DNA from: Octopus vulgaris
Lineage: Eukaryota
DNA: 64,000 nt
Assembly (NCBI GenBank): GCA_951406725.2
Contig: OX597842.1
Coordinates: 29,574,001-29,638,000, forward strand
Direction of reading: 5' to 3'
Part shown: positions 1-64,000 of the stretch, in pieces
Layout of the letters: the number at the start of each line of letters is the position of its first letter
Numbering within the stretch: the first letter of the stretch is position 1
The notes under the pieces: generated by a model
The model's database searches: none
Told to the model about the DNA's origin: nothing
What the model saw: the letters and a program-made list of their open reading frames with translations, nothing else
Position numbers and translations under genes: made by a program

Positions 1-54
1 TGTACTGGATTCCATGTTACCAGCAGCACTTATGAGAGCCTTGTAAGTGACCTG

Positions 55-522
55 ACATACAGACAGACATACATAGATACATACATACATATATATTTGC
101 ATACTTACAAACACATACATATAGACATACATACATGCATAGATACAGACATAGATACATGCATGCATACATACATACATGCATACACACATACATGCAT
201 GCATACATACATACATGCATACATACATATGCACATACATACATACATACATACATGCATGCATACATACATGCATGCATGCATACATGCATGCATCCAT
301 ACATGCATGCATGCATCCATATATGCATGCATGCACACAAAGATGCATACATACATACATATATATTTGCATGCTTACAAACACATACCTACACACATAC
401 ATACAAACATACACACACATATACATATATACATGCATGCATAAATACATCTGCACATACATGCAGATTCATACATGCATGCAATCACACATACATACAC
501 ATATATACACACATACATATGC
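55..522. repeat. Degenerate (CATA/CATG)n microsatellite
   Basis: Direct inspection; similar tract with the same 5' flank at 4534-4745. Confidence 0.95.
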
Positions 523-1591
523 ACCACCAGTTTTAGACGTATCAGTTTTCCGATTCAGTGTTTTGTCCGACATTTGAAATCAGGATAAAAATTCTTAAAA
601 TATTTGAAACAAACTCAAAATAAAGAAACAGGATAGAAATTGATTGTTGCATAACAAAATATGATAGCAGAGTGTGTAAAGTAATATTTATGTTGACCGA
701 TTTCTCAATCACAACGTGACTAACCTCTCAGGTGTGGCACTATTGGTTGACGATATGAAATTACGCGAGGTGTCTATTATTCTCGTTAATTTAAGAAAAG
801 TGATCCTCTCTAAATTTAACAATGATTATCTTGTTGCTGGTGGTGGTGGTATTTTGTGTGTGTGTGTGTGTGTGTATTTGATATTGTTGGCATTGTTATT
901 GTTGTTGCCCTCTCTTCCAGTTATCTGATCAAATGGCTGAATTGCGGCCACACATATATTGTCCCTGATATACATATGACTGCATCAAGCTGACACCATA
1001 GAACACGGGTTCGATGTGTGTCGCGGGAAATGCGGCCACGTCTACCTCTTGTGCTATCTCTAGTGAACATTTGATTCTAGTGAGTTCAAATTTTAGATGT
1101 TGTTCAACTCCCAGATTACCTCTAGTCCAAAAATCATTTACTTAAAAACGTTCTAGCCATGACCATCCTGTCTTTTGGATATGAGTAATGTTGAAATTAC
1201 ATTATCTACAATAGCCTTTCTTTCTTATAAAAGTAAGGTGTGAGCTGAGTGAGGTTTAGCTGCTTTTTCTATCGGGTCATCACAATAGCCAATTGAGAGC
1301 TTTGCAGTAATTGTTGCAGTTGTCTGTGTTCTGAGATCAAATCCAGCTGAAGTCAAATTCTACAGGGTCAATAGATAAACTACTAGATATTGCTACAACA
1401 CCTGAGAACTGCATTGATCCCATTAAGGGCCCAACGCAAGGCATTTGAATAAATCACAGAGTTGGTCTGAGCAGAAATGTGTAGGTTGGTTGTGGTTGTG
1501 GTTGTGGTAGTGTTGATGATGCAGGTGGTGGTTGTGGTGGAGGTGGTGGTGGTGGTGGTGATGGTATAGGTTGCAGAAGTGATTCTGGTTG

Positions 1592-3094
1592 GGGTCATAG
1601 AGATAGTGGTGGTCCTTTTTGCAAGGAAAGGTCAGTTTTGGAGTAGTTGTAGCTGTTTAGCCCCCTTTCAGCCCAGATCTTTGAAAACCTTGAATCAAAG
1701 ACACTCCACCCATGACATACTCTTTGGATTAACTTTACACACAATCCCACCACCGGTTGAAAATATTAAGTAGCAGTAATATACTGTTCTTGTTTATCTC
1801 ATCTAATTCTCTTTCTCAGGTTTTGAGGCCTTGTGTAGGCTATGGGCGCTGCCATACTTTCCTCCACTAATTAATTAGCATGCTTTATGCACAAATACTT
1901 TATATGCATATATATGGCCATTAGTCTATGATTGTTACATGCACATACTGCATGTACACGTATATGTTTATGTATATATCATCATCATCGTTTAACGTCC
2001 GCTTTCCATGCTAGCACGGGTTGGACGGTGTGACCAGGGTCTGGGAAGCCAGAAGGCTGCACCAGGCTCCAGTCTGATCTGGCAGTGTTTCTACAGCTGG
2101 ATGTCCTTCCTAACGCCAACCACTCCGTGAGTGTAGTGGGTGCTTTTTACGTGCCACCGACACAGGCCACAGGAGGCTGGCAACGTCCACGATCATCTGG
2201 TACTTTTTACGTGCCACAGGCACATGTATCACAACTACAAGTTCCATATGATTTTTATTTTGATGTTGACCTTCCCTGTTTGAAGGTTATAATGGACACA
2301 GGTTCGTGTGTCACATAGCTAGCTAGCGGCGACGGCCTCTTGGAGTTAATCAACGGCAGCATTCGTCCTATATTTATTGAGTGCCATATTAGCTTTGTGA
2401 TAACTATTAATATCCAGTATCGCTGCCGTAGTCTCCTTTAGAGAGACTTAGAAATAATAATATTTCTATATTGATATATATATATGTGTGTGTGTTTGTT
2501 TGTGCATGTGTATACATACAGATAGACAGACAGACAGAAGGGAGAAAGCTAATTCAAAGACTACAGATCCAATCCATCACTGGAATTGTAAGAATCTGTA
2601 AAACTTTCCAGAAGTTTACCATTTAAATATATATGAGTATGTCTAGATGTGCAGCTATATGCATGAGAATACATACATAAAACAAAGAAATCTGCATGCA
2701 CATACATACATACATACATACATACATTCTCTGTTGTTGATATTGAAAAATTCTAATGAAGGTGACATGGATCTAGGTTAGAACCCGGTTCTTTCTGTAT
2801 TGGCAAGAAATCTTGAAATAAAGATGATTGGCCGTTGCTATGGCCTGCTCATCAAACTGCAATTCTTCACATTATTCTCAGGACAAAATGTATAAGTGAC
2901 AAAGAGCATGACATTCTCCCTGAGCAGGGCACTAGTCAATCGCAGGGTTATTTATTTACAGCTCAGTTGATGGGAACAATGTGAAATGAGGTATTCATCT
3001 GAGGACCTCTAAGCACCACCCTCTGGGAATCGAAATCATGAACACACATATTTATGATGTGTGTGTGTATGTGTGAGTGTGATTGTGTGTGTGA

Positions 3095-3126
<32 letters not shown>

Positions 3127-3760
3127 TGTCAGGCTTTTATTTGTCATGAAATCAAAAAGATTTAAATGGGCTTTATATAATAAGCTCCTTACGTAGGTGC
3201 GCGCGCCCCTGTATATGTGTGTGTGTGTACGTGCACGTGTGTGTAAGTACATACATACATGCACAGAGTTTTTCAAAAAATTATGAAAAGCTTATGTCGT
3301 ACTAAATGAACTGAATTACATTTTGAAAGGATAAATTGTAAACAACATTCAAGGTTACAGAAATTCGGGTCATAGTTTGGGTCATGGTGATAGTGGTGGT
3401 CCTTTTTGCAAGGAAAGGTCAGTTTTGGAGTAGTTGTAGCTGTTTAGCCCCTTTTCAGCCCAGATCTTTGAAAACCTAGAATCAAAGACACTCCACCCGT
3501 GACATACTCTTTGGATTAACTTTTCACACAATCCCACCAGTGGTTGAAAATATTAAGTAGCAATAATATACTGTTCCTGTTTATCTCATCTAATTCTCTT
3601 TCTCAGGTTTTGAGGCCTTGTGTAGGCTATGGGCACTGCCTTACCTTCTTTCACTAATTAATTAGCATGCTTTATGCACAAATACTTTATATGCATATAT
3701 ATGTGCATTAGTCTATGATTGTTACATGCACATACTGCATGCACATGTATATGTTTATTT
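1592..3760 (+). repeat. ~370-bp direct duplication (1592-1970 / 3378-3760)
   Basis: GATAGTGGTGGTCC...GTTACATGCACATACTGCATG nearly identical in both copies. Confidence 0.9.
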
Positions 3761-4202
3761 GTTTGTGTTTGTACATACATAAAAACAACACAAGAATCCC
3801 AAAACGAACTTCAATACAATATATCTCAAAATAACGAGGGGAATATCCGAGTGGATTTTGACATCAAATTACCAATCGAACCCCGATGGATCCAGGTACA
3901 CTCCAAGGCTGGCCATTTTGCTGGTTGACTGTCTATTCAACGTCAAATTACTTTTCATCAGTGAACAGCAGTTAGGGCAGCATGCCTTCAACAATCTCCT
4001 TGGAGAGTATTATGATTGTATTTTGGTCTATAGCCATTATCTGAGCTATAAATCTGAATTTATTTGGTCTGAAGCAAACACAAAACCCACTATCTATTGT
4101 TAGTCATTAAAGCCTGAAACTTTGGTTGCCTTAATTTCTGAACACCAATATAAACACCACCCAATACACGCATTATCATTATTTCCCTCTCTCTCTCTCT
4201 CT

Positions 4203-4238
<36 letters not shown>

Positions 4239-4999
4239 GCAAGTACTCATACGTAAGTACGTACGCACAAACGTATGTACATACATAGAATATCATTTTA
4301 ACTCATAATTTCTTTGTAGACGAACTGAAGATTTATGCTAAAAGTGTTAACAATGCTTAAAACCAACTGGAATGAATTCCAACCTTTTCAGCTGATTTAC
4401 ACTTCATAGCCGTTCATCCGACCTTTCAACAGGTCTTGTTTTTCATCCTGCTGGGTTTTTAGCTACCCTCCTCATCTGGATATCCAGGTGGGGTTGCCAG
4501 TTTAATTGCTGACAACCCGACCATGCAACATGTTGTACTGGACTCCATGTTACCAGTAGCACTTATGAAAGGCTCATAAGTGACTTGAGATACATGCATG
4601 CATGCAAGCATACATATATAGATGCATACATACATACATGCATAAATGGATACATACATACATACATACAAACATACATACAAACATACATACGTGCATG
4701 CATACATACATGCATACATGCATACATACATACATACATACATACTGCTGTAAGCTGCAAAGATGGCCAATTTGATAACAAAAAGTATTAAATTCCTTAT
4801 CTGTAATTTCTTTATTAATGAATATAAACCATGTGCTTAATAAGATCTATATATAATATATATGCTTAATATAGATCTAATGTTTTAAGGGAATTTCATT
4901 CCCCCAAAATTCTAGGTATTGAATCAGTATTTCCTTGAATACAACTATCCCTTCAAAAGGCTAACATAACCCCTAATTACATATATACATATATATTTA

Positions 5000-5040
<41 letters not shown>

Positions 5041-5684
5041 TTGTTAAATACATTATATGTATGTACATACATATATATATTATATGAATGTATGCATGTA
5101 TGTATGTGGGCATATATTTATTTCAGTTTTACATATTTTTCTAAATTCACACAAAAGGGTGACCTAAGTTTAGAATAAAGACAAGTCCCACCCATGCTAG
5201 CATGAAAAGCAGACGCTAAACGATGATGATGATGATATTGATACGTACATGCACAGAGTTTTTCAAAAATTAGGAAAAGCTTACGTCATACTAAATGAAT
5301 TGAATTACACTTTGAAAGGATAAATTGTAAACAACATTTAAGGTTACAGAGATTCAAGTCACTTAAGGAGTGGCTTGATATTGAGTGAATGTAATATAAG
5401 AAGATAGAAAGTATAGATAAATAAAATTCCACGAAAAACACAATGAATAGCCTTATTGGCTGAGACGACTTACCTCCTGATTATTATTTAACTAAGAAAC
5501 TAAAACCAGTTTGTTCATTACAGCGAGAGAAATCCAACTGAAAACCTCGAAACAAACTTACTCAGGTGAAAACCTTAAAACTCAAACTTATCCAACTGAA
5601 AACTTCTGATTCAAGGTAAGGAAAAAATTTTCTTGTCTTAAATCTTGTCATATATATATTTATATAATATTTTATCCTTTACTA

Positions 5685-6795
5685 CTGAAAGCTGCGGCCA
5701 TGCTGGGGCACACTGCTATTACTGAGAACCTCCTCTGATATGTGGTATTTGGTCAATAAGGGAGTTTGATATCATTGCCCTCATTTGCGCCTCCTGCTGC
5801 AAGGTAGGTTCATCTGGGATTCTCAACTGGAAGAAGTTCAGTTTTCTTTTGAAAACACCTACATCCGCTTTGTGTAGGTCCCTCACGCTCTTTGGGAGAA
5901 TATCAAAAAGCTGTAGGCACTTGAAACCCAGGCTGTTGCAGTAAATGGTCCTGAAATGTTGGGATCTTTGGCACTGTGCAATGGTGACCCGTTCTGGCAT
6001 TTGTGTAGCTTTCAAATTTGGTACAATCCCTTCCAGGATCTTCCAGATGTATATTACTGCATATCTCCCCCATCTTCATTCTAGGAAATAGAGTCTTATC
6101 TGTTTCAGCCTTCCCCAGTAGCTGAGCTGTTGCAATGAGATGATCATCTTTTAGTAGCTTCGCTGGATTGCTTCAAGGTCCACTGTTAATTTTACAGTGT
6201 GGGGTGACCGTTGTTAGGAGCAGTAGTTCAGGCGGCTGAGGATTAATGTCCTCCAGCAGACCATCATGGTTTCTTTCTCTCTGGTTCTGAAGGTTCTCAG
6301 AATCCATCCAGCCTGCCGTCTGCACTTCGTTGTCATCTTGTTAAAGTGCACTTGGAAAGAGGTATCGTCACTCATGTTGATACCCAGATCACGCACGAGA
6401 TTGTAATCCTCCCCCTGGGCCAGTATACCCTGTATGTGTTCCATTCAATTTTGGGTGCTAGTAGCACAAGGCTTGAAATTTTCCAGCATTAAACTGCATA
6501 TTATTGTCCTCAACCCATCTGTAAATTGCATCCAACTCCTGCTGCAGGCATGCAATATTGCTGGGGTTCTGTATTTTCTGCGAGACTAACATGTTGTCTC
6601 CGTAGCTAGCAAGGGTATCCAGGCAACTGAGAGCATATCTGAGAGGGCCACTATGAAAATCGGTGGCTGGCCCTAAGACAGTGCCCTGTGGAACACCACT
6701 CACTATTTGTGGTTCCGTTGAAGTGGTACCACTGGCTACCACTGCCTGACTTCTGTCTTTCAGAAAGCCATGTAACCATTCTCCAAGGTTTCCAG
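5685..6795 (-). mobile_element. Degenerate CR1/L2-group LINE, 3' part of ORF2 (RT)
   Basis: SGVPQGTVLGP, decayed YADD (YGDN), NNMQFNAGKF, WILRTFRTR..., frameshifted. Confidence 0.85.
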
Positions 6796-7399
6796 CTGAA
6801 CAAATAATTTTTTGAGTTTCCTGTTCATCCTGATGTGGGGGTCATTGTCGAGATGTGCCTTAACTCGTAATCGAATCGCAGCAATGAACTCCTAAAATGG
6901 CCATAGGTGTGTTTGACTTGATTTTGTGGAACTCTTTTTGATCCTGGACGCTAACCTACCATGGTTTTTATGAACTGAACTTTTTTGATGTACTCTTTTG
7001 TTTGAGGGGAGTAAGAAAAATTTTTTTTAGTTGATTGATATTTTCTTTTATTTTATTTGGATTTTTAGTAGCATGACACGATTTAGAATTTTGGGTTGAT
7101 TGTATATACCTTCTTGATAGGCCGTTCTATATACCTGCATTTTTTTCGCATATATATTTTTTACCTTTGATGTTTTTTTATATATGTATGCTTTATATGT
7201 TTAAGCACCATGGTAATATTTATATATGATCAAATGTTTGGAGGTACGTTGTTATATATAAAGTCATGGACTCGAATTTGACGTTTGTTTTATGATCAAT
7301 GTTTCTTTATCTCTGTCTCAATTACATTTGAGCACTTCTTTTTTGTAGTCTTATAAACCCTTTGTTTCCATAAAAAGGAGACAGAAATTATTTCTTGTC

Positions 7400-7424
<25 letters not shown>

Positions 7425-7433
<9 letters not shown>

Positions 7434-8607
7434 ATTGGTGAATTGAAGAAATGGAGCTGAACGCAGATTGAACAGAAATCGTTTTATTTCATTCTACACG
7501 TGTTTCAAAAGGCACAAATTACCAAAATCCGATTGAATAATGGGACCATATTGTGTCTTTCTCTTCAGGAAGAAAATAGGAAATCCGTTGGAAAAACAAA
7601 AACAGAACAGAGGCGGAGCAAAAACAAATCGAACTATGCTCCTAAGAGCCCATGGCGAAACTGTTTATCAGTGTATGTTGAGAACCGGTGGCTGAAGAAT
7701 TTAACGGGTCAGGCATCGGTCAATCATGTGGGTGAGGGTGTGTGGGTGTTCTTTGTGACCGAGAATAAAGTTCTGACTATTTAAGGAATATTGGATGTTT
7801 TATAAGGGGCGAGAAAAATCTACTTAGAGACGTGTGTGTGTGTATACTGTTCTATATATGTGTGTGTTGGCGTAGGGGTAGAAAACATTTTTTGTGTACG
7901 TGTGTGCGTTTGATCGTTCGGCTGTCAGTGGCTACTGCCGCGAGAACCGTTGGGTGGCAGAAAAAAATATATATATATTATGTTTTATGTGTGTGTGTGT
8001 TCATCTAAGCCTGCCTTGTCAAGGAAACCCCCCGCTGTGAAAAAACCAAGCCCCGTTTGTCTTACAGGAGTAATTCCCCTGGAGTAAATCGCGGCAGTAG
8101 CCACTGACAGCCGAACGATCAAACGCACACACGTACACAAAAAATGTTTTCTACCCCTACGCCAACACACACATATATAGAACAGTATACACACACACAC
8201 GTCTCTAAGTAGATTTTTCTCGCCCCTTATAAAACATCCAATATTCCTTAAATAGTCAGAACTTTATTCTCGGTCACAAAGAACACCCACACACCCTCAC
8301 CCACATGATTGACCGATGCCTGACCCGTTAAATTCTTCAGCCACCGGTTCTCAACATACACTGATAAACAGTTTCGCCATGGGCTCTTAGGAGCATAGTT
8401 CGATTTGTTTTTGCTCCGCCTCTGTTCTGTTTTTGTTTTTCCAACGGATTTCCTATTTTCTTCCTGAAGAGAAAGACACAATATGGTCCCATTATTCAAT
8501 CGGATTTTGGTAATTTGTGCCTTTTGAAACACGTGTAGAATGAAATAAAACGATTTCTGTTCAATCTGCGTTCAGCTCCATTTCTTCAATTCACCAATAA
8601 TGTTTTA
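7425..8607. repeat. 519-bp inverted repeat (7425-7943 / 8089-8607) with 145-bp spacer; Penelope-like pLTR
   Basis: Identical 94-aa ORF on both strands (7500-7784 +, 8248-8532 -); each arm carries a hammerhead motif. Confidence 0.9.
8455..8547 (+). ncRNA. Minimal type I hammerhead ribozyme motif (Penelope-like); mirror copy on - strand at 7485-7577
   Basis: TTC-CTGAAGA(8464)-stem II (GAAAGACACAA/TTGTGCCTTTT)-GAAAC-ACGT-GTA-GAA; palindromic stem III ACACGTGT. Confidence 0.7.
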
Positions 8608-8753
8608 ATTTCAATTATCCGCACCAACGCACGGTTGCAACACCATATGGTTGTACCTCCAACCGTGCTGTTTACTGCTGTGATTTTTGCTACTAAGGTA
8701 TCGGTTAAACTTTTGATTAATCTACTACAAGATTATTCATCTTTCTATTTCAC

Positions 8754-8825
<72 letters not shown>

Positions 8826-8828
<3 letters not shown>

Positions 8829-10205
8829 GGGTGGAGTCTAGCTTGAACCTGCCTGAGATTTGAAACCAGATCTACTGGCTTGTTGCTTGTCGAAACAAGA
8901 GGGAAATCTTCCACCTAGATGATTGATGAGGAAGCACTCCACACCCTAGGACCTGTATTGGTCAAGGAAAGGTCAGTCCTTTGTTTAAGGTTTGATCTAC
9001 ATTACTGACTATAGCCTTTATAACAAAGAGAATCTATCTCTTCGTTTGATGTATCAACTGTGACCAAGGAGCAACAAGGGCTCTTAGGGTTAGGGTTAGG
9101 GTTAGGGTTACGTGTCAGCCAGGCTTTTGCATCAGCCTTAACCAAGAGCAGCACTTCCCTTCGCTCAACATGCAAAGAGAGGCTTTCGGCCGCGAGAAAG
9201 GCGATGCCACCTTTATCTTTTCTTCCTTTCTAGTCAGCACCATGACTACCTTACTCTTTCCCTCTCTACAGACAGACAACCTTTTTCTACGTATGAACTA
9301 CTAACTAGCGAGTCATCCTTGTTGTCACTATCACTAGAATTGCTACTGTCTCTGTAACAACCTGTTGGGCAAACGAATAGATATATGTAAATAACATTTC
9401 TTCCTTCTTGGACTTAAATCTTCGATGTTCAGTGGTTACTCCGATGTGAGAACCTTGAAGTGTTAAATCTATACGCTACATTTAGTTGTGGGTTACCTCA
9501 TATCGATTGGTATGGCACATCACATCTAGCCTACTACATTTGGTGACCCCGTCGAAGAATCACAGCCTTCACATCACCCGGCAATGAATTGGAACTGGAA
9601 AACCCCTGCGATTAATCGGCACATAATGTCTCTCTCTGAACGCAGCCCAGCAGCGTACACATCCACTGTCGAAATGGCATTCCAGATGGCAATTACATTG
9701 AGGATTCCCCCATTTTGGACGCACGACCCTGCATTATGGTTTCACCATATAGAGGCCCAATTTTCATCCAACCGAATAGTGATCAATGTGTCTCGACTTA
9801 CGCATGTGATCAATTCCCTTTCACCAGAGATCATGAATGTGTTCCGTGATCTCATTATGGCACCACCTGGTTCTGTGTCATATGACACTTTCAAAACCAC
9901 CCTAATCAAAAGAACTTCAGAGACCCAACAAAAGCGACTCCACCAGCTCCTTACATCGGAAGAATTGGGTGACAGAACACCTTCCCAGCTTCTACGATGA
10001 ATAAAGCTGCATCTTGGAGATGAGATCCTCCCTGAAAAGATTTTTAAGTAGCTTTTTCTCTTGCGTCTGCTTTCCAACACATAGGTGGTCCTCTCTTCCA
10101 CATGAGAATCCACTACCATTGAGGAACTGGCGGAGCTAGCTGGCAAAATAGCCGAGGTTCCACATAGATATTCAACAGTATCAACGGTGACACCAGCCAT
10201 CCTCA
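8826..10205 (+). mobile_element. Ty3/Gypsy remnant: 5' LTR (~8826-9538), tRNA-Trp-type PBS, truncated gag
   Basis: TG...CA LTR followed by TGGTGACCCCG at 9541; gag motif IPPFW..DP.LWF..IEAQF and LGDRTPSQLL; stops downstream. Confidence 0.8.
9084..9110 (+). repeat. Interstitial telomeric repeat (TTAGGG)4
   Basis: TTAGGGTTAGGGTTAGGGTTAGGGTTA. Confidence 0.9.
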
Positions 10206-10351
10206 CTATAATTCTTAGGAGTGGCTGTGTGGTAAGTAGCTTGCTTACCAACCACATGGTTCCGGGTTCAGTCCCACTGCGTGGCATCTTGGGCAAGTGT
10301 CTTCTACTATATATATATAAGTAAATACAATGTCTTGTTGTTGAGATAGGT

Positions 10352-10452
10352 TCTCTTTCTTTCCTGATGAGAAGATTGCATTATTTTACACCGTTTATTC
10401 CTTTGGAATAAAACCAATGTTGTCTTCGAAACATATGTCGAATATAAAAGAA
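10352..10452 (+). ncRNA. Minimal type I hammerhead ribozyme motif
   Basis: TTC-CTGATGA(10364)-GAAGATTGCATT/AATGTTGTCTTC-GAAAC-ATAT-GTC-GAA; canonical core, GUC triplet, palindromic ACATATGT. Confidence 0.75.
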
Positions 10453-10760
10453 TTCGAATAACATCTGCATTCAACTCCATTTACACAAATTACTGCACAT
10501 TAACCCGGAGTTTCTACCTTTGAATAGTTCGCTACATCCTTGTTACTTGCGTGAATTTTGCTACCCTGGTAACCGTTTATTGAATTTTCCATGTTAACGG
10601 TAAACAAAGAATAATTCATTCATCCATTTATATATATATACATATATATATATGTGTGTGTTTGTATGTTATGTATCTATATTGTATATATGTATATACA
10701 TATAATATATGTATAAAAGATGTATTATATGTGTGTGTATAATATATATATATGTATATA

Positions 10761-10815
<55 letters not shown>

Positions 10816-11293
10816 CAATGCGTGTGTGATAGGATGTGCTCCATGCATGACACTGTTCCATCCAAATTTTGACACGAGGTTAATCAGTTTAAATTCCTTC
10901 CATTTTGAATTCAAACTGGATCCTGTACAATCAGCGGAGGGCTGTAATAATATAAAAAGCACATCATTAATGAGAGAAACAAGCAGGGGCTTCAACCTGG
11001 CCCTCCTTCATTTCATGTTACACCTGTTTCAGTATTTGGTAACACATCGTTGTGTCACACAATATCTGCAATTGGTAGATGCACCGCATAAGGGCAGCAT
11101 GTATAAGGAAATACATGCAGTAACCAAAACGAAATACTTGAGAGGTACACGGCTTGAAGGGAAGGGAGATCAGGAGAAGGTAGAGTAGGAACACGACCCC
11201 CAGAAACACAATTGTGGACTAGTGTTGATGAGAATGGGGGCTAAGCATTGACCAGAGTTTGGGGATATAGGCTGTGCTTACATGCCCCCTTAA

Positions 11294-11514
11294 CCCTTTC
11301 GTTACTGTATTTATTTTGAGATGCTCTGTGTTTCTTTCAATTATTTTAAATGTAACAAAGAATTTAGTAAAATAACTCAGTTATCATGAAGCTAGTGTTA
11401 GGAACATAAGTTGTGACTAAGGTTTGATGGAAGATTTTAATTCAAAACTTATGAAAACAAGACATTTGTACTACAGAGCCAGAGCCGGTTTCAGCTGGGT
11501 TGGTATCAAAAGGG
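11294..11514. mobile_element. piggyBac-type MITE, copy 1
   Basis: TTAA|CCCTTTCGTTAC...GTATCAAAAGGG|TTAA. Confidence 0.75.
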
Positions 11515-11546
11515 TTAAGAATTGTTTCTCTATTATATATTTTAAA

Positions 11547-11762
11547 GCCTTTTGTTACCATATTCTGTAGAGATGGTCTGTGTTTCTTTCAATTATTTTA
11601 AATATAACAAAGAATTTAGTAAAATAACTTAGTTATCATTAAGCTAGTGTTAGGAACAAATTGTGACTAAGGTTTCGTGGAAGATTTTAATTCAAAACTT
11701 ATGAAATCAAGACATTTTACCACAGAGCAGATCCGGTTTCAACCGGGTTAGTATCAAAAGGG
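11547..11762. mobile_element. piggyBac-type MITE, copy 2, adjacent to copy 1
   Basis: Highly similar to 11294-11514, ends GTATCAAAAGGG|TTAA. Confidence 0.7.
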
Positions 11763-12260
11763 TTAAGAGAGGGGAGACAGGCGGGTAAGTAGATAACATA
11801 TCAGGTGACCAGTAAGAGATTCTGAGTGCAATAATCAAGCACCACTGGGGTTTGTGGTAGCACCATTGATAGATGCGTCCAACTACATACAAACCTGCGG
11901 ATACGCATTAACACATTAATATGCTTGCTTCCCCAGCCACACATGCACAGAGAGTTGGTGGGTTGGTGGGGGCGGGGACTGAGTAGGAGGATTCCTTGAG
12001 CAAGAACCTTTATTTCACGTTGGTCCAGTCTACTCAGCGAAAATGAGTTGTGCCTGTATTTCAAAGGGTCAGCCTTGTCACACTCTGTGTCATGCTGAAT
12101 CTCCCTGAGAACTACATTAGGGGTACACGCGTCTGTGGTGTACTCAGCCATTTGCATGTTAATTTCACAAATGAGCTGTTCCGTCTTCTTTAAATTGCTC
12201 TTTACTTCATTTTATATAAGTTTTTAAAAACCATCTTACTTTCCTTTTTATTCAAAAGAC

Positions 12261-12344
12261 ATGGATGTAAATAAGATTATAAGCAACATTCTGGGTGGGG
12301 ACTTTGAAGATGTCAAACAACTTATCAAAGAAAATCCTGAAACA
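12261..12344 (+). CDS. Coding exon 1 (MDVNKIISNILGGDFEDVKQLIKENPET), N-terminal capping ankyrin-like helix pair
   Basis: Pyrimidine tract and AG at 12257-12258, ATG at 12261, donor GTAAGT at 12345; GDFEDVKQLI resembles ankyrin helix 2. Confidence 0.65.
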
Positions 12345-15300
12345 GTAAGTTCACTTTATATTGCTTCTTCAATGTTAAATGTTTGTTTATTATTTTATAC
12401 ACAATATTAAATGTTCCTAAATAACCAGATATATTTGTCCATAATATTTCATTTCTTTCTTTACCTCTTTCCTCTAATCCTCATCATTGTCACTTTTTAT
12501 AAATATTCAACCAGACAATGAGGTATGCCAGAATTGATGGAATGTGAGTGAGAGAGAAACCCATCCTCACACACTGCAATGGAGTATTCTGGCAGGAAAT
12601 ATTCAGTCCAAGAGATGGGGGACAGATGGATCCTATAGATAAATGGTGACTTTGTCAAGAAATTCTCTTGCCATACACAGTTGAAGGTTTTACCGATGTC
12701 AAGGGCTACACTATTTCTTTTGCAGAAGTTGTCAAACATAACCAAAACATAGGAATCAGACCCCTGCTTGAAACGGCTTTATGGAACTGTTCTGGGGCTC
12801 ATTGAATAGAGAAAGATACCCAAAGGGACAAAGATGATGGTTGTTTATGACTTTTTACTTCATAATTGAAATATTGGAAGTTAGAATGACTGGCTGGTAG
12901 TCAGCAGATAGGACACTATCAGCAAGAATTATAAAACAGGGCTTCTCTAAGAGAGTAATGCTACCCTTGGGTAGGGATTGCGAAGAATTTTATAAGGACC
13001 AGAGAGCCAAGGTGGTACAAATATATGAAACTCAATGTGTAGTTGAGTTTGGATCAGAGAACCATCATGGTTAGGGAGTGGTGGGTGGAATGATTCTGTA
13101 AAATCTATAGAGATACTCTTGGTAAGAGACCAGAAAATGAGGCTTTAATTTGGAAGGGAAGACAGCTGACAAATGGTGAAATGCAGAAAAAACATCCTTT
13201 ATTTTCTTGATGACCATCATACATGTATTTCAATGGTGGGTGAATGTCTGCCAGTTAGTGAGGGTAGGTGTTTTCCTCAAGGAGAAGTCGATAGTGTTGT
13301 TTGTACAGCTGTAATACAGTTGTGTATGAACCACTCACACCTTCTTACATATTGTATGGCTACAAACTAATGTAAGCCCTGATACTGCTGCCGCATTTAG
13401 GCTCAAAATTCTGATCACTACTTTCATAATATTTCTTATTTTCTCCATTGTTTCTTTTCATTTGTGTCTACTTTTCCATAGCTGCTCATATTTAGTTGTG
13501 ATTGGTGTCGTTCCAAAGATGTCACAGATGTCTAATTACAAGTAATTACTTTGTAATAGATTCAGTGACTAACATAAATAGATTTTCAATCTTTTCCTTG
13601 AGCTTATGCATGAACTAAACAGTCTTTCTAAGCCTTTTCCAACCTTGATTTACCTGTGCTCTACACCTTTCTTGTAGATTTGCTTTCATTCTTTTCCAAG
13701 TAGATCCCACGTTGCTGTTTCACCAGACATATGACATCTGAAGATCCATGCTTCATTTCAAACATCCTGTTCTTCTCTCACCATTTCTTAAATCTCCTTC
13801 ATCATTATAGCATTAAATAAAAGTGCTACTATGCCAGACATCAGTGATAACACAGTGTAGAATTTCATGAGCTTTACCAGGGAATACTAAACTAAAATCT
13901 CTCTCCTTTGATATATTTTATATATCTTCTCTTTCTTCTCTTCAGGTCAACCAAATAGATTCTGACAGAAAACTTTCTTAATGGCAGCTTGTGAACAGGG
14001 CAGCACAAGTCTAATAGCCTTCTTGATAGAATCTGGAGCCAATATGGACATGAGTGACAAAGCAGGTCTGACCGCATTACATTATGCTGTGATTAGGTAA
14101 GGCTTGAATTAACTAAAATCTTCAGATCTGCTTTTGTTTTGAAATATTTTGCAATTCCAGACTATTTGAATATCCAAAGATACCATAATAGTGGCAGTGT
14201 GACACGATAACAGCATGATAGTAGTAACCAAATAACATCTTTTTCTCATTTTCTCCATGAATCCTCTTCATTGAATCACCAAAATCTTTTTCGTTATTTG
14301 TTGTCAAAACAGATTATTTTTGTTTTGGAGATATTCTTTGAGATCCAACAGTTCTTAAGATTGACCCAATGTGATTCAGTGTCTTCTCTTCATATTGATT
14401 ATGGAGAGATCGATCAATTTTTCTCCAAAGAAAATGTTATTTGAGATCTAAAGCAACAAGAAAGATTCTCAAGCTTGTTTTTGCAGTAAATAATCTGTAA
14501 ATTTCTTACAGAAATTATTTCTCACCTCCATCAGCAACTCAACACATTTTGAGATCTATTATATTTTGAATTGTGCTTTATAAGGTCATCTCTGGACAAT
14601 AAAACATGTTTTGAAGTTCTTGTTAGTTTCTATAGCTTCTGCAGTCACAAATTGTTCCAGAATTTTGCACAAACACACACACACCATCATCGTCATCGAA
14701 TGTTCCTTTTCCATGCTGGCATGGGTAGGAGGGTTTGATAGGAACAGACAAGTCAGAAGACCACACCAAACACTACTGTCTGCTTAGGTTTGGTTTCTAT
14801 GGCTGGACGACCTTCCTAACACCAACCACTTTGCAGAGTGTACTGGATGCCTTTTACATGCCATCAGAACCAGTGAGGTCACCAATTAATTGCGAGACAA
14901 AGACCTCTCGACTGGTTGAGGTGGTGGGGTGGGGGAGCTAATATTGCTGGAGAGAAAGGTGTCTTGCATTAGAAGAGGGACATGGCTCCTTCAGATGGAG
15001 AAGACAGAGGAGGGAAACACTAGGTTAATATCTTGTGTTTGGCCCAAGCAAAGAAAAAGGAAAAAATAGTGCAATAGGTGTGAAACAACATGTAGTAAAC
15101 GAATACTCTTACTCTTTTACTTGTTTCAGTCATTTGACTGCGGCCATGCTGGAGCACCGCCTTTAATCGAGCAACTCGACCCCGGGACTTATTCTTGTAA
15201 GCCCAGTACTTATTCTATCAGTCTCTTTTGCTGAACCACTAAGTGACAGGGACATAAACACACCAGCATCGGTTGTCAAGCAATGCTAGGGGGACACAGA

Positions 15301-15655
15301 CACACAAACACACACGCACACATATATATATATACATATATACGACGAGCTTCTTTCAGTTTCCGTCTACCAAATCCACTCATAAGGCTTTGGTCGGCCT
15401 GAGGTTATAGTAGAAGACACTTGCCCAAGGTGCCACGCAGTGGGACTGAACCTGGAACCATGTGGCTGGTAAGCAAGCTACTTATCAAACAGCCACTCCT
15501 GCGCCTATGGAAAAAAAAATATGGCGAACGGAGGTGGGGAGACGACTCGGAAATTCAAATCTCACCACTTCCCCATTCGTCGGCGATCCTATGACCGCGA
15601 GTCCACTGCCCTAACCACTGGGCCATTGCGCCTCCACTCTATATCTATATATATC

Positions 15656-15729
<74 letters not shown>

Positions 15730-15999
15730 TATTTAAAATAATAATAATAATAATAATAAATATTAGGGAATAAATCCAAATTTACAGGGAAAAATCAGAC
15801 TTAGGATTGAATCCAATTTTATAGTAAAATATTATATTATATTAAATTAGAGACAAAACCACTATTAGACAAATCAAACAAAGAAAGACTTAAGCCAATA
15901 CATAAAATAATTTATATAAATTAAAATTTAACAATTATAATAATAATAATAATAAGTCTTTCTTTGTTTTGATTTGCATAATAGTGGATTTGTCTCTAA

Positions 16000-16052
<53 letters not shown>

Positions 16053-18358
16053 AATATATGATAAATAAGGGTGTGTTTATATATTCATTTATGTGTGTTA
16101 TATGACCGCCATACTTCCTTGTTGGTCACTGTTTCTTTTGGCGGTAAAAATACGTCTCGTTGCCCTTAACAACAAACTTTCTCTTGCATAGTCTGTTGCT
16201 ATGACAACATTACATTTGCAGACGTAGTTTTCCCGCCAATTACGACGTGCTGTTGTTGTTGTTGTTTTTTTAGATTGATGAGAAATCTGCTATCAATTAG
16301 TTTGTCTATAATTTTCAGACATTCCATCTTTCGCAAAAGGATTACAATACATTTTTCAATGTATACCAAATATGTAGATACTAACAACGGTACTTAATCC
16401 TTGTTTTGTATTGTACACTCGCTGGGATAAAAATATTTATACTTTATACCCTCACCTATTAATATGTGTATACACACACACGTACACATTTGTTTACTGT
16501 GTATTAACGATTATACGTATTTCAGTGGCTCATATTACTCTGTCTGTCTTTCTCTCTATATACATACATATATATATACATACACATACATGCATATATA
16601 TATATATAAATATATATATACATACACATATACACCTATATAATATTATTGACTTTGACATTTCAACTAGCGAAATATACATACATATATGTATGTATGT
16701 GGGTGTATATATGTATGTATATATATATATATAGGCATACTTACACAACTGGGCCCCCACGACGAATTTGTTTCCTTATAACTTTTAGACAGATGGATAT
16801 CTTTTGATGAAATTTCTATGACAAAAATGCTTCAGATGATGAAGATTCCAATTATATTGGAATTTGTTGTGAAAACAAATTTTCAAACGTTGAGAAGTTG
16901 ACTTAAATCCTTATAGAAACTTTCAGAAAAATGGATATTTTGTTTGTGTGAAAATTTCTACAAATCCCTTTCAAATGGATTAGATTAGGATTATATCGGA
17001 ATTTAACATGAAAAAACGTTAAATATTTGGTGGATACACACACATATATACTGACACACATCACGGTTATTTTTCCAAAGTTCATCTTTTCAGTTTCTGA
17101 TGTGTATCAGTGTATATCTCTGCGAATCCACCAAGTTTTTAAATTTTTCTTCATATTAAATTCCGATATAAGTGGAATCTTCACCATCTGAAACGGTTTT
17201 ATTGAAAATTTCATTAGAAAATATTTATTTTTTTGGAAAGAAAGCCGACTCGGGCGAACTTTCCCAAATTTCTCTCTGCACCCACTAAAAATTTTTTCTC
17301 ACAATAAATTCCAATATAATTGGAATCTTCGCCTTCTGAAGCATATTTTTGAAAGAAATTTCATTAAAAAATATCCATTTTTCTAGAAGTTACAGGGAAA
17401 CAAATTCGTCGGGGGAGCACACTTGTGTAGTTATGTCTATACAGGCATGCACGCACACAGACATATATATATATATATACACACGCGGCTGTAATATATA
17501 TATATAGGTTTTTATGCGTTTAATTGAACACGAGTGTATATTTAATGTAATTGTTAAGTGAATGTCTGTGATGTTTTATGTTTTTTCTTCCTTTCAGCCG
17601 TAAAATTGATGCTGTGGCCTCCTTAGTTTCCAGGGGAGCAAATGTTAATAAGCAGGACTCATGGGGCAACACACCTCTACATTGGGCTGTGTGGAACAAC
17701 TATGAAGATGTAGTCAAAGTCCTGTTAAGTAGCAAAGGAAATAACACTTTACAGGTTAGCGAATACAATTATATTTGTGTATATAGATATGTATATATAT
17801 GTATGTGTGTGTTATATGTATATGATGTATACATACAGTTTAGTGCCCCAAATTTCGTTTCTTCATAACTGATGATCCATATTATTTTAAATAAAACTTG
17901 CTGCAAGACTTCCTTTTCTACCCCACAAAAAAACTCACCCTTTCTTTAAATTTTTTTCCCCGACACAAATCCCGCTTTTCGGTTAAGGGAAATACGAATC
18001 TGCAAAAAAATTGGCAAAAATCGGCATTTTTAAATTACCCCCACCCCCATTTCCTTCATTCTTTACTTTTTTCACAATTTTTTTTTTTCAGAATTTGCGG
18101 AAAAATACGGAGATGATGATTCGGACAAAAATTTCAAAACATTTCTGTAGTTGGGGTTGGGGAAAAAAAGTCAAAGTTGAAGAATTTTGGAGGGGGTGGA
18201 AATTCCACTGCCGATTTTTTGGCAATTTTCCCGAACCTCCGAGTCCGAAATCGGGGTGTTTTGGCAAAAAAATTCTTTGAATAAGCAAATTTAGGTGAAA
18301 ATGGTGGTGGTGGTGGTGGGGGGACTCTTTTGAAAGTTGCTCATTTCCTTGTGTGAGA

Positions 18359-18395
<37 letters not shown>

Positions 18396-18401
18396 AGAGT
18401 G

Positions 18402-18432
<31 letters not shown>

Positions 18433-20913
18433 ATATATATATGTGTGTGTGTCTGTGGGTACAGGTATATGAACCTCATTTATTTACTCCTCTCCAAATT
18501 CATTCCACCTGTTTATTAATCTGATTCTTTCTCTTTTTTTGAAATTTTTCATTTTTGCGATGCCCCCCCCCCCATCCACTTGACGCCATCTTTAATGTCT
18601 TTATTGTTTATCTTTTTTAGGTCACTCAGCGAAATAATAAAGGTTGGACACCTCTCCATCTTGCCTCGTATTATGGACACACAGACACAGCTAAACTTCT
18701 CCTACAACAAGATGGCGCTGATGTGAGGGTGGTGGACAACGCTGGTTGGACACCTCTACATCATGCCTCGTATAATGGACACACAGACACAGCTAAACTT
18801 CTCCTACAACAAGATGGCACTGATGTGAGGGTGGTGGACAACGCTGGTTGGACACCTCTACATCATGCCTCGTATAATGGACACACAGACACAGCTAAAC
18901 TTCTCCTACAACAAGATGGCACTGATGTGAGGGTGGTGGACAACGCTGGTTGGACACCTCTACATCATGCCTCGTATAATGGACACACAGACACAGCTAA
19001 ACTTCTCCTACAACAAGATGGCACTGATGTGAGGGTGGTGACCAAATATGGTTCGACACCTCTCCATCTTGCCTGTCAGAATGGACACACAGACACAGCT
19101 AAACTTCTCCTACAACAAGATGGCACTGATGTGAGGGTGGTGACCAAATATGGTTGGACACCTCTACATCTTGCCTGTCAGAATGGACACACAGACACAG
19201 CTAAACTTCTCCTACAACAAGATGGCACTGATGTGAGGGTGGTGACCAAATATGGTTCGACACCTCTCCATCTTGCCTCACGTAATGGACACACAGACAC
19301 AGCTAAACTTCTCCTACAACAAGATGGCACTGATGTGAGGGTGGTGACCAAAGCTGGTTGGACACCTCTCCATCTTGCCTCTAATCAAGGACACACAGAC
19401 ACAGCTAAACTTCTCCTACAACAAATGGCACTGATGTGAGGGTGGTGACCAACGATGGTTGCACACCTCTCCATCTTGCCTGTCAGAATGGACACACAGA
19501 CACAGCTAAACTTCTCCTACAACAAAATGGCATCGATGCCAATAAAGTGGACAATGATGGTGACACTCCTCTCCATCTGGCAGTTCAAAAGTAAGTCCCC
19601 AATGGATTTGGATTATCCAAATCTGTTTCTTTAATGTTTTCAATAACGTTTGTTTTCTTGTTTTGAGTCATTCATGTCATAATCCCACCATGGGACGTCG
19701 TGCTTCAACTCTCTCTCTCACACTCTAATGACACTGTAACCTACTTCATTAATTAATCATCATAATTATTATTGTTGCTGTTGTTACCTGACTAGATTCT
19801 TTACTTCATCTCATCCTTCGTTACCTCAACGTTACAAGTTCAAATCTTTCCTTTTCTTCTTTTCATTCCATATAAAACACCTCACCCCCTCTCTCTTGTA
19901 ATTTTCCTCTTTCCTCTGACCCTGGGCTAAATACAGAATCATTCCCTTACAGTGTTTAGTTTGATCTGTTTATGTTCCAAGTTCAAATCCTGCCAGAGTA
20001 TTTATTAACAACCTGGAGTGAAAATCTGTACCAGTAATATCCAGGGGTTCATTTAATAAATTGTCCTCCCTCTTTTGTCTTGTTTTTGTGTCTGATTGCT
20101 GTTGGGCAAAATACCTTGTGGTATTTATTTACCACACTTTATGTTCAGAGTTCAAATCCTGCTGAGGTCACCTTGTCCTTCCATCTTTGCTAGGCTAATA
20201 AAATACAATACCAGTCATGTACTGGGGTCCTTATAATCCACATTAATGCCTCTCCCCATCCTAAATTTCATGGCTATATAACAGTTGTTCATCATACCAT
20301 ATATAGATTGCCGTGTTTACTCAGGTGTGTATATATATCGTTGATCTATAATGTAGAGAGTATATCGAATATACGAGGGGGTACCCAAAAGTGGCCGGAA
20401 ACGCTTCTGTAGGGCAAGGCCATTGAAGTTCAGGCTTCTGCTGCTGGAAGCCACTTGATGCGATACTCAGGCATCAGCCTACCAAGCGGCATCTTTGAGG
20501 ATGGTGCTGTTACCATGTGGTGCATCTTTGTTTTGTAGGGCTTCTCCCCTGTTCGAGTTTTGCAATGGCTGAAATGAAGGATCAGCTTGCTTCCATGAAA
20601 TTCTGTTTTCTGCTGGAGAAAACTGCAGCCAAAACAGTTGTCATGCTTCAAACAGTTTACGAGGACACTGCCATGATGCCACGAGCAAAACACAAGATCA
20701 CGAGTGGTTTTCATGCTTTTCAAATGGTCACTTGTCACTTGAGGTCCAACCTCATTCAGGGCAGTTCCAGCACTGCTACAAATAGTGGGAAACATGTCTG
20801 GGTCGATGCATTGCTTCAAATGGGGACTACTTTGACGGTGATAATAGTGTTAATACGTAAAACTAAGCAAAGAAAATAATATTGCAAAATTCTGGGTCCT
20901 TCTTGGTCCCCAC

Positions 20914-20954
<41 letters not shown>

Positions 20955-21574
20955 GGGTAAAATCATAAATGATTTTTACCAAGTGGTCAGCGCGGAAATA
21001 TAACCTCACAGGTAAATTTTTATAAACATTTTATAATTATATACATAATTATAACAAGGGCTTGGCTTGCTCCTCACCACGCACTGAAAAATAGACGTCA
21101 AAAGACACTATTACCACCATTAATTCCGAGGAAAACACAGTACGTGTGTTATAATCTTTATATATAAAAGTCAAGTTGTGTGTCTGTCTCCTACCCTTTA
21201 GATTCCTAACTACTCCCACATTTTGCGGTGCAGTGTAATCAAAAGTGGGTATCTTATAGTCGTGATTCATATTGAGCCGTTCTGGGTATTAGCGCGCGTC
21301 GATGATGAGTCTACGATTTAAAAAAAAATTTACCATCATTTTTTTCGATTTTAATGCATTTTTTTCGCTATTATATAAGGGAAGTAACTCTCTAAAAATG
21401 TCTACGATGAGTCAATGGTTTTTAAAAAATTTACCATTATTTTTTTTCCATTTTTAATGCATTTTTGCTATTTTTTGGCTATAACTCTCTAAAAATGCTT
21501 ATATAGTTATTTCCCTTACAAACCCGAGCAATGCCGGGCGATACTGCTAGTTATGTATATAAGTATAAAATGTT

Positions 21575-21609
<35 letters not shown>

Positions 21610-21911
21610 ATGTAGGATCCAAGGATTGAGATATAGGAAGGTGAGCTTCAAACAATCCATAGAAAATGTAAGAAACAACTTTTAGGAACAAAAGGGGTTT
21701 ATTGGGGTGCAAGGTTGTTGGTTTTTCCCTTACTGCATCTTCTGTGTTTGAACATGTGCCTCCTATTGACAGTGTAAACTTCATTTAATCAAGACACCCT
21801 TGGTCTGAAGAGTAGCCTGTGGTATACACCTCGTTTGGATATTTACCAGTTCTGATGTTCCACCTGCTTTGAAACATATGTAGCCCAGATTTTATCTACT
21901 CCATTCCTTAA

Positions 21912-21966
<55 letters not shown>

Positions 21967-24798
21967 GTATAATGTATATTTGTGTGCATGTAATTATTGA
22001 TGTAATTAGGTTATAATGACCTAATTACATTTGTTTTCATTGGTTAATCTAATAATAATAATTGTTTTTCCTCTCCTCTTTGTATAACTTTCAGGCAACA
22101 CTATGGTGTGGTATCGTTGATGCTGGCCCAGGTTAGTTAACAAATACATATTATATCCTCGCTCTAGTATTCAATATTTATATTATCAAAATACCAGTGA
22201 AATTCTGGGGGTAGATTTAATCAACTGCACTGCAGCAGCCTTTAATTAGCAGAATCTTGGGTCTGTGAAGAATAATTATGTTGGTAATAACAATGATGAT
22301 AGTAGTCGTGGTGATGACAGTCCAACTGACCACCACTGCTGATAGTACTATCTTTAATGGTCAGACAAACAAGATCATTATGAATTCGACCCATATATAT
22401 CAGATTATATATATCATCATCAACCACTCTGCCATATGCCCGTGGGCATATGGCATAGTGGTTAATAGTACGGGCTACTAACCCCAAGATTCCGAGTTCA
22501 GTTACAGGCCGTGACTTGAATAATAATAATAATAATAATATTCATAATAATAATACCATTGAAAAATACCTTTGAATGAGAACATAGGTTCGAAATTTCC
22601 TCAAGACACCTGACAAAGGCTGGAGGGTATATCAGCCGAAACATTGTGTTAACAACAAACAAGATGAGGACAAATATCCATCAAATGTAAATAATGTAAA
22701 TAATGATGATGATCATCTTTTAATGTCTGTCTCTCATGTTGTGTGTGTGTGTGTGTTATGTGTAAATTGTTGGTGTCTGCATTTTATCTTGTGTCCAATA
22801 ATTTATTTGGCTTCTTGGCTGCTTTTTTCCCTCTGCACATATGTAAAAATGTGTGTGTATATATGTATATATATATATATATGTATACCCAGAAAGAGAG
22901 TTACTCTTGTCAGACACATTGCACACTCAGATTATGCAGCAGAGATAAGTTAAAGGTCCTTGTCCCCAGCAACAAAGCTAAATGAGGGCATGCTGCAATC
23001 AGTCCCTATTGCTTCGTTAATCCATTATCATCAGTACATGATGCATCAACTTCCCTTCTCTTCTCTCCCTGCCTAACTCAACGGATTAACTACCCTTACT
23101 GTATTTGTCTACCTAACTTATTTACCTGTATTTGTATTAACATGGCTTTGCATGAATGCCGGGATGCAACACCCTCCACTGTTGGTGGTGACAAAACCTG
23201 ATTAACTCCTCTTTATAGGTATCCATACTAACACCTCTGTGCTAATGCCAGCACAACACCCACGTCCAGTGGTGTTAGCAAGCGTTACATGAATGATGCA
23301 GGATTAAATACAATGACATGCTGGCAGGAAAATGCTAATAACAACCTTTTCAGATGCTGATAGCTGCAGCCAATGTAGACAGCACTGTCGATGTAAGCAC
23401 ATGCAACAAGTATCTCGTCTTATGCGCGCCTCCCCCAAAACTGCCCCTACAAGGTCTGTCAAATGAACTGAAGGGCTGCTTCTATGACACTCTTCTGCTG
23501 GCCACTTCAAAGTTAAATGACCGTGACCTTCGTGGCTGGTGATTTCAATGGACGTGTTGGGCGGCACCCAGGTATCTTCCATGGGGTACATGGTGGGACA
23601 CAGAATTGTGGGAACAAAACCATAGCCACTATGTACCCCATGGAAGCCCCCTGCATGTTGTTCAACGTGCCCATTGAAATCGCCAGCCACAAAGAGAAGG
23701 TCCCTGTCATTCATTGACGAGGTAGTCTGCAAGAGGGTGTCATAAAATCAGTCTTTCTCTTCATCAGGTAGCCCTGGCTGAGGGTCATAAGCCAAGATAA
23801 TGGTTGCTAATCCTTGTTGCAGCACTAATCTAAACTTAAGTATTCTATCACAGACTCTGACTATCTCGATTACCTTATCAGCCCATTTCTCTGACTCCAT
23901 CAGTGTCCCCTACCCAGAAAATCTTATACTTATGTTCTTTGCCTGTGAAGAACCTAGCAGAACTTCTTCTCCACCTTGGATGCAGCACAAATCTACACGT
24001 CTCTTTTCAAGCATGTTAACAATCTCACCAGACCTACCTTTCAGTGTGCCGACGTTGAGAGTACTAACCCTGAGGGTGTTGAAGGTATGGGTCCATGAGA
24101 CCCTGGGATGGGGGACAGCGGCATCATGTACCTGAAAAGAAAGCTTGCATTTGGCAGAACCCATAAACATACAATAGTCTTAAACCTGCAAACACTACAC
24201 CATCATTTTATGCACTACATCATCACTACATTACATAGGAGATAAACCCTATATATATAAATATATGTATTTTTTAATAATATATTATTATTATTAATAT
24301 AAGTAAATCAATATGGAATTTTTCACAAAGATATACCCATTTGAAACACCATTTTACAATTTTAATTCAAATTTTTATATAAAAATATCATTCCATACAT
24401 TATTCAATATTCATATTTTATATCTCTGAAGAGGAGAAGGGTTGTCTATAAGTGCTTATCAACATAGGACTTTATTATAGGGTCAACCCTTTTGCGAAAT
24501 GATCGTAAGATGCTTAAAACTTAATTCAAAACTTTTAAACTTTCAAATTTATTTTATACATCATATTTATATTTTTTAATATTTATTTATTTATTTATAT
24601 ACATTTTTAATACATAAAGTCTTTCATATGGGTATATCTTTGTGAAAAATTCGATATTGATTTCCTTATATTAATAATAATAATATATTATTAAAAAATA
24701 TATGTATATATCGCTCATATTAAATATATAAATACTTTAATAGTATTAATATTATTTTATACAATGGAACACTTAATAAAAATTCAGTATATAATATT

Positions 24799-24837
<39 letters not shown>

Positions 24838-27800
24838 TGTATCACCAATTATTATGACACAATACTGTTTACACTATAACCTTGTAGTAACAATAAAACA
24901 TATTACGGATCAGGGTAACAACAACAATCCATACACAAACCAACAAACAATGAAAACAACACCTTACGACTTCCTGCAATTAACACCTACTCTCTCTGGT
25001 CTCTCACTCAGACTGCTACTATTCATAGTCGTTCAGTCAAGTCTGTTCTTGCATGGGTTCTTGTGACTCTCGCCACAACATGTAATCGAGTCCAGGACTT
25101 ATTCTTTATAAGCCTAGTACTTATTCTGTTGATCCTTTTTGCCAAATCGCTAGCTTACAGGGATGTAAACACACCAGCATCGATTGTTAAGCAATGTTGG
25201 GAGGACAAACACAGACACACAGACACACACATATACGATGGGCTTCTTTCAGTTTTTGTCTACCAAATCCACTCACAAGGCTTTGGCCATCCCGAGATGA
25301 TAGTACAAGACACTTGCTCAAGGTGCTATGCAGTGGGACTGAACCCGGAATCATGTAGTTGGTAAGCAAGCTATTTACCATAGCCACTCCTGTATGTATA
25401 TATATATGTGTAAATATATCTATATATATATATATATGTTTGTGTGTATCTCACTTCCATAACATTCATGTATATGTGTGTGTATGTACAGGAATGTTAA
25501 GGATGTGGACACTAACCAACTCACCTGTTTTATGAACCCCTTATTAATATAGCAACATCATAATTCTTCTTTACTAGTTTTGATCTGCTAATTATATGTT
25601 CACTCTTGTTCTGCTCCCCTAAAATTTACTATAGTGAGAGATAAATATAGATTAGGATGAAACAATCTGTTTAAGACCTCTTAATAGATTAATCATGTCC
25701 CTTACACATATCCCATGTACATTTTCAATTTCTATTTTTACTTCCACAAAGGATTCAGTGAAACTGGATATTGGGAATCATATGAAAATAACACCATTGA
25801 TGGAAGCCGTGTCCAGGGCCCACCTCGGAATAATCCATAAACTTATTATACATGGTGCAAACATAAATGCTGTCGACAATGATGGCAATAATTGTTTGCA
25901 CCTCTCAATAATAAAGAAAGAGATGTTCCATTCTGAGGTGGAACCCATTCCCATTTTAGATGAGGTAAGTTTTTAAAATTGTTTGTGAATATGTGTGTGT
26001 GGTTGGCATTAGGAAGGGCATGCAACCGCAGAGACTATGCCAAAACTGGCAATTGGTGCCTGAGCAGCTCTGCAGCTGCCCAGCTTCTGCCAAACTATCC
26101 AACCCATGCCAGCATAGAAAACGAATGTAAAATGATGATGAGGAGGATGTGTGTATGTGTGAGTGAGAGAAAGAGAGAAACAGGCAGACATTGTTTGCTA
26201 TTTTCTTTCACTCCCATCCACTTCTCTTCCTTTAGTATTAAATAATTCAGTTTCTCCTGATAGCACTAGTTGTATTATGTAACTAACAATATTCCATCTT
26301 CTTTCACCTTCAAAAGCATGGCCACTCCACTGTAAAGAAGGTAACCCGTCTTAATTATGTGTCATGTAAACACTGCCATCACTGTATGAAGGAGAGGTGA
26401 CCAACGACAGAGATAAGTCTTTAAATTTAAGAAAGAGAAATTCACAAACTGTTTTAAATATCGAACTTGAAGTTAAACGAGTTGAACTGTGTTAATTGCT
26501 AGAAAGCATATTTCATTATTCTTTTTCAAAGAAAGGAAAAGGAAAATAAATTCGTTTTAAGGACAATTAAATTTAAAGAAAATATATTCATGGACTTCGA
26601 AGAAAGTTTCTTTTATCAGTATGATAATGAATATATAACTGAGATTATTCAAAGTTGATAATTAGGGTTCCAAATATTGCCAGAGCTTGGACTTTATGTC
26701 TATATTGACTACAGTAATACCCCTTGCAATGATTGTAATGAAGGGAGATGTGATGAGAATGAATTTACATTAAGATGTGTGCACAAAATTGTAATGCCAC
26801 GAGATTGTATGTATGACGATGTAACTAGACAGATAGTCATAGAGGCCCTTTGTTACCAACAAAGATAGAAGCTCTCTGAACTTTGCCCTGCTTAATCTTA
26901 TTCTAGCAACTATGCTCTTGGCGCATCCACCTCCACTACTGACTTGATTACCTAGATAACAGTAGCTATCAACTACTTCTAGGTGCATATATATATATGT
27001 GTGGGGGTGCGTGTGTTTGTTTGTTTGTTTGAAAGACCTCAGCATCTATCCACTGCTAGATCTGATGGTGTTTATTGTCTGTTGTTGCAGAATTTAAGCA
27101 ACTCTTTGATTCCCAAATATGTAACGGTCACTACAGATGTGTGACTGTATTTCAGACAGTTGATGGTCACCTATGTATTGTTGTAATGTCTTCTTTGGTG
27201 AGAAGAAGCTACTCGAGAAGTCAACGACCCATTATTATAGGTATTGTCTATGAGACTAACAGTTTCAACAATTTCTTGACTATAATGTGTTGGTGTGTTG
27301 CCTCAACCACCACACCAATCTTTACTTCACTTCATCAGCCAAAAATGTTTCTTTATAAATTTTGGAAACATTATTGATATGCTTGGATATGTCTGTCTGG
27401 TGTTGGTTTTGTTGCTGTGTCTGAAGAAATTATTATGTTCTTGGTGTTCTCTGTTCATCGTTTGTTGTTATGGAAATGAGTTGCACTTTGTGACCAGTGA
27501 AACGTTTCCCAATCAATATTTGGATTATCGAAATTACCAGTAGGAAAATATGGGTGACTGCTTTCATAGATGCAGATCTGAAGATGTCAAAAATCTGAGT
27601 TTTGATGGCAGTTTTGCAGATGGTAAACAAATTCAAGTAGGAGTATATATGTTGTTAAAAAAATACTTCTTGTTGCGACCAGTTAAAATCTCCACAAGGA
27701 ATTACAGAAAATCTTGAGTGACCATAGACCATCAGACGACCCCCATGGTAATTAGAATGGCCTTTGTGTAACAAAATGTAGCTTGCCATTGTTTGTTGTT

Positions 27801-30800
27801 ATGTTGTTGTGTTATATTTATATATACAATACTCTTCCATAAGTATTTCTTTTGTTATGGCCAGTTGGCTTTATCAAGCCTGTTGTAAAGATAGGTTCTT
27901 GTTGGTTTGTTGCGTTCTGTTATTTGTGATACTTATTCCATTATATTTCCTACATTTGACATGATTTGTTTATCTACAATATATATTTGTGTAATATTCT
28001 ACTGATCGTTTTATATTTCATCATTTGCAGTGCTGCAGAGAGCTCCAACTGGACATGGATAGGAGGCTCTCTGGAATAGTAGTTTTGAGTTACCTTGCCA
28101 GCCAAGGAGCCAGCTTATACCATCATAATAATAAGAAAGTGACTCCATTGGACTACATAGAAAATCAACATTTGAAAGAAAAATTAAAAACATTTTTACA
28201 ATCACTGTAAGTATTCACTGGCAACGACAAGATAAACCAGGACATTTTCTCTTTTGTATATAATCATGTTTATATGTTTATTTAGTTTGAATTCTCCCAA
28301 TGTATTATTCCGTCATTAGTGTCTTGACTCAAGACAACAATAATGATTTCCAATTCTGGCACAAGGCCAGCAAGGTCAGGGAGGGGATAAGTCAATTACA
28401 ACAGCCCCAGTTTTCAACTGGTACTTATTTTATCAACAGCAAGGTAGAGTCAACCACAGCTGAATTTGAACTCAGCATGTAAAAGCAGACGAAATGCCAG
28501 AAAGCATTTTGCTCCGTGTGCTAATGATTCTGCCAGCTTGCAGCCTTAAGACCACACAACAATAATAAGAACAATAAACAGAAAATACAGTTGTTAGTGG
28601 ATCAAACGAAAAACACGATTTTGATGACATTCACATGATTGCTTGTGTTGACAGATATACCTCACCATCCACCCCTGACTATTTTAGAGTTTGGTGACCT
28701 CCATGAAAATGTAGTACTAAATAATAAAGTGAATGAACACATTTTGAAATTGCTATTTAGAAGTAAATAGGATTTATCTGTCTACCAACAATTTTTTTCT
28801 CTCTCTCTTCTCTGACTCAATCAGTTGTCATGTACGCTTTCATGTGAAAATAACCTAAAACACACACTAACAATGTGTATGTCATCATCATCATCATCAT
28901 CATCATTTAACGTCTGTTGTCCATACTGGCATGGATTGGACTGTTTGACTGGGATGGCATGTTGGAAGGTTGCACCTTAGTCAGCCTTTGATATTTTCAG
29001 CCCACCCTTGTATGTGTATGTTAATGTATACACACAAATCTGCTTGTATGTAATTGTTTACAGAAGAATTTACGATGTACTCTTGCTGGTTACTGTTGTG
29101 CCCCTTAATATTCTGTACTCTAAACATGTCCACAACGAAATATTTTATTATAAATGAATGTTAATGATGGGATGTGTTAATATTTTGTTCCACAGGTGTT
29201 GGTTTTGTCAAGAGAAAAAGGCTACTGTCACACTCCATCCATGTCAACATACTGTTATTTGTCAGAATTGCTGTTCTCAAATGACATTTAAGCAATGCCC
29301 CATATGTCGACAACACATACTCCGGAAAAGTGGATTTGGTAAGAACATTCTTTCTTGATCTGTCTGTTGTCTCATTAACTTTCTGGTATGGAATAATGCA
29401 TTTCATATTGTAGTGGAGACATGCAACTCCTTGTTTGTAACTATATATTATTAACACTTGTTATAATGTTTGCCATCCTTTTAGACATTTTATACTCACA
29501 CTCGTTAGTTTTTAGATGTGATTAATGCTAAAAGAGACATTGTTTTCTGACTCTTTCACCTTTTGGCTTTACTTTTGAGTTGATTCGTTTTAATTCAAAC
29601 ATGAAGCCTGGTCATTGCTCCAAGGTGGTATCAGAAAGTTCACGGACTAGTTCTGTAGCATGCCAACAGATGGCAGCACACCGTTGCGTGCACAGTGAGA
29701 GCTAGCAATGACTTTCATGAGGCGGTGTACTGGGTGACACCACTGCGTTTACTTCAAAAGTTGTGAAATTTGTGCTTTTGTGGTCATTTGTAGGCTGTAG
29801 TCTGCAATTTTCTAATGGGCAGGAACAAATAACCAATGTGAAATTTTGCGTTAAACTTGTCCAGCAAAGACATAAGAAAGAAACAACAAAACTAAGAGAA
29901 AAAGAGTGTTATGAAGTGATAACTAAGTGAGAGAATTTCAGAATTGTTAGATTAGTATATAGGATGTCTTAAGAGAAAGATGAGATTTAGAAAGGTTTGC
30001 CTATTTTGTTGTGGTTCTAAATATTGAACTATTATATAGTAACAGCTTAGAAAGTGTTGACCGAAAGCATAGTGGTCACCAATTGACTATTGATGATATG
30101 AATGCCTTACAAAAATGGAATATAGATTATTAAAAGAGACAAAGAAATTTTACTATGAAGTATAAAACTTTGAAATGCTTATTTCAGTGTGTCCAAAGTT
30201 TGAAGAGAAAGCAGTCCAGGCGGTTGTAGAGTCTGTTGGTAAGTATAAAATAACTGTAATTGATTTCTATAAATTTTACCTTCACCTGAAATATATTATT
30301 TGTGTGAATGACTGTGAACAGGTTCCATTCTTAATTTCCAATTCTTATTTCAGTGTGTCCAAAGTCTGAAGAGAAAGCAGTCCAGGCAGTTGTAGAGTCT
30401 GTTGGTAAGTATAAAATAACTGTAATTGATTTCTATAAATTTTACCTTCACCTGAAATTTATTATTTGTGTGAATGACTGAGAACAGGTTCCATTCTTAA
30501 TTTCCAATTCTTATTTCAGTGTGTCCAAAGTCTGAAGAGAAAGCGGTCCAGACGGTTGCAGAATCTTTTGGTGAGTATAAAATAACTGTTACTGATTTCT
30601 ATAAATTTTACCTTCACCTGAAATATATTATTTGTGTGAATGACTGAGAACAGGTTCCATTCTTAATTTCCAATTCTTATTTCAGTGTGTCCAAAGTCTG
30701 AAGAGAAAGCGGTCCAGACGGTTGCAGAATCTTTTGGTGAGTATAAAATAACTGTTACTGATTTCTATAAATTTTACCTTCACCTGAAATATATTATTTG

Positions 30801-33800
30801 TGTGAATGACTGAGAACAGGTTCCATTCTTAATTTCCAATTCTTATTTCAGTGTGTCCAAAGTCTGAAGAGAAAGCGGTCCAGACGGTTGCAGAATCTTT
30901 TGGTGAGTATAAAATAACTGTTACTGATTTCTATAAATTTTACCTTCACCTGAAAGATATTATTTGTGTGAATGACTGAGAACAGGTTCCATTCTTAATT
31001 TCCAATTCTTATTTCAGTGTGTCCAAAGTCTGAAGAGAAAGCGGTCCAGACGGTTGCAGAATCTTTTGGTGAGTATAAAATAACTGTAACTGATTTCTAT
31101 AAATTTTACCTTCACCTGAAATATATTATTTGTGTGAATGACTGAGAACAAGTTCCATTCTTACATTTCTTTCAAATGGATAGCGATAAAAGTAATTCTA
31201 TTCACTACCTACAAATGCAAGAATATACAATAAAGGGATTTTTATCGAAATATGGAATCATGAGACATAGGAAAAAGGTCCCTCACGATAAGGAAAATAT
31301 AGAAAAAAAGATAAAATATAAATCCTGCAGCGATTCTCTCCCCATAATGAGACACATTCACTTTTCTCTCATCTCATTGTTTTCTATATCACCACCTTGA
31401 TTATATATTCTTGAATATCATTTCTTATATACCATTTCAGATATTTTTCCTTTGCAACAATTGGTGTATGAACATTTGTGTTTCATTTAAGATGTTTTGT
31501 GCAAGTATACAGTTTTAGGATACTTGTTATCACTTTCTGTTTTACCTGTGTAGAACTAATCATTGCTCATCAGGAAAGGAAACTATTTCATTAAGGAGTC
31601 TTTAGATATTTCCTGAATCAGATGAAATTCTGGTGAACTGTGAGTTGCATAGTTTAAAATTAAAGATTAAAAGCAGCAACGTTTGACAAAGATAACAGGT
31701 GTGACATGAGTTTGTGTCAAGGTCGTTGATGACCAGCTTGGTTGACATCAGAATTAAGCAAAAGAAGAGGGGAATGTTGATTAGTGAAGTCCAGTGGTGA
31801 GGGGACAATGCCATGTCATTGGTTTAGCATGGATATAAGAGAGAAGAAAGATAAAAGGTGTTAACATGTGATCATTAAATAAGATGATTGCAACATTGTT
31901 AGATTAAGTAGGCTGTCTTAATAGAAAAAGGAGGCTTAGGAAGGTCAGTCTATTTTATTATGGGCCTAAATATTGAGCCATTATATAGGACCACGGTAGA
32001 AAGTATAAAACTATCAACCAAACCTTTAGTGGTCAGCAGTTGTCCATTGATGATAGGAATGTCTTACAATAATAAAATATAAACCATTAACAGAGATCGG
32101 GAAATTGTGCTATGAAGTGTAAAATTTGGAAATATTTATTTCAGATTCTGTAATGGTAGAGGAGAAGCATCTTCATTGGGTGTCCAGAAGCTTGGCAGGT
32201 AAATGGCAGGAACTTGGTGAGTATAAAATACCCAATTAATTTCTATAAATTTTGCTTTCAGCTAAGCTTTTGTTTGTTTGAATGACTGAGAACCGGTTCC
32301 ATTCCTAATTTCCAATTGAAAGTTTAGCTATAAAGTAAAGCTATCACTGAAATTTCATAAAATATCTACGGACGTCAGCACGGTTGTAAAATGAATAAAT
32401 TAGAAGGTCCAGTAGAGTTAATACTATCGTTTGTAAAAGGGGACTCGAAAATATTGTCATTTAAGAGTAAACAGGTGAATTAATGACAATGTTTTTGCTT
32501 GTTTACACTTTTAGTAATTTTACTGGTAGGTTGAGGCAGATATCTCCCTTAATCTGGCAGAATTAAGGGGAAAGGGTTCCAGATGTGCCATCATGTTTTC
32601 TCTTGGGTGAAGAGGACCACATTATCAAGTGTAACCTTTTTAAAATGAGAGTGTGCATTGTGTGGGACATGTTGTCATCTCTCCCCTGGCCAGTCTGTTT
32701 TTCTATATTTATTGTAATTCTTTAGTCCCAGGTCAACATATATTTCCTGTCTCTATAGAAGACAGGCCCCATTGTCGATTGTGTTCATGGCTGGATTGAA
32801 CTCAGCATTGTAAGTTAATGAAACACTCATTTATATTAGAAAAAAAGAATCTCAACAGAAAATTCAAACTCAACTCAATTTTGTTCTCAATTGAAATCAT
32901 TTCACTCTCCTTTACATTACAAATGTCACATGGAAAGGCATGAACATCACAATATCCCATTTCCCCTTGTCTGACAGTTTAACAACATAAAATATCATTT
33001 ATACTATTATTTACAGCAATGCCCCTCTTATTTACAGCAATGTCTTCTACCTCCCTATGGTACCTATATACATCTAGATAGACTGCAGCATAGAGAAATG
33101 TCTTTACAAGTACTTTTGAGCTATACTGGGGACTAGACTTGACTCAAGAGATCATGATAATATCCCCTGAGTCAGCTGATATAAATCATCATCATCATCA
33201 TTTGACATCCATTTTCCATGCTGGTATGAGTTGGATGGTTTGACTGAAGTCTGGAGAGCCAATGGCTGCACCAGGCTCCAATCTGATCTGGCAGTGTTTC
33301 TACAGCTGGATGCCCTTCTTAGTGCCAAACGCTCCGAGTGAGTAGTGGGTGCTTTTTATGTGCCGCCAGCATGGAAGTCAGTCAGGTGGTCCTGGCATCA
33401 GTCATGTTTGGATGGTCCTTTTTACGTGCCACCAGCACATGGAGTCAGTCAGATCACACTGGCATTCACCACATTCAGATGATGGCTTTCATGTGCCACC
33501 AGAACGGGGGCTAGTCAGGGGGCACTGGCCACAGCTGCAATTTTGGTTTTACTTGACTCAACAGGTCTTCTCAAGCATATCATATCACCCAATGCATCGA
33601 GGGTGCTCTTAAATGGGCCGGACATGCAACACTGGCATTGGCCATGGCTACGATCTCATTTTAGTTGCCGGGTTTTCTCAATCACAGCATATTTCTCAAA
33701 TCTTGGTCTCCTGTCATTGCCCCTGTGAGGCCCAATGTTCGAAGGCCATGCTTCATCATCTCATCCCATGTCTTCCTGGATATACCTCTTCCACAGGTTC

Positions 33801-35969
33801 CTTCTACAGTTAGGAAGTGGCACTTCTTCACACAGTTGTCCTCATCCATACGTAACACATGACCATACCAGCGTAGTCATCTCTCTTGCACACCATGTTT
33901 AATGCTTCTCATGTCCAACATGTCCTCAGCAGTCATGGCCCATGTTTCACTGCCATGTAGCATGGAAGTTCGCACTCAGAAATGATTTATCTAAATTAAG
34001 AAAGGACATCATCTACAACATTGCCAGCTTGCTATATGTCTGGGAGTCATACAAGATGTACCAGTCATATACTGGGCAAAAATCAATCCACTAACACCAG
34101 GTCCATTATCATCATCCCCTTACATCCATTTTTCTAAGTTTGTAATGGTCAGACGACTTTTCCCAGAGTCGTTGTGGTCCTTTGTCAGGTTTGATTGCTT
34201 GTTTCCTTCAACTTGATTTCCAGGCATTTCTTTATCCAAATTTCATCCTCCATGTCCCTTCTATATCTATACCATTATCTTTTTTCTTGTACACTATCAC
34301 AGATTTTTCAACACATTAACATTACACATTTAGTGATGTGTGCTCATCTCATTTCCTGCCAGTTTCCATGCATCCTCCACATTCCATGTAACATTGCAAT
34401 TTCTCCTTCATTTGGAAACAGAATCCCTTAGTTGCCAGTAGACCTAACAGCTCCCTGTACATTTTTCATCTCATTTTCCTTCTAACTACTGTGCTTTCAG
34501 AATAGTCTCCTCCACTTCTAATTCTGTCTCTTAGGTCACAGAAACTATCAACTATGACTTTATTACTTGTACCTACTACAAACTTATCCTGTATATCTGC
34601 TACTTACAAAGTCCTTCCCTAACCTTAACCGGCCTTTCCTGTAAACTTGCTTGTTTGTGGATGCAGTAATTCTTTCAGGACCCAAGTGTTGTAGGTGTAT
34701 GGCGTAGATGTTGGTGATTCTTGTCTTATTGCCTACAAACTAAAACTCTTCTCATTGCTAAGGCCTCTCCTGTATTAAATACTTTGAAATTGTGGCCTTG
34801 ATCTAGTGAAAGAAGTTCTTGTTATAAGTCATGAATCCAAAAACCTTAAGCCAGTGCCCTCTATAATATGTGATATTTACCTAACAGTATTTTATTTTTA
34901 CTTTCTGTGGTTGAAATCATTTAGGTTCACAATCCCCATTTTTGAAATATTTTTAAATGTTGATAATTTTGAAATTTCTATTAATCATAGGTGGAAAGAC
35001 ATCACAAATGACTATTTCAGGCATTGATCACAGGGTGTTATCAAACGACTGCGATTGTATTCCTCCAAAGAGTCTCTGGAGTAACGTTACTCAACAAGGT
35101 GTGCAGGCTGGAGATTTGGGGTCTCTCCAGGTCAAGCGACTGCTTCTCTGCATTGAGAATTCACAGCTCCAGTACTCCTGGCATGTGATTAAAATGTCAT
35201 AGAAAAGAACCATAAGAGGGATTCTTCAAGCTGAGCCAACCGACAGGAGACCTAGGGGTAGAGCAAGAATGAGATGGTTGGATGATATCCATAGTTTCAA
35301 TTGGTCATGTTTGGAAATCTTTTCAGAACTTCTAATGAAGGTTGCTTCTGATAGAATTGCATGAAGGAGGTGCCTGAAGACTCTACCCCTAAAACTCTCC
35401 TATGAATAGAGCCCAGAGAAGATGGACAGATGGATAAAATTATCTAACTATTGGTGGTCTTTGTTGATTCTTTAGGCTCTCATACACTTCTTCTGCCAGT
35501 TGTTCACCAGGCATTTTCTCTTGTGTAATTTTCAATTAATTTTTTTTAAATATTCTTCTTCTTCTCCAGCCTTTTTTTCAAATTCTTTGCTATTTTTATC
35601 AACATCTTTAGAAATAGATAACAATGTCTTCTAATTTCCCTGTTTCTTAAGTATCTCTCACTCTTCTATTCACATAATTTCTTAGTCGTAATTAATACAG
35701 GTTTTATATTATCATTAATGCTGTTGCAATTATTTCTTATTTCTTTTGCAGGAAGGGAATTAGGAATTAAACAACATGACCTGGACATCATCAAGCTTGA
35801 CCATTCTCATAGCGTTAGGGAACAAAGTTTCCAGATGCTTCTGACATGGTTTCAAAGTTGTGATCCGGCAAAACGTACACTTCAAATATTAAAAGAAGCT
35901 CTTGAAAGAACTGAATGTTTTATTGCAATTGAATGTTTATCATCAGAATTCAATCGAATTTCTTTGTAA
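12261..35969 (+). CDS. Multi-exon gene encoding ankyrin repeats (with a hypervariable tandem array), C3HC4 RING, 6 mini-exon repeats and a death domain; Mind-bomb-like ANK-RING module; two 1-nt frameshifts as assembled
   Basis: 16 exons joined at GT-AG sites with matching phases: 12261-12344, 13946-14096, 17598-17754, 18621-19590, 22095-22131, 25752-25964, 28031-28206, 29196-29338, six 51-nt exons in 30188-31068, 32145-32216, 35752-35969. Total 2529 nt (842 aa plus stop) if one nt is restored at ~13970 and one at ~19424. Confidence 0.85.
12500..12745 (-). mobile_element. LINE RT fragment
   Basis: VALDIGKTFNCVWQ and INSGIP, decayed LD.SKAFD.VWH and SGVPQG motifs. Confidence 0.7.
13946..14096 (+). 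CDS. Exon 2, ankyrin repeats (VNQIDSDRK/TFLMAACEQGSTSLIAFLIESGANMDMSDKAGLTALHYAVI), with a -1 frameshift
   Basis: TTCAG acceptor and AG|GTAAGG donor; clear ankyrin motifs; reading through needs A5 where A4 is present (13969-13972). Confidence 0.8.
15105..15505 (-). mobile_element. tRNA-derived SINE family A, full length; other copies at 10217-10309(+), 25085-25391(-), 48472-48830(+), 51267-51400(+), 51643-52002(+), 54797-55203(-)
   Basis: Shared head GGCGCAGGAGTGGCTGTGTGGTAAG...GGTTCAGTCCC (A/B-box-like), internal (TA)/(TG) tract and tail CCAGCATGGCCGCAGTCAAATGACTGAAACAAGTAAAAGAG. Confidence 0.85.
15835..16010. repeat. AT-rich inverted repeat, ~58-bp arms
   Basis: ATTAAATTAGAGACAAAACCACTATT...AAGACTTA versus TAAGTCTT...AATAGTGGATTTGTCTCTAATTTAAT. 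Confidence 0.75.
16734..17437. mobile_element. TA-flanked MITE with long imperfect TIRs
   Basis: GGCATACTTACACAA...CGACGAATTTGTTTCC versus GGAAACAAATTCGTCG...TTGTGTAGTTATGTC. Confidence 0.75.
17598..17754 (+). CDS. Exon 3, ankyrin repeat (RKIDAVASLVSRGANVNKQDSWGNTPLHWAVWNNYEDVVKVLL)
   Basis: TTTCAG acceptor, CAG|GTTAG donor, canonical GANVN..D..G.TPLH motif; phase 2 in, phase 0 out. Confidence 0.9.
18621..19590 (+). CDS. Exon 4, tandem array of ~9.5 34-aa ankyrin repeats
   Basis: TTTTAG acceptor, AA|GTAAGT donor; ORF 18723-19439; ten TPLH motifs at 102-bp spacing; -1 frameshift at 19423-19425. Confidence 0.95.
18633..19590 (+). repeat. Coding tandem repeat, 102-bp unit
   Basis: Units start at 18633, 18735, 18837, 18939, 19041, 19143, 19245, 19347, 19448 and 19550 (partial); units 2-4 identical. 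Confidence 0.95.
20372..20919 (+). mobile_element. Internally deleted mariner element
   Basis: TACGAGGGGGTACCCAAAA left end and CACCTCATA right end; N-terminal MKFCFLLEKTAAKTVVMLQTVYED and C-terminal CIASNGDYFDGD transposase remnants. Confidence 0.8.
21155..21550 (+). mobile_element. Non-autonomous Helitron
   Basis: A|TCTTTATATATAAAAG 5' end; CCCGAGCAATGCCGGG hairpin then CTAG|T 3' end. Confidence 0.8.
22095..22131 (+). CDS. Exon 5, 37 nt (KQHYGVVSLMLAQ), completes the last ankyrin repeat of the array
   Basis: TTTCAG acceptor, CAG|GTTAGT donor; bridges phase 2 of exon 4 to phase 0 of exon 6. Confidence 0.75.
22444..22700 (+). mobile_element. tRNA-derived SINE-like element with a degenerate hammerhead-like 3' part
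   Basis: A box TGGCATAGTGG at 22451, degenerate B box near 22494, (AAT)n, then ACAC-CTGACAAA-GGCTG..CAGCC-GAAACATT-GTGT. Confidence 0.55.
23440..24170 (-). mobile_element. RTE-clade LINE AP-endonuclease fragments (- strand 23620-24170; inverted + strand piece 23440-23600)
   Basis: LRVSTLNVGTLKGRSGEIVNMLEKRRVDLCCIQ; FVAGDFNG motif on both strands. Confidence 0.8.
24265..24702. repeat. AT-rich inverted repeat (~80-90 bp arms) enclosing a hammerhead motif
   Basis: ATTTTTCACAAAGATATACCCAT versus ATGGGTATATCTTTGTGAAAAAT and flanking complementary AT-rich sequence. Confidence 0.8.
24422..24511 (+). ncRNA. Minimal type I hammerhead ribozyme motif, intronic and sense to the gene
   Basis: ATCT-CTGAAGA(24426)-G..AAGGGTTG/CAACCCTT..C-GAAAT-GATC-GTA-AGAT. 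Confidence 0.65.
25752..25964 (+). CDS. Exon 6, ankyrin repeats (ITPLMEAVSRAHLGIIHKLIIHGANINAVDNDGNNCLHL)
   Basis: Within ORF 25695-25976; AAG acceptor, GAG|GTAAGT donor; 213 nt. Confidence 0.9.
28031..28206 (+). CDS. Exon 7, terminal ankyrin resembling Mind bomb (LSYLASQGASLYHHNNKKVTPLDYI)
   Basis: TTGCAG acceptor, CT|GTAAGT donor; resembles the MIB-type last ankyrin motif FLA..GA.L...N..G..PLD (from recall). Confidence 0.85.
29196..29338 (+). CDS. Exon 8, C3HC4 RING finger (CWFC...PCQH...CQNC...CPICR), MIB/IAP type
   Basis: All 8 zinc ligands present; CACAG acceptor, G|GTAAG donor. Confidence 0.92.
29620..29860 (+). mobile_element. Mariner 5' fragment
   Basis: CAAGGTGGTATCAGAAAGTTC TIR-like start; decayed EQ..NVKFCVKL. 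Confidence 0.5.
30178..31163 (+). repeat. 166-bp tandem repeat, 6 units (exon plus intron)
   Basis: Exon starts spaced exactly 166 bp apart; units 3-6 near-identical. Confidence 0.95.
30188..31068 (+). CDS. Six symmetric (phase 1-1) 51-nt mini-exons: 30188-30238, 30354-30404, 30520-30570, 30686-30736, 30852-30902, 31018-31068
   Basis: Each has an ATTTCAG acceptor and a G|GTAAGT or G|GTGAGT donor; encode VCPKFEEKAVQAVVESV, VCPKSEEKAVQAVVESV and 4x VCPKSEEKAVQTVAESF; 115-nt introns. Confidence 0.75.
32145..32216 (+). CDS. Death-domain exon A (DSVMVEEKHLHWVSRSLAGKWQELG)
   Basis: ATTTCAG acceptor, G|GTGAGT donor, phase 1-1; L..V...L...W..L death-domain helix 1-2 pattern. Confidence 0.8.
33185..33980 (-). 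mobile_element. RTE LINE 3' end fragment; shorter copies at 1981-2230, 14690-14890, 26000-26140 and 28880-28980
   Basis: Decayed HGSETWA and LRWYGHV.RMDE on - strand; shared tail CCAACCCATGCCAGCATGGAAA plus (GAT)n. Confidence 0.75.
35752..35969 (+). CDS. Terminal exon, rest of the death domain (RELGIKQHDLDIIKLDHSHSVREQSFQMLLTWFQ...LKEALER...*)
   Basis: TTGCAG acceptor; LG.....I..I.......EQ..QML..W death-domain signature; TAA ending at 35969. Confidence 0.9.
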
Positions 35970-36216
35970 ATTGTTGCTGTTGCTTAGTCCCACATCTATC
36001 TTCACCACAGATCTATTATCAAATGCCTCTCCATCCAGGACCATCCTGTCTTTTCCCTAAGTATAGAGAACAGAACCACATAGTTAAATGTGTCCTTCTT
36101 TAAGGCAACAGGTTTTGAATGGAGTAGGATTTGGTTACTAATTCTAGCAGATCTATCTACCACCTGTAGACCCCTTTCCTGGTTTGGCTCCCTCGTTGTT
36201 CGAGATTAACTGTGGA

Positions 36217-36222
36217 AATAAA
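36217..36222 (+). terminator. Candidate polyadenylation signal
   Basis: AATAAA about 250 nt after the stop, followed by a GT-rich tract (GTTGTTGTT). Confidence 0.5.
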
Positions 36223-36399
36223 GACAAACTTTGAAATTTCATTTGTTGTTGTTGTTGTTGTTGTAAGTCCCAGCATCTCCCTAAACACTTCCATTGTTAT
36301 ATAGTTTAAATATCCTGTGGAATTTTTCAAAAAATGGAAGTTGTAAATTCCATTTTGTGAAACTTACTTAAAATGCACATTTTGTTTTCAAGTAGAACC

Positions 36400-38420
36400 T
36401 CCTTGTGGACACAATTGTCAGTCAATATACAGTTTCTATTTGTCTCGGCCAATATTTTTACATTAGCCTTCATCCAAAATCTAGAAAAGGAAACTTACAG
36501 CTGGCCACGAAAAGCACCCAAAATCTCTCACTTCTGAACTTCTTCAAAGCAGCCTGGAAATTGATCCAAAAAGAGATCCTCAGACGGTACTGGCCAAAAT
36601 GTCTCTTCACACCAGACATTGGCATGAAACTAGAATATCTCATGTCTGTTATGCAAGCCATATGTCAGAAATATGTCCCAGAGCACAAGGCTAACACAAA
36701 AAAGAAGGAGATTCCAAGGGAGAGGAAGATCCTCATGAGAGACGGACAAAGGTTGCAAATCGTTTCAACCAACGTTCCAAAAGTAGCGAAAGGTCCCGCC
36801 TAAAAACAACATTGATGGAGATTGGAAAAAGCCTTGAAAATTATTGCCCAACCAGTTAGGAGAAGATATAGGTTAGACAAAATGCAGCTCGGTTTTACCC
36901 TGGGGAGAAGTACGGCTGAGGCTATTTCTATAGTCAGGCAACTTCAAGAGAAATACTTAGCCAAGAATATACCATTACTCAGAAAGGATGAAAGGCAAAG
37001 TCGACCTTGGCGGAATTTGAACTCAGAACGTCAAGACATCCGAAATGAACTATAGAAAGCCTTCGATAAAGCACATCTACTGTGCGCTGTCAGTAAGTTG
37101 AGAATTAACCACGAGAAAAGCAAAGAATTTGGTGTTCATCTAGGCTCAATCCTTAGTCCCCTACTTTTCATTATTGTCCTCCAGGCAATAACAGAGGAAT
37201 TCAAAACTGTCGGCCTTTGGGAAGTACTTTATACTATCTTGCCCTCATAGCAGATTCTATATCAGCGCTAGAAAAGAAATTCCGAGTATGGAAGCACAGC
37301 CTGGAATCTAAGGGCCTTAAGGTTAACTAAGCAAGAAAACAGACAAGACACTACCCACTTCAGGTATGTGGCCCTGCCCGATTTGCAGGAAAGGTGTAGG
37401 CAGGAATTCCATATGGTATAGTGTGTGTAAGCTATGGACATACAAGGGGTACAGTGGAATGATAGGAAGGTTATCAGAGAAAGTAGTGTTCATATGTAGA
37501 AAATGCATACGAACCGTAAAAATTATAGATATTCATGAGATTGATTTTTTTAGATGTCCTTGAGGTTCTTGAAAGGTAGTGGATAATTCCTGCTAACTAG
37601 GGGATCAAATTAGTAGTGGGGGAGAATATACTACAAGTACAATAGCTAGAATAAGAATAGGATAGAGAAAATTTAGAGAGTTTTTAGCTCCGTTGGCAAC
37701 GAAATATTTCTCTGATCTAGTGAAAAGAAGCGAATGTGATGCATGCATACGAACCGCAATTGTACACGGTAGCGAGACGTGGGGCCTGGAAGCAGAGGAC
37801 ATGCGATGGCTACAGAGGAATGAGGGTAGTATACTCCTCTGAATGTGTAATGTAAGTGTACATACACGACAGATTGTTAATCTGCTGAAGGCGAAGTTAG
37901 GTATAAGAGGGATTAGATGCAGTGTGCAAGAGAGAAGACTGCCTGAGTTTGGTCATGAGATGCAGATGGATACCGACAGCTTCATAAAGAAGTAACGTTC
38001 CCTCAAAGTGGATAAAACTCGTGGAAGTAGGAGACCCTGGAGTACTGAAAGACACCCTCAGGAAGCAAAACTTTTCAGACAAGATGACAAAGGATTGAGA
38101 TAACCTGGGGCCTTCTTGCACTCAAGACCTGCCCTCCACAACAGAAGTGTTAAAGCCGCAGCCCCTGGTGCAAAGGAATGATCTCCAAGAGTCCTCTGCT
38201 GGTGCCACGTAAAAATAACCCATACCAGTGCCACGAAAAGGTGATTGCGCCAGTGGCACATTAAAACCACGCCACAAACACTGTAGAAAGCGTATCCAGC
38301 TGTAGAACCCAAACCTCGTGCTGTTCTCCAGCTTGACAGCTGAGGTGAAAACGTCCAACCCATGCCAGCATGGAAAACGAATGTTAAAGGATGCTGACGC
38401 TGATGCGGATGATGTTGATG
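36400..38420 (+). mobile_element. CR1-like fragment (36400-36810) followed by decayed RTE LINE RT and 3' UTR (36820-38420)
   Basis: MQLGFTLGRSTAEAISIVRQLQEKY, WPCPICRKGVGRNSI, HGSETWG; 3' tail CCAACCCATGCCAGCATGGAAAACGAATGTTAAA. Confidence 0.8.
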
Positions 38421-38825
38421 AAAGACAATGTAGTAAAACAGAAAAAGGATTAAAACCATCCATCAAAACTTCAAATTAATTTGTTCTAAACGCCAGCTTA
38501 ATAATAAATTTAATGATAATAATAATAATATTAATGATAATAATAATAATAATGGTAATAATAATAATGATAATAATAATAATAATGATAATAATAATAA
38601 TAATAATAATGATGATGATGATGATGATGATAATAATGATAATGATAATAATTACTACCCATGTATTTTGATTTAACTTGAAAAAAAAAATGAACGAACT
38701 ATTGAGTTTAGTTTAATGGCCTACCAATGTATACTATGAGTTTCTTTGCCCTAGGAGACGGGAAGACACCCGGTAAGAAATGGAAGCAAATTTGAAAGAA
38801 AAAAAAAAAAATAATAATAATAACG

Positions 38826-38868
<43 letters not shown>

Positions 38869-38976
38869 GCTTAATAATAAACTTGAAATTAATTTGTTCT
38901 AAACGCCAGCTTAATAGTAAATTTAATAACAATAATAATAATAATAATAGTAGTAGTAGTAGTAGTAGTAGTAGTA

Positions 38977-41600
38977 AGGTCTGTACCATCAAAAGAAGAA
39001 GTGCAGGGATTTTGGAATAAAATTTGGGCAGAAGAAAAACCACACAACGAAAGGGGCCCCTGGATTGACAGAATATCTACAGAACTGGACCCCTTAGAAG
39101 AGCAAAAGTGGGAGGGTGTCAAGGTAGAAGATATAAGTTCTGCTCTCAGGAGGTCAAGCAAATGGAAGTCTCCAGGAAAGGATAAAATTCCTAACTTCTG
39201 GTTGAATGTCTTCCCAGAGAGCCATGAACTGCTAACAGAACTTTACAATGATGTTTTGCAACACCCTAGTAGGATGCCTCCTTTTTTTCATTCCAAAAAG
39301 TGAAGAAACAAATGAACCAAAAACCTATAGACCCATAACCTGCTTAACAACTATGTATAAAACGCTAACATCTGTCCTGACGGAATATACTTATAGTTTT
39401 TTAACAGACAGCAGCATATTCCCTAATGAACAGAAAGGATGTAAACGTGGATCCTACAGCTGTAAAGATCAACTACTCATCAATAAGATGATCTTAGAAG
39501 ATTGTCACAAACGACACAAAAACTTATCAATAGCCTGGATAGGCTATAAAAAGGCTTTTGATAGCCTACCACATAGCTGGATTAGGAAATGCCTGGAAAT
39601 GTATAAGATAGCACCTACTCTGCGAAACTTTTTGACTGTAAGTATGAGATCATGGAGAACCACACTAACTCTGGACAGTGACAATGAATCCCTAAATGCC
39701 TGTGATGTAAAAATTTCATGTGGCATTTTCCAGGGTGACTCACTGTCACCACTCCTCTTTTGTTTAGCCTTAATACTTCTCTCAAAACTGCTCAATGACG
39801 CGCAGTACGGGTATAAAATGTTTGATAAAAATATAAATCATTTCATTTACATGGATGATTTAAAGCTTTTTGCAAAAAATGACCAACAACTCAAGGGCAT
39901 ACTAGCGATAGTCAAACAATTCAGTGACGACATCAGAATGCAATTCGGCCTCGATAAATGTGCAAAAGCTATCTTTATCGAAGGAAAAATGACAGAAACA
40001 TCTAACGTTAACCTTGACCAGCAGAATGTCATAAAAGAACTAGACACAGCGGAGAGCTACAAGTACCTAGGGGTAATTGAAAGGAACGGAATAAGGCATT
40101 CAGAGATGAAGGAAAGGATCAGGAGAGAATGTTATCGAAGAGTGAGAGCAATACTCAAGACAGAGCTGAATGCAAGAAACAGGATCGAAGTGATCAATGC
40201 ATTAGCCATACCAGTCGTGACTTACAGTTTCAATATCGTTAACTGGTCAATTACTGAAATATGTCAGCTCGACAGAAAAATACGAATACTGTTGGCAATG
40301 CATAAAATGCACCACCCTAAGGCAGATACAGAACGACTTTATCTGCCTAGAAAAGAGGGAGGCCGTGGTCTTTTACAACTGGTAATAACAATGAAGATTG
40401 CTACAATTGGCCTAGACACCTACCTGAAAATGTCTGAGGACTGGATGTTAAAACTTGTCTCAAAACATGAAAACAAGAAAGCATCATACTCAGTAACAAA
40501 ACAGGCAAAGGAATATCTAAGTGAATTCCGAATACAACAAATTTTGGAATTAGAGATAGACATACAAGAAACAAGCACAGAAAAAGCTAGGCGCATGAAA
40601 ACCCGTGCCAAAACTGCGGCCTTAGATATTCTGAATAATAAATGGCAAGAAAAACCTCTCTATGGCAAACACCCAAAGAGAGCGAATAATGCAGATATTG
40701 ACAAACCCCTGACCCATTAATGGCTAATGGCCTCTGGCTTAAAATCTGAAACAGAAGGGTTTATCATAGCAGCTCAAGATCAATGCCTACCAACAAGAAA
40801 CTACCAGGCCAACATATTAAAGAACGGCAGTAGCCCAACATGTCGTGTATGCCGATAACAAAATGAAACCATTGATCATGTTGTCTCCAAATACAGTCTT
40901 CTAGCGCCTACAGAGTACCTCAACAGGCATGATAGAGCTGCACAATATATTCACTGGGTAATTTGCAAAAACCTGGATTTGCCCCATGAAAAAAACTGGT
41001 GGGAACACAATCCACCTCCAGTGCTTGAAAATGATCACATCTCACTCCTCTGGAACTTCACCATTCAAACTGACAGAAATATAGATGCAAATAGGCCAGA
41101 CATCCTATTGAAAGACTTCAGACAAAGAACATGCCTCCTCATTGATATGACTGTCCCAAACGATATAAACGTATCTGTCAAGACCTACCAAAATCTGAGC
41201 AAATATAAAGATCTTGAAATAGAAATCAGCAAAATGTGGAACCTGAAGACTAAAACAATTACCTGTTGTCATAGGTGCCCTGGGAATGATAGCGAAAGGG
41301 GCTGACTGCTTCCTAACTAAGATACCAGGAAACCCCAAAATGGCAGAAATTCAAAAGATAGTGCTCATGGGAACTGCTCATATCCTACGCAAAATACTCT
41401 CTATGTAATCCCAAGGTTTAAAACAAACTTTTTAAAAAATTTATGTATTAGACATTCACTAGTACAACACCAAAAAAAAACAACCAAATATATGGCACAC
41501 TAGGCATAACAACAACGTGAACTTCCAACCTGTTGTCTCTTGAGGTCTCTGGGTGAGACTTGGAGCCAACTCGTACAAACATAAAGCAAAAGTCAAACAT
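38977..41600 (+). mobile_element. 5'-truncated R4/Dong-like non-LTR retrotransposon (RT, zinc knuckle, restriction-like endonuclease)
   Basis: 490-aa ORF with YRPITCL, GIFQGDSLSP and YMDD; CRVC..ETIDHVV, RHD and RPDI motifs; few stops and frameshifts; flanked by (TAA)n on both sides. Confidence 0.9.
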
Positions 41601-41622
41601 ATAACAATAATAATAATAATAA

Positions 41623-41656
<34 letters not shown>

Positions 41657-41688
41657 GTAATAATAATAATAATAAAAACTACTGAATG

Positions 41689-41748
<60 letters not shown>

Positions 41749-41780
41749 GTAATAATAATAATAATAAAAACTACTGAATG

Positions 41781-41836
<56 letters not shown>
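41601..41836. repeat. (AAT)n microsatellite at the 3' flank of the Dong-like element
   Basis: Direct inspection; matching (AAT)n tracts at 38500-38950. Confidence 0.95.
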
Positions 41837-41838
<2 letters not shown>

Positions 41839-42347
41839 CGGTCGTTAATTATACAATAACCCAGTATATTTATATAGTTGTATGGATGTGAGGGTGAATG
41901 TGAGAACGGGAGGGAGAAAGAGAGAAAGAGAGTGAGTGTGTGTGTGTGTGTGTGCGGCCCGGTGTGTTTGTGCGTGTGTGTCTGTGAGTTAATTAATGTG
42001 TCTACCTCGCAGACACGCCGTACAAAATACTTAGCAGCATTTTTTGTCCGTCTATACGTTCTGAGTTCAAATTCCGCCGAGGTCGACTTCGCCTTTTATC
42101 CTTTCGGGGTCGATAAAATAAGTACCAGTTGAGAACTCCGGGGGTCGATGTAATCGACCTGCACCCTCCTCTAAAATTCCTGGTCTTGTGCCAAAATTTG
42201 AAATCAATATAGTGATTTCGTTAAACGCATTGATTACATTACAGGAGTACAATAGCCATCTTGGGCTTTTTATTCCCACATTAAAAGTTTTCAACCCAAC
42301 ATTTGTTTCTGCTAGTGTATATTGCTTATTGTTTTTATGTCAAGCTA

Positions 42348-43186
42348 TACACACACACATGCATACATACATACATACATACATACATACATACACATGC
42401 ATACATACATACATACATACATACATACATACATACATACATACATACATACATACACATACACACACACACATACATACATACATACATACATACATAC
42501 ACACATACATACATACATACATACATACATACATACATACATACATGCACGCACACATACATACATACATACATACATACATACATACATACATACATAC
42601 ATACATACATACATACATACATACATACATACATACATACATAAATACATACGTACATACATACATACATACATACATACATACATACATACATACAAAC
42701 ATACATACATACATACATAAATACATACGTACATACATACCCTGTTGTTGATGTTGAAATTTCAGTGAAGGAGCCTTGCATCTAGGTTAGAAACCGGTTC
42801 TTTCTTTATTGGCAAGAAACCGTGAAATAAACTGAATAATGACATACACACATATATAATACATACATACATTTTTACATACACACATACATACATACAT
42901 ACATACATACATACATACATACATACATACATACATACATACATACATACATACATACATGCGTACATACATACATGCGTACATACATACATACATACAT
43001 ACATAATGAAATAAAAGGATTTCCTCAGTACTTTTTAGTAGAGTACATGTTTATGAAATTTTGTAAAGAAAAAGGTAGACAGTGACTTCGACGTTTCGGA
43101 TGATAGTTTGATGACTGCGAGCAGGCCGAACCTTTTGAAGTTACTTTGTGTTTTTTCCTTGAAGTACACACACACCCACACACACA

Positions 43187-43265
<79 letters not shown>
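42348..43265. repeat. (CATA)n and (CA)n microsatellite cluster
   Basis: Direct inspection. Confidence 0.95.
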
Positions 43266-43270
<5 letters not shown>

Positions 43271-43713
43271 GATACTGTGCAAGCGCAGTACGAGCTACTA
43301 CGTTAAAATTTTTGGTTCGCAACCACGAGGTCCCGGTTTCTATCCAACTGCATGGCATCTTTGATACATATAATTTTCTATGTAGACTGGCATTGGCCTA
43401 TACCTTGTGAAGGAAATTTAATGGGACAGGAACGGTAGAATGAGTGGACAAATGAAAGAAAAAAGGCACTCAACATATTTTGTAGGAGTTACTTGTATTA
43501 TTAATTAAAGCAGTCTGTTTCGGCTCCATGCAACATTGAGTTTCCTAGGATTCTTACAGAAACCTAGCTCGTTCAGACGAAGATTACAGAAATTGTTAAC
43601 CTGAACTAGAACCAGCTAGGATTCTGTAAAAATTTTACGAAACTTTAAGTCGCATAAAATCGAATCAAACAGTTTTTAAAATAATAATAATGATAACAAC
43701 AACAACAACAACA

Positions 43714-46700
43714 ATAGTGGTTTCTTTATTTGCCTCCAGATCGAAGGATGAGGGAGACAATATAAAAACAAACATAAAGTGTTGGGGTTTGCATATAATG
43801 GGATAATAAAATAAAAAAGTATACTCGGTATACATTAGAAGGAGGAAAATATACATAGTATATGACACTAAAAAAAAGAGGGAAAAAGAGTCGTGACGAG
43901 ATCGCCCTGATTCAGGAGGGCCTCTAGGGATAATCAGAGAACCCCCACCACCCAAGGTCACCCTGAGTAATAAGGACGAGACCCCACTCCAACTGCCTTT
44001 TTCCGACTCACGGGTCTATATTGAGAGGAGTACCATCCATCTTGCCATTATCGCAACTTTCACCCAACTTTTCATAAATTCACCCGAGAACAATACCTCC
44101 CTCTCCACCCTCACTTCCTTTCCAAGTGAAACTAGAAAATGTCGATGAGGGCTTTACCAAAGAGGAAAGTTTGTGTCCTCATTCCTTTCAACCTCGTCCT
44201 CCATATAACCTCTGATGCCACAGCCACCAAACAAAGGAAAACTGCCTTGCCAGGCCGATTAAAGGACGCGTTCCAATGGTCAAGCGGTCGATCTTCTGCC
44301 AACTTCCTTTGCGTGGCGGCTTAGGAATACCATAGATTTTAATGCGCAGCCAAACACTCAGGTTGCGCCACCTGCATCGATTTCTAGACGGTGAACGTGT
44401 GTGGGCTCCGTTTGTGAGACACGGCGGGGATTCATCATTATGGACTCGGACGACAGACGGATCTGACCTACACGCGACATAACTCCGCAAGTCAGCAATG
44501 TCCGGACACTGAAAGTCTGACAGCGCATCTGTGCCTGTACAGTTTATCTTGAACTGGTAGCGCCCCCCCGGTAGGCCAAAGACATCTGGAAATTATTCAT
44601 AACAGTCCCCGACCGGACAGGCCTCCAGAATAGATTTGCCAGTGAGTCTTCGTCGACACCTGGGGCCACCCCGAGGAGGACGTCGTCGCATTTCCCCGCT
44701 ACCAATCCTCTATAAATATTTAAAGTGGAACATCCACCGATCTTGTTGCCCGACTTGTTGAGGACAGTGAGCGCCTGACGATATTCTAAGTGCCAGGCAC
44801 CCAGCCTCGGCCTATCCTTTACCCAGGACTGCAGCACTGTCAAGGAGACGAGCTGCGGAAAGGCGTGTCTCACAAACGGAGCCCACACACGTTCACCGTC
44901 TGGAAATCGCTGCAGGTGATGCAACCTGAGTGCGTGGCTGCGCATTAAAATCTATGGTATGCCTAAGCCGCCACGCAAGGGAAGTTGGCAGAAGACCGAC
45001 CGCTTGACCATTGGAACGCGTCCGTTCCACAAGAAAATAAACAGATACGCTCCAATCTAATCAAGCAGTAACTGGGGAAAGGTACAACGGTCAGACGGTA
45101 AATAATGACAGAGGCGACGTAGGCATTCGTTAACTCTGCCTGACCTCTCAGGGACAACTTCCACTCTGTCCATTTCTGTGTAAGAGAGGTCACCCTGTTT
45201 GTTACCTCTTCCCAATTCTTATCCATCTGGGAGCCGGGGCAAAACAACACCCCGAGCAGTTTCACTGGTCCGTCAGTCCAGCGCCCGACGGCATCGATCT
45301 ATCTCTCCAGGTGCCCAATCGTAATCCCACCGACTTGTCGGCATTGATTTCAGCCCTGCAATCACTCATATTCCTTCACAATGGAGCCGACCGTCTCCAC
45401 TTCGGAGGTGTCCGACACCATGACGGTGATGTCTTCCGTTTATGCAGACACTGCCCTCCCGAGCCCAATTTGGAAAGGAAAGCCTCTTAGCTGTTCCAAC
45501 TTCCGCAACAGTGACAGCCAGCACATACAGAGGAGGTGGCAGCGGGCCGCCCTAACGGACCTAACATACGGTTCCGATAAGTGGCCATTTACTTTGACCA
45601 CCGAGCAGGTACCGTTGTGAATTGCAGCAATCCAACCTCTGAAAACGGGTCCGAAACCGGCCGCTTTAAGGATGGCTTCCAAGTAGCGAAGGCTGCCAAA
45701 CAAATCTAGCATGAAAACAGAATTCGTAGAACAACCATCCAAATTTCAGAGGGTTTTCGCACAATATCAGCGCCCGTCACCGAGAGCCGTGATAGGCCGT
45801 CTAGGTACGAAGTAAATTTCACTGTCGTCGTCGGCCCATCATCCTCCCCAAACAGCCACGCAAAGTGCTGCTGAAAAGCCGCACATATCTGCTCAGAACC
45901 GAGTAGCACGCGTCCGTCCCGATCTGTGAAAGACTTGATCGTGTTTTTTGTTCCACGTCACGTCTCTACCGTTCGGGTTCATCGGACGGCTTTAGTTCCT
46001 TCGTGTTTTAGCGCAGGGGCCTTAGCTCTGGCGACGCACCCTCTGTATTTCGCCTTAAAGAAATGGTGAAGGGCCATTCTCGCCGCTAACACGTCGGTCG
46101 CAATGCCTTTACTAGTAACCTCTTCTAATTTGCTAACTTGATTTCCCTCTCATCTATTTCTTTTTTTTTTGGCTAAATCTTTGCTAAACGCTATCGATTC
46201 TACTCTAATCGCCCTCTTCAGAGCGATCCACCACCGGCTGTAGACATTTGCCCCCGTCAACTGCCGCTTAATTAGTTCGCTAATCCGATCCCTGTAGTCT
46301 TTACGAGCCGGTAAGGATGCATTCTACTTCCAGTAACCAGGTCCCTGTATACGGGTCCTATCTAAGTCAACTGCGCATATCACAAATTTGTGATCTGTGT
46401 AGCTGACCAATTTAAATTGTGGACAACCTATGCTATCCCTTCCTCTGACCTAACAAATACTCTATCTAAATACGATCTCGATGACCTTTATGTCCACACT
46501 GGCACATCAGGGAAATCCAGTCGGTATATGCCAGAATGTTGGTAAGTGCTGAGTAGGTTTTCGAGGCTTTTATATCCCCTTCTACTATGTACTAATGCCA
46601 CACAGTCCTTCCGTGCATCCAAAATACTATTCCAGTCCCTCACTAGTACTAAAGTGCGCGACGTTCCCAAGAATGTTTCCAGACGTCTGAAGAAATCTGG

Positions 46701-47460
46701 CCTTCCAGCTCCTGTTGGGCATAAATCGCCACTAGTCTAAAGGCACCACCTTCACTACCTTTCATGTCCAGGACCTCCAACCTACCATCCGGATCCAGGA
46801 AAATTTCCAGAGTAGTACTCTCGATAGACCAGAAGATGAGAATACCTCGTAGTCTTCGAAAATAGATGCTAGAGCGTGTTTCCGAAGATCCTTATTTTAC
46901 TAATGGCAGTCACATCAAATCAAGTGACCTGAGATCATTAAGCAAGTGACCTTGCTTCCAAGCCGATCCCATGCCACGCACATCCATACCCCCCATTCTC
47001 AGCACAGCCATGCTAGTAGGAGAAAGAAAGTGAGGAGGTTACTCACCTTGGTTTTCGAGGGGCTTTGATGGATAAAGTTCGTGCTGGAGTCTCGTGCACT
47101 TGTTTATGATTTAGCACTTGTGGTACTTGTAATGTTGGCTGTAGTGATACTTCATTTTTCTTTGTTTTAGGGCAGGAAACCTTTAAGCATTTTACAGATC
47201 CGCATTCATGGCGTCTTGGCTTCGACCCTCCAGGAACAGTGACAGGTGAGTACTATCCGGGAGATCGATTAGATCAGGTAACTGGTCGATATGGTCCTGC
47301 TTGCATTGCAAGATCAGTTCCACACCTATACCTAACTAGTTTTGCTTAGGTAGTTTCTTGACCTCCAGTATTGTGACTTCGTCTCCTTCTGAACCCGCCA
47401 AGACGGTCGCCACTCACCAGGAAATGGATATTTCTGGCGGCACATTCAGTATCTGAATCT
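43714..47460 (-). mobile_element. Decayed Tx1/L1-clade LINE (APE plus RT)
   Basis: LVLV.DWNSILD, GFGPVFRGWI, VSAYTED, KLLGV, KLSLRG; 3' end AATAAAGAAAC followed by a microsatellite. Confidence 0.8.
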
Positions 47461-47919
47461 AGGGGATTAATAAAAAGTTGTGATTCTTCAAAGTGGTTGC
47501 GCAATTACATTTAGCTTCTTCTTCTTCCGTCCCAAATCTCGCCTCAATGGTTCCAAGCTTCTTTCCTCGGCTGATGTGGGTCTTTTGTTCCCACACACGC
47601 CCAAAACATTTTTCCTACCCGCCCAGACTTAACTCCGATGCAACAGTATGTGACCATACGTCTTGCGATATTTTCTATCACGTTGGATGGAGGGTTTAGA
47701 GCTACCCTTCTTACATCTTTTTTTAACAAATTTTCTAGCAAATTTGAATTCTTCTTCATCTGTGGAAGCACTCCATAATTTTTGTCGCTGACGCAAAAGA
47801 AACAGGGGTGATAAACTTAGATAAACTTAGATATGTTTCGACCAAAGATTGGTCCAGGCCATGTCTAACTTAATAGCACCACCTGATAGGATTATTCGAA
47901 TCCTGTTTAAGTCAAGTTT

Positions 47920-48160
47920 TGTTTAAGTCAAGTTTTGTTCAAGTAGTGAGTTCTTGTTGGGTGAGTTGTATCCAATTATGGGTGGCTTATCTGGTATTCT
48001 CTGAAGGAATCTAGCCAGACTCTGTTTAAAGTTGATGGGATCCTTTTCCTCTTTGATCTCCCTCGGGACAATGTTAAATAGGGCAGGGCCTGTTGAGGAA
48101 AAGAAATTATGTTGCAGTGTACATGTATGTTGTGATCTTGAATTGGGCAGGGGACGTATG
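47920..48160 (-). mobile_element. CR1-group LINE 3' fragment
   Basis: GPALFNIVP..IK......FKQSLARFLQRIPDKP, similar to ORF 5719-6015. Confidence 0.7.
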
Positions 48161-48471
48161 GCCTGCATTTTTATGTTTTATTTCTTTCGTATTTTTGTTG
48201 CTGCTGTTGTTGTTGTTGTTGTTACTACTGCTGCTGCCGCTGCTGCTGCTGTTACTGTTGTTCTCTTCGTCGACACCCACACCCTAAATGTTGACGTTGC
48301 TTAAATGCGAAACATTTTTCGCCCCGGTAACGTCGTTAAATTTAGGCCATTCCATGTTGATATTCTCATTTACTTCCATGGTCTCAATATTTTTCATGTA
48401 GCGAATTCCTTTATCGAACATTATGATGACTTCTTTATCAGCCATATTTAAAAATTGCAGAAAATTGTGAC

Positions 48472-48830
48472 GGCGCAGGAGTGGCTGTGTGGTAAGTAGC
48501 TTGCTAATCAACCACATGGTTCCGGGTTCAGTCCCACTGCGTGGCATCTTGGGCAAGTGTCTTCTGCTATAGCCCCGGGCCGACCAATGCCTTGTGAGTG
48601 GATTTGGTAGACTGAAACTGAAAGAAGCCTGTCGTATATATGTATATATATGTGTGTGTGTATGTGTTTGTGTCTGTGTTTGTCCCCCTAGCATTGCTTG
48701 ACAACCGATGCTGGTGTGTTTGCGTCCCCGTTACTTAGCGGTTCGGCAAAAGAGACCGATAGAATAAGTACTGGCGGTGCTCCAGCATGGCCGCAGTCAA
48801 ATGACTGAAACAAGTAAAAGAGTAAAAGAG
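48472..48830 (+). mobile_element. tRNA-derived SINE family A
   Basis: Near-identical to the reverse complement of 15105-15505 and 54797-55203. Confidence 0.85.
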
Positions 48831-49031
48831 TATACGTGTTTTTGCCGAAAGCAGTTAAAATTCAAAAATGCTTTATGCACACCCTATGCAAAACAGCGGG
48901 TATTTCTACACAAAAACACTCTCTGCACAATCCAGACAATTTCTGAAATAACGGAAATGAAAAGATATAAAATGAGAAGGCCGAAAAGATTACAAATACG
49001 TCTTGAACTTACTGAGCACCAACTTTCTGTG

Positions 49032-50134
49032 TGCCCTGATGCAGTACCAGGAAGTGGCTCTCATGGCTTCTGATCTTAACTGATTGGAAGTGTTATCATG
49101 TACATTGTTTTGTCTTGGTATAAAAGATGGGTTTTACAGCAAATATTCTGCTCAATACCACAGATTTGCTTGTCAGTTGTTTGACCTTAACCAGTTGAGC
49201 ATGTCCCTTAGTGGCTGACGATATGTGCATCTCTGATCACGAGCAGAAGTAGTGGGGGAGCATCATTAGCCATATGTTGAGAGGGATTCTTTGGGGTTTG
49301 AATGCCCTGATGCAGTACCAGACAGTAGCTCTCATGGCTTCTGATCTTAACTGATTGGAAGTGTTATCATGTACAATGTTTTGTCTTGGTATAAAAGATG
49401 GGTTTTACAGCAAATATTCTGCTCAATACCACAGATTTGCTTGTCAGTTGTTTGACCATAACCAGTTGAGCATGTCCCTTAGTGGCTGACGATATGTGCA
49501 TCTCTGATCACGAGCAGAAGTAGTGGGGAGCATCATAGCCATGTGTTGAAAGGAATTCTTTGGGGTTTGAATGCCCTGATGCAGTACCAGACAGTGGCTC
49601 TCATGGCTTCTGATCTTAACTGATTGGAAGTGTTATCATGTACATTGTTTTGTCTTGGTATAAAAGATGGGTTTTACAGCAAATATTCTGCTCAATACCA
49701 CAGATTTGCTTGTCAGTTGTTTGACCTTAACCAGTTGAGCATGTCCCTTAGTGGCTGACGATATGTGCATCTTTGATCACGAGTAGAAGTAGTGGGGGAG
49801 CATCATAGCCGTGTGATGAGAGGAATTCTTAGAGGTTTGGATAATTCACCTTTGGAAACATGGGTAGTTCGTTCAGCATCCTTAATCCTTATTTAGGGAC
49901 TTTTTCAGTGGGATGGGCTACTTGACCAGAAGAAAATTCTAACTGGGCCCTACCTGCAAGGTCATGTGCTGTTTATCTTGATATGAGATCACCATGTCGC
50001 GCACATATGGTTGTGATGCATGTGCCTGGTGTACCCTTATCAGACAGGTAGTCATGATGGGTATACTGGGCTTCGTATCTTTTGCTCCTGTGACACTTTG
50101 ATGGCACGCACTGCTCTTTCACTGAATGATGATG

Positions 50135-50208
<74 letters not shown>

Positions 50209-50651
50209 GCTCAATACCACAGATTTGCTTGTCAGTTGTTTGACTTTAAGCAGTTGAGCATGTCCCTTGGTGGCTGACGATATGTGCATCTTTGATCACG
50301 AGCGGAAGTAGTGGGGGAGCATCATAGCCATGTGTTGAGAGGGATTGTTTGGGGTTTGAATTGTTCACCTTTGGGAAAATGGATGATTCTTTCAACATCC
50401 TTAAACAACCCTTATTCAGGGACCTTTTGAGTGGGATGGGATACTCAACCTGAAGAAAATTCTAACTGGGCCCCACCTGCAAGGTCATGTGCTGTTTATC
50501 TTGATATGAGATCACCATGTCGCGCACATATGGTTGTGATGCATGTGCCTGGTGTACCCTTATCAGACAGGTAGTCATGATGGGTATACTGGGGTTCGTA
50601 TGTTTTACCCCAGTGTCACTTTGATGGCACACACTGCTCTTTCACTGAATG

Positions 50652-50687
<36 letters not shown>

Positions 50688-50690
50688 TAG
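49032..50690. repeat. ~270-bp tandem repeat x3, then a partial ~440-bp duplication; both blocks end in (AAT)n
   Basis: Units start TGCCCTGATGCAGTACCAG at 49032, 49303 and 49572; 50207-50647 duplicates ~49688-50125. Confidence 0.9.
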
Positions 50691-53600
50691 CCATTCTTTG
50701 ATAATTGTAGGGTCACCATACCCGCAGCACAACATCTATTGTCACCTAAAAGGTGACCCAAATCGAATGTAATGATAAAGGTATGGGTGTTGTTTTAGAC
50801 AAGCTCCCTCCTTACCTCGCATTACTGCTGTTGTTATTGTTATTGTTGTTGTAATCGACTGGTCCCCTCCCCGTAAATTTCAAGGCCTTGTGCCTTCAGT
50901 AGAAAGAATTGCTGTTGTTGTCGGTGGTGGTGGCAACGTTTAGCTCCAGATCGGCTCTTATTAGGCAGTTGTATTATGATTAAAGGCTTTCCAGCCGTGA
51001 CCATATCCCTTTGTGTATATATAGAACTGCATTCATCATCCCATGTGCTCTTCTCTTTTTCTTTCTTTTAAGACAGTAGGATTAGATAATTGAAGATTTG
51101 GCTGCTATTTCTTGCAGATCGAGTGACTTCTGTGTGTGTTGGCGCTGTTGTTGTTATTTGTCTCTAGGTCAGTCCTCGTTACTAAGGCCTGTGATGAAAA
51201 GGCGTTCTTGCCGTGACCATCAAATAATTTTATTAAAGGTTACGTTATCCTGTGTGTTCTTTATGTTCTGGGTTCAGTCCCACTGCGTGGCACCTTGGGC
51301 AAGTGCCTTCTACTATAGCCCCGGGCCGACCAAAGCCTTGTGAGTGGATTTGGTAGACGGAAACTGAAAGAAGCCCGTCGTATATATGTATATGTATGTG
51401 TTTGTGTGTTTGTGTGTGTTGTCGCTGTTGTTGTTATTTGTCTCTAGGTCAGTCCTCGTTGCTAAGGCCTGTGATGAAAAGGCGTTCTTGCCGTGACCAT
51501 CAAGTAATTTTATTAAAGGTTACGTTATCCTGTGTGTCCTTTATTTTTAAAAGCTGGTTGTGTGCATTTTGACAAAGATTTAGTTCCGATTTTTAAAGAG
51601 CCAAGCAACAAGGTAAAAGGGTCCCTTGTGTTTGTGACTTATTGGCTGTGTGGTAAGTAGCTTGCTTACCAACCACATGGTTCCGGGTTCAGTCCCACTG
51701 CGTGGCACCTTGGGCAAGTGTCTTCTACTATAGCCTCGGGACGACTAAAGCCTTGTGAGTGGATTTGATAGACAGAAACTGAAAGAAGACCTGTGTGTGT
51801 GTATGTGTACGTCTGTGTTTGTCCCATCATCGCTTGACAACCGATGCTGGTGTGTTTATGTCCCTGTAAATTAGCGTTGTAGAAAGGAGACCGATAGAAT
51901 AAGTACAGGATTTATTACAAAGAATATGTCCTGGGGTTGATTTGTTCGACTAAAGGTGGTGCTCCAGCATGGCTGCAGTCAAAATGACTGAAGCAAGTAA
52001 AACAATACACATTTTTATACTGATAAATTTTCATTTCCATATATAGCTATATGTATCTATTTTCATTCAGCAAGTTTATTAATGAGATCAAAGCTTGGCA
52101 AAAGCGTAGAGGAGATAAGGTGTCTGCCTGAATTGGGTATAGGTCTGATTGTAATTATTTTATACTTACTATTTAGTAATATGGTTACTTTACATTTTGA
52201 ATTTTGATATGACACTGAAAAATCCTAAATGTTAAATTTTACTCTTAATTCGCTTGAAGAAAACGTTTTCTTTAATTAACATAATTGTTTTGTTCATCAA
52301 TAAAGAACACGTCTGAAACAGCTGTAGTGAACCTCAGCCCATCTGTGATATGATTTATATTTATGTATATGGTGTGTTTTCATTGTCCAAATGCTTTCTC
52401 TTAACTAATTCATGAGATACTAACGTTTGTTTTCCTCTTTTTGCTGTCTGCTATAATAGCCGAGTTAACCCATTCCAACCCTTTCTATTTTTTAAAAGTA
52501 TTTTGGTAAGCTCATCCACAATAACGATAAACCCTACATTCACGAAAGAGGAAAAACTCACAACAGACCTCATTACATACAAAACACATAAACCCTTGAA
52601 AAACAAAACGGAAACCCATGTAACAGATGTGACCCCACATTACAATAAATGAAGGCTTAGAACCCCCCAAAATATCTTACAGTATTTAGTTGTATCATTT
52701 GCAGTTCTCTGTTTTGGGAATTTTATCCATCTGTGAAAGAGTGTATACGACACAGTACCAGTCATGTACTGCAACCAATTAAACCCACCATACCAACTCC
52801 CTATAGTTTATGGTCTTATATTAATATCAGAAACCACGGTTACATTTGTATTTAACTAGAATGTGTCATTTTTAAAAGAAAATTATCAAAGAAAAGGACG
52901 AGAGGAATTTTTTAAAGATGGTCTTCAATTGAAAAAATAAATTGAACGAATAAAAAAAAGGTGAAAAAATTAGAGAAATCTCTGTTGATTTTCTGGTCAG
53001 AAGAAAGAATTTATAGTAAATACTGTAGCTACTTTTCTTTTAAATTCTTCAACATCGAGAATTGGTCCAGACAGAGAAGAAATTTAAGGAAAATAATCCC
53101 TAAAAATAAGAAGGATTAAGAAAGGAAAATGAAGCCGGTGAATCATTTGAAATTTGAAGAGAGAAAAAATCAACAAGAGATGATTTATATTTCTGAACGG
53201 TTAGTATTTATATTTCCGCTTGAAGATTCCACAATTGCACAGTAGTTACCCTTACGCATATACCAGTACCTTGGTGTTAGTTTCCTTCCAGCTTCCAGCA
53301 ATAATCCCTTCACTAATCTTTGCTAATTCTCCCTGCCTATCAACCCGTAGAACCTTTTACCCACCTACACCTCTTTATTGTTTATGTTCAGATATATGTT
53401 TTCGCCACTCCTTTTCCTCCTTGCAACAGGCTTATATAATTGCCTTTATATTTTGTGTTGACACCGTCTTTAGTGTAAACGTTGTCATGTTTTATATTCT
53501 TTATAATTTAACAAAAAAAAAAGACTGCCTATATACACATATGCACACACATATATGCATTTTCTTTTACTGAAACTGAATATTTGCTTCACGACTCGAG

Positions 53601-53766
53601 TTCCGTGTTACTATGTTCTTCAGGTGAGAAACTCTAGTAACGAGACAAAGCCTCGGTTTCAGTTTGAAGGAATGGAAATTAACCCATCTCTTCTGCAACT
53701 TGTACTGAGCAATACTCTCTTATTCGTCTGATCTAAAACCAACCAACACACACACACACACACACG

Positions 53767-53823
<57 letters not shown>

Positions 53824-53915
53824 CTACATACTTTCATTAATAGCTTTGTCTACGCGTTCCATTTTTAAAATGATTTGCTTCACGTCAGTTGAATTTTGTA
53901 AATTCTTATGACATA

Positions 53916-53987
<72 letters not shown>

Positions 53988-53988
<1 letters not shown>

Positions 53989-54592
53989 AGGAAGAGTTAT
54001 TTTCATCATCCTTGTGGCTATGGCGAAAGAATGTATCTGGTGGACGCGTCTGAAAGGATTGGAGACAAACACTTTCCTCTCTGGTCAATCTCTCATCAAC
54101 TTCTTCAAGTACCACTTGAAAAGGAAAGTGAGAGTAGAGAGGCAAGTTTTGTCTAGCGAATGTTTTAAAAAAAGATGGGTGAATGTAGCAAGGATGGCAC
54201 GTATGAATGACGAAGCCACCTTGACTATGATTCTATGAACCGTAAAAATTAATACAGAGAGTTGCTTATTTGCAAAAAAAAAAAAAGAAATATAACATGT
54301 GACTTCATTGACCGAGGTTACCGTGGTCTTTTCCGTAGGCTTTTCTTTCCACGGGTAAACCTCACCTGTCCTCCCCTTTACACTTCATATTGACATTTCT
54401 GTGATAACGATCCCTATTGATCAATTTTCCCCCCCTTTTTTTTAAAATTTTATTCCCCCTTTTTTTGTCCTCTTTCTTTCCCTTTACGATCCCTTTCGAT
54501 CGAAAACCAAATCCCATTTTTTTTACCCCCATAAGAAAAGCTTTTGTAATTTGTCCTGTCTGTGTGCAGCCCTGTGTGGCTAATAAAGAAAC
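53988..54592 (+). mobile_element. 3' fragment of a related Tx1-like LINE inside (TATC)n
   Basis: ORF end ...FKYHLKRKVRVERQVL...FKKRWVNVARM, homologous to 44000-44160(-); ends AATAAAGAAAC; (TATC)n on both sides. Confidence 0.75.
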
Positions 54593-54628
54593 ATATCTAT
54601 TTATCTGTCTGTCTGTTTGCCTCTCTGC

Positions 54629-54659
<31 letters not shown>

Positions 54660-54666
54660 TCTATAT

Positions 54667-54744
<78 letters not shown>

Positions 54745-54796
54745 GTCTGTCTGTCTGTCTGTCAACCTGTCTGTCTATCTATTTATCTCTCTCTCT

Positions 54797-55203
54797 CTCT
54801 TTTACTCTTTTACTTGTTTCAGTCATTTGACTGCGGCCATGCTGGAGCACCGCCTTTAGTGGAGCAAATCGACCCCGAGACTTATTCTTTGTAAGCCCAG
54901 TACTTATTCTATCGGTCTCTTTTGCTGAACCGCTAAGTTACGGGGACGTAAACACACCAGCATCGGTTGTCAAGCAATGCTAGGGGGACAAACACAGATA
55001 CAAAAACATATACACACACACATATATATATACATATATACGACAGGCTTCTTTCAGTTTCCGTCTACTAAATCCACTCACAAGGCATTGGTTGGCCCGG
55101 GGCTATAGCAGAAGACACTTGCCCAAGATGCCACGCAGTGGGACTGAACTCGGAACCATGTGGTTGGTTAGCAAGCTACTTACCACACAGCCACTCCTGC
55201 GCC
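54797..55203 (-). mobile_element. tRNA-derived SINE family A
   Basis: Full-length copy of the same family. Confidence 0.85.
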
Positions 55204-55312
55204 TATTTATTTATACATACATGCATGCATGCATACATACATACATACATACATACATACATACATACATACATACATACATACATACATACATACATAC
55301 ATACATACATAG

Positions 55313-56436
55313 TGTTACGGTTGGCTAAGTGCAGTTCCCGGTGAGACCCACATTTGGAATTATGGTTCCGGCATGTCTGGGAGTGAAAAGTGACAGCCCT
55401 TTGTTTACGGAAGACTAATGGGTTTTGGAAGGACCTGTGACCTTGTGCGGGTGAATTAGGGGTCGTTCTAGACACCCCGAGGAAGACAGATTAAGGAAAT
55501 CTGAGAGCAGATAGAGAGGGTGATAGGCAGCAGGCGATAGAGACAGATTAAGGGATCTGAGAGCTGTCGTGAGAGAGATAGAGTATAAGGCTAAGGGACA
55601 GATAGAGAGGGTGATAGGCAGCAGGCGATAGCGATAGAGTAAGGAATCAGAGAGCAGATAGAAAGGGTATGAGCGGTACAGAGGGAGATTGGAGGGAGTG
55701 GAAGTCAGGACAAGGAAGTGAGGTTTTGGGCAGTCGGTGATCGGTCGTCAGAGAACACAGACGGATCTTGGAAGTTAGGGCAAGCGTTGGAATTTTAGGA
55801 GCAAGCGTTGGGATGCGAGAGAACTTGGCGGCACAGAAGGGAATATGTACAGAGGAATTAGCAGTATTCAGAGATGAGTGCAGAATGGGACACTGGCGAT
55901 TCAATTAGGAATTGAGGTATTTAATTGTATTGATACGTGTCACGGTGTATTGAACAGTGAAAAGAACAGTCAAGGACTTGTCGATATGTCGATTATCGAG
56001 TTGTGGTATTTATGTTCAGAATTGTGTTGATGTGACGTTATCTGTGATGTTTAGAAAAAGACTTTAATAGAACTGTTGTCTTCGGACGTGAACTTTGAAT
56101 TGTACTCTTGAATTGCTGTTGTTAAATGCTTGATCTGTGGTATACCCGTATGATGTATTGATTTGTTGTTTGTCTTAAATGTATTTGATGTTGTAACCAT
56201 TGATTGTCATATAAACTAGTTGTTGAATATAAGCCAGTGTTGCCAGTTGTTGCCTTGCCTCTTTTGGTGTCTCTCTCGGTTGTGCCTCTGTATCTCTCTG
56301 TGCTGCTGCGGTTGTTGTTGCAGTGTCTCTCCTCTCCTCTCTCTCCGAGTTTCCGTAGCTTATTCGCTGATCGAATCGGGCCTGTGTGTGAGGATTTCCG
56401 TAACAGTTTTCGGATGCTCCCCACTCGTTCGTAACA
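55313..56436. mobile_element. Probable solo LTR
   Basis: TGTTACG...CGTAACA termini, inserted into (CATA)n, flanks ATAG/ATAC; no coding signal. Confidence 0.6.
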
Positions 56437-57147
56437 ATACATACATATACAAACGTACAGCAGCATGCACAGAAACGACCGAATACATTTACATAGATAC
56501 AAAAACACATGTACATACACGGTCACGTGCTCTAAATCACATGCATAATAGAAACAAGACAATATGTATGCGCTTATGGTTTGAATAATTTGAATGATTT
56601 GAATGTAATGCAGATGATATAACTGACAAGTTGTTCTAATAACTTTGAATAAAAAGAAATATGCACGGCGTGCGACTGTACTTTTGTAGTTAGATGCGTG
56701 TGTAAAAGCTATGCTTAAAATATTTCTCAGCCCTGTGTGAAACGTAAGATAGTTAGATAGTAGAGAGAGGTGTGAGATGTCTTATGAACGTGGGACGAAA
56801 AGCATAACCTCCGCCTGGAAATATGATTTTTACCGAGATATTAAATCAAGGCCTTTCTTTTTAACAAACATTTTTGAAGGTTCCTTTTATCTTTAATCAC
56901 GAAAACAGTTTCTTTAATACCTGTCAACTCCCATTAAAACTATCGATAGGCCAGTTGGTTATGTTCAGGTGTGCATTGTAGCCAGCTTTGATCAGAATGA
57001 TCAAATATAGTAATGTTAACCGCAAGCGAATTATACTTTTATCAAAGCTGCTCTCAGTTCAAATCCGGAGAATGATCTGCCATAAGAATTTCCTCGCAAC
57101 GTGTTTGTTTTATGGCAACGAATGAAACCAAGAAACGTATGTGTATA

Positions 57148-57227
<80 letters not shown>

Positions 57228-57285
57228 AGGTGGGGTGGGGTGTATGTCTGTCCACGTTTCCGATGTATGCAACAAAATCATGTAA

Positions 57286-57710
57286 GGCAATCTTTCGTCT
57301 CTAGTAGACCTTTCCGTCGATTTCCGTAAAAAATTTATTTTTTTTACATATGGGCTTGCGGGAACTTTTGAAGTAATGAGAGCGAAAGAGACTAAGAGAA
57401 AGCGATTGTATGACGAGGGAAGTTCTTTTGAAGTTACCGTGCATGGAAAGCATTGATGTACATGTTGTGTGTGTGTGTTTGATGGGGTGTGGGAGACAGA
57501 CAGTATGTTGTGTAAGTGAAGTGCTTCTGTTAGTGTGTGTGAAGAGACAGAGAGAGTAATGTGTGAAAGAAAGAGATAACTGAAAGTTTTTACTCGGTGT
57601 ATGTGTATATGTATGTATATTACTTCAAAGGTTCCCGCAAGCCCATATGTAAAAAAAGAAATTTTTTTACGGAAATCGACGGAAAGGTCTACTAGAGACG
57701 AAAGATCGCC
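57286..57710. mobile_element. MITE with ~90-bp TIRs (PIF/Harbinger-like); related partial copy at 63388-63620
   Basis: GGCAATCTTTCGTCTCTAGTAGACC...GGTCTACTAGAGACGAAAGATCGCC; flanks TAA/TCA. Confidence 0.8.
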
Positions 57711-57883
57711 TCATGGAACAATAATCATAAATTTAAGTTTGACTCAACGAAACACGACAAAATAACATGAAATTGTTTAATTCAATTCATAAATAGTTGA
57801 AAATTTTAGAAAAGGTTTAGTGGCTATAAATATATGTGTATACATAAATATACATATATATATATAAATATACACACACATAC

Positions 57884-57932
<49 letters not shown>

Positions 57933-57959
57933 TCAGTAAGTAATGGATATTTCAATACC

Positions 57960-58191
57960 TATTTCTTTACTACCCACAAGGGGCTAAACACAGAGGGGAC
58001 AAACTAGGACAGACAAACGGATTAAGTCGATTATATCGACCCCAGTGCGTAACTGGTACTTAATTAATCGACCCCGAAAGGATGAAAGGCAAAGTCGACC
58101 TGGGCGGAATTTGAACTCAGAACGTAACGGCAGACGAAATACCGCTAAGCATTTCGCCCGGCCTGCTAACGTTTCTGCTAGCTCGCCGCCT
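57960..58191 (-). mobile_element. SINE family B with Deu/Nin-like core; related copies near 1320, 20100, 28350, 42010, 59440 and 62360
   Basis: GAGTTCAAATTCCGCC B-box-like motif followed by GTCGACTTTGCCTTTCATCCTTTCGGGGTCGAT...AAGTACCAGT. Confidence 0.7.
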
Positions 58192-58201
58192 TTATTCAAT
58201 A

Positions 58202-58632
58202 CTAGCAGCATAGCCCGGCGTTGCCCGGGTATGTAAGAACCACTAGTAGGCAACGACTAATCCCAATCTAGTCCTTTCCCTCTAGGGAACGAAGGCGCAT
58301 GTGTAGGTTGCAATGTCTTCTCTTCACTCGAATACTTCTGTGTATACGATGTTCCTAGCTGTCCCTTTGGGTGATAAAAAGGTCGAGTTGGGTCCCCTAG
58401 ACAGAAAATGTGTTGCATATAAAAAGCTTAGATTCTCGACCCCATGTCGAATTTATCGATTTTTTCAGAACTGGGAGAACTTTTCAAAATTTTCGCGGTG
58501 TTAGTTTTGAATTATGACATTGGGCTATGTGTGTGTCAAGTTTCATCAGAATCGGTTGAAAGCCGTGGTCAGGGTGAGGGTACAACCTGACAGACACACA
58601 GACAGACAAACTGCCGTTTATATAGAGAGAGA
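58202..58632 (-). mobile_element. Non-autonomous Helitron
   Basis: On - strand: A|TCTCTCTCTATATAAAC start, CCCGGGCAACGCCGGG hairpin, CTAG|T end. Confidence 0.8.
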
Positions 58633-59016
58633 TTCTACCAGAATACGAAGGTTAAAAGTGTTTAGTTACCTAGAAATTATGTTAAAAACTGCCGGTCAAA
58701 CTGAAAAGATTCATTTTCTGCCCCAGAGGACGAAAATTACTGTTTGTCAACAGACAACAGTTCAAATCACCGTACAGAAACCCAATGAAAATTATAAAAA
58801 AACCCATACATGGAGTTCAGAGATAATGTAGAACAATGTAGACAGACTGAGTCACAAGAAACCTTGCCAAGCATGTGGTCCTGAGCTCAATCCCACTGCA
58901 TGGCACCTCAAGTGTGTGCCTTCTACTTTGTCCTTGTTTTATCCAAAGGGTTCTCAGTGGAATTTCTAGGCGGAGACTTGTGAGTGGATTTCCTATTTGA
59001 CACACATTCAACATCT

Positions 59017-59414
59017 TCTTTTCCGTTTGAACGGCAGTTTTTTAACATAATTTCCACGTAACTAAACACTTTTAAACTTCGTATACTGGTAGAATGTGTT
59101 TATAAAATATAATTTTCTCTTGGCTTTATTGAGAAAATTCTATAGTTTGTAAGATATTTGTTGTTTTTTTTCAATTTCAACCAATCACTGACGTCTATTG
59201 AGGTAAAAAAAAAAACATTCTGTGCCGTATGAATATGTCCCTCGTTTAAGAAACAGATTGGGTTTGTTTATATTTGTGAAGAAAAAAAGATACCCTTCCC
59301 CCACCCCTAACCCTAAAACAGATTGAAATGCAATAGATCGATACTAGGGTCATAATTATGGGTAACAATTTCATATGACACCGCTAGAAAAAACTGCTGT
59401 TCAAACTGAAAAGA
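59017..59414. mobile_element. MITE
   Basis: TCTTTTCCGTTTGAACGGCAGTTTTT versus AAAAACTGCTGTTCAAACTGAAAAGA. Confidence 0.75.
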
Positions 59415-60239
59415 TCCTTCTTTTCTACTCTTGGCACAAGATTCGAAATTGATTAGGTTGACAGCATTAGGCAACTGGTACTTAATTCATCAATCCTTAG
59501 AGAATGGAAGTGAAAGTCGACTTCAGCAGAATTTCAACTCAGAATGGAAAGACAGACGAAATACCAAAAACAATTTCGCCCGGTGTGCTGAAGTTTCTGC
59601 CAGTGATTTGACACATTGTATGTATTCGTTGTAAAATAACCGACGCAACAAATATTTGCATATTTGTTCACAATACTTTGGAGGAGAATAAGAGGAGAAA
59701 TATGTTAGTCGCTGTTGTGCATGTCAAAGGACAAGCGCTTCACCTTGCTAAGAATACTTCCTACATCGTTTAATGTTTGTTTTCCATTCAGGCATATGTT
59801 GGATGCTTCAACCGGAGCTGACAAAGCCATGAGCTGCACCAGTTTCCCTTGTCTGATTTGGCTTTTCTACAGCAGAATGCATTTCCTAATGTCAACCCTT
59901 CTACAGAGTGCACTGGGTGTTATTTTTTCTTTTTTATGTGACAACAAAACCGACAGGGTCCCCAAGGACCTTGCAAGACAAAATAGCTCAAAACTGGCAG
60001 GGAGGAAGGTAGTATTGAAGGAACGTCACTTTGTGCCCGTTGACAGGTTTAAGGTAGAAAGGGAACAGGGTCCAGATATAGAGCAAAAAAAACAAGCAAA
60101 AAATAAATATTTTATTCATTATTCTTTATTAAGAAATTCCTATAACTGATGAAAGGAAAAAGCCTGCGTTTTAGCAGACCAATTAGTGTTAATTATTGTT
60201 ATGACTTAATCAATTTTGACATTGAGACAGTAACACGTC

Positions 60240-61578
60240 TCTGTGAATAGCCACATGTTTATGCATGTGGCTTTTTCGAGAGAATCATTTGCCACACATG
60301 TCACACTGACATGGCTACTCTCATGTAGGGATTCGTTCATGTAGATTCAAGATAGGTCTATGAGAGAATGCTTTAACACAGACACGACCATTACATAGGT
60401 TGTGTCTGGGATGAAGATTTTCGTGTGTAGTTACAACACCATTTGCAAAAAATGAATTACAACAACTAATGCAAGGTTATGGCTTCTCTACTCCATGTGT
60501 ATGCGTGTGTCTGTTCAACTGATGCCTTTGAGAAAATGACTCACCACAGATCTCACAATGACAAGGTTTCTCACCAATATGAAGGCGATTGTGATTAGTC
60601 AAGTGAGCGCTTTGAGAGAATGATTTACCACAGATATCACAATGATAAGGTTTCTCTCCTGTATGTGTAAGTTTGTGCCGAGTCAAATTACTATTACAAG
60701 GGAATAATACCACAGATATTACAATGATAGGGTTTCTCTCCTGTATGAATGCGATTATGAGTAACCAAATCTCTATTATGAGAGAATGATTTACCACAGA
60801 TCTCACAATGGTATGGCTTCTCACCAGTATGAATGCGATTGTGAGTAACCAAATTACTATTACGAGAGAATGATTTACCACAGATATCACAGCGATATGG
60901 TCTCTCTCCTGTATGAGTAAGTCTGTGCCTAGTCAAATGACTATTATGAGAGAATGATTTACCACAGATATCACAGTGATATGGTTTCTCTCCTGTATGT
61001 GTACGTATGTGATCAGTCAAGTTAGTGCTTACAGAGAATGATTTACCACAGATATCACAATGATATGGTTTCTCACCAGTATGAATGCGATTGTGAGTAA
61101 CCAAATTACTATTACGAGAGAATGATTTACCACAGATCTCACACTGATATGGCTTCTCTCCCGTATGTGTACATTTGTGTCTAACAATGTCACCACTGTA
61201 AGAAAATGATTTTCCACAGATATTACAGTGATATGGCTTTTTCTCTTTATCAAGGTTTTCTGATTCATTTAAATTATTCATTTCGAGAGAATTACTTATC
61301 ATACACTTCACAATGATAAAGTGTTTTTCATTTCCATGAATGCATTTCTGTTCACTTTTGTCACTTCATTCAGATAACAATTTAATGCAATGTTTCTTCC
61401 ATACATTCCAGAGAAAGAAAAATATTTCGCTGTTCCTTGTTATAGACTGTATTTATATACAGAGGTAGACTTATTCATGAATGCTCCTTATAAATATACT
61501 GTCTTCCTTTAGGTGATGAGAATATCAAAGACACTTCTGAATGGAGAGATTTCCTTCACGTCAACATGTTGTGATATT
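60240..61578 (-). pseudogene. C2H2 zinc-finger tandem-array gene, disrupted
   Basis: ORFs 60694-61311 and 60477-60890 give 9 fingers with TGEKPY-type linkers; 2-nt deletion in finger 7 near 60705; stop at 60477; further decayed finger downstream (CDMCGK*FSRKSHMHKHVAIH); candidate acceptor TTTCAG ending at 61579. Confidence 0.8.
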
Positions 61579-62494
61579 CTGAAATAGGAAAAGAAGCAGT
61601 AAGATAAAACTGGATAGTTGACCAACATAAGTAATTCAACATTGCAGATTTTATATCACTACCATTGTCATGCATTTACTGTCCATGCTTGCATAAGTAG
61701 ATTGAGTTGGAAGGTGTTAGAAGCTAATGGGCATGGAGCTAGCCAAAACGAAAATATAGTGGGCATAACATGACCAGAGTAGTGAGTTGATGCCATCCAG
61801 AATTTCGCAGAGCAAAGTTGTCACAAGTGAAATGGGCTGTTTATGAAGTGATCAGAGTTAATGATGAAGAAGCATTGTTACTCGTCTGCCGCCTTTCCGC
61901 TAACTAATTAAAACTCCCACTTCTCTTCATGGGCACTGAACTTCCCTCTGGGATCCATATGTGCCCACCCTGATGGGCTGGAGAATGTCATAGCAGAACA
62001 GTGCTATGGTGTCACAGCTAAAATAGCTTTCCTGACTTGCTACAATATTAAATACTGGCAGAATCACTAAGATGCCGGATTAATTGCTTAACAGCATTTC
62101 GTTCGTAAATAGCTTTGTCAAACTAGAGATAAAAGCAATCAGGAATGGGAGTGTGTCTGTGCATTGTTTATTTCTCTTCAATCAGGTACACACTGTGAGG
62201 GTGAGTACGATCGATCATTTGGGCATCCAGATGCCCCTCCCACCTAACCAGGAGTCCCTTATCTGAAGACCAGCTTGCTAGCTAGCCCACAGTGAAGGTC
62301 CCTCTTTATATTTCGTCTATCATGAGTTGGTGCCCGAAACGTCTTTCCTTTCAAAGTATAACTTCCACTGAGGTCGAATTTCATCCTTTCGAGGTAAATA
62401 AAATAAGCAGTAGAGCACTCGAGTCCCTGAAGTTAACTTGTCCCCTTCCTGCAAATTTCAGGTTTTGTACTTAAAAATACAAAAGAAAAAATTA

Positions 62495-62555
<61 letters not shown>

Positions 62556-62996
62556 CAACATTAATATTTTATAAACCCCAAAAAGTAGAGTCGGCTCATG
62601 GATCAAAATCCTGACTCCAAATACATCTTACAATTTCATGAGTCCTTCATTAAAAAAGGGACAACGGTAATTATTCTCCTTCCTCTCGCAGGGGTTATGA
62701 CCACTCACGGAAACGGCGACACATGTCTTTGGGAGCAGGGAGGATCTCCTCAGTAGAACCAATAGCTGCAAACCCTCTGAACACCTCACAGGTTGTGTCC
62801 GGGTAGAATGGATATAATTCGCCCCTACCCATCTATAGACAGAGATCTTCTTGTGGGGTGCTTGTAAAGACAAGAACATTGCATACGTTGGTGAGACATC
62901 TAGAAGCATTGCAGGGGGATGAAATAAAAATTAGAGGCAGCATGACCACATAACCAGTCATCCATACTCTACCAAAGGTACTATTCAAAAACAATG

Positions 62997-63335
62997 GTCC
63001 CGGTGCGCGCACTCGTGCTAGTCCGTCGTGACTGGTCGATCCTTCAACGACTACCTAGCGCGAGTATGCAAATTAACAGATGCGCACATAATAATATATG
63101 TATATAATGGCTGAATATATATCAAATAAAATGGGTTTTGTCTTAAACAAAGTAAATAAAAGACTCAACAAAAGAAATTACTTACTTTGTGTTTTATTTT
63201 CTTTGTTTAAAAATAAGTATTTGCTAAAAAAAAACCTCAAACATGTCTAGCGAATGCGAGTGTGATTTTTAGTCTTGCACTCGCGTTACGTAGTCTCTGT
63301 AAGATCGACTAGTCACGACTAGCTAACACCGGGAC
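62997..63335. mobile_element. MITE with imperfect TIRs
   Basis: GTCCCGGTG...GTCGTGACTGGTCGATC versus GATCGACTAGTCACGAC...CACCGGGAC. Confidence 0.7.
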
Positions 63336-63354
63336 GACGCTTGTAGAAAAGTAC

Positions 63355-63389
<35 letters not shown>

Positions 63390-63819
63390 GAAGTTTCGCA
63401 TGTCGTAGCTCAGATTTCCGTCGATTTCCGTAAAAAACTTTTATTTTTTTACATAAGTAATGAGAGCGAAAGAGACTAAGAGGAAGCGATTTTACGACGA
63501 GAAGGTTTCACTTTGAAGTCGGCCTGTGTGTGTTTGATGGGGTGTGGGAGACAGACAGTATGTTGTGTAAGTGAAGTGCTTCTGTTAGTGTGTGTGAAGA
63601 GACAGACATACATATACACATACACCGAGTAAAAAATTACTATGAATCGGCCATACATACATACATACACACACACACATACATAGATACATACACACAC
63701 ACACATACATACACACACACATACTTACACACACACACACACACACATAGATACATACACACACACACATACATGCAGACATACATATACACATACACCG
63801 AGTAAAAAATTACGATGAA

Positions 63820-64000
63820 CCGGCGTTTGGCGACGGACTTGGTAAACACCCACAAAGTTATCAACCACCTCACCAACAACAACACTGAACACCTTTTTGA
63901 TCTCCATGTGTCTAACACACGTGGACATGCCTACAAAGTCAGAAAACAATACAGCTCCCATGACTTTCGGAAACATTTTTTCACGCTCAGAGTTGCTGAA
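63820..64000 (+). mobile_element. CR1 LINE ORF2 C-terminal fragment, runs off the window
   Basis: Open frame RRLATDLVNTHKVI...NTRGHAYKVRK...RKHFFTLRVAE. Confidence 0.8.

Follow-up and report, generated by a model that had tools for sequence, protein, structure and literature searches.

What does a gene do that places ankyrin repeats, a RING and a death domain (DD) in one chain, and where did it come from? The question is raised by a locus within a 64,000-nt stretch of Octopus vulgaris DNA (the window), which a first-pass annotation had read as a sensor, an E3 ligase and a signalling adaptor combined in a single protein.

Structure and splicing of the gene

The gene lies on the + strand and runs from an ATG at 12261 to a stop at 35969 in 16 coding exons. 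All have GT-AG ends and, two frameshifts aside, matching end phases. Its features are:

5523..5615 (start approximate), + strand: 5' untranslated exon, joined to the ATG exon; GT donor
12259..12344, + strand: exon 1; encodes the helix that caps the ankyrin array at its N-terminus and holds the ATG (12261)
13946..14096, + strand: exon 2, two ankyrin motifs; Pfam Ank; phase 0-2, as in the MIB2 exon
17598..17754, + strand: exon 3, ankyrin; Pfam Ank; 157 nt, the length of the MIB2 exon, phase equal
18621..19590, + strand: exon 4, a tandem array of 102-nt units with ten ankyrin motifs; surface codons variable
22095..22131, + strand: 37-nt exon linking the exon 4 array to the last ankyrins
25752..25964, + strand: MIB2-type ankyrin exon; Pfam Ank
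28031..28206, + strand: last ankyrin exon, atypical MIB-type; 176 nt, the length of the MIB2 exon, phase equal
29196..29338, + strand: C3HC4 RING exon, orthologous to MIB2 RING1; ends CPICR; Pfam zf-C3HC4_3 at 29197-29337 (E 3e-11)
30188..31068, + strand: six 51-nt phase-1 linker exons, starting at 30188, 30354, 30520, 30686, 30852 and 31018
32145..32216, + strand: first DD exon (helix 1-2); splice joints on both sides; RIPK1 DD alignment via P0003
35752..35969, + strand: second DD exon, with the stop; Pfam Death at 35754-35966 (E 1.3e-6)

Pfam scanning returned Ank in five exon pieces; the last ankyrin exon taken alone has no Pfam match. In the genome that exon has 116 matches and the second DD exon 135. 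We counted 16 ankyrin-type motifs, close to the "about 15" first proposed, and the order of ankyrins, RING, repeat linker and C-terminal DD is supported by the exon model, Pfam and the splice joints examined. Exon 1 is 90-98% identical in all five paralogs compared. The 5' untranslated exon holds an in-frame stop upstream of the ATG, and a loose read end before 12256 (run X9) proved to be the 3' end of this exon. An open stretch at 12901-13071, MIB-repeat-like by eye, was discarded: it has no Pfam match and sits among stops.

Splice joints were sought in runs whose RNA-type class is a guess, based on GT-AG joints that two DNA-type runs lack. The joint 19590-22095 occurs in 2/2 RNA-type and 0/2 DNA-type runs. 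Joints 25964-28031 and 28206-29196, the latter leading from the ankyrin side into the RING exon, were each seen in all four RNA-type runs (three studies), as was the DD-to-DD joint 32216-35752; 31068-32145 was also seen in RNA-type runs. Joints were matched at 90% likeness, so that reads may derive from paralogs; within the family, the RING and DD exons are spliced to the ankyrin side rather than left apart from it. None of the contigs listed spans the whole gene. Contig C1 carries intronless dead copies in which ANK, RING, linker and DD follow one another within about 900 nt, an order that marks them as the fossil of one mRNA.

The exons had been described as phase-consistent, which is true of their end phases; the frame itself is broken by two one-base deletions. 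Exon 2 measures 151 nt against 152 in 3/3 close paralogs (a base is missing near 13968), and one 102-nt unit of exon 4 has only 101 nt (near 19425). The assembled sequence closes the frame at codon 40, and no open ATG-to-stop frame exists. Two assembly errors and a young pseudogene have about even odds. Private one-base indels are rare around the gene (1 versus 28 substitutions), a ratio that gives no support to a general error rate; neither frameshift site is among the 12 of 89 indel rows listed from the reads.

A multi-copy family under misleading names

Far from being one unusual gene, as first supposed, the locus is one of at least 64 ANK-RING-DD loci in this Octopus genome (48 in a first count plus 16 with divergent RINGs). 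Ank, RING and Death occur together in 28 of the 120 homologues listed, and three Octopus species retain the family. In searches that scored part of the candidates and named 20 representatives, the three-domain combination did not turn up in any protein from squid, cuttlefish or another animal outside Octopus. An intact public model, P0188, has 726 aa; that of the window locus, P0001, has 209 aa and no RING. The forecast that automated annotation would label such a gene "MIB2-like" was borne out, and some labels are worse ("ankyrin-3-like", "secG-like"). The family is hidden by these names, and our literature search found no published description of it.

Descent from Mind bomb 2

The family is derived from MIB2. 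Seven consecutive exons share their phases with octopus MIB2 (contig C26 of assembly G000), two of them having identical length, and a MIB-type ankyrin array followed by RING1 is present. As in MIB1 and MIB2, the array ends in atypical MIB repeats before RING1; in a Foldseek search, a family model matched the MIB1 ankyrin domain (8v0e) best among natural folds. The proposal of a lineage-specific Mind bomb derivative is thus upheld by the shared exon phases. What differs is the remainder of the protein. MIB proteins have a substrate-binding N-terminus (MZM, that is MIB_HERC2-ZZ-MIB_HERC2, and REP), a coiled coil and a catalytic last RING, whereas the octopus gene lacks all of these: MIB_HERC2 has 10 matches in G000, none on contig C29, and no second RING was matched downstream within the window. 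At the position of the catalytic MIB2 RING2 stand the linker and DD exons instead. MZM and REP were therefore lost and RING2 was replaced by DD exons. The family further departs from MIB2 in its DD, its modular linker, a variable repeat array inside one exon, and its number of loci (at least 64 versus one).

Diversification of the ankyrin surface

Ankyrin variation is restricted to surface positions. The comparison used 57 unique repeat units, drawn from 10 of 16 loci. At five positions that correspond to those of DARPin libraries, pN was 0.407 and pS 0.178, as against 0.047 and 0.096 elsewhere; these values are counts over pairs of repeats that are themselves related and do not come from a codon model. 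Surface pN is thus twice pS and framework pN half of pS, and the result was the same whether repeats were selected with a framework-residue pattern or without a residue filter. These figures agree with the initial claim of variable ankyrins. Such a family may amount to a natural library of ankyrin binders.

The retained RING

All 45 family RINGs compared are nearer to MIB2 RING1 than to RING2, and in a tree of 47 columns RING2 is set apart at 100/100; the tree resolves neither the date nor the number of CPxCR gains and does not fix a single origin. In human MIB1 and MIB2, RING1 is described as non-catalytic and dispensable (PMC7815719, PMC10925295, available text). The designation "E3 ligase", which had been given without qualification, is accordingly not supported as it stood, judging by the ancestry of this RING. 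Some features nevertheless set it apart from its ancestor. The window RING has all eight zinc ligands (C3HC4), while 14 of 46 RINGs carry Asp in place of the His ligand. The E2 contacts reported for MIB1 RING3 are V965, M989, P993, I994 and R996 (PMC10925295, available text); alignment to cIAP RINGs places F, F, P, I and R at the corresponding positions of the window RING, including the putative linchpin Arg. Likewise, 33 of 46 RING exons end in CP[IVM]CR, where MIB2 RING1 reads CIQCK. Within young clades the RING pN/pS ratio is near 1 (0.048/0.055; 0.044/0.044), and between clades it is 0.59. Because P-I-x-R was gained, and LC8 could replace the lost coiled coil, this subfamily is granted some chance of ligase activity; still, an active enzyme appears doubtful. 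The family is well suited to asking whether ligase activity can return to a RING without catalytic function.

Linker and death domain

The linker is an array of 6.0 copies with a 166-bp period and one 51-nt exon per copy. These exons are homologous to the first DD exon, both flanks included, and by this resemblance are copies of it. A candidate LC8 site, K-A-V-Q-T, occurs in the last four of the six window exons and is lacking from the first two. Among 65 unique linker exons, 20 carry [KR]x[TVI]Q[TV] and 45 do not (shuffle mean 0.23); the reported LC8 consensus is K-x-[TVI]-Q-[TV] (PMC3078936, available text), from which the octopus motif deviates at positions -4 and +2. In a model of the complex the peptide would make canonical groove contacts with a score of 0.78, the best control scoring 0.05, for peptides that lie outside the tool's calibration; the score mark is reached by 51 of 78 solved pairs and 2 of 108 mismatched pairs. 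Between model runs 92% of contacts were shared, and the pLDDT of the partner was at least 53. As LC8-peptide complexes have been solved many times, this pass may reflect memory. Like multivalent LC8/DYNLL clients, the octopus protein would thus present repeated motifs in a linker of low model confidence (low pLDDT) and engage the groove; unlike them, it has one motif per alternatively included exon, the exons being DD-derived. Alternative inclusion follows from O. sinensis models, which are distinguished by the presence or absence of individual 17-aa exons.

In the model of P0004, helices 206-294 have a pLDDT of about 90. The best PDB match of the DD, reached via P0003, was the RIPK1 DD (E 9e-6), with the ankyrin-3 DD next to it (4e-5); the likeness to RIPK1 is weak. 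A Foldseek search with the three-domain model was dominated by ankyrin matches and returned nothing on the DD.

Possible function

We favour, at a probability of about one half, a set of DD adaptors with variable ligands. In this reading a target would be bound by the variable face of the ankyrin array, and LC8, according to the model, would join two chains at the linker. The death domains, paired in this way, would attract partners that carry a death domain, and signalling towards cell death or immunity would follow. The binding of a ligand, the contact with LC8 in cells, the identity of the DD partner and the immune role are all inferred. How cephalopods recognize intracellular threats is poorly known, and a clustered, surface-diversifying DD family is a concrete candidate.

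The full sensor-ligase-adaptor originally proposed, in which RING1 became an active, LC8-dimerised E3 that attaches ubiquitin to the DD complex or to the target that is bound, seems somewhat unlikely. The hydrophobic residues, Pro, Ile and Arg at E2-contact places and the frequent CP[IVM]CR ending speak for it; they are set against a RING1 ancestry, modest purifying selection on the RING, a tree that cannot fix one origin of the CPxCR motif, and loss of the coiled coil, which drives MIB1 dimers. Its most elaborate form is unlikely as a whole: a germline repertoire of 60+ intracellular immune receptors from MIB2, with natural DARPin arrays in which the number of repeats and their surface residues are reshuffled, an LC8 zipper made of spare DD exons that splicing can tune and that takes the place of the coiled coil, a dormant RING1 revived as ligase and a swappable DD output. 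Equally to be regarded as unlikely are ligase-dead decoys or scaffolds that damp DD signalling, for example through competition with MIB2 or by taking up places in complexes of the RIPK1/FADD/TRADD type. Loss of the catalytic RING2 would suit them, as would the reported action of human MIB2 on RIPK1 and cFLIP (PMC7815719, available text) and the finding that, of 10 molluscs, Octopus has the least expanded IAPs (PMC8917759, available text), for which another family might substitute. A pure decoy, however, has no need to diversify its surface at binding positions.

Variable recognition might instead serve neural or developmental identity or Notch-related trafficking. Octopus does have further expanded families, C2H2 zinc fingers and protocadherins for instance, and a haemocyte transcriptome paper makes no mention of this one; death domains, however, belong typically to pathways of immunity and cell death, and we consider a non-immune role quite improbable. 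Although Mind bomb acts in Notch ligand trafficking (PMC10925295, available text), the MZM/REP part that binds Notch ligands is missing here. Very unlikely, finally, is a family that unequal crossing-over within gene clusters produced for the most part neutrally, with the window copy and many others dead. The frameshifts, indels in the arrays of paralogs as well, processed pseudogene arrays and near-neutral RING ratios within young clades would fit such decay, but it accounts poorly for the opposite pN/pS ratios of surface and framework, for splicing in four runs of three studies and for retention in three Octopus species.

Relation to known systems

The adaptor reading invites comparison with NLR/TRIM variable intracellular receptors and DARPins, which would share a variable repeat surface, a death-fold effector and large clusters; the likeness to TRIM or NLR is by analogy only. 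Pfam scanning of P0188 gave no NACHT, LRR, B-box or SPRY, and neither P0188 nor the window exons showed the corresponding architectures (NACHT + LRR; RING-B-box-coiled coil).

Ankyrins, DAPK and NF-kB p100/p105, conserved low-copy genes, have ankyrin repeats and a C-terminal death domain. They and ANKDD1A/B share this layout with the octopus family, as compared by architecture, and differ in having no RING, the octopus ankyrins being MIB2-derived. That ankyrins and DAPK combine the two domains without a RING had been stated in the first-pass annotation, which omitted ANKDD1A/B and the oyster BIR-DD-RING IAPs. The latter (BIRC11 type; PMC8917759, available text) are likewise a lineage-specific mollusc expansion, uniting an IAP-type RING with a DD; they carry BIR rather than ankyrin repeats, and their DD precedes a C-terminal RING, whereas the octopus proteins end in the DD and carry the RING inside the chain.

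Structure and splicing of the gene

The gene was rebuilt as 16 coding exons, from an ATG at 12261 to a stop at 35969; the window is C29:29574001-29638000 of the 2.80-Gb genome. Every exon is bounded by AG/GT, and the phases at successive exon ends fit together. Pfam matches comprise five Ank pieces, one zf-C3HC4_3 (E 3e-11) and one Death (E 1.3e-6); with 16 ankyrin-type (ANK) motifs counted, this agrees with the first-pass annotation of about 15 repeats, a C3HC4 RING and a C-terminal death domain (DD). Exon 4 contains a 102-nt array and the linker is a 166-nt array made of six 51-nt exons. The public Octopus vulgaris model for this locus, P0001, is 100% identical over the DD exon and skips the RING.

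The phase consistency originally claimed applies to the exon ends but breaks inside two exons. Exon 2 (13946-14096) measures 151 nt, versus 152 nt in all three close paralogs, and one repeat unit in exon 4 (18621-19590) has 101 nt, one base short. As assembled, the frame ends at codon 40. Assembly error and a real null copy stand at even odds as the source of these two losses. Error is favoured by the total lack of in-frame nonsense codons in the exons, by the intact splice sites, by single-base indels in paralog arrays too, by an out-of-frame stretch within the same exon of the O. sinensis model P0189, and by 11 of the 12 indel rows among those listed, where letters present in contigs are missing from the assembly. 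The flanks speak against error: there, across about 10.7 kb of alignment, private one-base indels are scarce (1 versus 28 substitutions).

Splice joints were sought in contigs from four RNA-type runs of three studies, matched at 90% likeness, a level at which some may originate from paralogs. GT-AG joints 25964-28031, 28206-29196 and 32216-35752 occur in all four runs; the RING-linker joint occurs in three, with a matching loose end in the remaining run, and the joint between linker and first DD exon also in three. At these joints, the predicted splicing of the last ANK, RING, linker and DD exons is seen in the family. Joint 19590-22095 is present in 2/2 RNA-type runs versus 0/2 DNA-type runs. 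Loose contig ends connect a 5' exon near 5615 with exon 1 (12259-12344), and exon 3 (17598-17754) with exon 4. The joints covered leave out 22131-25752, and none of the contigs listed spans the whole gene. Independent support for a single ANK-RING-linker-DD mRNA comes from intronless dead copies on contig C1, which hold the last ankyrins, a decayed RING, linker and DD inside about 900 nt, and from P0188, an intact 726-aa model sharing the plan.

Derivation from Mind bomb

Exons 2 to RING have the phases of seven consecutive octopus MIB2 exons (0-2, 2-0, 0-2, 2-0, 0-0, 0-2, 2-1), bearing out the suggested descent from Mind bomb; two of the seven pairs are identical in length (157 and 176 nt). 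In this comparison the printed sequence served to place the fourth MIB2 exon and the beginning of the seventh. MIB2 proper maps to C26, where MIB_HERC2 matches twice; C29 has none of the 10 genome matches to that domain. The best natural fold match to the predicted structure of P0004, a relative, is the MIB1 ANK (8v0e). Downstream of RING1, MIB2 has RING2, whereas the present gene has linker and DD. Genes with ANK-RING1-RING2 at C20:45.04-45.06 Mb, C27:36.36 Mb and C30:3.17 Mb, on contigs without a MIB_HERC2 match, are possible intermediates on the way from MIB2 to the DD family.

Among 46 of the at least 61 RING exon matches, all 45 RINGs fitting the pattern are closer to MIB2 RING1 than to RING2, and RING2 is set apart in the tree (support 100/100). 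In human MIB2, excerpts of PMC7815719 report, cFLIP ubiquitylation survives RING1 mutation and is abolished by RING2 mutation; for MIB1, the coiled coil and last RING underlie activity and dimer formation (PMC10925295, in part). Mind bomb's working part is thus the part replaced. At the E2 contacts given there for the last RING of MIB1 (V965, M989, P993, I994, R996), the gene's RING aligns F, F, P, I and R, and cIAP RINGs align with it as well. Octopus MIB2 RING1 ends in CIQCK, whereas 33/46 family RINGs end in CP[IVM]CR; a His ligand is replaced by Asp in 14/46, and selection on the RING is modest. Judged from sequence, an active ligase is conceivable, if somewhat doubtful.

Ankyrin variation, linker and death domain

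Selection purely on DNA likeness gave 57 unique stop-free repeat units from 10 of 16 loci. Between 7 and 9 residue states occur at positions 3, 5, 13 and 14, and most helix positions are fixed. At the five DARPin library positions, pN is 0.407 and pS 0.178, compared with 0.047 and 0.096 elsewhere; the variable ankyrin surface proposed earlier is recovered, in a contrast that is indicative rather than a formal test because the copies are related. Only 5 of 169,911 five-position sets are equally variable. Units per neighbouring locus range from 1 to 14. DARPin library-type positions make up a binding face (excerpts of PMC8683736).

The linker exons are duplicates of the first DD exon, since exon and both flanking introns align. 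K-A-V-Q-T, encoded by the last four of them, resembles the motif of LC8 clients, [D/S]KX[T/V/I]Q[T/V][D/E] (PMC3078936, in part). The motif occurs in 20 of 65 unique family linker exons and is lacking in 45 (shuffles: mean 0.23, maximum 3). A predicted complex of octopus LC8 with residues 39-72 of the relative P0003 scored 0.78 (best control 0.05), the score mark being attained by 51/78 solved and 2/108 mismatched pairs; it puts the motif in the groove, with 92% contact agreement between runs and partner pLDDT of at least 53. As LC8-peptide complexes are well solved, the score goes no further than showing likeness. Single linker exons set the O. sinensis models apart from one another. The DD best matches that of RIPK1 (E 9e-6), then ankyrin-3, TRADD and CRADD, matches too weak for naming a partner.

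Family size and interpretation

The genome contains at least 135 matches to the DD exon, 61 to the RING exon and 116 to the last ankyrin exon. Ordering ANK, RING and DD matches on one strand gave at least 48 units, and a Pfam RING search added 16; the supposed paralogs thus form a family of at least 64 ANK-RING-DD units, most of the family lying on C29 and C31. Another 32 ANK-DD units still have no RING match, 11 being C1 processed copies. The searched-for combination of Ank, RING and Death appears in 28 of 120 homologues listed, all labelled Octopus; members come from O. vulgaris, O. sinensis and O. bimaculoides. The family is real, and as a variant of Mind bomb it appears to be undescribed: no paper on it was found in the literature searched, which took in PMC8917759 and PMC4199593, and octopus-genome orthogroup tables could list the expansion.

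The most likely reading, with a probability of about 0.5, is a variable-ligand adaptor: the ankyrin face would bind a target, LC8 is predicted to pair two chains via the linker, and the DDs may recruit DD partners. Its rivals are a fully active sensor-ligase and a ligase-dead decoy, on both of which the RING features bear, a recogniser in a non-immune role, and neutral expansion, on which the pN/pS contrast bears.

Neighbouring loci and other features

A neighbouring paralog at C29:29.70-29.73 Mb (L029-L032) is 96-99% identical to the gene from exon 1 through RING and 68-73% in the DD exons; from this comparison, 5' and DD modules appear to have been exchanged among paralogs. In another paralog, at C29:29.20 Mb (L037-L040), the exon 3-exon 4 block is duplicated. 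P0134 (278 aa) combines RING, DD-like and LRR segments, which reflects either more shuffling or a wrongly joined model. Tandem intronless, stop-riddled copies of the family 3' half at C1:216.93-216.96 Mb (L124, period about 3.6 kb) and C1:102.72-102.73 Mb (L125) are processed pseudogenes, amplified afterwards.

Other features of the window
7425-7943 and 8089-8607: arms of a perfect inverted repeat, 519 nt each, 145-nt spacer, first intron
9530-10000, plus strand: DUF7041 open stretch (E 1.6e-25), first intron
39236-40720, plus strand: reverse transcriptase frame, 494 aa (RVT_1), downstream of the gene
44188-45745, minus strand: further element-like fragments
60477-61365, minus strand: zinc-finger array of C2H2 type, lying across two overlapping frames

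The inverted repeat arose either by inverted duplication not long ago or as a fold-back artefact of long reads, and the DUF7041 stretch is likely a retroelement remnant. The overlapping C2H2 frames are possibly another single-base break.

What the first reader, a model, noticed from the sequence alone, without database searches (positions are those of the whole stretch)
18633..19590. Natural DARPin-like ankyrin array: near-invariant framework, hypervariable binding-surface codons
Seen: the 60-nt framework encoding GHTDTAKLLLQQDGTDVRVV is identical, including silent sites, in units 2-7. Nearly all differences are non-synonymous and fall in two short blocks: the beta-turn (NNKGW, DNAGW, TKYGS, TKYGW, TKAGW, TNDGC) and inner helix 1 (LASYY, HASYN, LACQN, LASRN, LASNQ). 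Known: these positions form the concave target-binding face of ankyrin repeats and largely coincide with those randomised in designed ankyrin repeat proteins. Fungal NLR sensors with highly conserved ANK/TPR/WD40 repeats show this same signature of concerted evolution plus positive selection. Inference: a diversifying recognition module, i.e. a candidate variable immune or allorecognition receptor in a cephalopod.
Basis: partly seen in the sequence, partly recalled or inferred. Interest (0 to 1): 0.92.

Follow-up and report, generated by a model that had tools for sequence, protein, structure and literature searches.

The report
Octopus variable ankyrin ubiquitin-ligase family
This repeat array is the variable binding surface of an octopus gene family that joins shuffled ankyrin repeats to a ubiquitin-ligase finger and a death domain, which looks like an undescribed set of intracellular sensors, although its targets are unknown and this copy is broken as assembled.

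Summary
The array is real: nine 102-nt ankyrin units in exon 4 (18621-19590), with 17 of 18 variable columns in codons 1-14 (P=3e-7). It belongs to a 16-exon gene built as ankyrins, RING finger, 17-aa linker repeats, death domain, derived from the C-terminal half of Mind bomb. The family is large and was found only in Octopus: 50 of 61 RING hits have a death domain downstream. Nine young paralogs (introns 2-3% apart) hold 64 such units with 47 different binding faces. Replacement changes at DARPin-type codons run 2-5 times the silent rate (p=4e-5 to 0.05, depending on baseline), the rest of the unit is purified, and turn and helix motifs recombine freely. The pattern recurs in non-tandem exon 3 and in an independent array on another contig. 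Corrections: over the whole unit dN/dS is about 1; units 2-4 are identical; two single-base deletions break this copy, probably assembly errors. Best reading: a cytosolic 'natural bioPROTAC' sensor diversified by repeat exchange and selection, like the ankyrin arrays of fungal NLRs but not an NLR. Immune function is inferred, not shown; nothing supports allorecognition.

The parts
12261..12344 (+). exon 1, start codon, N-terminal capping repeat
   Evidence: ATG and GT donor; 8 paralog rows of the same length; same N-terminus as P0131/P0146
13946..14096 (+). exon 2, ankyrin repeats; 1-nt deletion near 13969 gives a stop at 13979-13981
   Evidence: Pfam Ank; 151 nt vs 152 nt in 6 of 6 paralogs
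17598..17754 (+). exon 3, single non-tandem ankyrin repeat, variable between paralogs at repeat positions 1, 3, 5, 10, 13
   Evidence: Pfam; 30 paralogs, codon analysis
18621..19590 (+). exon 4: nine 34-aa ankyrin units plus a partial tenth (the finding); 1-nt deletion near 19424 in unit 8
   Evidence: AF2 model pLDDT 98.1
22095..22131 (+). exon 5 (37 nt), completes the tenth repeat
   Evidence: AG/GT ends, keeps phase; a paralog-type contig splices exon 4 to exon 5 in run X14
25752..25964 (+). exon 6, Mind bomb-like C-terminal ankyrin repeats
   Evidence: Pfam; homolog P0124 matches MIB1 8v0e
28031..28206 (+). exon 7, atypical last ankyrin region leading to the RING
   Evidence: 16 paralog rows; no Pfam match
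29196..29338 (+). exon 8, RING-HC finger with all eight Cys/His ligands
   Evidence: zf-C3HC4_3 E=3e-11; ligands unchanged in 17 of 17 paralog rows
30188..31068 (+). exons 9-14: six 51-nt micro-exons (17-aa linker units) in a 166-bp exon+intron tandem array
   Evidence: TRF period 166, 6.0 copies; AG/GT ends and phase; same units in P0123
32145..32216 (+). exon 15, start of the death domain
   Evidence: same peptide in P0123/P0124
35752..35969 (+). exon 16, death domain and stop codon
   Evidence: Pfam Death E=1.3e-6, 28.8 bits over cut-off 22.6

Best explanation
The array is the variable binding surface of a cytosolic ANK-RING-death domain protein, one of a large Octopus family that arose from a Mind bomb gene that lost its Notch-ligand-binding front end and gained a death domain. 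Shown: architecture, family, repeat-number variation (2-14 units in this exon), free exchange of turn and helix motifs between units and genes, and excess replacement changes on the binding face. Inferred mechanism of diversity: unequal crossover and gene conversion across the identical framework multiply and reshuffle units, and selection keeps new residues at the contact positions (about 0.8). Inferred function: the ankyrin face binds changing foreign proteins in the cytosol, the RING ubiquitinates the bound target or the complex, and the death domain passes a signal to death or NF-kB adaptors (about 0.55). The two deletions in this copy are more likely consensus errors than real (about 0.6); if real, the copy is a pseudogene that can still donate units.
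For: Architecture; full-length homologs with Ank+RING+Death. Family: 50 of 61 RING hits have a same-strand death-domain hit within 30 kb downstream. Nine close paralogs, introns 2.0-3.0% apart, 64 units, 47 binding faces. In 38 unique internal units: 27 minimum replacement changes on 17.2 sites at codons 2,3,5,10,13,14,34 vs 12 silent on 25.2 sites (ratio 3.3, p=2.8e-4); other codons ratio 0.32. Strict per-nucleotide count 19/14 vs 6/18, p=0.001; positions that are variable in natural ankyrins but off the binding face 0/10. Codons 4, 9, 11, wedged between variable codons, are unchanged in 38 of 38, against regional hypermutation. First units: 15 replacement, 0 silent at these codons. Non-tandem exon 3 in 30 genes: ratio 2.6, p=0.002; ML sites at repeat positions 1,3,5,10,13. 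Independent ~28-unit array on C31 (separate clade, support 1.0) ratio 2.1, p=0.013. Four-gamete failure in 102 of 113 site pairs over 20 nt apart. One spliced family contig in run X14. Precedents: PMC4986451, PMC7815719, PMC12181330.
Against: No ligand, tissue, induction or ligase activity shown. With the most conservative baseline (all silent changes in codons 1-14) the ratio is 1.95, p=0.052. Silent diversity is also raised in the variable block (9/9.9 vs 3/15.3 in the framework). My M1a/M2a test is also significant in control exons 6, 7, 8 (2dL 9.6-15.6 vs 88 and 107), so recombination or family-wide relaxation inflates it; single-ratio omega is 0.6-2.6 in all five sets. One ortholog pair (P0131/P0146) keeps identical exon-4 units between two species. 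4 of 9 close arrays carry 1-nt indels. Some near-identical paralogs (L006/L008, 0.1% apart) may be uncollapsed haplotypes.
Confidence: 0.55

Rival explanations
1. Same diversifying binder-ligase, but its changing targets are endogenous: transposon or other selfish-element proteins, or members of other expanded octopus families (a developmental or neuronal specificity code).
For: All sequence evidence for diversification fits equally; Mind bomb ancestry is developmental; the window itself is full of retroelement remnants.
Against: A death domain (best solved match RIPK1, E=9e-7; weak) and MIB2's role in TNF/RIPK1 signalling (PMC7815719) point to death or immune signalling; repeat arrays of this type are tied to non-self recognition in fungi (PMC4986451).
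Confidence: 0.2
2. Relaxed birth-and-death: a young, partly dead family; the framework is fixed by structure and recent conversion, and the variable codons are merely unconstrained or hold old neutral variants.
For: Whole-unit dN/dS about 1; control exons near or above 1; frameshifts in 4 of 9 close arrays; conservative test borderline, p=0.052.
Against: Replacement rate at the face exceeds the silent rate in three separate data sets (units, exon 3, C31 array); other variable-tolerant positions are unchanged (0/10); RING ligands kept in 17 of 17; 29 of 34 exon-4 copies are in frame by length.
Confidence: 0.15
3. Allorecognition (self/non-self between individuals), as the first reader also proposed.
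For: Analogy to fungal het genes only; one helix variant in run X14 is absent from this assembly, a weak hint of variation between individuals.
Against: The protein starts directly with an ankyrin cap and shows no signal peptide or membrane helix by inspection; a cytosolic allo-sensor needs cytoplasmic mixing, which I know of no case for in octopus (own knowledge).
Confidence: 0.05
4. The near-identical units are an assembly artefact.
For: 1-nt indels cluster in these arrays; units 2-4 are exact copies, so the copy number here may be wrong.
Against: 62 exact framework matches at 11 loci on two contigs with different unit orders; codon-structured variation; all 4 runs laid cover units 8-9; an independent array on C31.
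Confidence: 0.03

Closest known systems
Fungal NLRs with highly conserved ANK repeats (Podospora Pa_3_8560, Pa_2_8180; PMC4986451)
   Same: Repeats over 85% alike, repeat-number variation, positively selected sites on inner helix and beta-hairpin of the concave face.
   Different: No NACHT/NB-ARC domain; repeats are N-terminal and joined to RING and death domain; animal; number variation shown here between paralogs, not yet between alleles.
Mind bomb E3 ligases MIB1/MIB2
   Same: Homologous C-terminal ankyrin region and zf-C3HC4_3 RING; annotators call most homologs 'MIB2-like'.
   Different: No MIB/zinc-finger N-terminal region, one RING, an added death domain, an internally amplified ankyrin exon, and at least 50 copies.
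Designed ankyrin repeat proteins and DARPin-E3 fusions (bioPROTACs; PMC4308713, PMC12181330)
   Same: Constant framework; 6 of 7 design positions vary; binder fused to a ligase module.
   Different: Natural; 34-aa unit; positions 1 and 12 also vary, the last position does not; Cys is common at 5 and 12.
Expanded ligase families with variable substrate domains (nematode/plant F-box and BTB adaptors, TRIM5/finTRIM; recalled, not read) and oyster BIR-DD-RING IAPs (PMC8917759)
   Same: Lineage-specific expansion of ubiquitin ligases; RING and death domain in one protein in oyster IAPs.
   Different: Different recognition fold; diversity here is also combinatorial within one exon.
ANKDD1A-like (ankyrin + death domain) and ~400-aa 'mib1-like' ANK-RING clusters of arthropods
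   Same: Two of the three domain types each.
   Different: Neither cluster set lists all three among its top families; no homology test beyond the Atlas score was run.

Membership tests
Ankyrin repeat proteins | 33-34-aa helix-turn-helix repeats matching Ank profiles and fold | tested here: met
   Pfam Ank E=2.6e-83; AF2 with alignment pLDDT 98.1, two helices per 34 aa; TM 0.92-0.93 to ankyrin-1
NLR/STAND receptors | central NACHT or NB-ARC NTPase domain | tested here: not met
   no such Pfam match in 10 exon pieces or 7 of 7 full-length homologs
Highly conserved (HiC) repeat arrays as defined for fungal NLRs | over 85% internal identity over at least 100 aa | tested here: met
   units 1-8 differ by 0-12 of 102 nt; TRF 94%
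Highly conserved (HiC) repeat arrays as defined for fungal NLRs | positive selection on concave-face positions | tested here: met
   ratios 2-5, p=4e-5 to 0.052 by baseline; face assignment taken from PMC4308713 and PMC4986451, helix/turn
Highly conserved (HiC) repeat arrays as defined for fungal NLRs | repeat-number polymorphism between individuals | not testable with these tools
   only short contigs of other samples; number varies between paralogs
Mind bomb (MIB1/MIB2) proper | N-terminal MIB/zinc-finger substrate-binding region | tested here: not met
   gene and homologs start with an ankyrin cap; no MIB_HERC2 or ZZ match
Mind bomb (MIB1/MIB2) proper | ankyrin stack followed by zf-C3HC4_3 RING, homologous to MIB | tested here: met
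   P0124 3-124 aligns to MIB1 8v0e 245-377, E=6.3e-12; top structure rows MIB2, TM 0.58-0.60
Mind bomb (MIB1/MIB2) proper | two or more C-terminal RINGs, no death domain | tested here: not met
   one RING then a death domain; two-RING forms without death domain exist in Octopus (P0274, P0289)
RING E3 ligases | eight zinc ligands in C3HC4 spacing | tested here: met
RING E3 ligases | E2-dependent ubiquitin transfer | not testable with these tools
   needs an in vitro assay
Death-domain adaptors | Pfam Death domain above cut-off | tested here: met
   28.8 bits vs 22.6 on the exon-16 part
Allorecognition determinants | allele-specific incompatibility between individuals | not testable with these tools
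   no genotype or phenotype data

The most novel reading that the evidence does not exclude
Octopuses carry a natural DARPin library wired to a ubiquitin ligase and a death domain: tens to over a hundred cytosolic sensors whose binding faces are reshuffled by repeat exchange fast enough to give each animal (possibly each cell lineage) its own repertoire against intracellular microbes and viruses, a variable immune receptor system built from a Notch-pathway ligase.
Probability: 0.3. Interest if true: 0.9.

Novelty: new variant of a known kind. Interest (0 to 1): 0.74.

Why it matters
To my knowledge no diversified immune receptor family has been described in cephalopods, and my searches found no account of this one. 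This family gives concrete, testable candidates: sequence exon 4 across animals and tissues, express variants, find ligands. It would show the fungal strategy of shuffled, face-selected ankyrin repeats arising independently in an animal, at least twice inside one family, on a ubiquitin ligase instead of an NLR, and that nature arrived at nearly the same randomised positions and binder-ligase design that engineers use. Such arrays are easily broken in assemblies and skipped by annotation (P0121, the named model matching this gene, omits most of exon 4 and the RING), which may be why the family passes as 'MIB2-like'.

Tried and rejected
Homolog search with exon 4 against longer proteins was crowded out by generic ankyrins. 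Single-sequence AF2 gave a beta-strand model, pLDDT 66.7, rejected as a failure without alignment. M1a/M2a likelihood tests (own code, fixed tree, not PAML) were not relied on alone because control exons were also significant. Sharing of exact nucleotide cassettes between the close subfamily and other C29 members: none among 91 units, one amino-acid match with different codons, so no cross-subfamily cassette exchange is claimed. CpG hotspots: one CpG in the majority unit; transversions 25 of 41 allele pairs. The close subfamily was not a clean clade in the unit tree. No RNA holder on record was listed; RNA labels are guesses. No exon 4 was found in about 20 kb upstream of two close RING exons (L036/L073, L037/L074). 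Four look-ups of earlier findings returned nothing. Two look-ups for the recalled F-box/BTB adaptor paper failed. No complex prediction was run: no partner is known.

Full report
Observation. Exon 4 (18621-19590) holds nine 102-nt ankyrin units and 13 codons of a tenth. The 60-nt framework is exact in units 2-7 (6 matches). In units 1-8, 17 of 18 variable columns fall in codons 1-14 (P=3.5e-7). Units 2-4 are identical.

The gene. Sixteen exons with AG/GT ends run from 12261 to 35969 and keep phase except at those two deletions (phases worked out by hand from that output). Pfam on 10 exon pieces gives ankyrins in exons 2, 3, 4 and 6, zf-C3HC4_3 in exon 8 and Death in exon 16; exons 1, 7 and 15 match nothing. 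Six 51-nt micro-exons form a linker between RING and death domain. All 11 proteins found with the death-domain exon and all 33 found with the C-terminal part of P0125 are named from Octopus species, as are the 16 family-like hits named out of the best 150 of a profile search. One is identical to the window's exon 16 and named O. vulgaris. Other cephalopods are probably thinly represented in these databases, so 'Octopus only' is a lower bound on range. Mind bomb origin: P0124 aligns over residues 3-124 with MIB1 (8v0e, E=6.3e-12), the Atlas's top structural rows are MIB2, and two Octopus proteins have ankyrins and two RINGs with no front end or death domain, plausible intermediates. MIB2 has N-terminal MIB/zinc-finger domains and two RINGs (PMC7815719, passages); these proteins do not, so they are not Mind bomb proper.

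The family. In the own genome, exon 4 gave 44 matches, 40 on contig C29 (40 of 75 candidates scored), the death-domain exon 135 and the RING exon 61; 50 of 61 RING hits have a same-strand death-domain hit within 30 kb downstream. Counts are lower bounds. In several distant members this exon encodes about one and a half repeats. In 34 copies extracted from C29 and C27 it is 155+102n nt, n=1-13; 24 are exact, 5 differ by whole codons, 5 are out of frame. An exact 23-nt framework pattern occurs 62 times at 11 loci. Nine of these form a close subfamily with 4-14 units each, 64 units and 47 distinct binding-face strings; their flanking introns differ by 3.0% and 2.0% on average. Some may be uncollapsed haplotypes (L006/L008 differ by 0.1%).

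Selection. I fixed the test set from library design: positions 2, 3, 5, 10, 13, 33 (PMC4308713, passages) plus 14 (classic DARPin, recalled), with 33 mapped to codon 34; I had seen the alignments before fixing it. Of 64 units I kept 43 internal ones (first and last units and three with frame-shifting misalignments dropped), 38 unique. Minimum changes per codon, which need no tree: 27 replacements on 17.2 sites in the test set, 9 on 59.6 elsewhere, 12 silent on 25.2. Ratios: 3.3 against all silent changes (p=2.8e-4), 4.8 against those outside the set (p=3.6e-5), 3.2 against silent changes at other codons of 1-14 (p=0.014), 1.95 against all silent changes in codons 1-14 (p=0.052); other codons 0.32. 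A stricter per-nucleotide count gives p=0.001 overall and 0.038 inside codons 1-14; positions 16, 22, 25, 26, 30, listed as high-entropy but non-binding in PMC4308713, show 0 of 10. Codons 4, 9 and 11 are unchanged in 38 of 38, so the block is not simply a mutation hotspot. Codons 1, 12, 27 and 29 vary outside the set; codon 34 does not vary. First units, one per gene, carry 15 replacement and no silent change in the set against 57 changes on 838 intron columns, though conversion from inner units can import these. Exon 3, a single repeat, shows the same in 30 genes (3 duplicate rows dropped): ratio 2.6, p=0.002, rest 0.73. A separate array of about 28 units on C31, upstream of RING and death-domain hits, is its own clade (support 1.0) and gives ratio 2.1, p=0.013 on 18 units. 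Against: my M1a/M2a test gave 2dL 88 (units) and 107 (exon 3) but also 9.6-15.6 in exons 6-8, so the family evolves fast throughout or recombination inflates the test; and one ortholog pair has identical exon-4 units in two species.

Shuffling. Among 52 internal and last units there are 28 turn and 20 helix nucleotide types in 39 combinations; the helix motif LASYN pairs with 8 turns; 102 of 113 site pairs over 20 nt apart show all four gametes. With the changing unit number, this points to unequal crossover and conversion, though recurrent mutation contributes.

Structure. With a 28-row alignment AF2 gives pLDDT 98.1 and two helices per 34 residues; positions 7-14 form helix 1 and 1-5 the turn. 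Foldseek finds ankyrin-1 (TM 0.92-0.93) and DARPins. That these positions face the ligand is taken from PMC4308713 and PMC4986451, not computed.

Is this copy alive? Both deletions sit at sites that differ between units or paralogs, and 4 of 9 close arrays have 1-nt indels while exons 3 and 8 have none in 30 and 17 rows; that is what consensus errors among near-identical copies would give, but slippage is possible. I laid 4 of 24 listed runs on 19347-20300. All four have contigs with the missing base, which may stem from other units. Run X14 (RNA by guess) has one contig that leaves exon 4 at 19588 and continues in exon-5 sequence of a paralog type, so at least one close member is spliced as predicted; it also has a contig with the intron acceptor. 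A helix variant seen there has no exact match in the assembly, a weak hint of further alleles.

Mechanism and comparison. Ankyrin face binds, RING ubiquitinates, death domain signals: each step is inferred from domain type. MIB2 ubiquitylates RIPK1 and cFLIP in TNF signalling (PMC7815719, passages); the family's death domain matches RIPK1 best among solved structures, weakly; DARPin-E3 fusions degrade bound targets catalytically (PMC12181330, abstract). Fungal NLR ankyrin arrays show repeat-number polymorphism and positive selection on inner helix and hairpin, and such conserved repeats make up 0.8% of metazoan ANK/TPR/WD repeats (PMC4986451, passages and section 17). It works like those arrays but is no NLR. 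Oyster IAPs combine death domain and RING (PMC8917759, passages).

Novelty. Ten full-text searches (listings seen) and term look-ups in four cephalopod genome papers and one Notch review (main text only, supplements not read and could list the expansion) found no description of this family; subscription journals are not covered. PMC8683736 was read in passages for DARPin background. Verdict: real, positively selected, undescribed as far as searched; a new variant of a known kind; function unproven. Interest 0.74.

Noticed in passing
window 30188-31068: Six 51-nt micro-exons amplified with their introns as a 166-bp array; the number of 17-aa units varies between family members and some carry CxxC (P0131): a second, exon-level repeat expansion in the same gene.
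   Followed up: partly
L075/L038 (G000:C31, about 827800-830700): Independent array of about 28 102-nt ankyrin units with the same face-biased variation, frameshifted at least twice as assembled, upstream of RING and death-domain hits.
   Followed up: yes
L053 (G000:C9:53801000-53806500): The one-repeat form of this exon is itself tandemly repeated with its intron at about 328-bp spacing, another way of multiplying the same repeat.
   Followed up: no
L035 (G000:C29:21773000-21778000) and L050 (C27): Further long single-exon ankyrin arrays with more diverged units; L050 lies upstream of a RING hit.
   Followed up: no
P0274, P0289: Octopus ANK-RING-RING proteins with no Mind bomb front end and no death domain, possible intermediates.
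   Followed up: partly
Atlas rows 1-2: Clusters of about 400-aa ANK+RING 'mib1-like' proteins mainly from arthropods (60 and 200 members): perhaps a parallel truncation of Mind bomb.
   Followed up: no
G000:C1 near 102.7 and 216.9 Mb: Runs of closely spaced death-domain exon copies, most with stop codons inside the match.
   Followed up: no
window 60477-61365 (-): C2H2 zinc-finger array (84-bp period), split over two frames.
   Followed up: no
window 39236-40720 (+), 9530-10000 (+): Reverse-transcriptase-like ORF of 494 aa and a gag-like fragment (labels from recall of motifs, no search run).
   Followed up: no
window 7461-8571 and 49032-49839: A 107-aa frame present twice in inverted orientation (7461-7784 +, 8248-8571 -), and a 269-bp unit repeated three times.
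   Followed up: no

Follow-up and report, generated by a model that had tools for sequence, protein, structure and literature searches.

The Mind bomb proteins MIB1 and MIB2 resemble the gene family considered here in having a terminal ankyrin region and a C3HC4 RING. The octopus proteins differ in carrying one RING and a C-terminal death domain, whereas MIB has N-terminal substrate-binding domains and two or three RINGs, and MIB1 dimerises via its coiled coil and RING3. MIB1 is more active as a dimer according to section 10 of 10.1101/2024.03.01.582834. Pfam scans of five family proteins returned ANK, one RING and Death, with no match in these five to the N-terminal domains of MIB. The MIB1 ANK structure 8v0e matches residues 3-124 of family protein P0004, and sources name the relatives MIB1/MIB2-like; we file the family as MIB-derived rather than as Mind bomb proper. 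The gene lies in a window of 64,000 nt of Octopus vulgaris DNA (contig OX597842.1), and belongs to a large Octopus ANK-RING-death-domain family, with 135 matches to death-domain exon B; no description of such a family was found in the literature searched.

LC8 (DYNLL) clients such as ASCIZ, Nup159, GKAP and Chica offer another likeness, namely K-x-[TV]-Q-T-type motifs arrayed in tandem within a disordered segment (PMC10046861 and PMC3078936). With a period of 17 residues, the octopus mini-exons would separate their 8-residue motifs by about 9 residues, and homogeneous ASCIZ complexes are reported for such a spacing. The octopus candidate sites differ from these clients in that each occupies its own exon, comes from a helix of a folded domain and varies in number between paralogs and between annotated isoforms, which differ by whole mini-exon units. 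The COE/EBF H2d helix exon is likewise a one-helix exon with a tandem duplicate that the transcript retains (PMC2394523). In known tandem exon duplications the copies stay homologous helices or substitutable exons, whereas the octopus copies lost the core residues of the fold, gained a linear motif and were amplified repeatedly; a search of 10.1101/2023.09.15.557927 for motifs that arose through exon duplication returned no passage. Origins of short linear motifs are usually hard to trace. The octopus family retains the donor exon alongside full-length intermediates, trimmed copies and repeatedly amplified ones, and constraint has measurably moved from helix-core positions to the motif anchor.

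Gene layout and flank homology

The features of the locus are collected in Table 1. All six mini-exons are AG..GT exons of 51 nt, and each array unit comprises an acceptor, the exon and ~104 nt from the start of the old downstream intron, so that the introns are 115 nt long. Array copies 3-6 are 0-3 nt apart, and copies 1-2 are 10-12 nt from them. In family proteins P0003 and P0004, PF00531 begins within exon A (Pfam scan). Family transcripts contain spliced mini-exons, with GT..AG joints in reads; these joints, like those in Table 1, were taken at 88% likeness from four runs that are on record as RNA in no case and were guessed to be so, and are not assignable to the window copy.

Table 1. 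Features of the ANK-RING-death-domain gene in the window
Feature	Position	Strand	Remarks
Ankyrin tandem exon, same gene as mini-exons	18622..19591	+	970 nt; 1-nt frameshift near 19423-19426 in assembly
MIB-like terminal ankyrin-region exon	28031..28206	+	Splice joint in 4/4 runs
RING (C3HC4) exon	29196..29338	+	Pfam scan of family proteins; splice joints in reads
Intron flank 5' of mini-exon 1	29897..30187	+	Homologous to 31849-32144
Six-copy 166-bp tandem array	30174..31169	+	6.0 copies, 97% matches
Mini-exon 1	30188..30238	+	Phase 1-1, VCPKFEEKAVQAVVESV; VQA, degenerate anchor; splice joints
Mini-exon 2	30354..30404	+	KAVQAV, degenerate anchor
Mini-exon 3	30520..30570	+	EEKAVQTV, LC8-type K-x-V-Q-T motif
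Mini-exon 4	30686..30736	+	Same sequence as mini-exon 3
Mini-exon 5	30852..30902	+	Same sequence as mini-exon 3
Mini-exon 6	31018..31068	+	Same sequence as mini-exon 3
Intron 3' of last mini-exon	31069..31206	+	Homologous to 32217-32348; 3' end of duplicated block
Intron flank 5' of death-domain exon A	31849..32144	+	Local alignment
Death-domain exon A	32145..32216	+	72 nt, phase 1-1; helix 1 and conserved Trp
Intron 3' of exon A	32217..32348	+	Homologous to repeat intron
Death-domain exon B with stop codon	35752..35969	+	Joined to exon A in 4/4 runs

In close paralogs the ankyrin exon measures 869, 461 and 866 nt and each keeps its overall reading frame, in contrast to the frameshifted window copy. 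Contigs across the lesion have an extra G behind 19423 in 3/4 runs and an extra A behind 19422 in 1/4, with 96-130 contigs per run fitting two places, so that the frameshift may be either an error or a real lesion. Frameshifted upstream as assembled, the window copy might never translate its mini-exon array.

A single local alignment spans 29897-30343 and 31849-32317 (blastn E 2e-64). An earlier note on this DNA had matched ~250 nt upstream of mini-exon 1 to the intron preceding exon A, and the repeat intron to the intron following it. Both matches are borne out and exceed chance AT-richness. The upstream flank is identical at 220/288 positions (76%), or 189/242 over the stretch originally aligned, and its score of 669 is reached by 0/1000 dinucleotide shuffles (maximum 179) and 0/492 control segments of the window (maximum 137). 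The downstream intron is identical at 86/101 positions (85%) and scores 329, against 0/1000 shuffles (maximum 113) and 0/1153 controls (maximum 108); after the last repeat, homology continues as far as ~31206 versus 32348. The length difference of exactly 21 nt (51 versus 72 nt) is likewise as described. The proposed peptide register is weak against the gene's own exon A and is secured because a paralogous exon A matches at 27/44 nt in fixed register (0/100000 shuffles). With the gene's own exon A, free local alignment is not significant (45 versus 40.6 +/- 7.7; 263/1000 shuffles reach it), and fixed register gives 19/44 nt (1169/100000 shuffles), or 20/44 for QT copies (353/100000).

The flank was also considered as a dispersed repeat, and this was rejected: among 112 flank hits that reach an acceptor, 103 lead into an AG..GT exon with a length of 51, 57 or 72 nt, rather than lying at unrelated loci. 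In another 2/112 the AG..GT exon measures 50 or 53 nt, and 7/112 are copies with an altered splice site or a remnant. These hits come from fetched loci, with overlapping loci counted twice and 9 exon lengths set by hand, and the search scored the best 40 of 313 and the best 40 of 326 candidates.

Origin and intermediates of the copies

The mini-exons show the marks of tandem duplicated exons, with homologous exon and flanks, the same phase and splicing. The evidence supports their descent from death-domain exon A, with the copies trimmed and amplified afterwards. The direction runs from exon A to mini-exon because exon A bears the ancient death-domain core. The earlier proposal of such a duplication holds for the source exon, the trimming and the amplification; it does not hold for the neighbouring exon as donor. 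The flank tree rejects a sister pairing of the window mini-exon with window exon A (AU p 0.0017), and a TPKLEEK-type exon A is nearer in sequence to the mini-exons than the window's own, so the source was an ancestral exon A, and the duplication is old and not local.

Intermediates were traced in paralogs as a series of exon lengths from 72 and 78 nt down to 57, 51 and 36 nt, and Octopus bimaculoides P0009 has an intact second exon A. The full-length 72/78-nt copies already bear the new motif (DKGVQTD, DRCVQTE), so divergence need not follow trimming as had been suggested. The flank trees are star-like at depth and have no root, with monophyly of exon A (AU p 0.18) and of the 51-nt exons (p 0.29) neither rejected nor supported, and on these trees motif gain may have come before or after trimming. 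A plausible course begins, early in family history, with the duplication of a ~500-bp block containing exon A together with its splice signals. An LC8-type anchor would have arisen from a PKLEEKCLQD-like ancestor by two or three substitutions, and in-frame deletions would have removed the unused 3' part. The unit would then have been re-amplified several times, in the window gene as a 166-bp unit. Different QT exons were amplified separately, with a 78-nt exon present four times in P0153, an NRTF-type exon three times in P0154, and the 166-bp array in the window.

Conservation of the K-x-V-Q-T anchor

Across exon A lineages the core residues L, V, L and W are each invariant (11/11). In the copies, L-1 is replaced by V, T or S, V+2 is kept in 5/14, and L+6 and W+10 are deleted or replaced. 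The best-kept columns of the 14 QT-type lineages are instead K-3 (11/14), V-1 (12/14), Q0 (13/14) and T+1 (12/14), with synonymous variation present and position -2 free. Anchor codons have pN 0.19 and pS 0.74 across lineages, compared with 0.42 and 0.42 for other codons, and with two non-QT lineages added, [VTI]Q[TV] is kept in 9/16 versus a neutral mean of 2.1 (P 0.0065), the anchor columns having been picked after inspecting the data and lineage representatives by hand. In a count over related, non-independent proteins, the pattern [TVI]Q[TV] is absent from 6657 residues up to the RING, and the 3518 residues beyond it contain 30 occurrences. Across lineages, K-x-[VT]-Q-T is shown to be the feature that the copies selectively retain; the anchor [TVI]-Q-[TV] with K/R at -3 is found in 9/16 lineages and 4/6 window copies, the other 2/6 reading VQA.

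The units of Octopus bimaculoides, examined after the motif idea had been formed, constitute an out-of-sample check. K-x-V-Q-T is present in 4/5 otherwise divergent units of P0286 and in 1/2 units each of P0177 and P0165.

Conservation of the motif over its flanks thus holds across old lineages and in both species, and does not hold inside the window's subfamily. There, VQT is kept in 23/76 51-nt copies and K replaces Q in 28/76; the anchor is missing from another 17 copies, all 36-nt forms, and any [VTI]QT is found in 11/27 loci. There pN is 0.16 (anchor 0.20), not below pS at 0.14. This subfamily is losing or toggling the anchor.

Candidate functions of the linker

On balance, we favour the reading of the mini-exons as a multivalent, splice-variable candidate LC8-binding linker that would dimerise the predicted ubiquitin ligase. 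The published LC8 motif is [D/S]K-x-[T/V/I]-Q-[T/V]-[D/E] (PMC3078936), and a DKGVQT peptide is among the listed binders (PMC6607443, Table 2). The copies match this consensus at up to 7/7 positions, with the free position correctly placed. A hydrophobic +2 residue is disfavoured, the non-binders listed include a peptide with SIQTVV, and many peptides fail to bind despite carrying the anchor (PMC6607443). Favourable flanks (D/S at -4; D/E/P at +2) are present in the 72/78-nt DKGVQTD and DRCVQTE and absent from EEKAVQTV of the window, whose copies, with Val at +2, would be weak, avidity-dependent predicted sites. An LC8 gene is present in the genome and shares 93-99% identity with most of the matches listed. 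The mini-exons would likely place tandem LC8 sites in a predicted disordered linker from RING to death domain, where LC8 dimers would hold pairs of chains together and dimerisation strength would be tuned by how many sites splicing includes. A wider proposal is more tentative: exon number, alternative splicing and Q-to-K switches would set LC8 valency, and hence dimerisation, of well over 100 ANK-RING-death-domain ligases, a helix having become a linear motif by exon duplication with all intermediates in one genome. If LC8 binds, the family would offer a natural series for how site number and strength control dimerisation of a death-domain-coupled E3 ligase. Many family members have no QT exon, which we counted, together with the frameshifted window copy and the eroding subfamily motif, against LC8 binding.

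The linker is predicted to be disordered. In an alignment-based model of the paralog P0008, residues 206-260 have pLDDT < 50 and form no helix, while exon A forms helix 1 (helix 269-277). A complex model of four LC8 chains and two 34-residue double-repeat chains scored 0.27 and 0.24 against a mark of 0.34, the alignment being unused and the peptides beyond the tool's calibration; we count this result neither for nor against LC8 binding. An ESM Atlas search gave no usable match.

A rather unlikely alternative takes the copies for near-neutral spacers; it may nonetheless apply to the window's subfamily, even should LC8 be bound in older lineages. On this view symmetric phase-1 exons that have inherited strong splice sites are tolerated, change in length by unequal crossing-over and do no more than set the distance from RING to death domain. 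The spacer reading agrees with the equality of pN and pS in that subfamily and outside the anchor across lineages, with copy numbers of 1 to 8 per locus, with the persistence of anchor-less 36-nt, 48-nt and 72-nt copies, and with several copies having broken splice sites or frameshifts (6/99 are not a multiple of 3), but in old lineages and in Octopus bimaculoides the anchor columns are kept far more often than expected under neutrality. All recurrent length classes (36, 48, 51, 57, 72 and 78 nt) keep frame, which also speaks against spacers, although this shows translation and not a specific function. Motif conservation does not name the partner, and K-x-V-Q-T might be recognised by a different partner or by a modifying enzyme. 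Alternatively, the C-x-x-C variants, which start 36/99 subfamily copies, might form a new metal-binding repeat. We regard both as improbable: VQM and SQT variants depart from the LC8 optimum, yet the pattern fits the LC8 consensus, its free position included, and K-x-V-Q-T is presumably unlike TRAF-binding or SUMO motifs, as judged by eye.

The earlier note had further suggested that the copies act as decoy or competing versions of death-domain helix 1, or have a new role. Descent from helix 1 is compatible with the decoy branch, as is a low-confidence single-sequence fold of P0003 that drew the repeats as helices (mean pLDDT 39.7, uninformative), but the copies have altered or lost the four core residues that never vary in exon A, and the alignment-based model gives the copies no helix, which makes decoys very improbable. 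Early-stage helix swapping may exist in Octopus bimaculoides P0009/P0007, where the intact second exon A is annotated as joined to exon B. The new-role branch is the one favoured by the data, the K-x-V-Q-T anchor being conserved in place of the helix core.

Origin of the mini-exons from a duplicated death-domain exon

The plus-strand gene comprises, in order, ankyrin exons, an MIB-like terminal ankyrin exon, a RING exon, six 51-nt mini-exons and the death-domain exons A and B, and the source-named O. vulgaris protein P0001 shows a 100% match to exons in the window. The gene model of P0001 skips the RING exon, the mini-exons and exon A.

Features of the window, with their positions
Feature	Coordinates	Strand	Remark
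384-bp direct duplication	1588-1971 vs 3375-3758		95%
(TTAGGG)4.5 tract	9084-9110		
Ankyrin exon	18622-19591	+	8.7-copy 102-bp repeat; 1-nt frameshift near 19423-19426
MIB-like terminal ankyrin exon	28031-28206	+	
RING exon	29196-29338	+	
Death-domain exon A	32145-32216	+	
Death-domain exon B	35752-35969	+	
ORFs resembling fragmented non-LTR retrotransposon reverse transcriptase	38893-41305	+	labelled by eye
Tandem repeat, three copies	49032-49839		269 bp, 96%
C2H2 zinc-finger array	60477-61365	-	84-bp repeat

The earlier note had derived the mini-exons from a copy of exon A that was duplicated, trimmed, diverged and amplified, and its flank alignment was borne out: positions 29897-30343 align with 31849-32317, the introns upstream of mini-exon 1 and exon A sharing 220/288 nucleotides, and the repeat intron and the intron after exon A 86/101. 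These scores were reached by 0/1000 dinucleotide shuffles, upstream and downstream alike, and by no window-segment control (0/492 upstream, 0/1153 downstream). A dispersed repeat could also have placed similar flanks at both exons; flank matches, however, directly precede exons of the series rather than unrelated DNA, cleanly in 103 of 112 cases. The original duplicated block spans about 500 bp (31849-32348), and the 166-bp array unit is a later sub-repeat, in which the acceptor and the exon are joined by the opening ~104 nt of what had been the downstream intron.

Within the window, homology is clear for the introns; for the exons, the match between mini-exons and this gene's exon A is weak (19-20/44 nt in fixed register; local score reached by 263/1000 shuffles). 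With a paralogous exon A (TPKLEEKCLQDVAK), by contrast, the window mini-exon shares 27/44 nt, a value attained by 0/100000 shuffles. The intermediates sought in paralogs were found, ranging from full-length non-death-domain copies of 72 nt (SQMFEDKGVQTD..., SPKFADKGVQTD..., SLNLEENRSH...) and 78 nt (APKFEDRCVQTE...) to shorter ones of 57, 51, 48 and 36 nt; in O. bimaculoides P0009, exon A is present a second time in intact form. The origin from a duplicated exon A is supported; the source was not this gene's own exon A, a local origin that the flank tree rejects (AU p 0.0017). The deep branching of the flank trees is star-like and unrooted, and the direction probably runs from exon A to the copies because exon A holds the PF00531 start and the invariant core.

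P0009 and P0007 belong to one O. bimaculoides gene with two intact exon A copies; annotated isoforms connect one or the other to exon B, a possible swap of helix 1. In three loci (L064:9822, L075:6096, L085:4295), a 51-nt KGVQT copy has its donor changed from GT to AT with the frame still open.

Shift of constraint and putative LC8 sites

Constraint has shifted between exon A and its copies. Exon A retains four residues spaced as in a helix core (L, V, L and W) in 11/11 lineages, and the 14 QT-type copy lineages keep K-3 (11), V-1 (12), Q0 (13) and T+1 (12), each through several synonymous codons, with positions -2 and +2 variable. In these lineages pN/pS is 0.19/0.74 at the anchor and 0.42/0.42 elsewhere; adding two non-QT lineages, with the window represented by a VQA copy, gives 0.29/0.70 at the anchor. 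The [VTI]Q[TV] anchor occurs in 9/16 lineages against 2.1 expected (P 0.0065; 6350 stop-free of 20000 simulations), with hand-picked lineage representatives and anchor columns named once the data had been viewed. O. bimaculoides P0286, examined later, has the anchor in 4/5 units, consistent with this pattern.

The pattern corresponds to the consensus for LC8 (DYNLL), a dimerising protein, in PMC3078936, which also gives the Bmf site as EDKATQTL. PMC6607443 lists a DKGVQT peptide among the binders in its Table 2, describes P/D/E as preferred and hydrophobic residues as poorly tolerated at +2, and reports that weak motifs can be rescued by adjacent sites.

In the window's subfamily, 99 units at 27 loci (76 units 51 nt long, 17 units 36 nt long and 6 out of frame), pN is not below pS; of the 51-nt units, 23/76 keep VQT and 28/76 have K at the anchor. 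Four window copies are VQT, all with V at +2, and the other two are VQA. The window ankyrin exon measures 970 nt against 869, 461 and 866 nt in three close paralogs, so the assembled gene is frameshifted 5' of RING, through assembly error or in reality. Given this erosion, the +2 and VQA residues and the frameshift, the LC8 reading is strongest for the family's older exons, where we judge the putative sites probable, and weaker for the window copy, where we hold them only tentatively.

Ankyrin repeat copy number differs among paralogs, and the L096 ankyrin exon carries mutually compensating frameshifts. Anchor Q-to-K changes recur in separate exon lineages (KAVKT, DRRVKT, DRCVKK, KEIKT; L033-L055 arrays, P0011, P0139, P0148) and could reflect selected loss of sites or mutation bias. 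A C-x-x-C start (CPKC, CPRC) occurs in 36/99 subfamily units (L033-L055 arrays), and in tandem such units could be metal-binding or disulfide-forming.

LC8 duplexes its clients, according to PMC12057147. Its dimers may bind a pair of chains along the linker and keep them in register; chains zipped in this way would bring RINGs and death domains together. In the predicted structure of family protein P0008, the ankyrin, RING and death domains are folded and the linker is unstructured. MIB1 dimerises via a coiled coil and RING3, the dimer being more active although dimerisation is not absolutely required (10.1101/2024.03.01.582834). A MIB-derived protein with a single RING could benefit from an outside dimeriser. 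Valency might be tuned by exon number, skipping and anchor loss. Tandem exon duplication (PMC2394523) and multivalent LC8 clients (PMC10046861) are already described; literature listings covering few subscription journals returned nothing on the Octopus family, on LC8 sites among its members or on a domain exon giving rise to an LC8 motif. An intronless LC8 coding sequence of 89 aa lies at L072:1489-1758 (contig C25).

Splicing and range of the family

Splice joints in four runs from four studies, presumed to be RNA, at 88% likeness, show that mini-exons are spliced at the family level, the joints not being assignable to the window copy. GT..AG joints connect terminal ankyrin exon to RING in 4/4 runs, RING to mini-exon in 1/4, mini-exon to mini-exon in 3/4, mini-exon to exon A in 3/4 (with a variant joint in 2/4) and exon A to exon B in 4/4. 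Annotated isoforms vary by whole units (P0286, 5; P0172, 4; P0287, 3), and 14 O. sinensis models have 0-2, these counts coming from gene models that may include mapping artefacts.

Among the best 40 of 313 candidates, the flank query gave 27 near-full matches on the window's contig, C29 (the window's included), and one on C27, each of at least 91%, as well as diverged copies on C31 and C10; exon B had 135 matches among 150 scored candidates. Source-named proteins from two family searches, plus 10 representatives, all belong to O. vulgaris, O. sinensis or O. bimaculoides. Exon B-like clusters with few-kb spacing, many with stops, lie on contig C1 of the same genome at ~102.71-102.73 and 216.93-216.97 Mb.

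Elsewhere in the window, identical ORFs on opposite strands at ~7460-8570 point to an extended near-perfect inverted repeat flanked by (AT)n tracts. The ORF at 9530-10000 we take to be gag-like.

Follow-up and report, generated by a model that had tools for sequence, protein, structure and literature searches.

Symmetric mini-exons between the RING and death-domain exons of an Octopus gene family: probable derivation from a death-domain exon and predicted LC8-type motifs

Why should a gene of Octopus vulgaris carry six short exons in tandem between its RING and death-domain (DD) exons, where did these exons come from, and what might the peptides that they encode do? We addressed these questions for one copy of the gene, contained in a window of 64,000 nucleotides (the whole stretch of DNA analysed), and for its relatives in Octopus genomes.

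The array and its host gene

TRF identifies the array at positions 30174-31169 as 6.0 copies of a 166-bp period with 97% matches. Each unit is a 51-nt exon plus the 115-nt intron that separates consecutive mini-exons, and the exons occupy 30188..30238, 30354..30404, 30520..30570, 30686..30736, 30852..30902 and 31018..31068 of the forward strand. All six units (6/6) are symmetric cassettes, that is, their lengths are multiples of 3, both ends are in the same phase (1-1) and the splice sites are canonical: the acceptor is TTTCAG in all six, and the donor is GTAAGT in units 1-2 and GTGAGT in units 3-6. Because phase 1 is shared by the end of the RING exon and the start of DD exon A, any subset of mini-exons preserves the frame. 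Units 1 and 2 are of the AVQA type and differ from each other at 2 exon positions; units 3-6 are of the AVQT type and their exons are identical. In all these respects, namely six tandem exon-plus-intron units, intact AG and GT sites, 17-codon phase 1-1 exons of which any subset stays in frame, and two types in two and four copies, TRF, the exon-by-exon check and the flanking-exon phases bear out an earlier sequence-only reading of this DNA. The array is not a chance occurrence, because its unit recurs in 49 of the 61 family stretches examined.

The host gene, on the forward strand throughout, belongs to an ankyrin-RING-death-domain family, likely of ubiquitin ligases. Its upstream exons span 12261..28206 and comprise 12261-12344, 13946-14096, 17598-17754, the ankyrin array exon (18621-19590) and, between the ankyrin array and the RING, 22095-22131, 25752-25964 and 28031-28206. 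The RING exon, of C3HC4 type (29196..29338; Pfam zf-C3HC4_3, E 3e-11), is joined from the preceding exon in 4/4 runs. Downstream of the array lie the 72-nt, phase 1-1 DD exon A (32145..32216), which covers helix 1 of the domain plus the beginning of helix 2 and can be aligned with the first RIPK1 DD helix, and DD exon B with the stop codon (35752..35969; Pfam Death, E 1.3e-6), which matches a named record of O. vulgaris at 100% identity; the joint between the two is present in 4/4 runs. Compared to paralogs, the window copy has two 1-nt deletions (~13968 and ~19422), which are upstream frameshifts in the assembly. Of two family proteins of 563 aa each, P0199 and P0011, both contain Pfam Ank and RING, and P0011 additionally contains Death. 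Two word-index protein searches (11 and 21 proteins) returned only Octopus records for the ankyrin-RING-linker-DD arrangement, which is weak evidence on its distribution, and a protein atlas search gave no usable match.

Copy number and splicing across the family

DD exon B has 135 matches in a large Octopus family, some of which are decayed copies, and the number of linker units per paralog ranges from 0 to 9. This range agrees with the earlier proposal, to be checked by counting copies in paralogs, that the array is tunable by copy number; the proposal of a variable module within the same gene holds insofar as the symmetric exons are real, but the array is family-wide and not peculiar to one gene. 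Among 144 linker exons in the family, 137 are multiples of 3 without an in-frame stop and 7 are frameshifted; unit lengths span 12 to 26 codons, and the widely recurring exon lengths (36, 51 and 72 nt) are all multiples of 3. Splice sites are retained in nearly all units (GT 144/144, AG 142/144), the GT count being partly circular given that GT-like donors were the criterion of detection. Where the RING is in view (26 loci), 16 loci are without an intact QT exon and 4 without any linker exon, and QT is retained in 50 of the 120 in-frame linker exons of at least 51 nt. The most amplified units, both in the window and in the paralogous locus L022, are the QT-bearing ones.

The mini-exons are real spliced exons at the level of the family. 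Contigs from runs that are RNA by the tool's guess contain joints from RING to mini-exon, from mini-exon to mini-exon and from mini-exon to DD exon A; GT..AG joints of these three kinds come from contigs of 4 studies, and none is listed for the large run X16. The joint from RING to unit 1 was seen in run X5, the unit-to-unit joint involving mini-exon 2 in runs X2, X13 and X5, and the joint from mini-exon 6 to DD exon A in X5, where 41 letters lie on the short side, compared to only 20-29 for most contig joints. The run listing records no run holding the sequence as RNA, and the contigs are not assignable to the window copy, so that the splicing evidence applies to the family. Contig C1 also bears intronless decayed copies, in which linker motifs and the DD follow one another without interruption.

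The absence of a direct joint from RING to DD exon A among the 15 joints viewed, of 31, carries no weight, and in contigs skipping is indistinguishable from paralogs with fewer units. In RefSeq models, O. sinensis isoforms X1, X2 and X3 contain both units, unit 2 only and unit 1 only, respectively; for another O. sinensis paralog, 15 of 16 inclusion subsets occur among the 21 isoforms seen, and the isoform ladders of paralogs step by 17 aa. Isoforms are models that paralog cross-mapping may inflate, and those for O. sinensis and O. bimaculoides paralogs favour variable inclusion from one locus, which would point to combinatorial skipping. Thus, of the alternative splicing proposed earlier, inclusion is seen in RNA-type contigs, and skipping is probable from the models of paralogs. 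The sequence-only reading had also taken splicing of the RING exon directly to 32145, with no mini-exon included, as refuting the linker module; this is too strict, because one paralog has a RefSeq isoform that omits every linker exon alongside sister isoforms that contain them.

Likeness to death-domain exon A and the LC8-type motif

The upstream intron, unit 1 and the downstream intron (29900..30343, forward strand) form a cassette homologous to 31853-32317, which contains DD exon A (72% identity over 474 columns, E 3e-66). The flank of DD exon A scores 103 and 96 against the 100 nt downstream of units 1 and 6, respectively, vs. 16-23 in the same comparison for all 7 other exons of the gene. 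Intermediate linker exons of 72 nt exist in paralogs, and all 10 distinct ones have a mean ungapped identity of 47-55% to 30 DD exon A sequences, compared to 25-27% after shuffling. The mini-exon unit is therefore probably a duplicated form of the cassette around DD exon A. We infer that the direction was from DD exon A to linker exon; in a tree of 100-nt intron flanks, too short to root and not used for the direction, linker and DD exon A cassettes are interleaved. Two other relationships were ruled out: a mini-exon cannot replace DD exon A, as it does not encode the beginning of helix 2 and the RNA joints lead from the unit into exon A, and it does not derive from the RING tail, the flanks being unrelated and the DNA unlike by eye.

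The linker peptide holds an LC8/DYNLL-type motif, K-x-V-Q-T, which in the form K-x-[V/T/S/M]-Q-T is constrained and present in three Octopus species. Among 73 distinct linker peptides, 24 contain [KR]x[VTSIM]QT (shuffles: mean 0.17, maximum 2), figures that overstate significance, as the motif was noticed in the same data before testing and the peptides are related to one another. In 5/73 peptides the Rapali consensus is matched at all 6 of its positions, and in 11/73 at 5-6, vs. at most 2 in 30/30 DD exon A peptides; Lys is found at -3 in 63/73 linker peptides. The sequence DKGVQT, present in three paralogs, also lies within the ITC-validated site of ZFPM1. Motifs occur in 10 of the 16 family proteins scanned, every one inside the linker. 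Isoforms of O. bimaculoides have 4, 3 and 2 motifs. The linker is predicted to be disordered (P0012 residues 182-214, pLDDT <50 and coil; AlphaFold2 with a shallow 20-sequence alignment), and the genome encodes a canonical LC8 of 89 aa (locus L081:1489-1758). Across the genome, matches to a motif pattern are dominated by scattered occurrences of a single recurring sequence, which is probably a dispersed repeat; the pattern was used solely for locating C1 clusters.

LC8 clients prefer a large, often basic residue at -3, a polar one at -4, no internal proline and D, E or P at +2, where hydrophobic residues are disfavoured; according to published work, the anchor by itself is no guarantee of binding. 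All six window units (6/6) conform to the first three of these preferences, with Lys at position -3, Glu at position -4 and no proline within the motif. Units 3-6 carry V-Q-T and conform to the anchor triplet [T/V/I]-Q-[T/V], which units 1-2 miss with V-Q-A, the +1 Thr being replaced by Ala, a residue found there in 0/79 listed LC8 binders. At +2 the window units have Val, as do 1/79 binders vs. 4/32 non-binders, and the K-A-V-Q-T units match 4 of the 6 Rapali positions. By their sequence, the predicted LC8 sites of the window look weak.

Codon-level conservation, calculated from automatic clustering in place of hand-picked representatives that were circular for Q and T, gave -5, -3, 0 and +1 as the four most conserved positions at 4/4 clustering thresholds, and a pN/pS of 0.41 for motif codons vs. 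0.94 elsewhere. In the large cluster that includes the window units, pN/pS is 0.91 over all codons; the anchor is loosely constrained (8.0 at -1, 0.47 at 0 and 0.97 at +1), and Lys -3 and Glu -4 are constrained (0.12 and 0.07).

These values bear on an alternative that we judge unlikely, namely that the motif is ancestral and decaying, and that in the young subfamily the 166-bp unit is a near-neutral minisatellite, tolerated since it preserves the frame. Such decay would account for the identity of the exons of units 3-6, the pN/pS of the large cluster over all codons, the absence of an intact motif from most fully viewed loci, the frameshifts in some units and the two upstream frameshifts of the window copy, but not readily for the retained splice sites (with the reservation on GT donors noted above), recurring lengths that are all multiples of 3, the persistent constraint on Lys -3 and Glu -4 in that same cluster, or the amplification of QT-bearing units in the window and L022. 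It is quite unlikely that, in keeping with the adjustable linker of the sequence-only reading, linker length alone sets the reach of the RING from the DD platform: predicted disorder, RefSeq isoforms that include units both with and without QT, and the range of 12-26 codons are consistent with a pure spacer, which nevertheless leaves unexplained the selective constraint on motif codons vs. the rest, the full consensus matches and the retention in O. bimaculoides. The linker does lie between RING and DD as described there, but it is probably more than a spacer, namely a duplicate of DD exon A with an LC8-type motif. Very improbable is a role of derived C-P-x-C units as extra or replacement zinc ligands of the RING, or in pairs as zinc ribbons: 18 of the 77 51-nt units in the window's subfamily start with CPxC, and both L031 and its equivalent in O. 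sinensis have a RING exon without its last CxxC pair, followed by mini-exons with CPKC, but the second Cys is found in 0/6 window units, and CxxC looks like a later product of point mutation, because older unit types begin with S, N, R, A or T and the DNA of the RING tail is unlike the unit by eye.

A proposed role and known systems

The balance tips slightly in favour of the reading that the mini-exons arose by duplication of DD exon A and serve as LC8 (DYNLL) sites, with copy number and skipping setting valence and tether length. Under this duplication and LC8 reading, frame-preserving linker mini-exons would have been repurposed as predicted LC8 sites, and copy number together with probable exon skipping would determine both the number of sites and the length of the RING-DD tether. 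LC8 binding and its effect are predicted from sequence: LC8 dimers would zip two chains in register, so that their IAP/IDOL-like RINGs and RIPK1-like death domains would come together in pairs, pairing would be stronger in isoforms with more intact sites, and units without the anchor would serve simply as spacers. The window copy would thus present two probably dead sites followed by four weak ones. More tentatively, as an idea that is plausible but short of probable, we suggest that an exon for DD helix 1 became a one-motif-per-exon LC8 cassette, a digital dimerisation dial in which copy number and splicing (up to 2^n isoforms) tune thresholds of DD signalling, probably in immunity. If so, the family would offer a case in which the emergence of a short linear motif out of the exon of a folded domain can be traced, its intermediates being extant in one genome, and a natural series of LC8 valence from zero up, in which one could test how the number and strength of motifs determine the output of multivalent LC8 assemblies.

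Databases mislabel members of this large Octopus ankyrin-RING-death-domain family, which we flag here, as MIB2-like. Mind bomb proteins (MIB1/MIB2) likewise have ankyrin repeats followed by C3HC4 RING, and the MIB1 ankyrin structure is a weak fold match (E 9e-3). MIB1/MIB2 have N-terminal MIB-HERC2/ZZ and MIB-repeat domains, two or three C-terminal RING fingers and no death domain, whereas the octopus proteins are without MIB-HERC2, ZZ and MIB-repeat and have one RING, a linker and a C-terminal death domain; their Pfam content (Ank, RING and Death only) rules out membership in MIB2. The best solved-structure match is the RIPK1 DD (sequence E 9e-6, fold E 5e-4), followed in fold by the RINGs of IDOL, cIAP and XIAP, but unlike RIPK1, TRADD and ankyrin death-domain proteins and IAP/IDOL RING proteins, no kinase, BIR or FERM domain is seen in octopus.

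Multivalent LC8/DYNLL clients such as ASCIZ/ATMIN, Nup159 and KANK1 L2 resemble the octopus linker in that their QT-anchored motifs stand in tandem within a disordered stretch that connects folded domains, and in KANK1 weak LC8 sites can bind cooperatively, with spacing tuning the assembly (PMC10046861, PMC12803091). Unlike in those clients, the octopus motif, for which binding is predicted, occurs once per symmetric, DD-derived exon, and its number differs between paralogs and modelled isoforms. According to work cited in PMC3995210, a small alternatively spliced exon, exon B, also governs LC8 binding in myosin Va, as predicted in octopus; there, a single exon acts as an on/off switch, whereas octopus has a graded array of up to 9 exons in a large gene family.

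The mini-exon array and its host gene

The six 51-nt mini-exons (units 1 to 6) between the RING exon and the first death-domain exon (DD exon A) form an array with a 166 bp period, 6.0 copies and 97% matches. Each has a TTTCAG acceptor and a GT donor, and the intervening introns are 115 nt long, which bears out the six-fold exon-plus-intron unit with AG/GT sites described in the sequence-only reading. On the forward strand, the host gene starts with an ATG at 12261, followed by ankyrin exons, the RING exon (29196-29338, phase 1; Pfam zf-C3HC4_3, E 3e-11), DD exon A (32145-32216, likewise in phase 1) and, last, DD exon B (35752-35969), which matches Pfam Death and whose sequence agrees at 100% identity with a named Octopus vulgaris record. 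Pfam domain content rules out membership of these ankyrin-RING-DD proteins in the Mind bomb family. Compared with its neighbours in the family, this copy lacks one nucleotide at each of two places (~13968 and ~19422), which reflects either assembly errors or a pseudogene. The ankyrin array, previously described as the gene's other variable module, is a single exon (18621-19590) of 9 units at 102-bp spacing (one of 101, a frameshift), with variable residues grouped near the TPLH motif; arrays of 8 and 4 units occur in the nearest paralogs, and one of at least 6 in a paralog on contig C27. Within DD exon A, a phase-1 putative cryptic donor (CAG/GTAAAT, 32199-32204) lies 54 nt in, near the mini-exon length.

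The window also contains a perfect 519-bp inverted repeat (7425-7943 and 8089-8607, spaced by 145 bp), a short interstitial TTAGGG run (9084-9110), a DUF7041 fragment (9530-9997, forward strand), a LINE-type reverse transcriptase fragment (RVT_1; 39236-41302, forward strand), a 269-bp tandem repeat in three copies (49032-49839, with an additional copy near 50204), and a partly frameshifted C2H2 zinc-finger array of 84-bp period (60271-61365, reverse strand).

Linker exons across the family

Unit 1 with its flanks had at least 114 matches in its own genome, a lower bound from 40 scored of 264 candidates, and DD exon B had 135. We catalogued 60 stretches of ~10 kb each, 58 anchored on DD exon B matches (mostly the best-scoring of the 135) and 2 on unit matches; with the window, 49 of 61 stretches contained linker cassettes (a linker exon plus flanking introns), 144 in total, not counting a discarded 7-nt fragment and two exons that lacked a called acceptor. 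Cassette-bearing stretches held 1 to 9 (the one with 8 comprises two arrays), and where the RING was in view (26 loci) there were 0 to 7 linker exons. Of these 144 exons, 137 were in frame and stop-free (36, 51, 54, 57, 72 or 78 nt) and 7 were frameshifted (26, 35, 49, 50, 52, 53 and 53 nt), several of them within stretches of A or AG. The mini-exon array is a real, family-wide feature, and its proposed copy-number variability holds across paralogs of this genome (counts 0-9). At one locus (L080, contig C29 near 30.21 Mb) the entire array is duplicated, ~3.5 kb apart.

GT..AG joints between units were found in contigs of runs X1, X2, X3, X13 and X5, from RING to unit 1 in X5, and from a unit to DD exon A in X1 and X5; these runs, whose RNA status is a guess, come from 4 studies, and the large run X16 had no linker joints among those listed. 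The mini-exons are spliced, as had been predicted, and the evidence is at the level of the family, because paralogs are 90-99% alike, the shorter side of a joint usually spans 20-29 letters (41 in one case), and the joints are those listed, with 90 and 16 more outside the listings. Contig C1 carries tandemly amplified intronless copies of the family mRNA, with linker motifs and DD in one run: stop-riddled ankyrin tail/linker/DD arrays of period ~2-3.6 kb (L090-L096; 102.70-102.74 Mb and 216.93-216.97 Mb), which are amplified processed pseudogenes, a fossil of spliced mRNA. Alternative splicing, also proposed earlier, appears in RefSeq models, which derive from short reads and whose variety cross-mapping could inflate. 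O. sinensis models of 312, 295 and 295 aa contain, respectively, units 1 and 2 together, unit 2 alone and unit 1 alone; of the 16 possible subsets of four linker exons, another O. sinensis gene shows 15, the empty set included (21 isoforms examined); and O. bimaculoides isoforms differ in motif number (4, 3 and 2). Individual loci would accordingly skip exons if the models hold.

Origin from DD exon A and divergence

Positions 29900-30343 align with the DD exon A cassette (31853-32317) at 72% identity over 474 columns. Against the DD exon A flank, downstream introns of units 1 and 6 scored 96-103 in local alignment vs. 16-23 for 7 other exons, so by this comparison the flank homology is specific. 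The 72-nt linker exons of paralogs match DD exon A in length and phase and are on average 47-55% identical to 30 sequences of that exon (25-27% for shuffles); some are decayed DD copies, others motif-bearing. Because DD exon A aligns with helix 1 of the RIPK1 death domain, it is probably the older element, and we infer the direction from DD exon to linker exon. Duplications of DD exon A recur, as a decayed second 72-nt copy precedes the real one in L057, L060, L069, L071-L073, L077 and O. bimaculoides protein record P0009; such a copy is also present in RefSeq isoforms. DD exon A is 5 codons shorter, through an alternative acceptor, in some of the O. sinensis isoforms (XP_036355684 and its sisters), and is called at 57 nt in L032 and L034.

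Between linker and DD exon A cassettes, exons diverged more (36-58% identity) than downstream introns (64-83%), as in distant DD exon A pairs (0.61 vs. 0.73; shuffled flanks 0.53). Together with a pN/pS of 2.75 in close DD exon A pairs (61 non-independent pairs), this pattern suggests that the protein evolves fast, in the manner of immune genes.

An LC8-type motif in the linker

Aligned in register, the linker units read [D/E]-K-x-[V/S/T/M]-Q-T, near the LC8 consensus [D/S]-K-x-[T/V/I]-Q-[T/V]-[D/E] (PMC3078936; LC8 motifs are also treated in PMC6607443). Among 73 distinct linker peptides, 5 match six of six consensus positions and 6 more match five; window units 3-6 match four and units 1-2 three, and all 30 DD exon A peptides match at most two. 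DKGVQT (L043, L055, L078) also occurs in the validated ZFPM1 site, and the BMF, gephyrin and syntaphilin sites are close. [KR]x[VTSIM]QT was present in 24 of the 73 peptides vs. a shuffle mean of 0.17, a contrast that overstates significance because the motif was spotted before the test. The motif is constrained: counted from Q as 0, positions -5, -3, 0 and +1 were most conserved in automatic clustering (4 of 4 thresholds, -3 always first), and pN/pS was 0.41 at the five motif codons vs. 0.94 at the other eleven, in one random draw of representatives with non-independent pairs. The linker is disordered by prediction, and the genome encodes canonical LC8.

The RING fold is closest to those of IDOL, cIAP and XIAP, which act as dimers, and the nearest match of the DD is RIPK1. 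LC8 joins its clients into duplexes (PMC12057147) and binds bivalent peptides 80- to over 500-fold tighter (PMC3078936). On these grounds, the most likely mechanism, which we favour with moderate confidence, is that LC8 dimers would hold two chains together in register along their linkers; pairing strength and geometry would then depend on how many intact sites there are, and anchor-less units would act as spacers. The fuller reading, in which octopus death-domain ligases have an LC8 dial that was born from an exon and is tuned by splicing, is tentative.

Several observations count against LC8 binding: 16 of the 26 loci viewed in full lack an intact motif, QT is kept in 50 of 120 in-frame exons, and the QT anchor is under loose constraint in the cluster to which the window's units belong. 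Window units carry Val at +2, which is disfavoured (1 of 79 LC8 binders vs. 4 of 32 non-binders), and units 1-2 carry Ala at +1 (0 of 79 binders). Even weak LC8 sites can bind in a cooperative way, which has been reported for KANK1 (PMC12803091). That the motif is a decaying relic in the window's subfamily is unlikely. Rather less probable is that the linker is a pure spacer. A zinc-knuckle role of CPxC units is improbable. At L031:1852-3433 (C29 near 21.23 Mb), and likewise in isoforms of O. sinensis XP_036355683, the final CxxC pair is missing from the RING exon while CPKC is present in both of the mini-exons that follow, so the RING might be completed or broken by splicing.

We found no account of this octopus family, nor of exon-per-motif LC8 arrays, in the open-licence literature, as judged from search listings; that symmetric exons can encode disordered modules is already known as a general theme (PMC3632108). 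If LC8 binds as predicted, the octopus linker would resemble multivalent LC8 clients (PMC10046861) in its working, and also myosin Va, whose LC8 site is controlled by splicing (work cited by title in PMC3995210).
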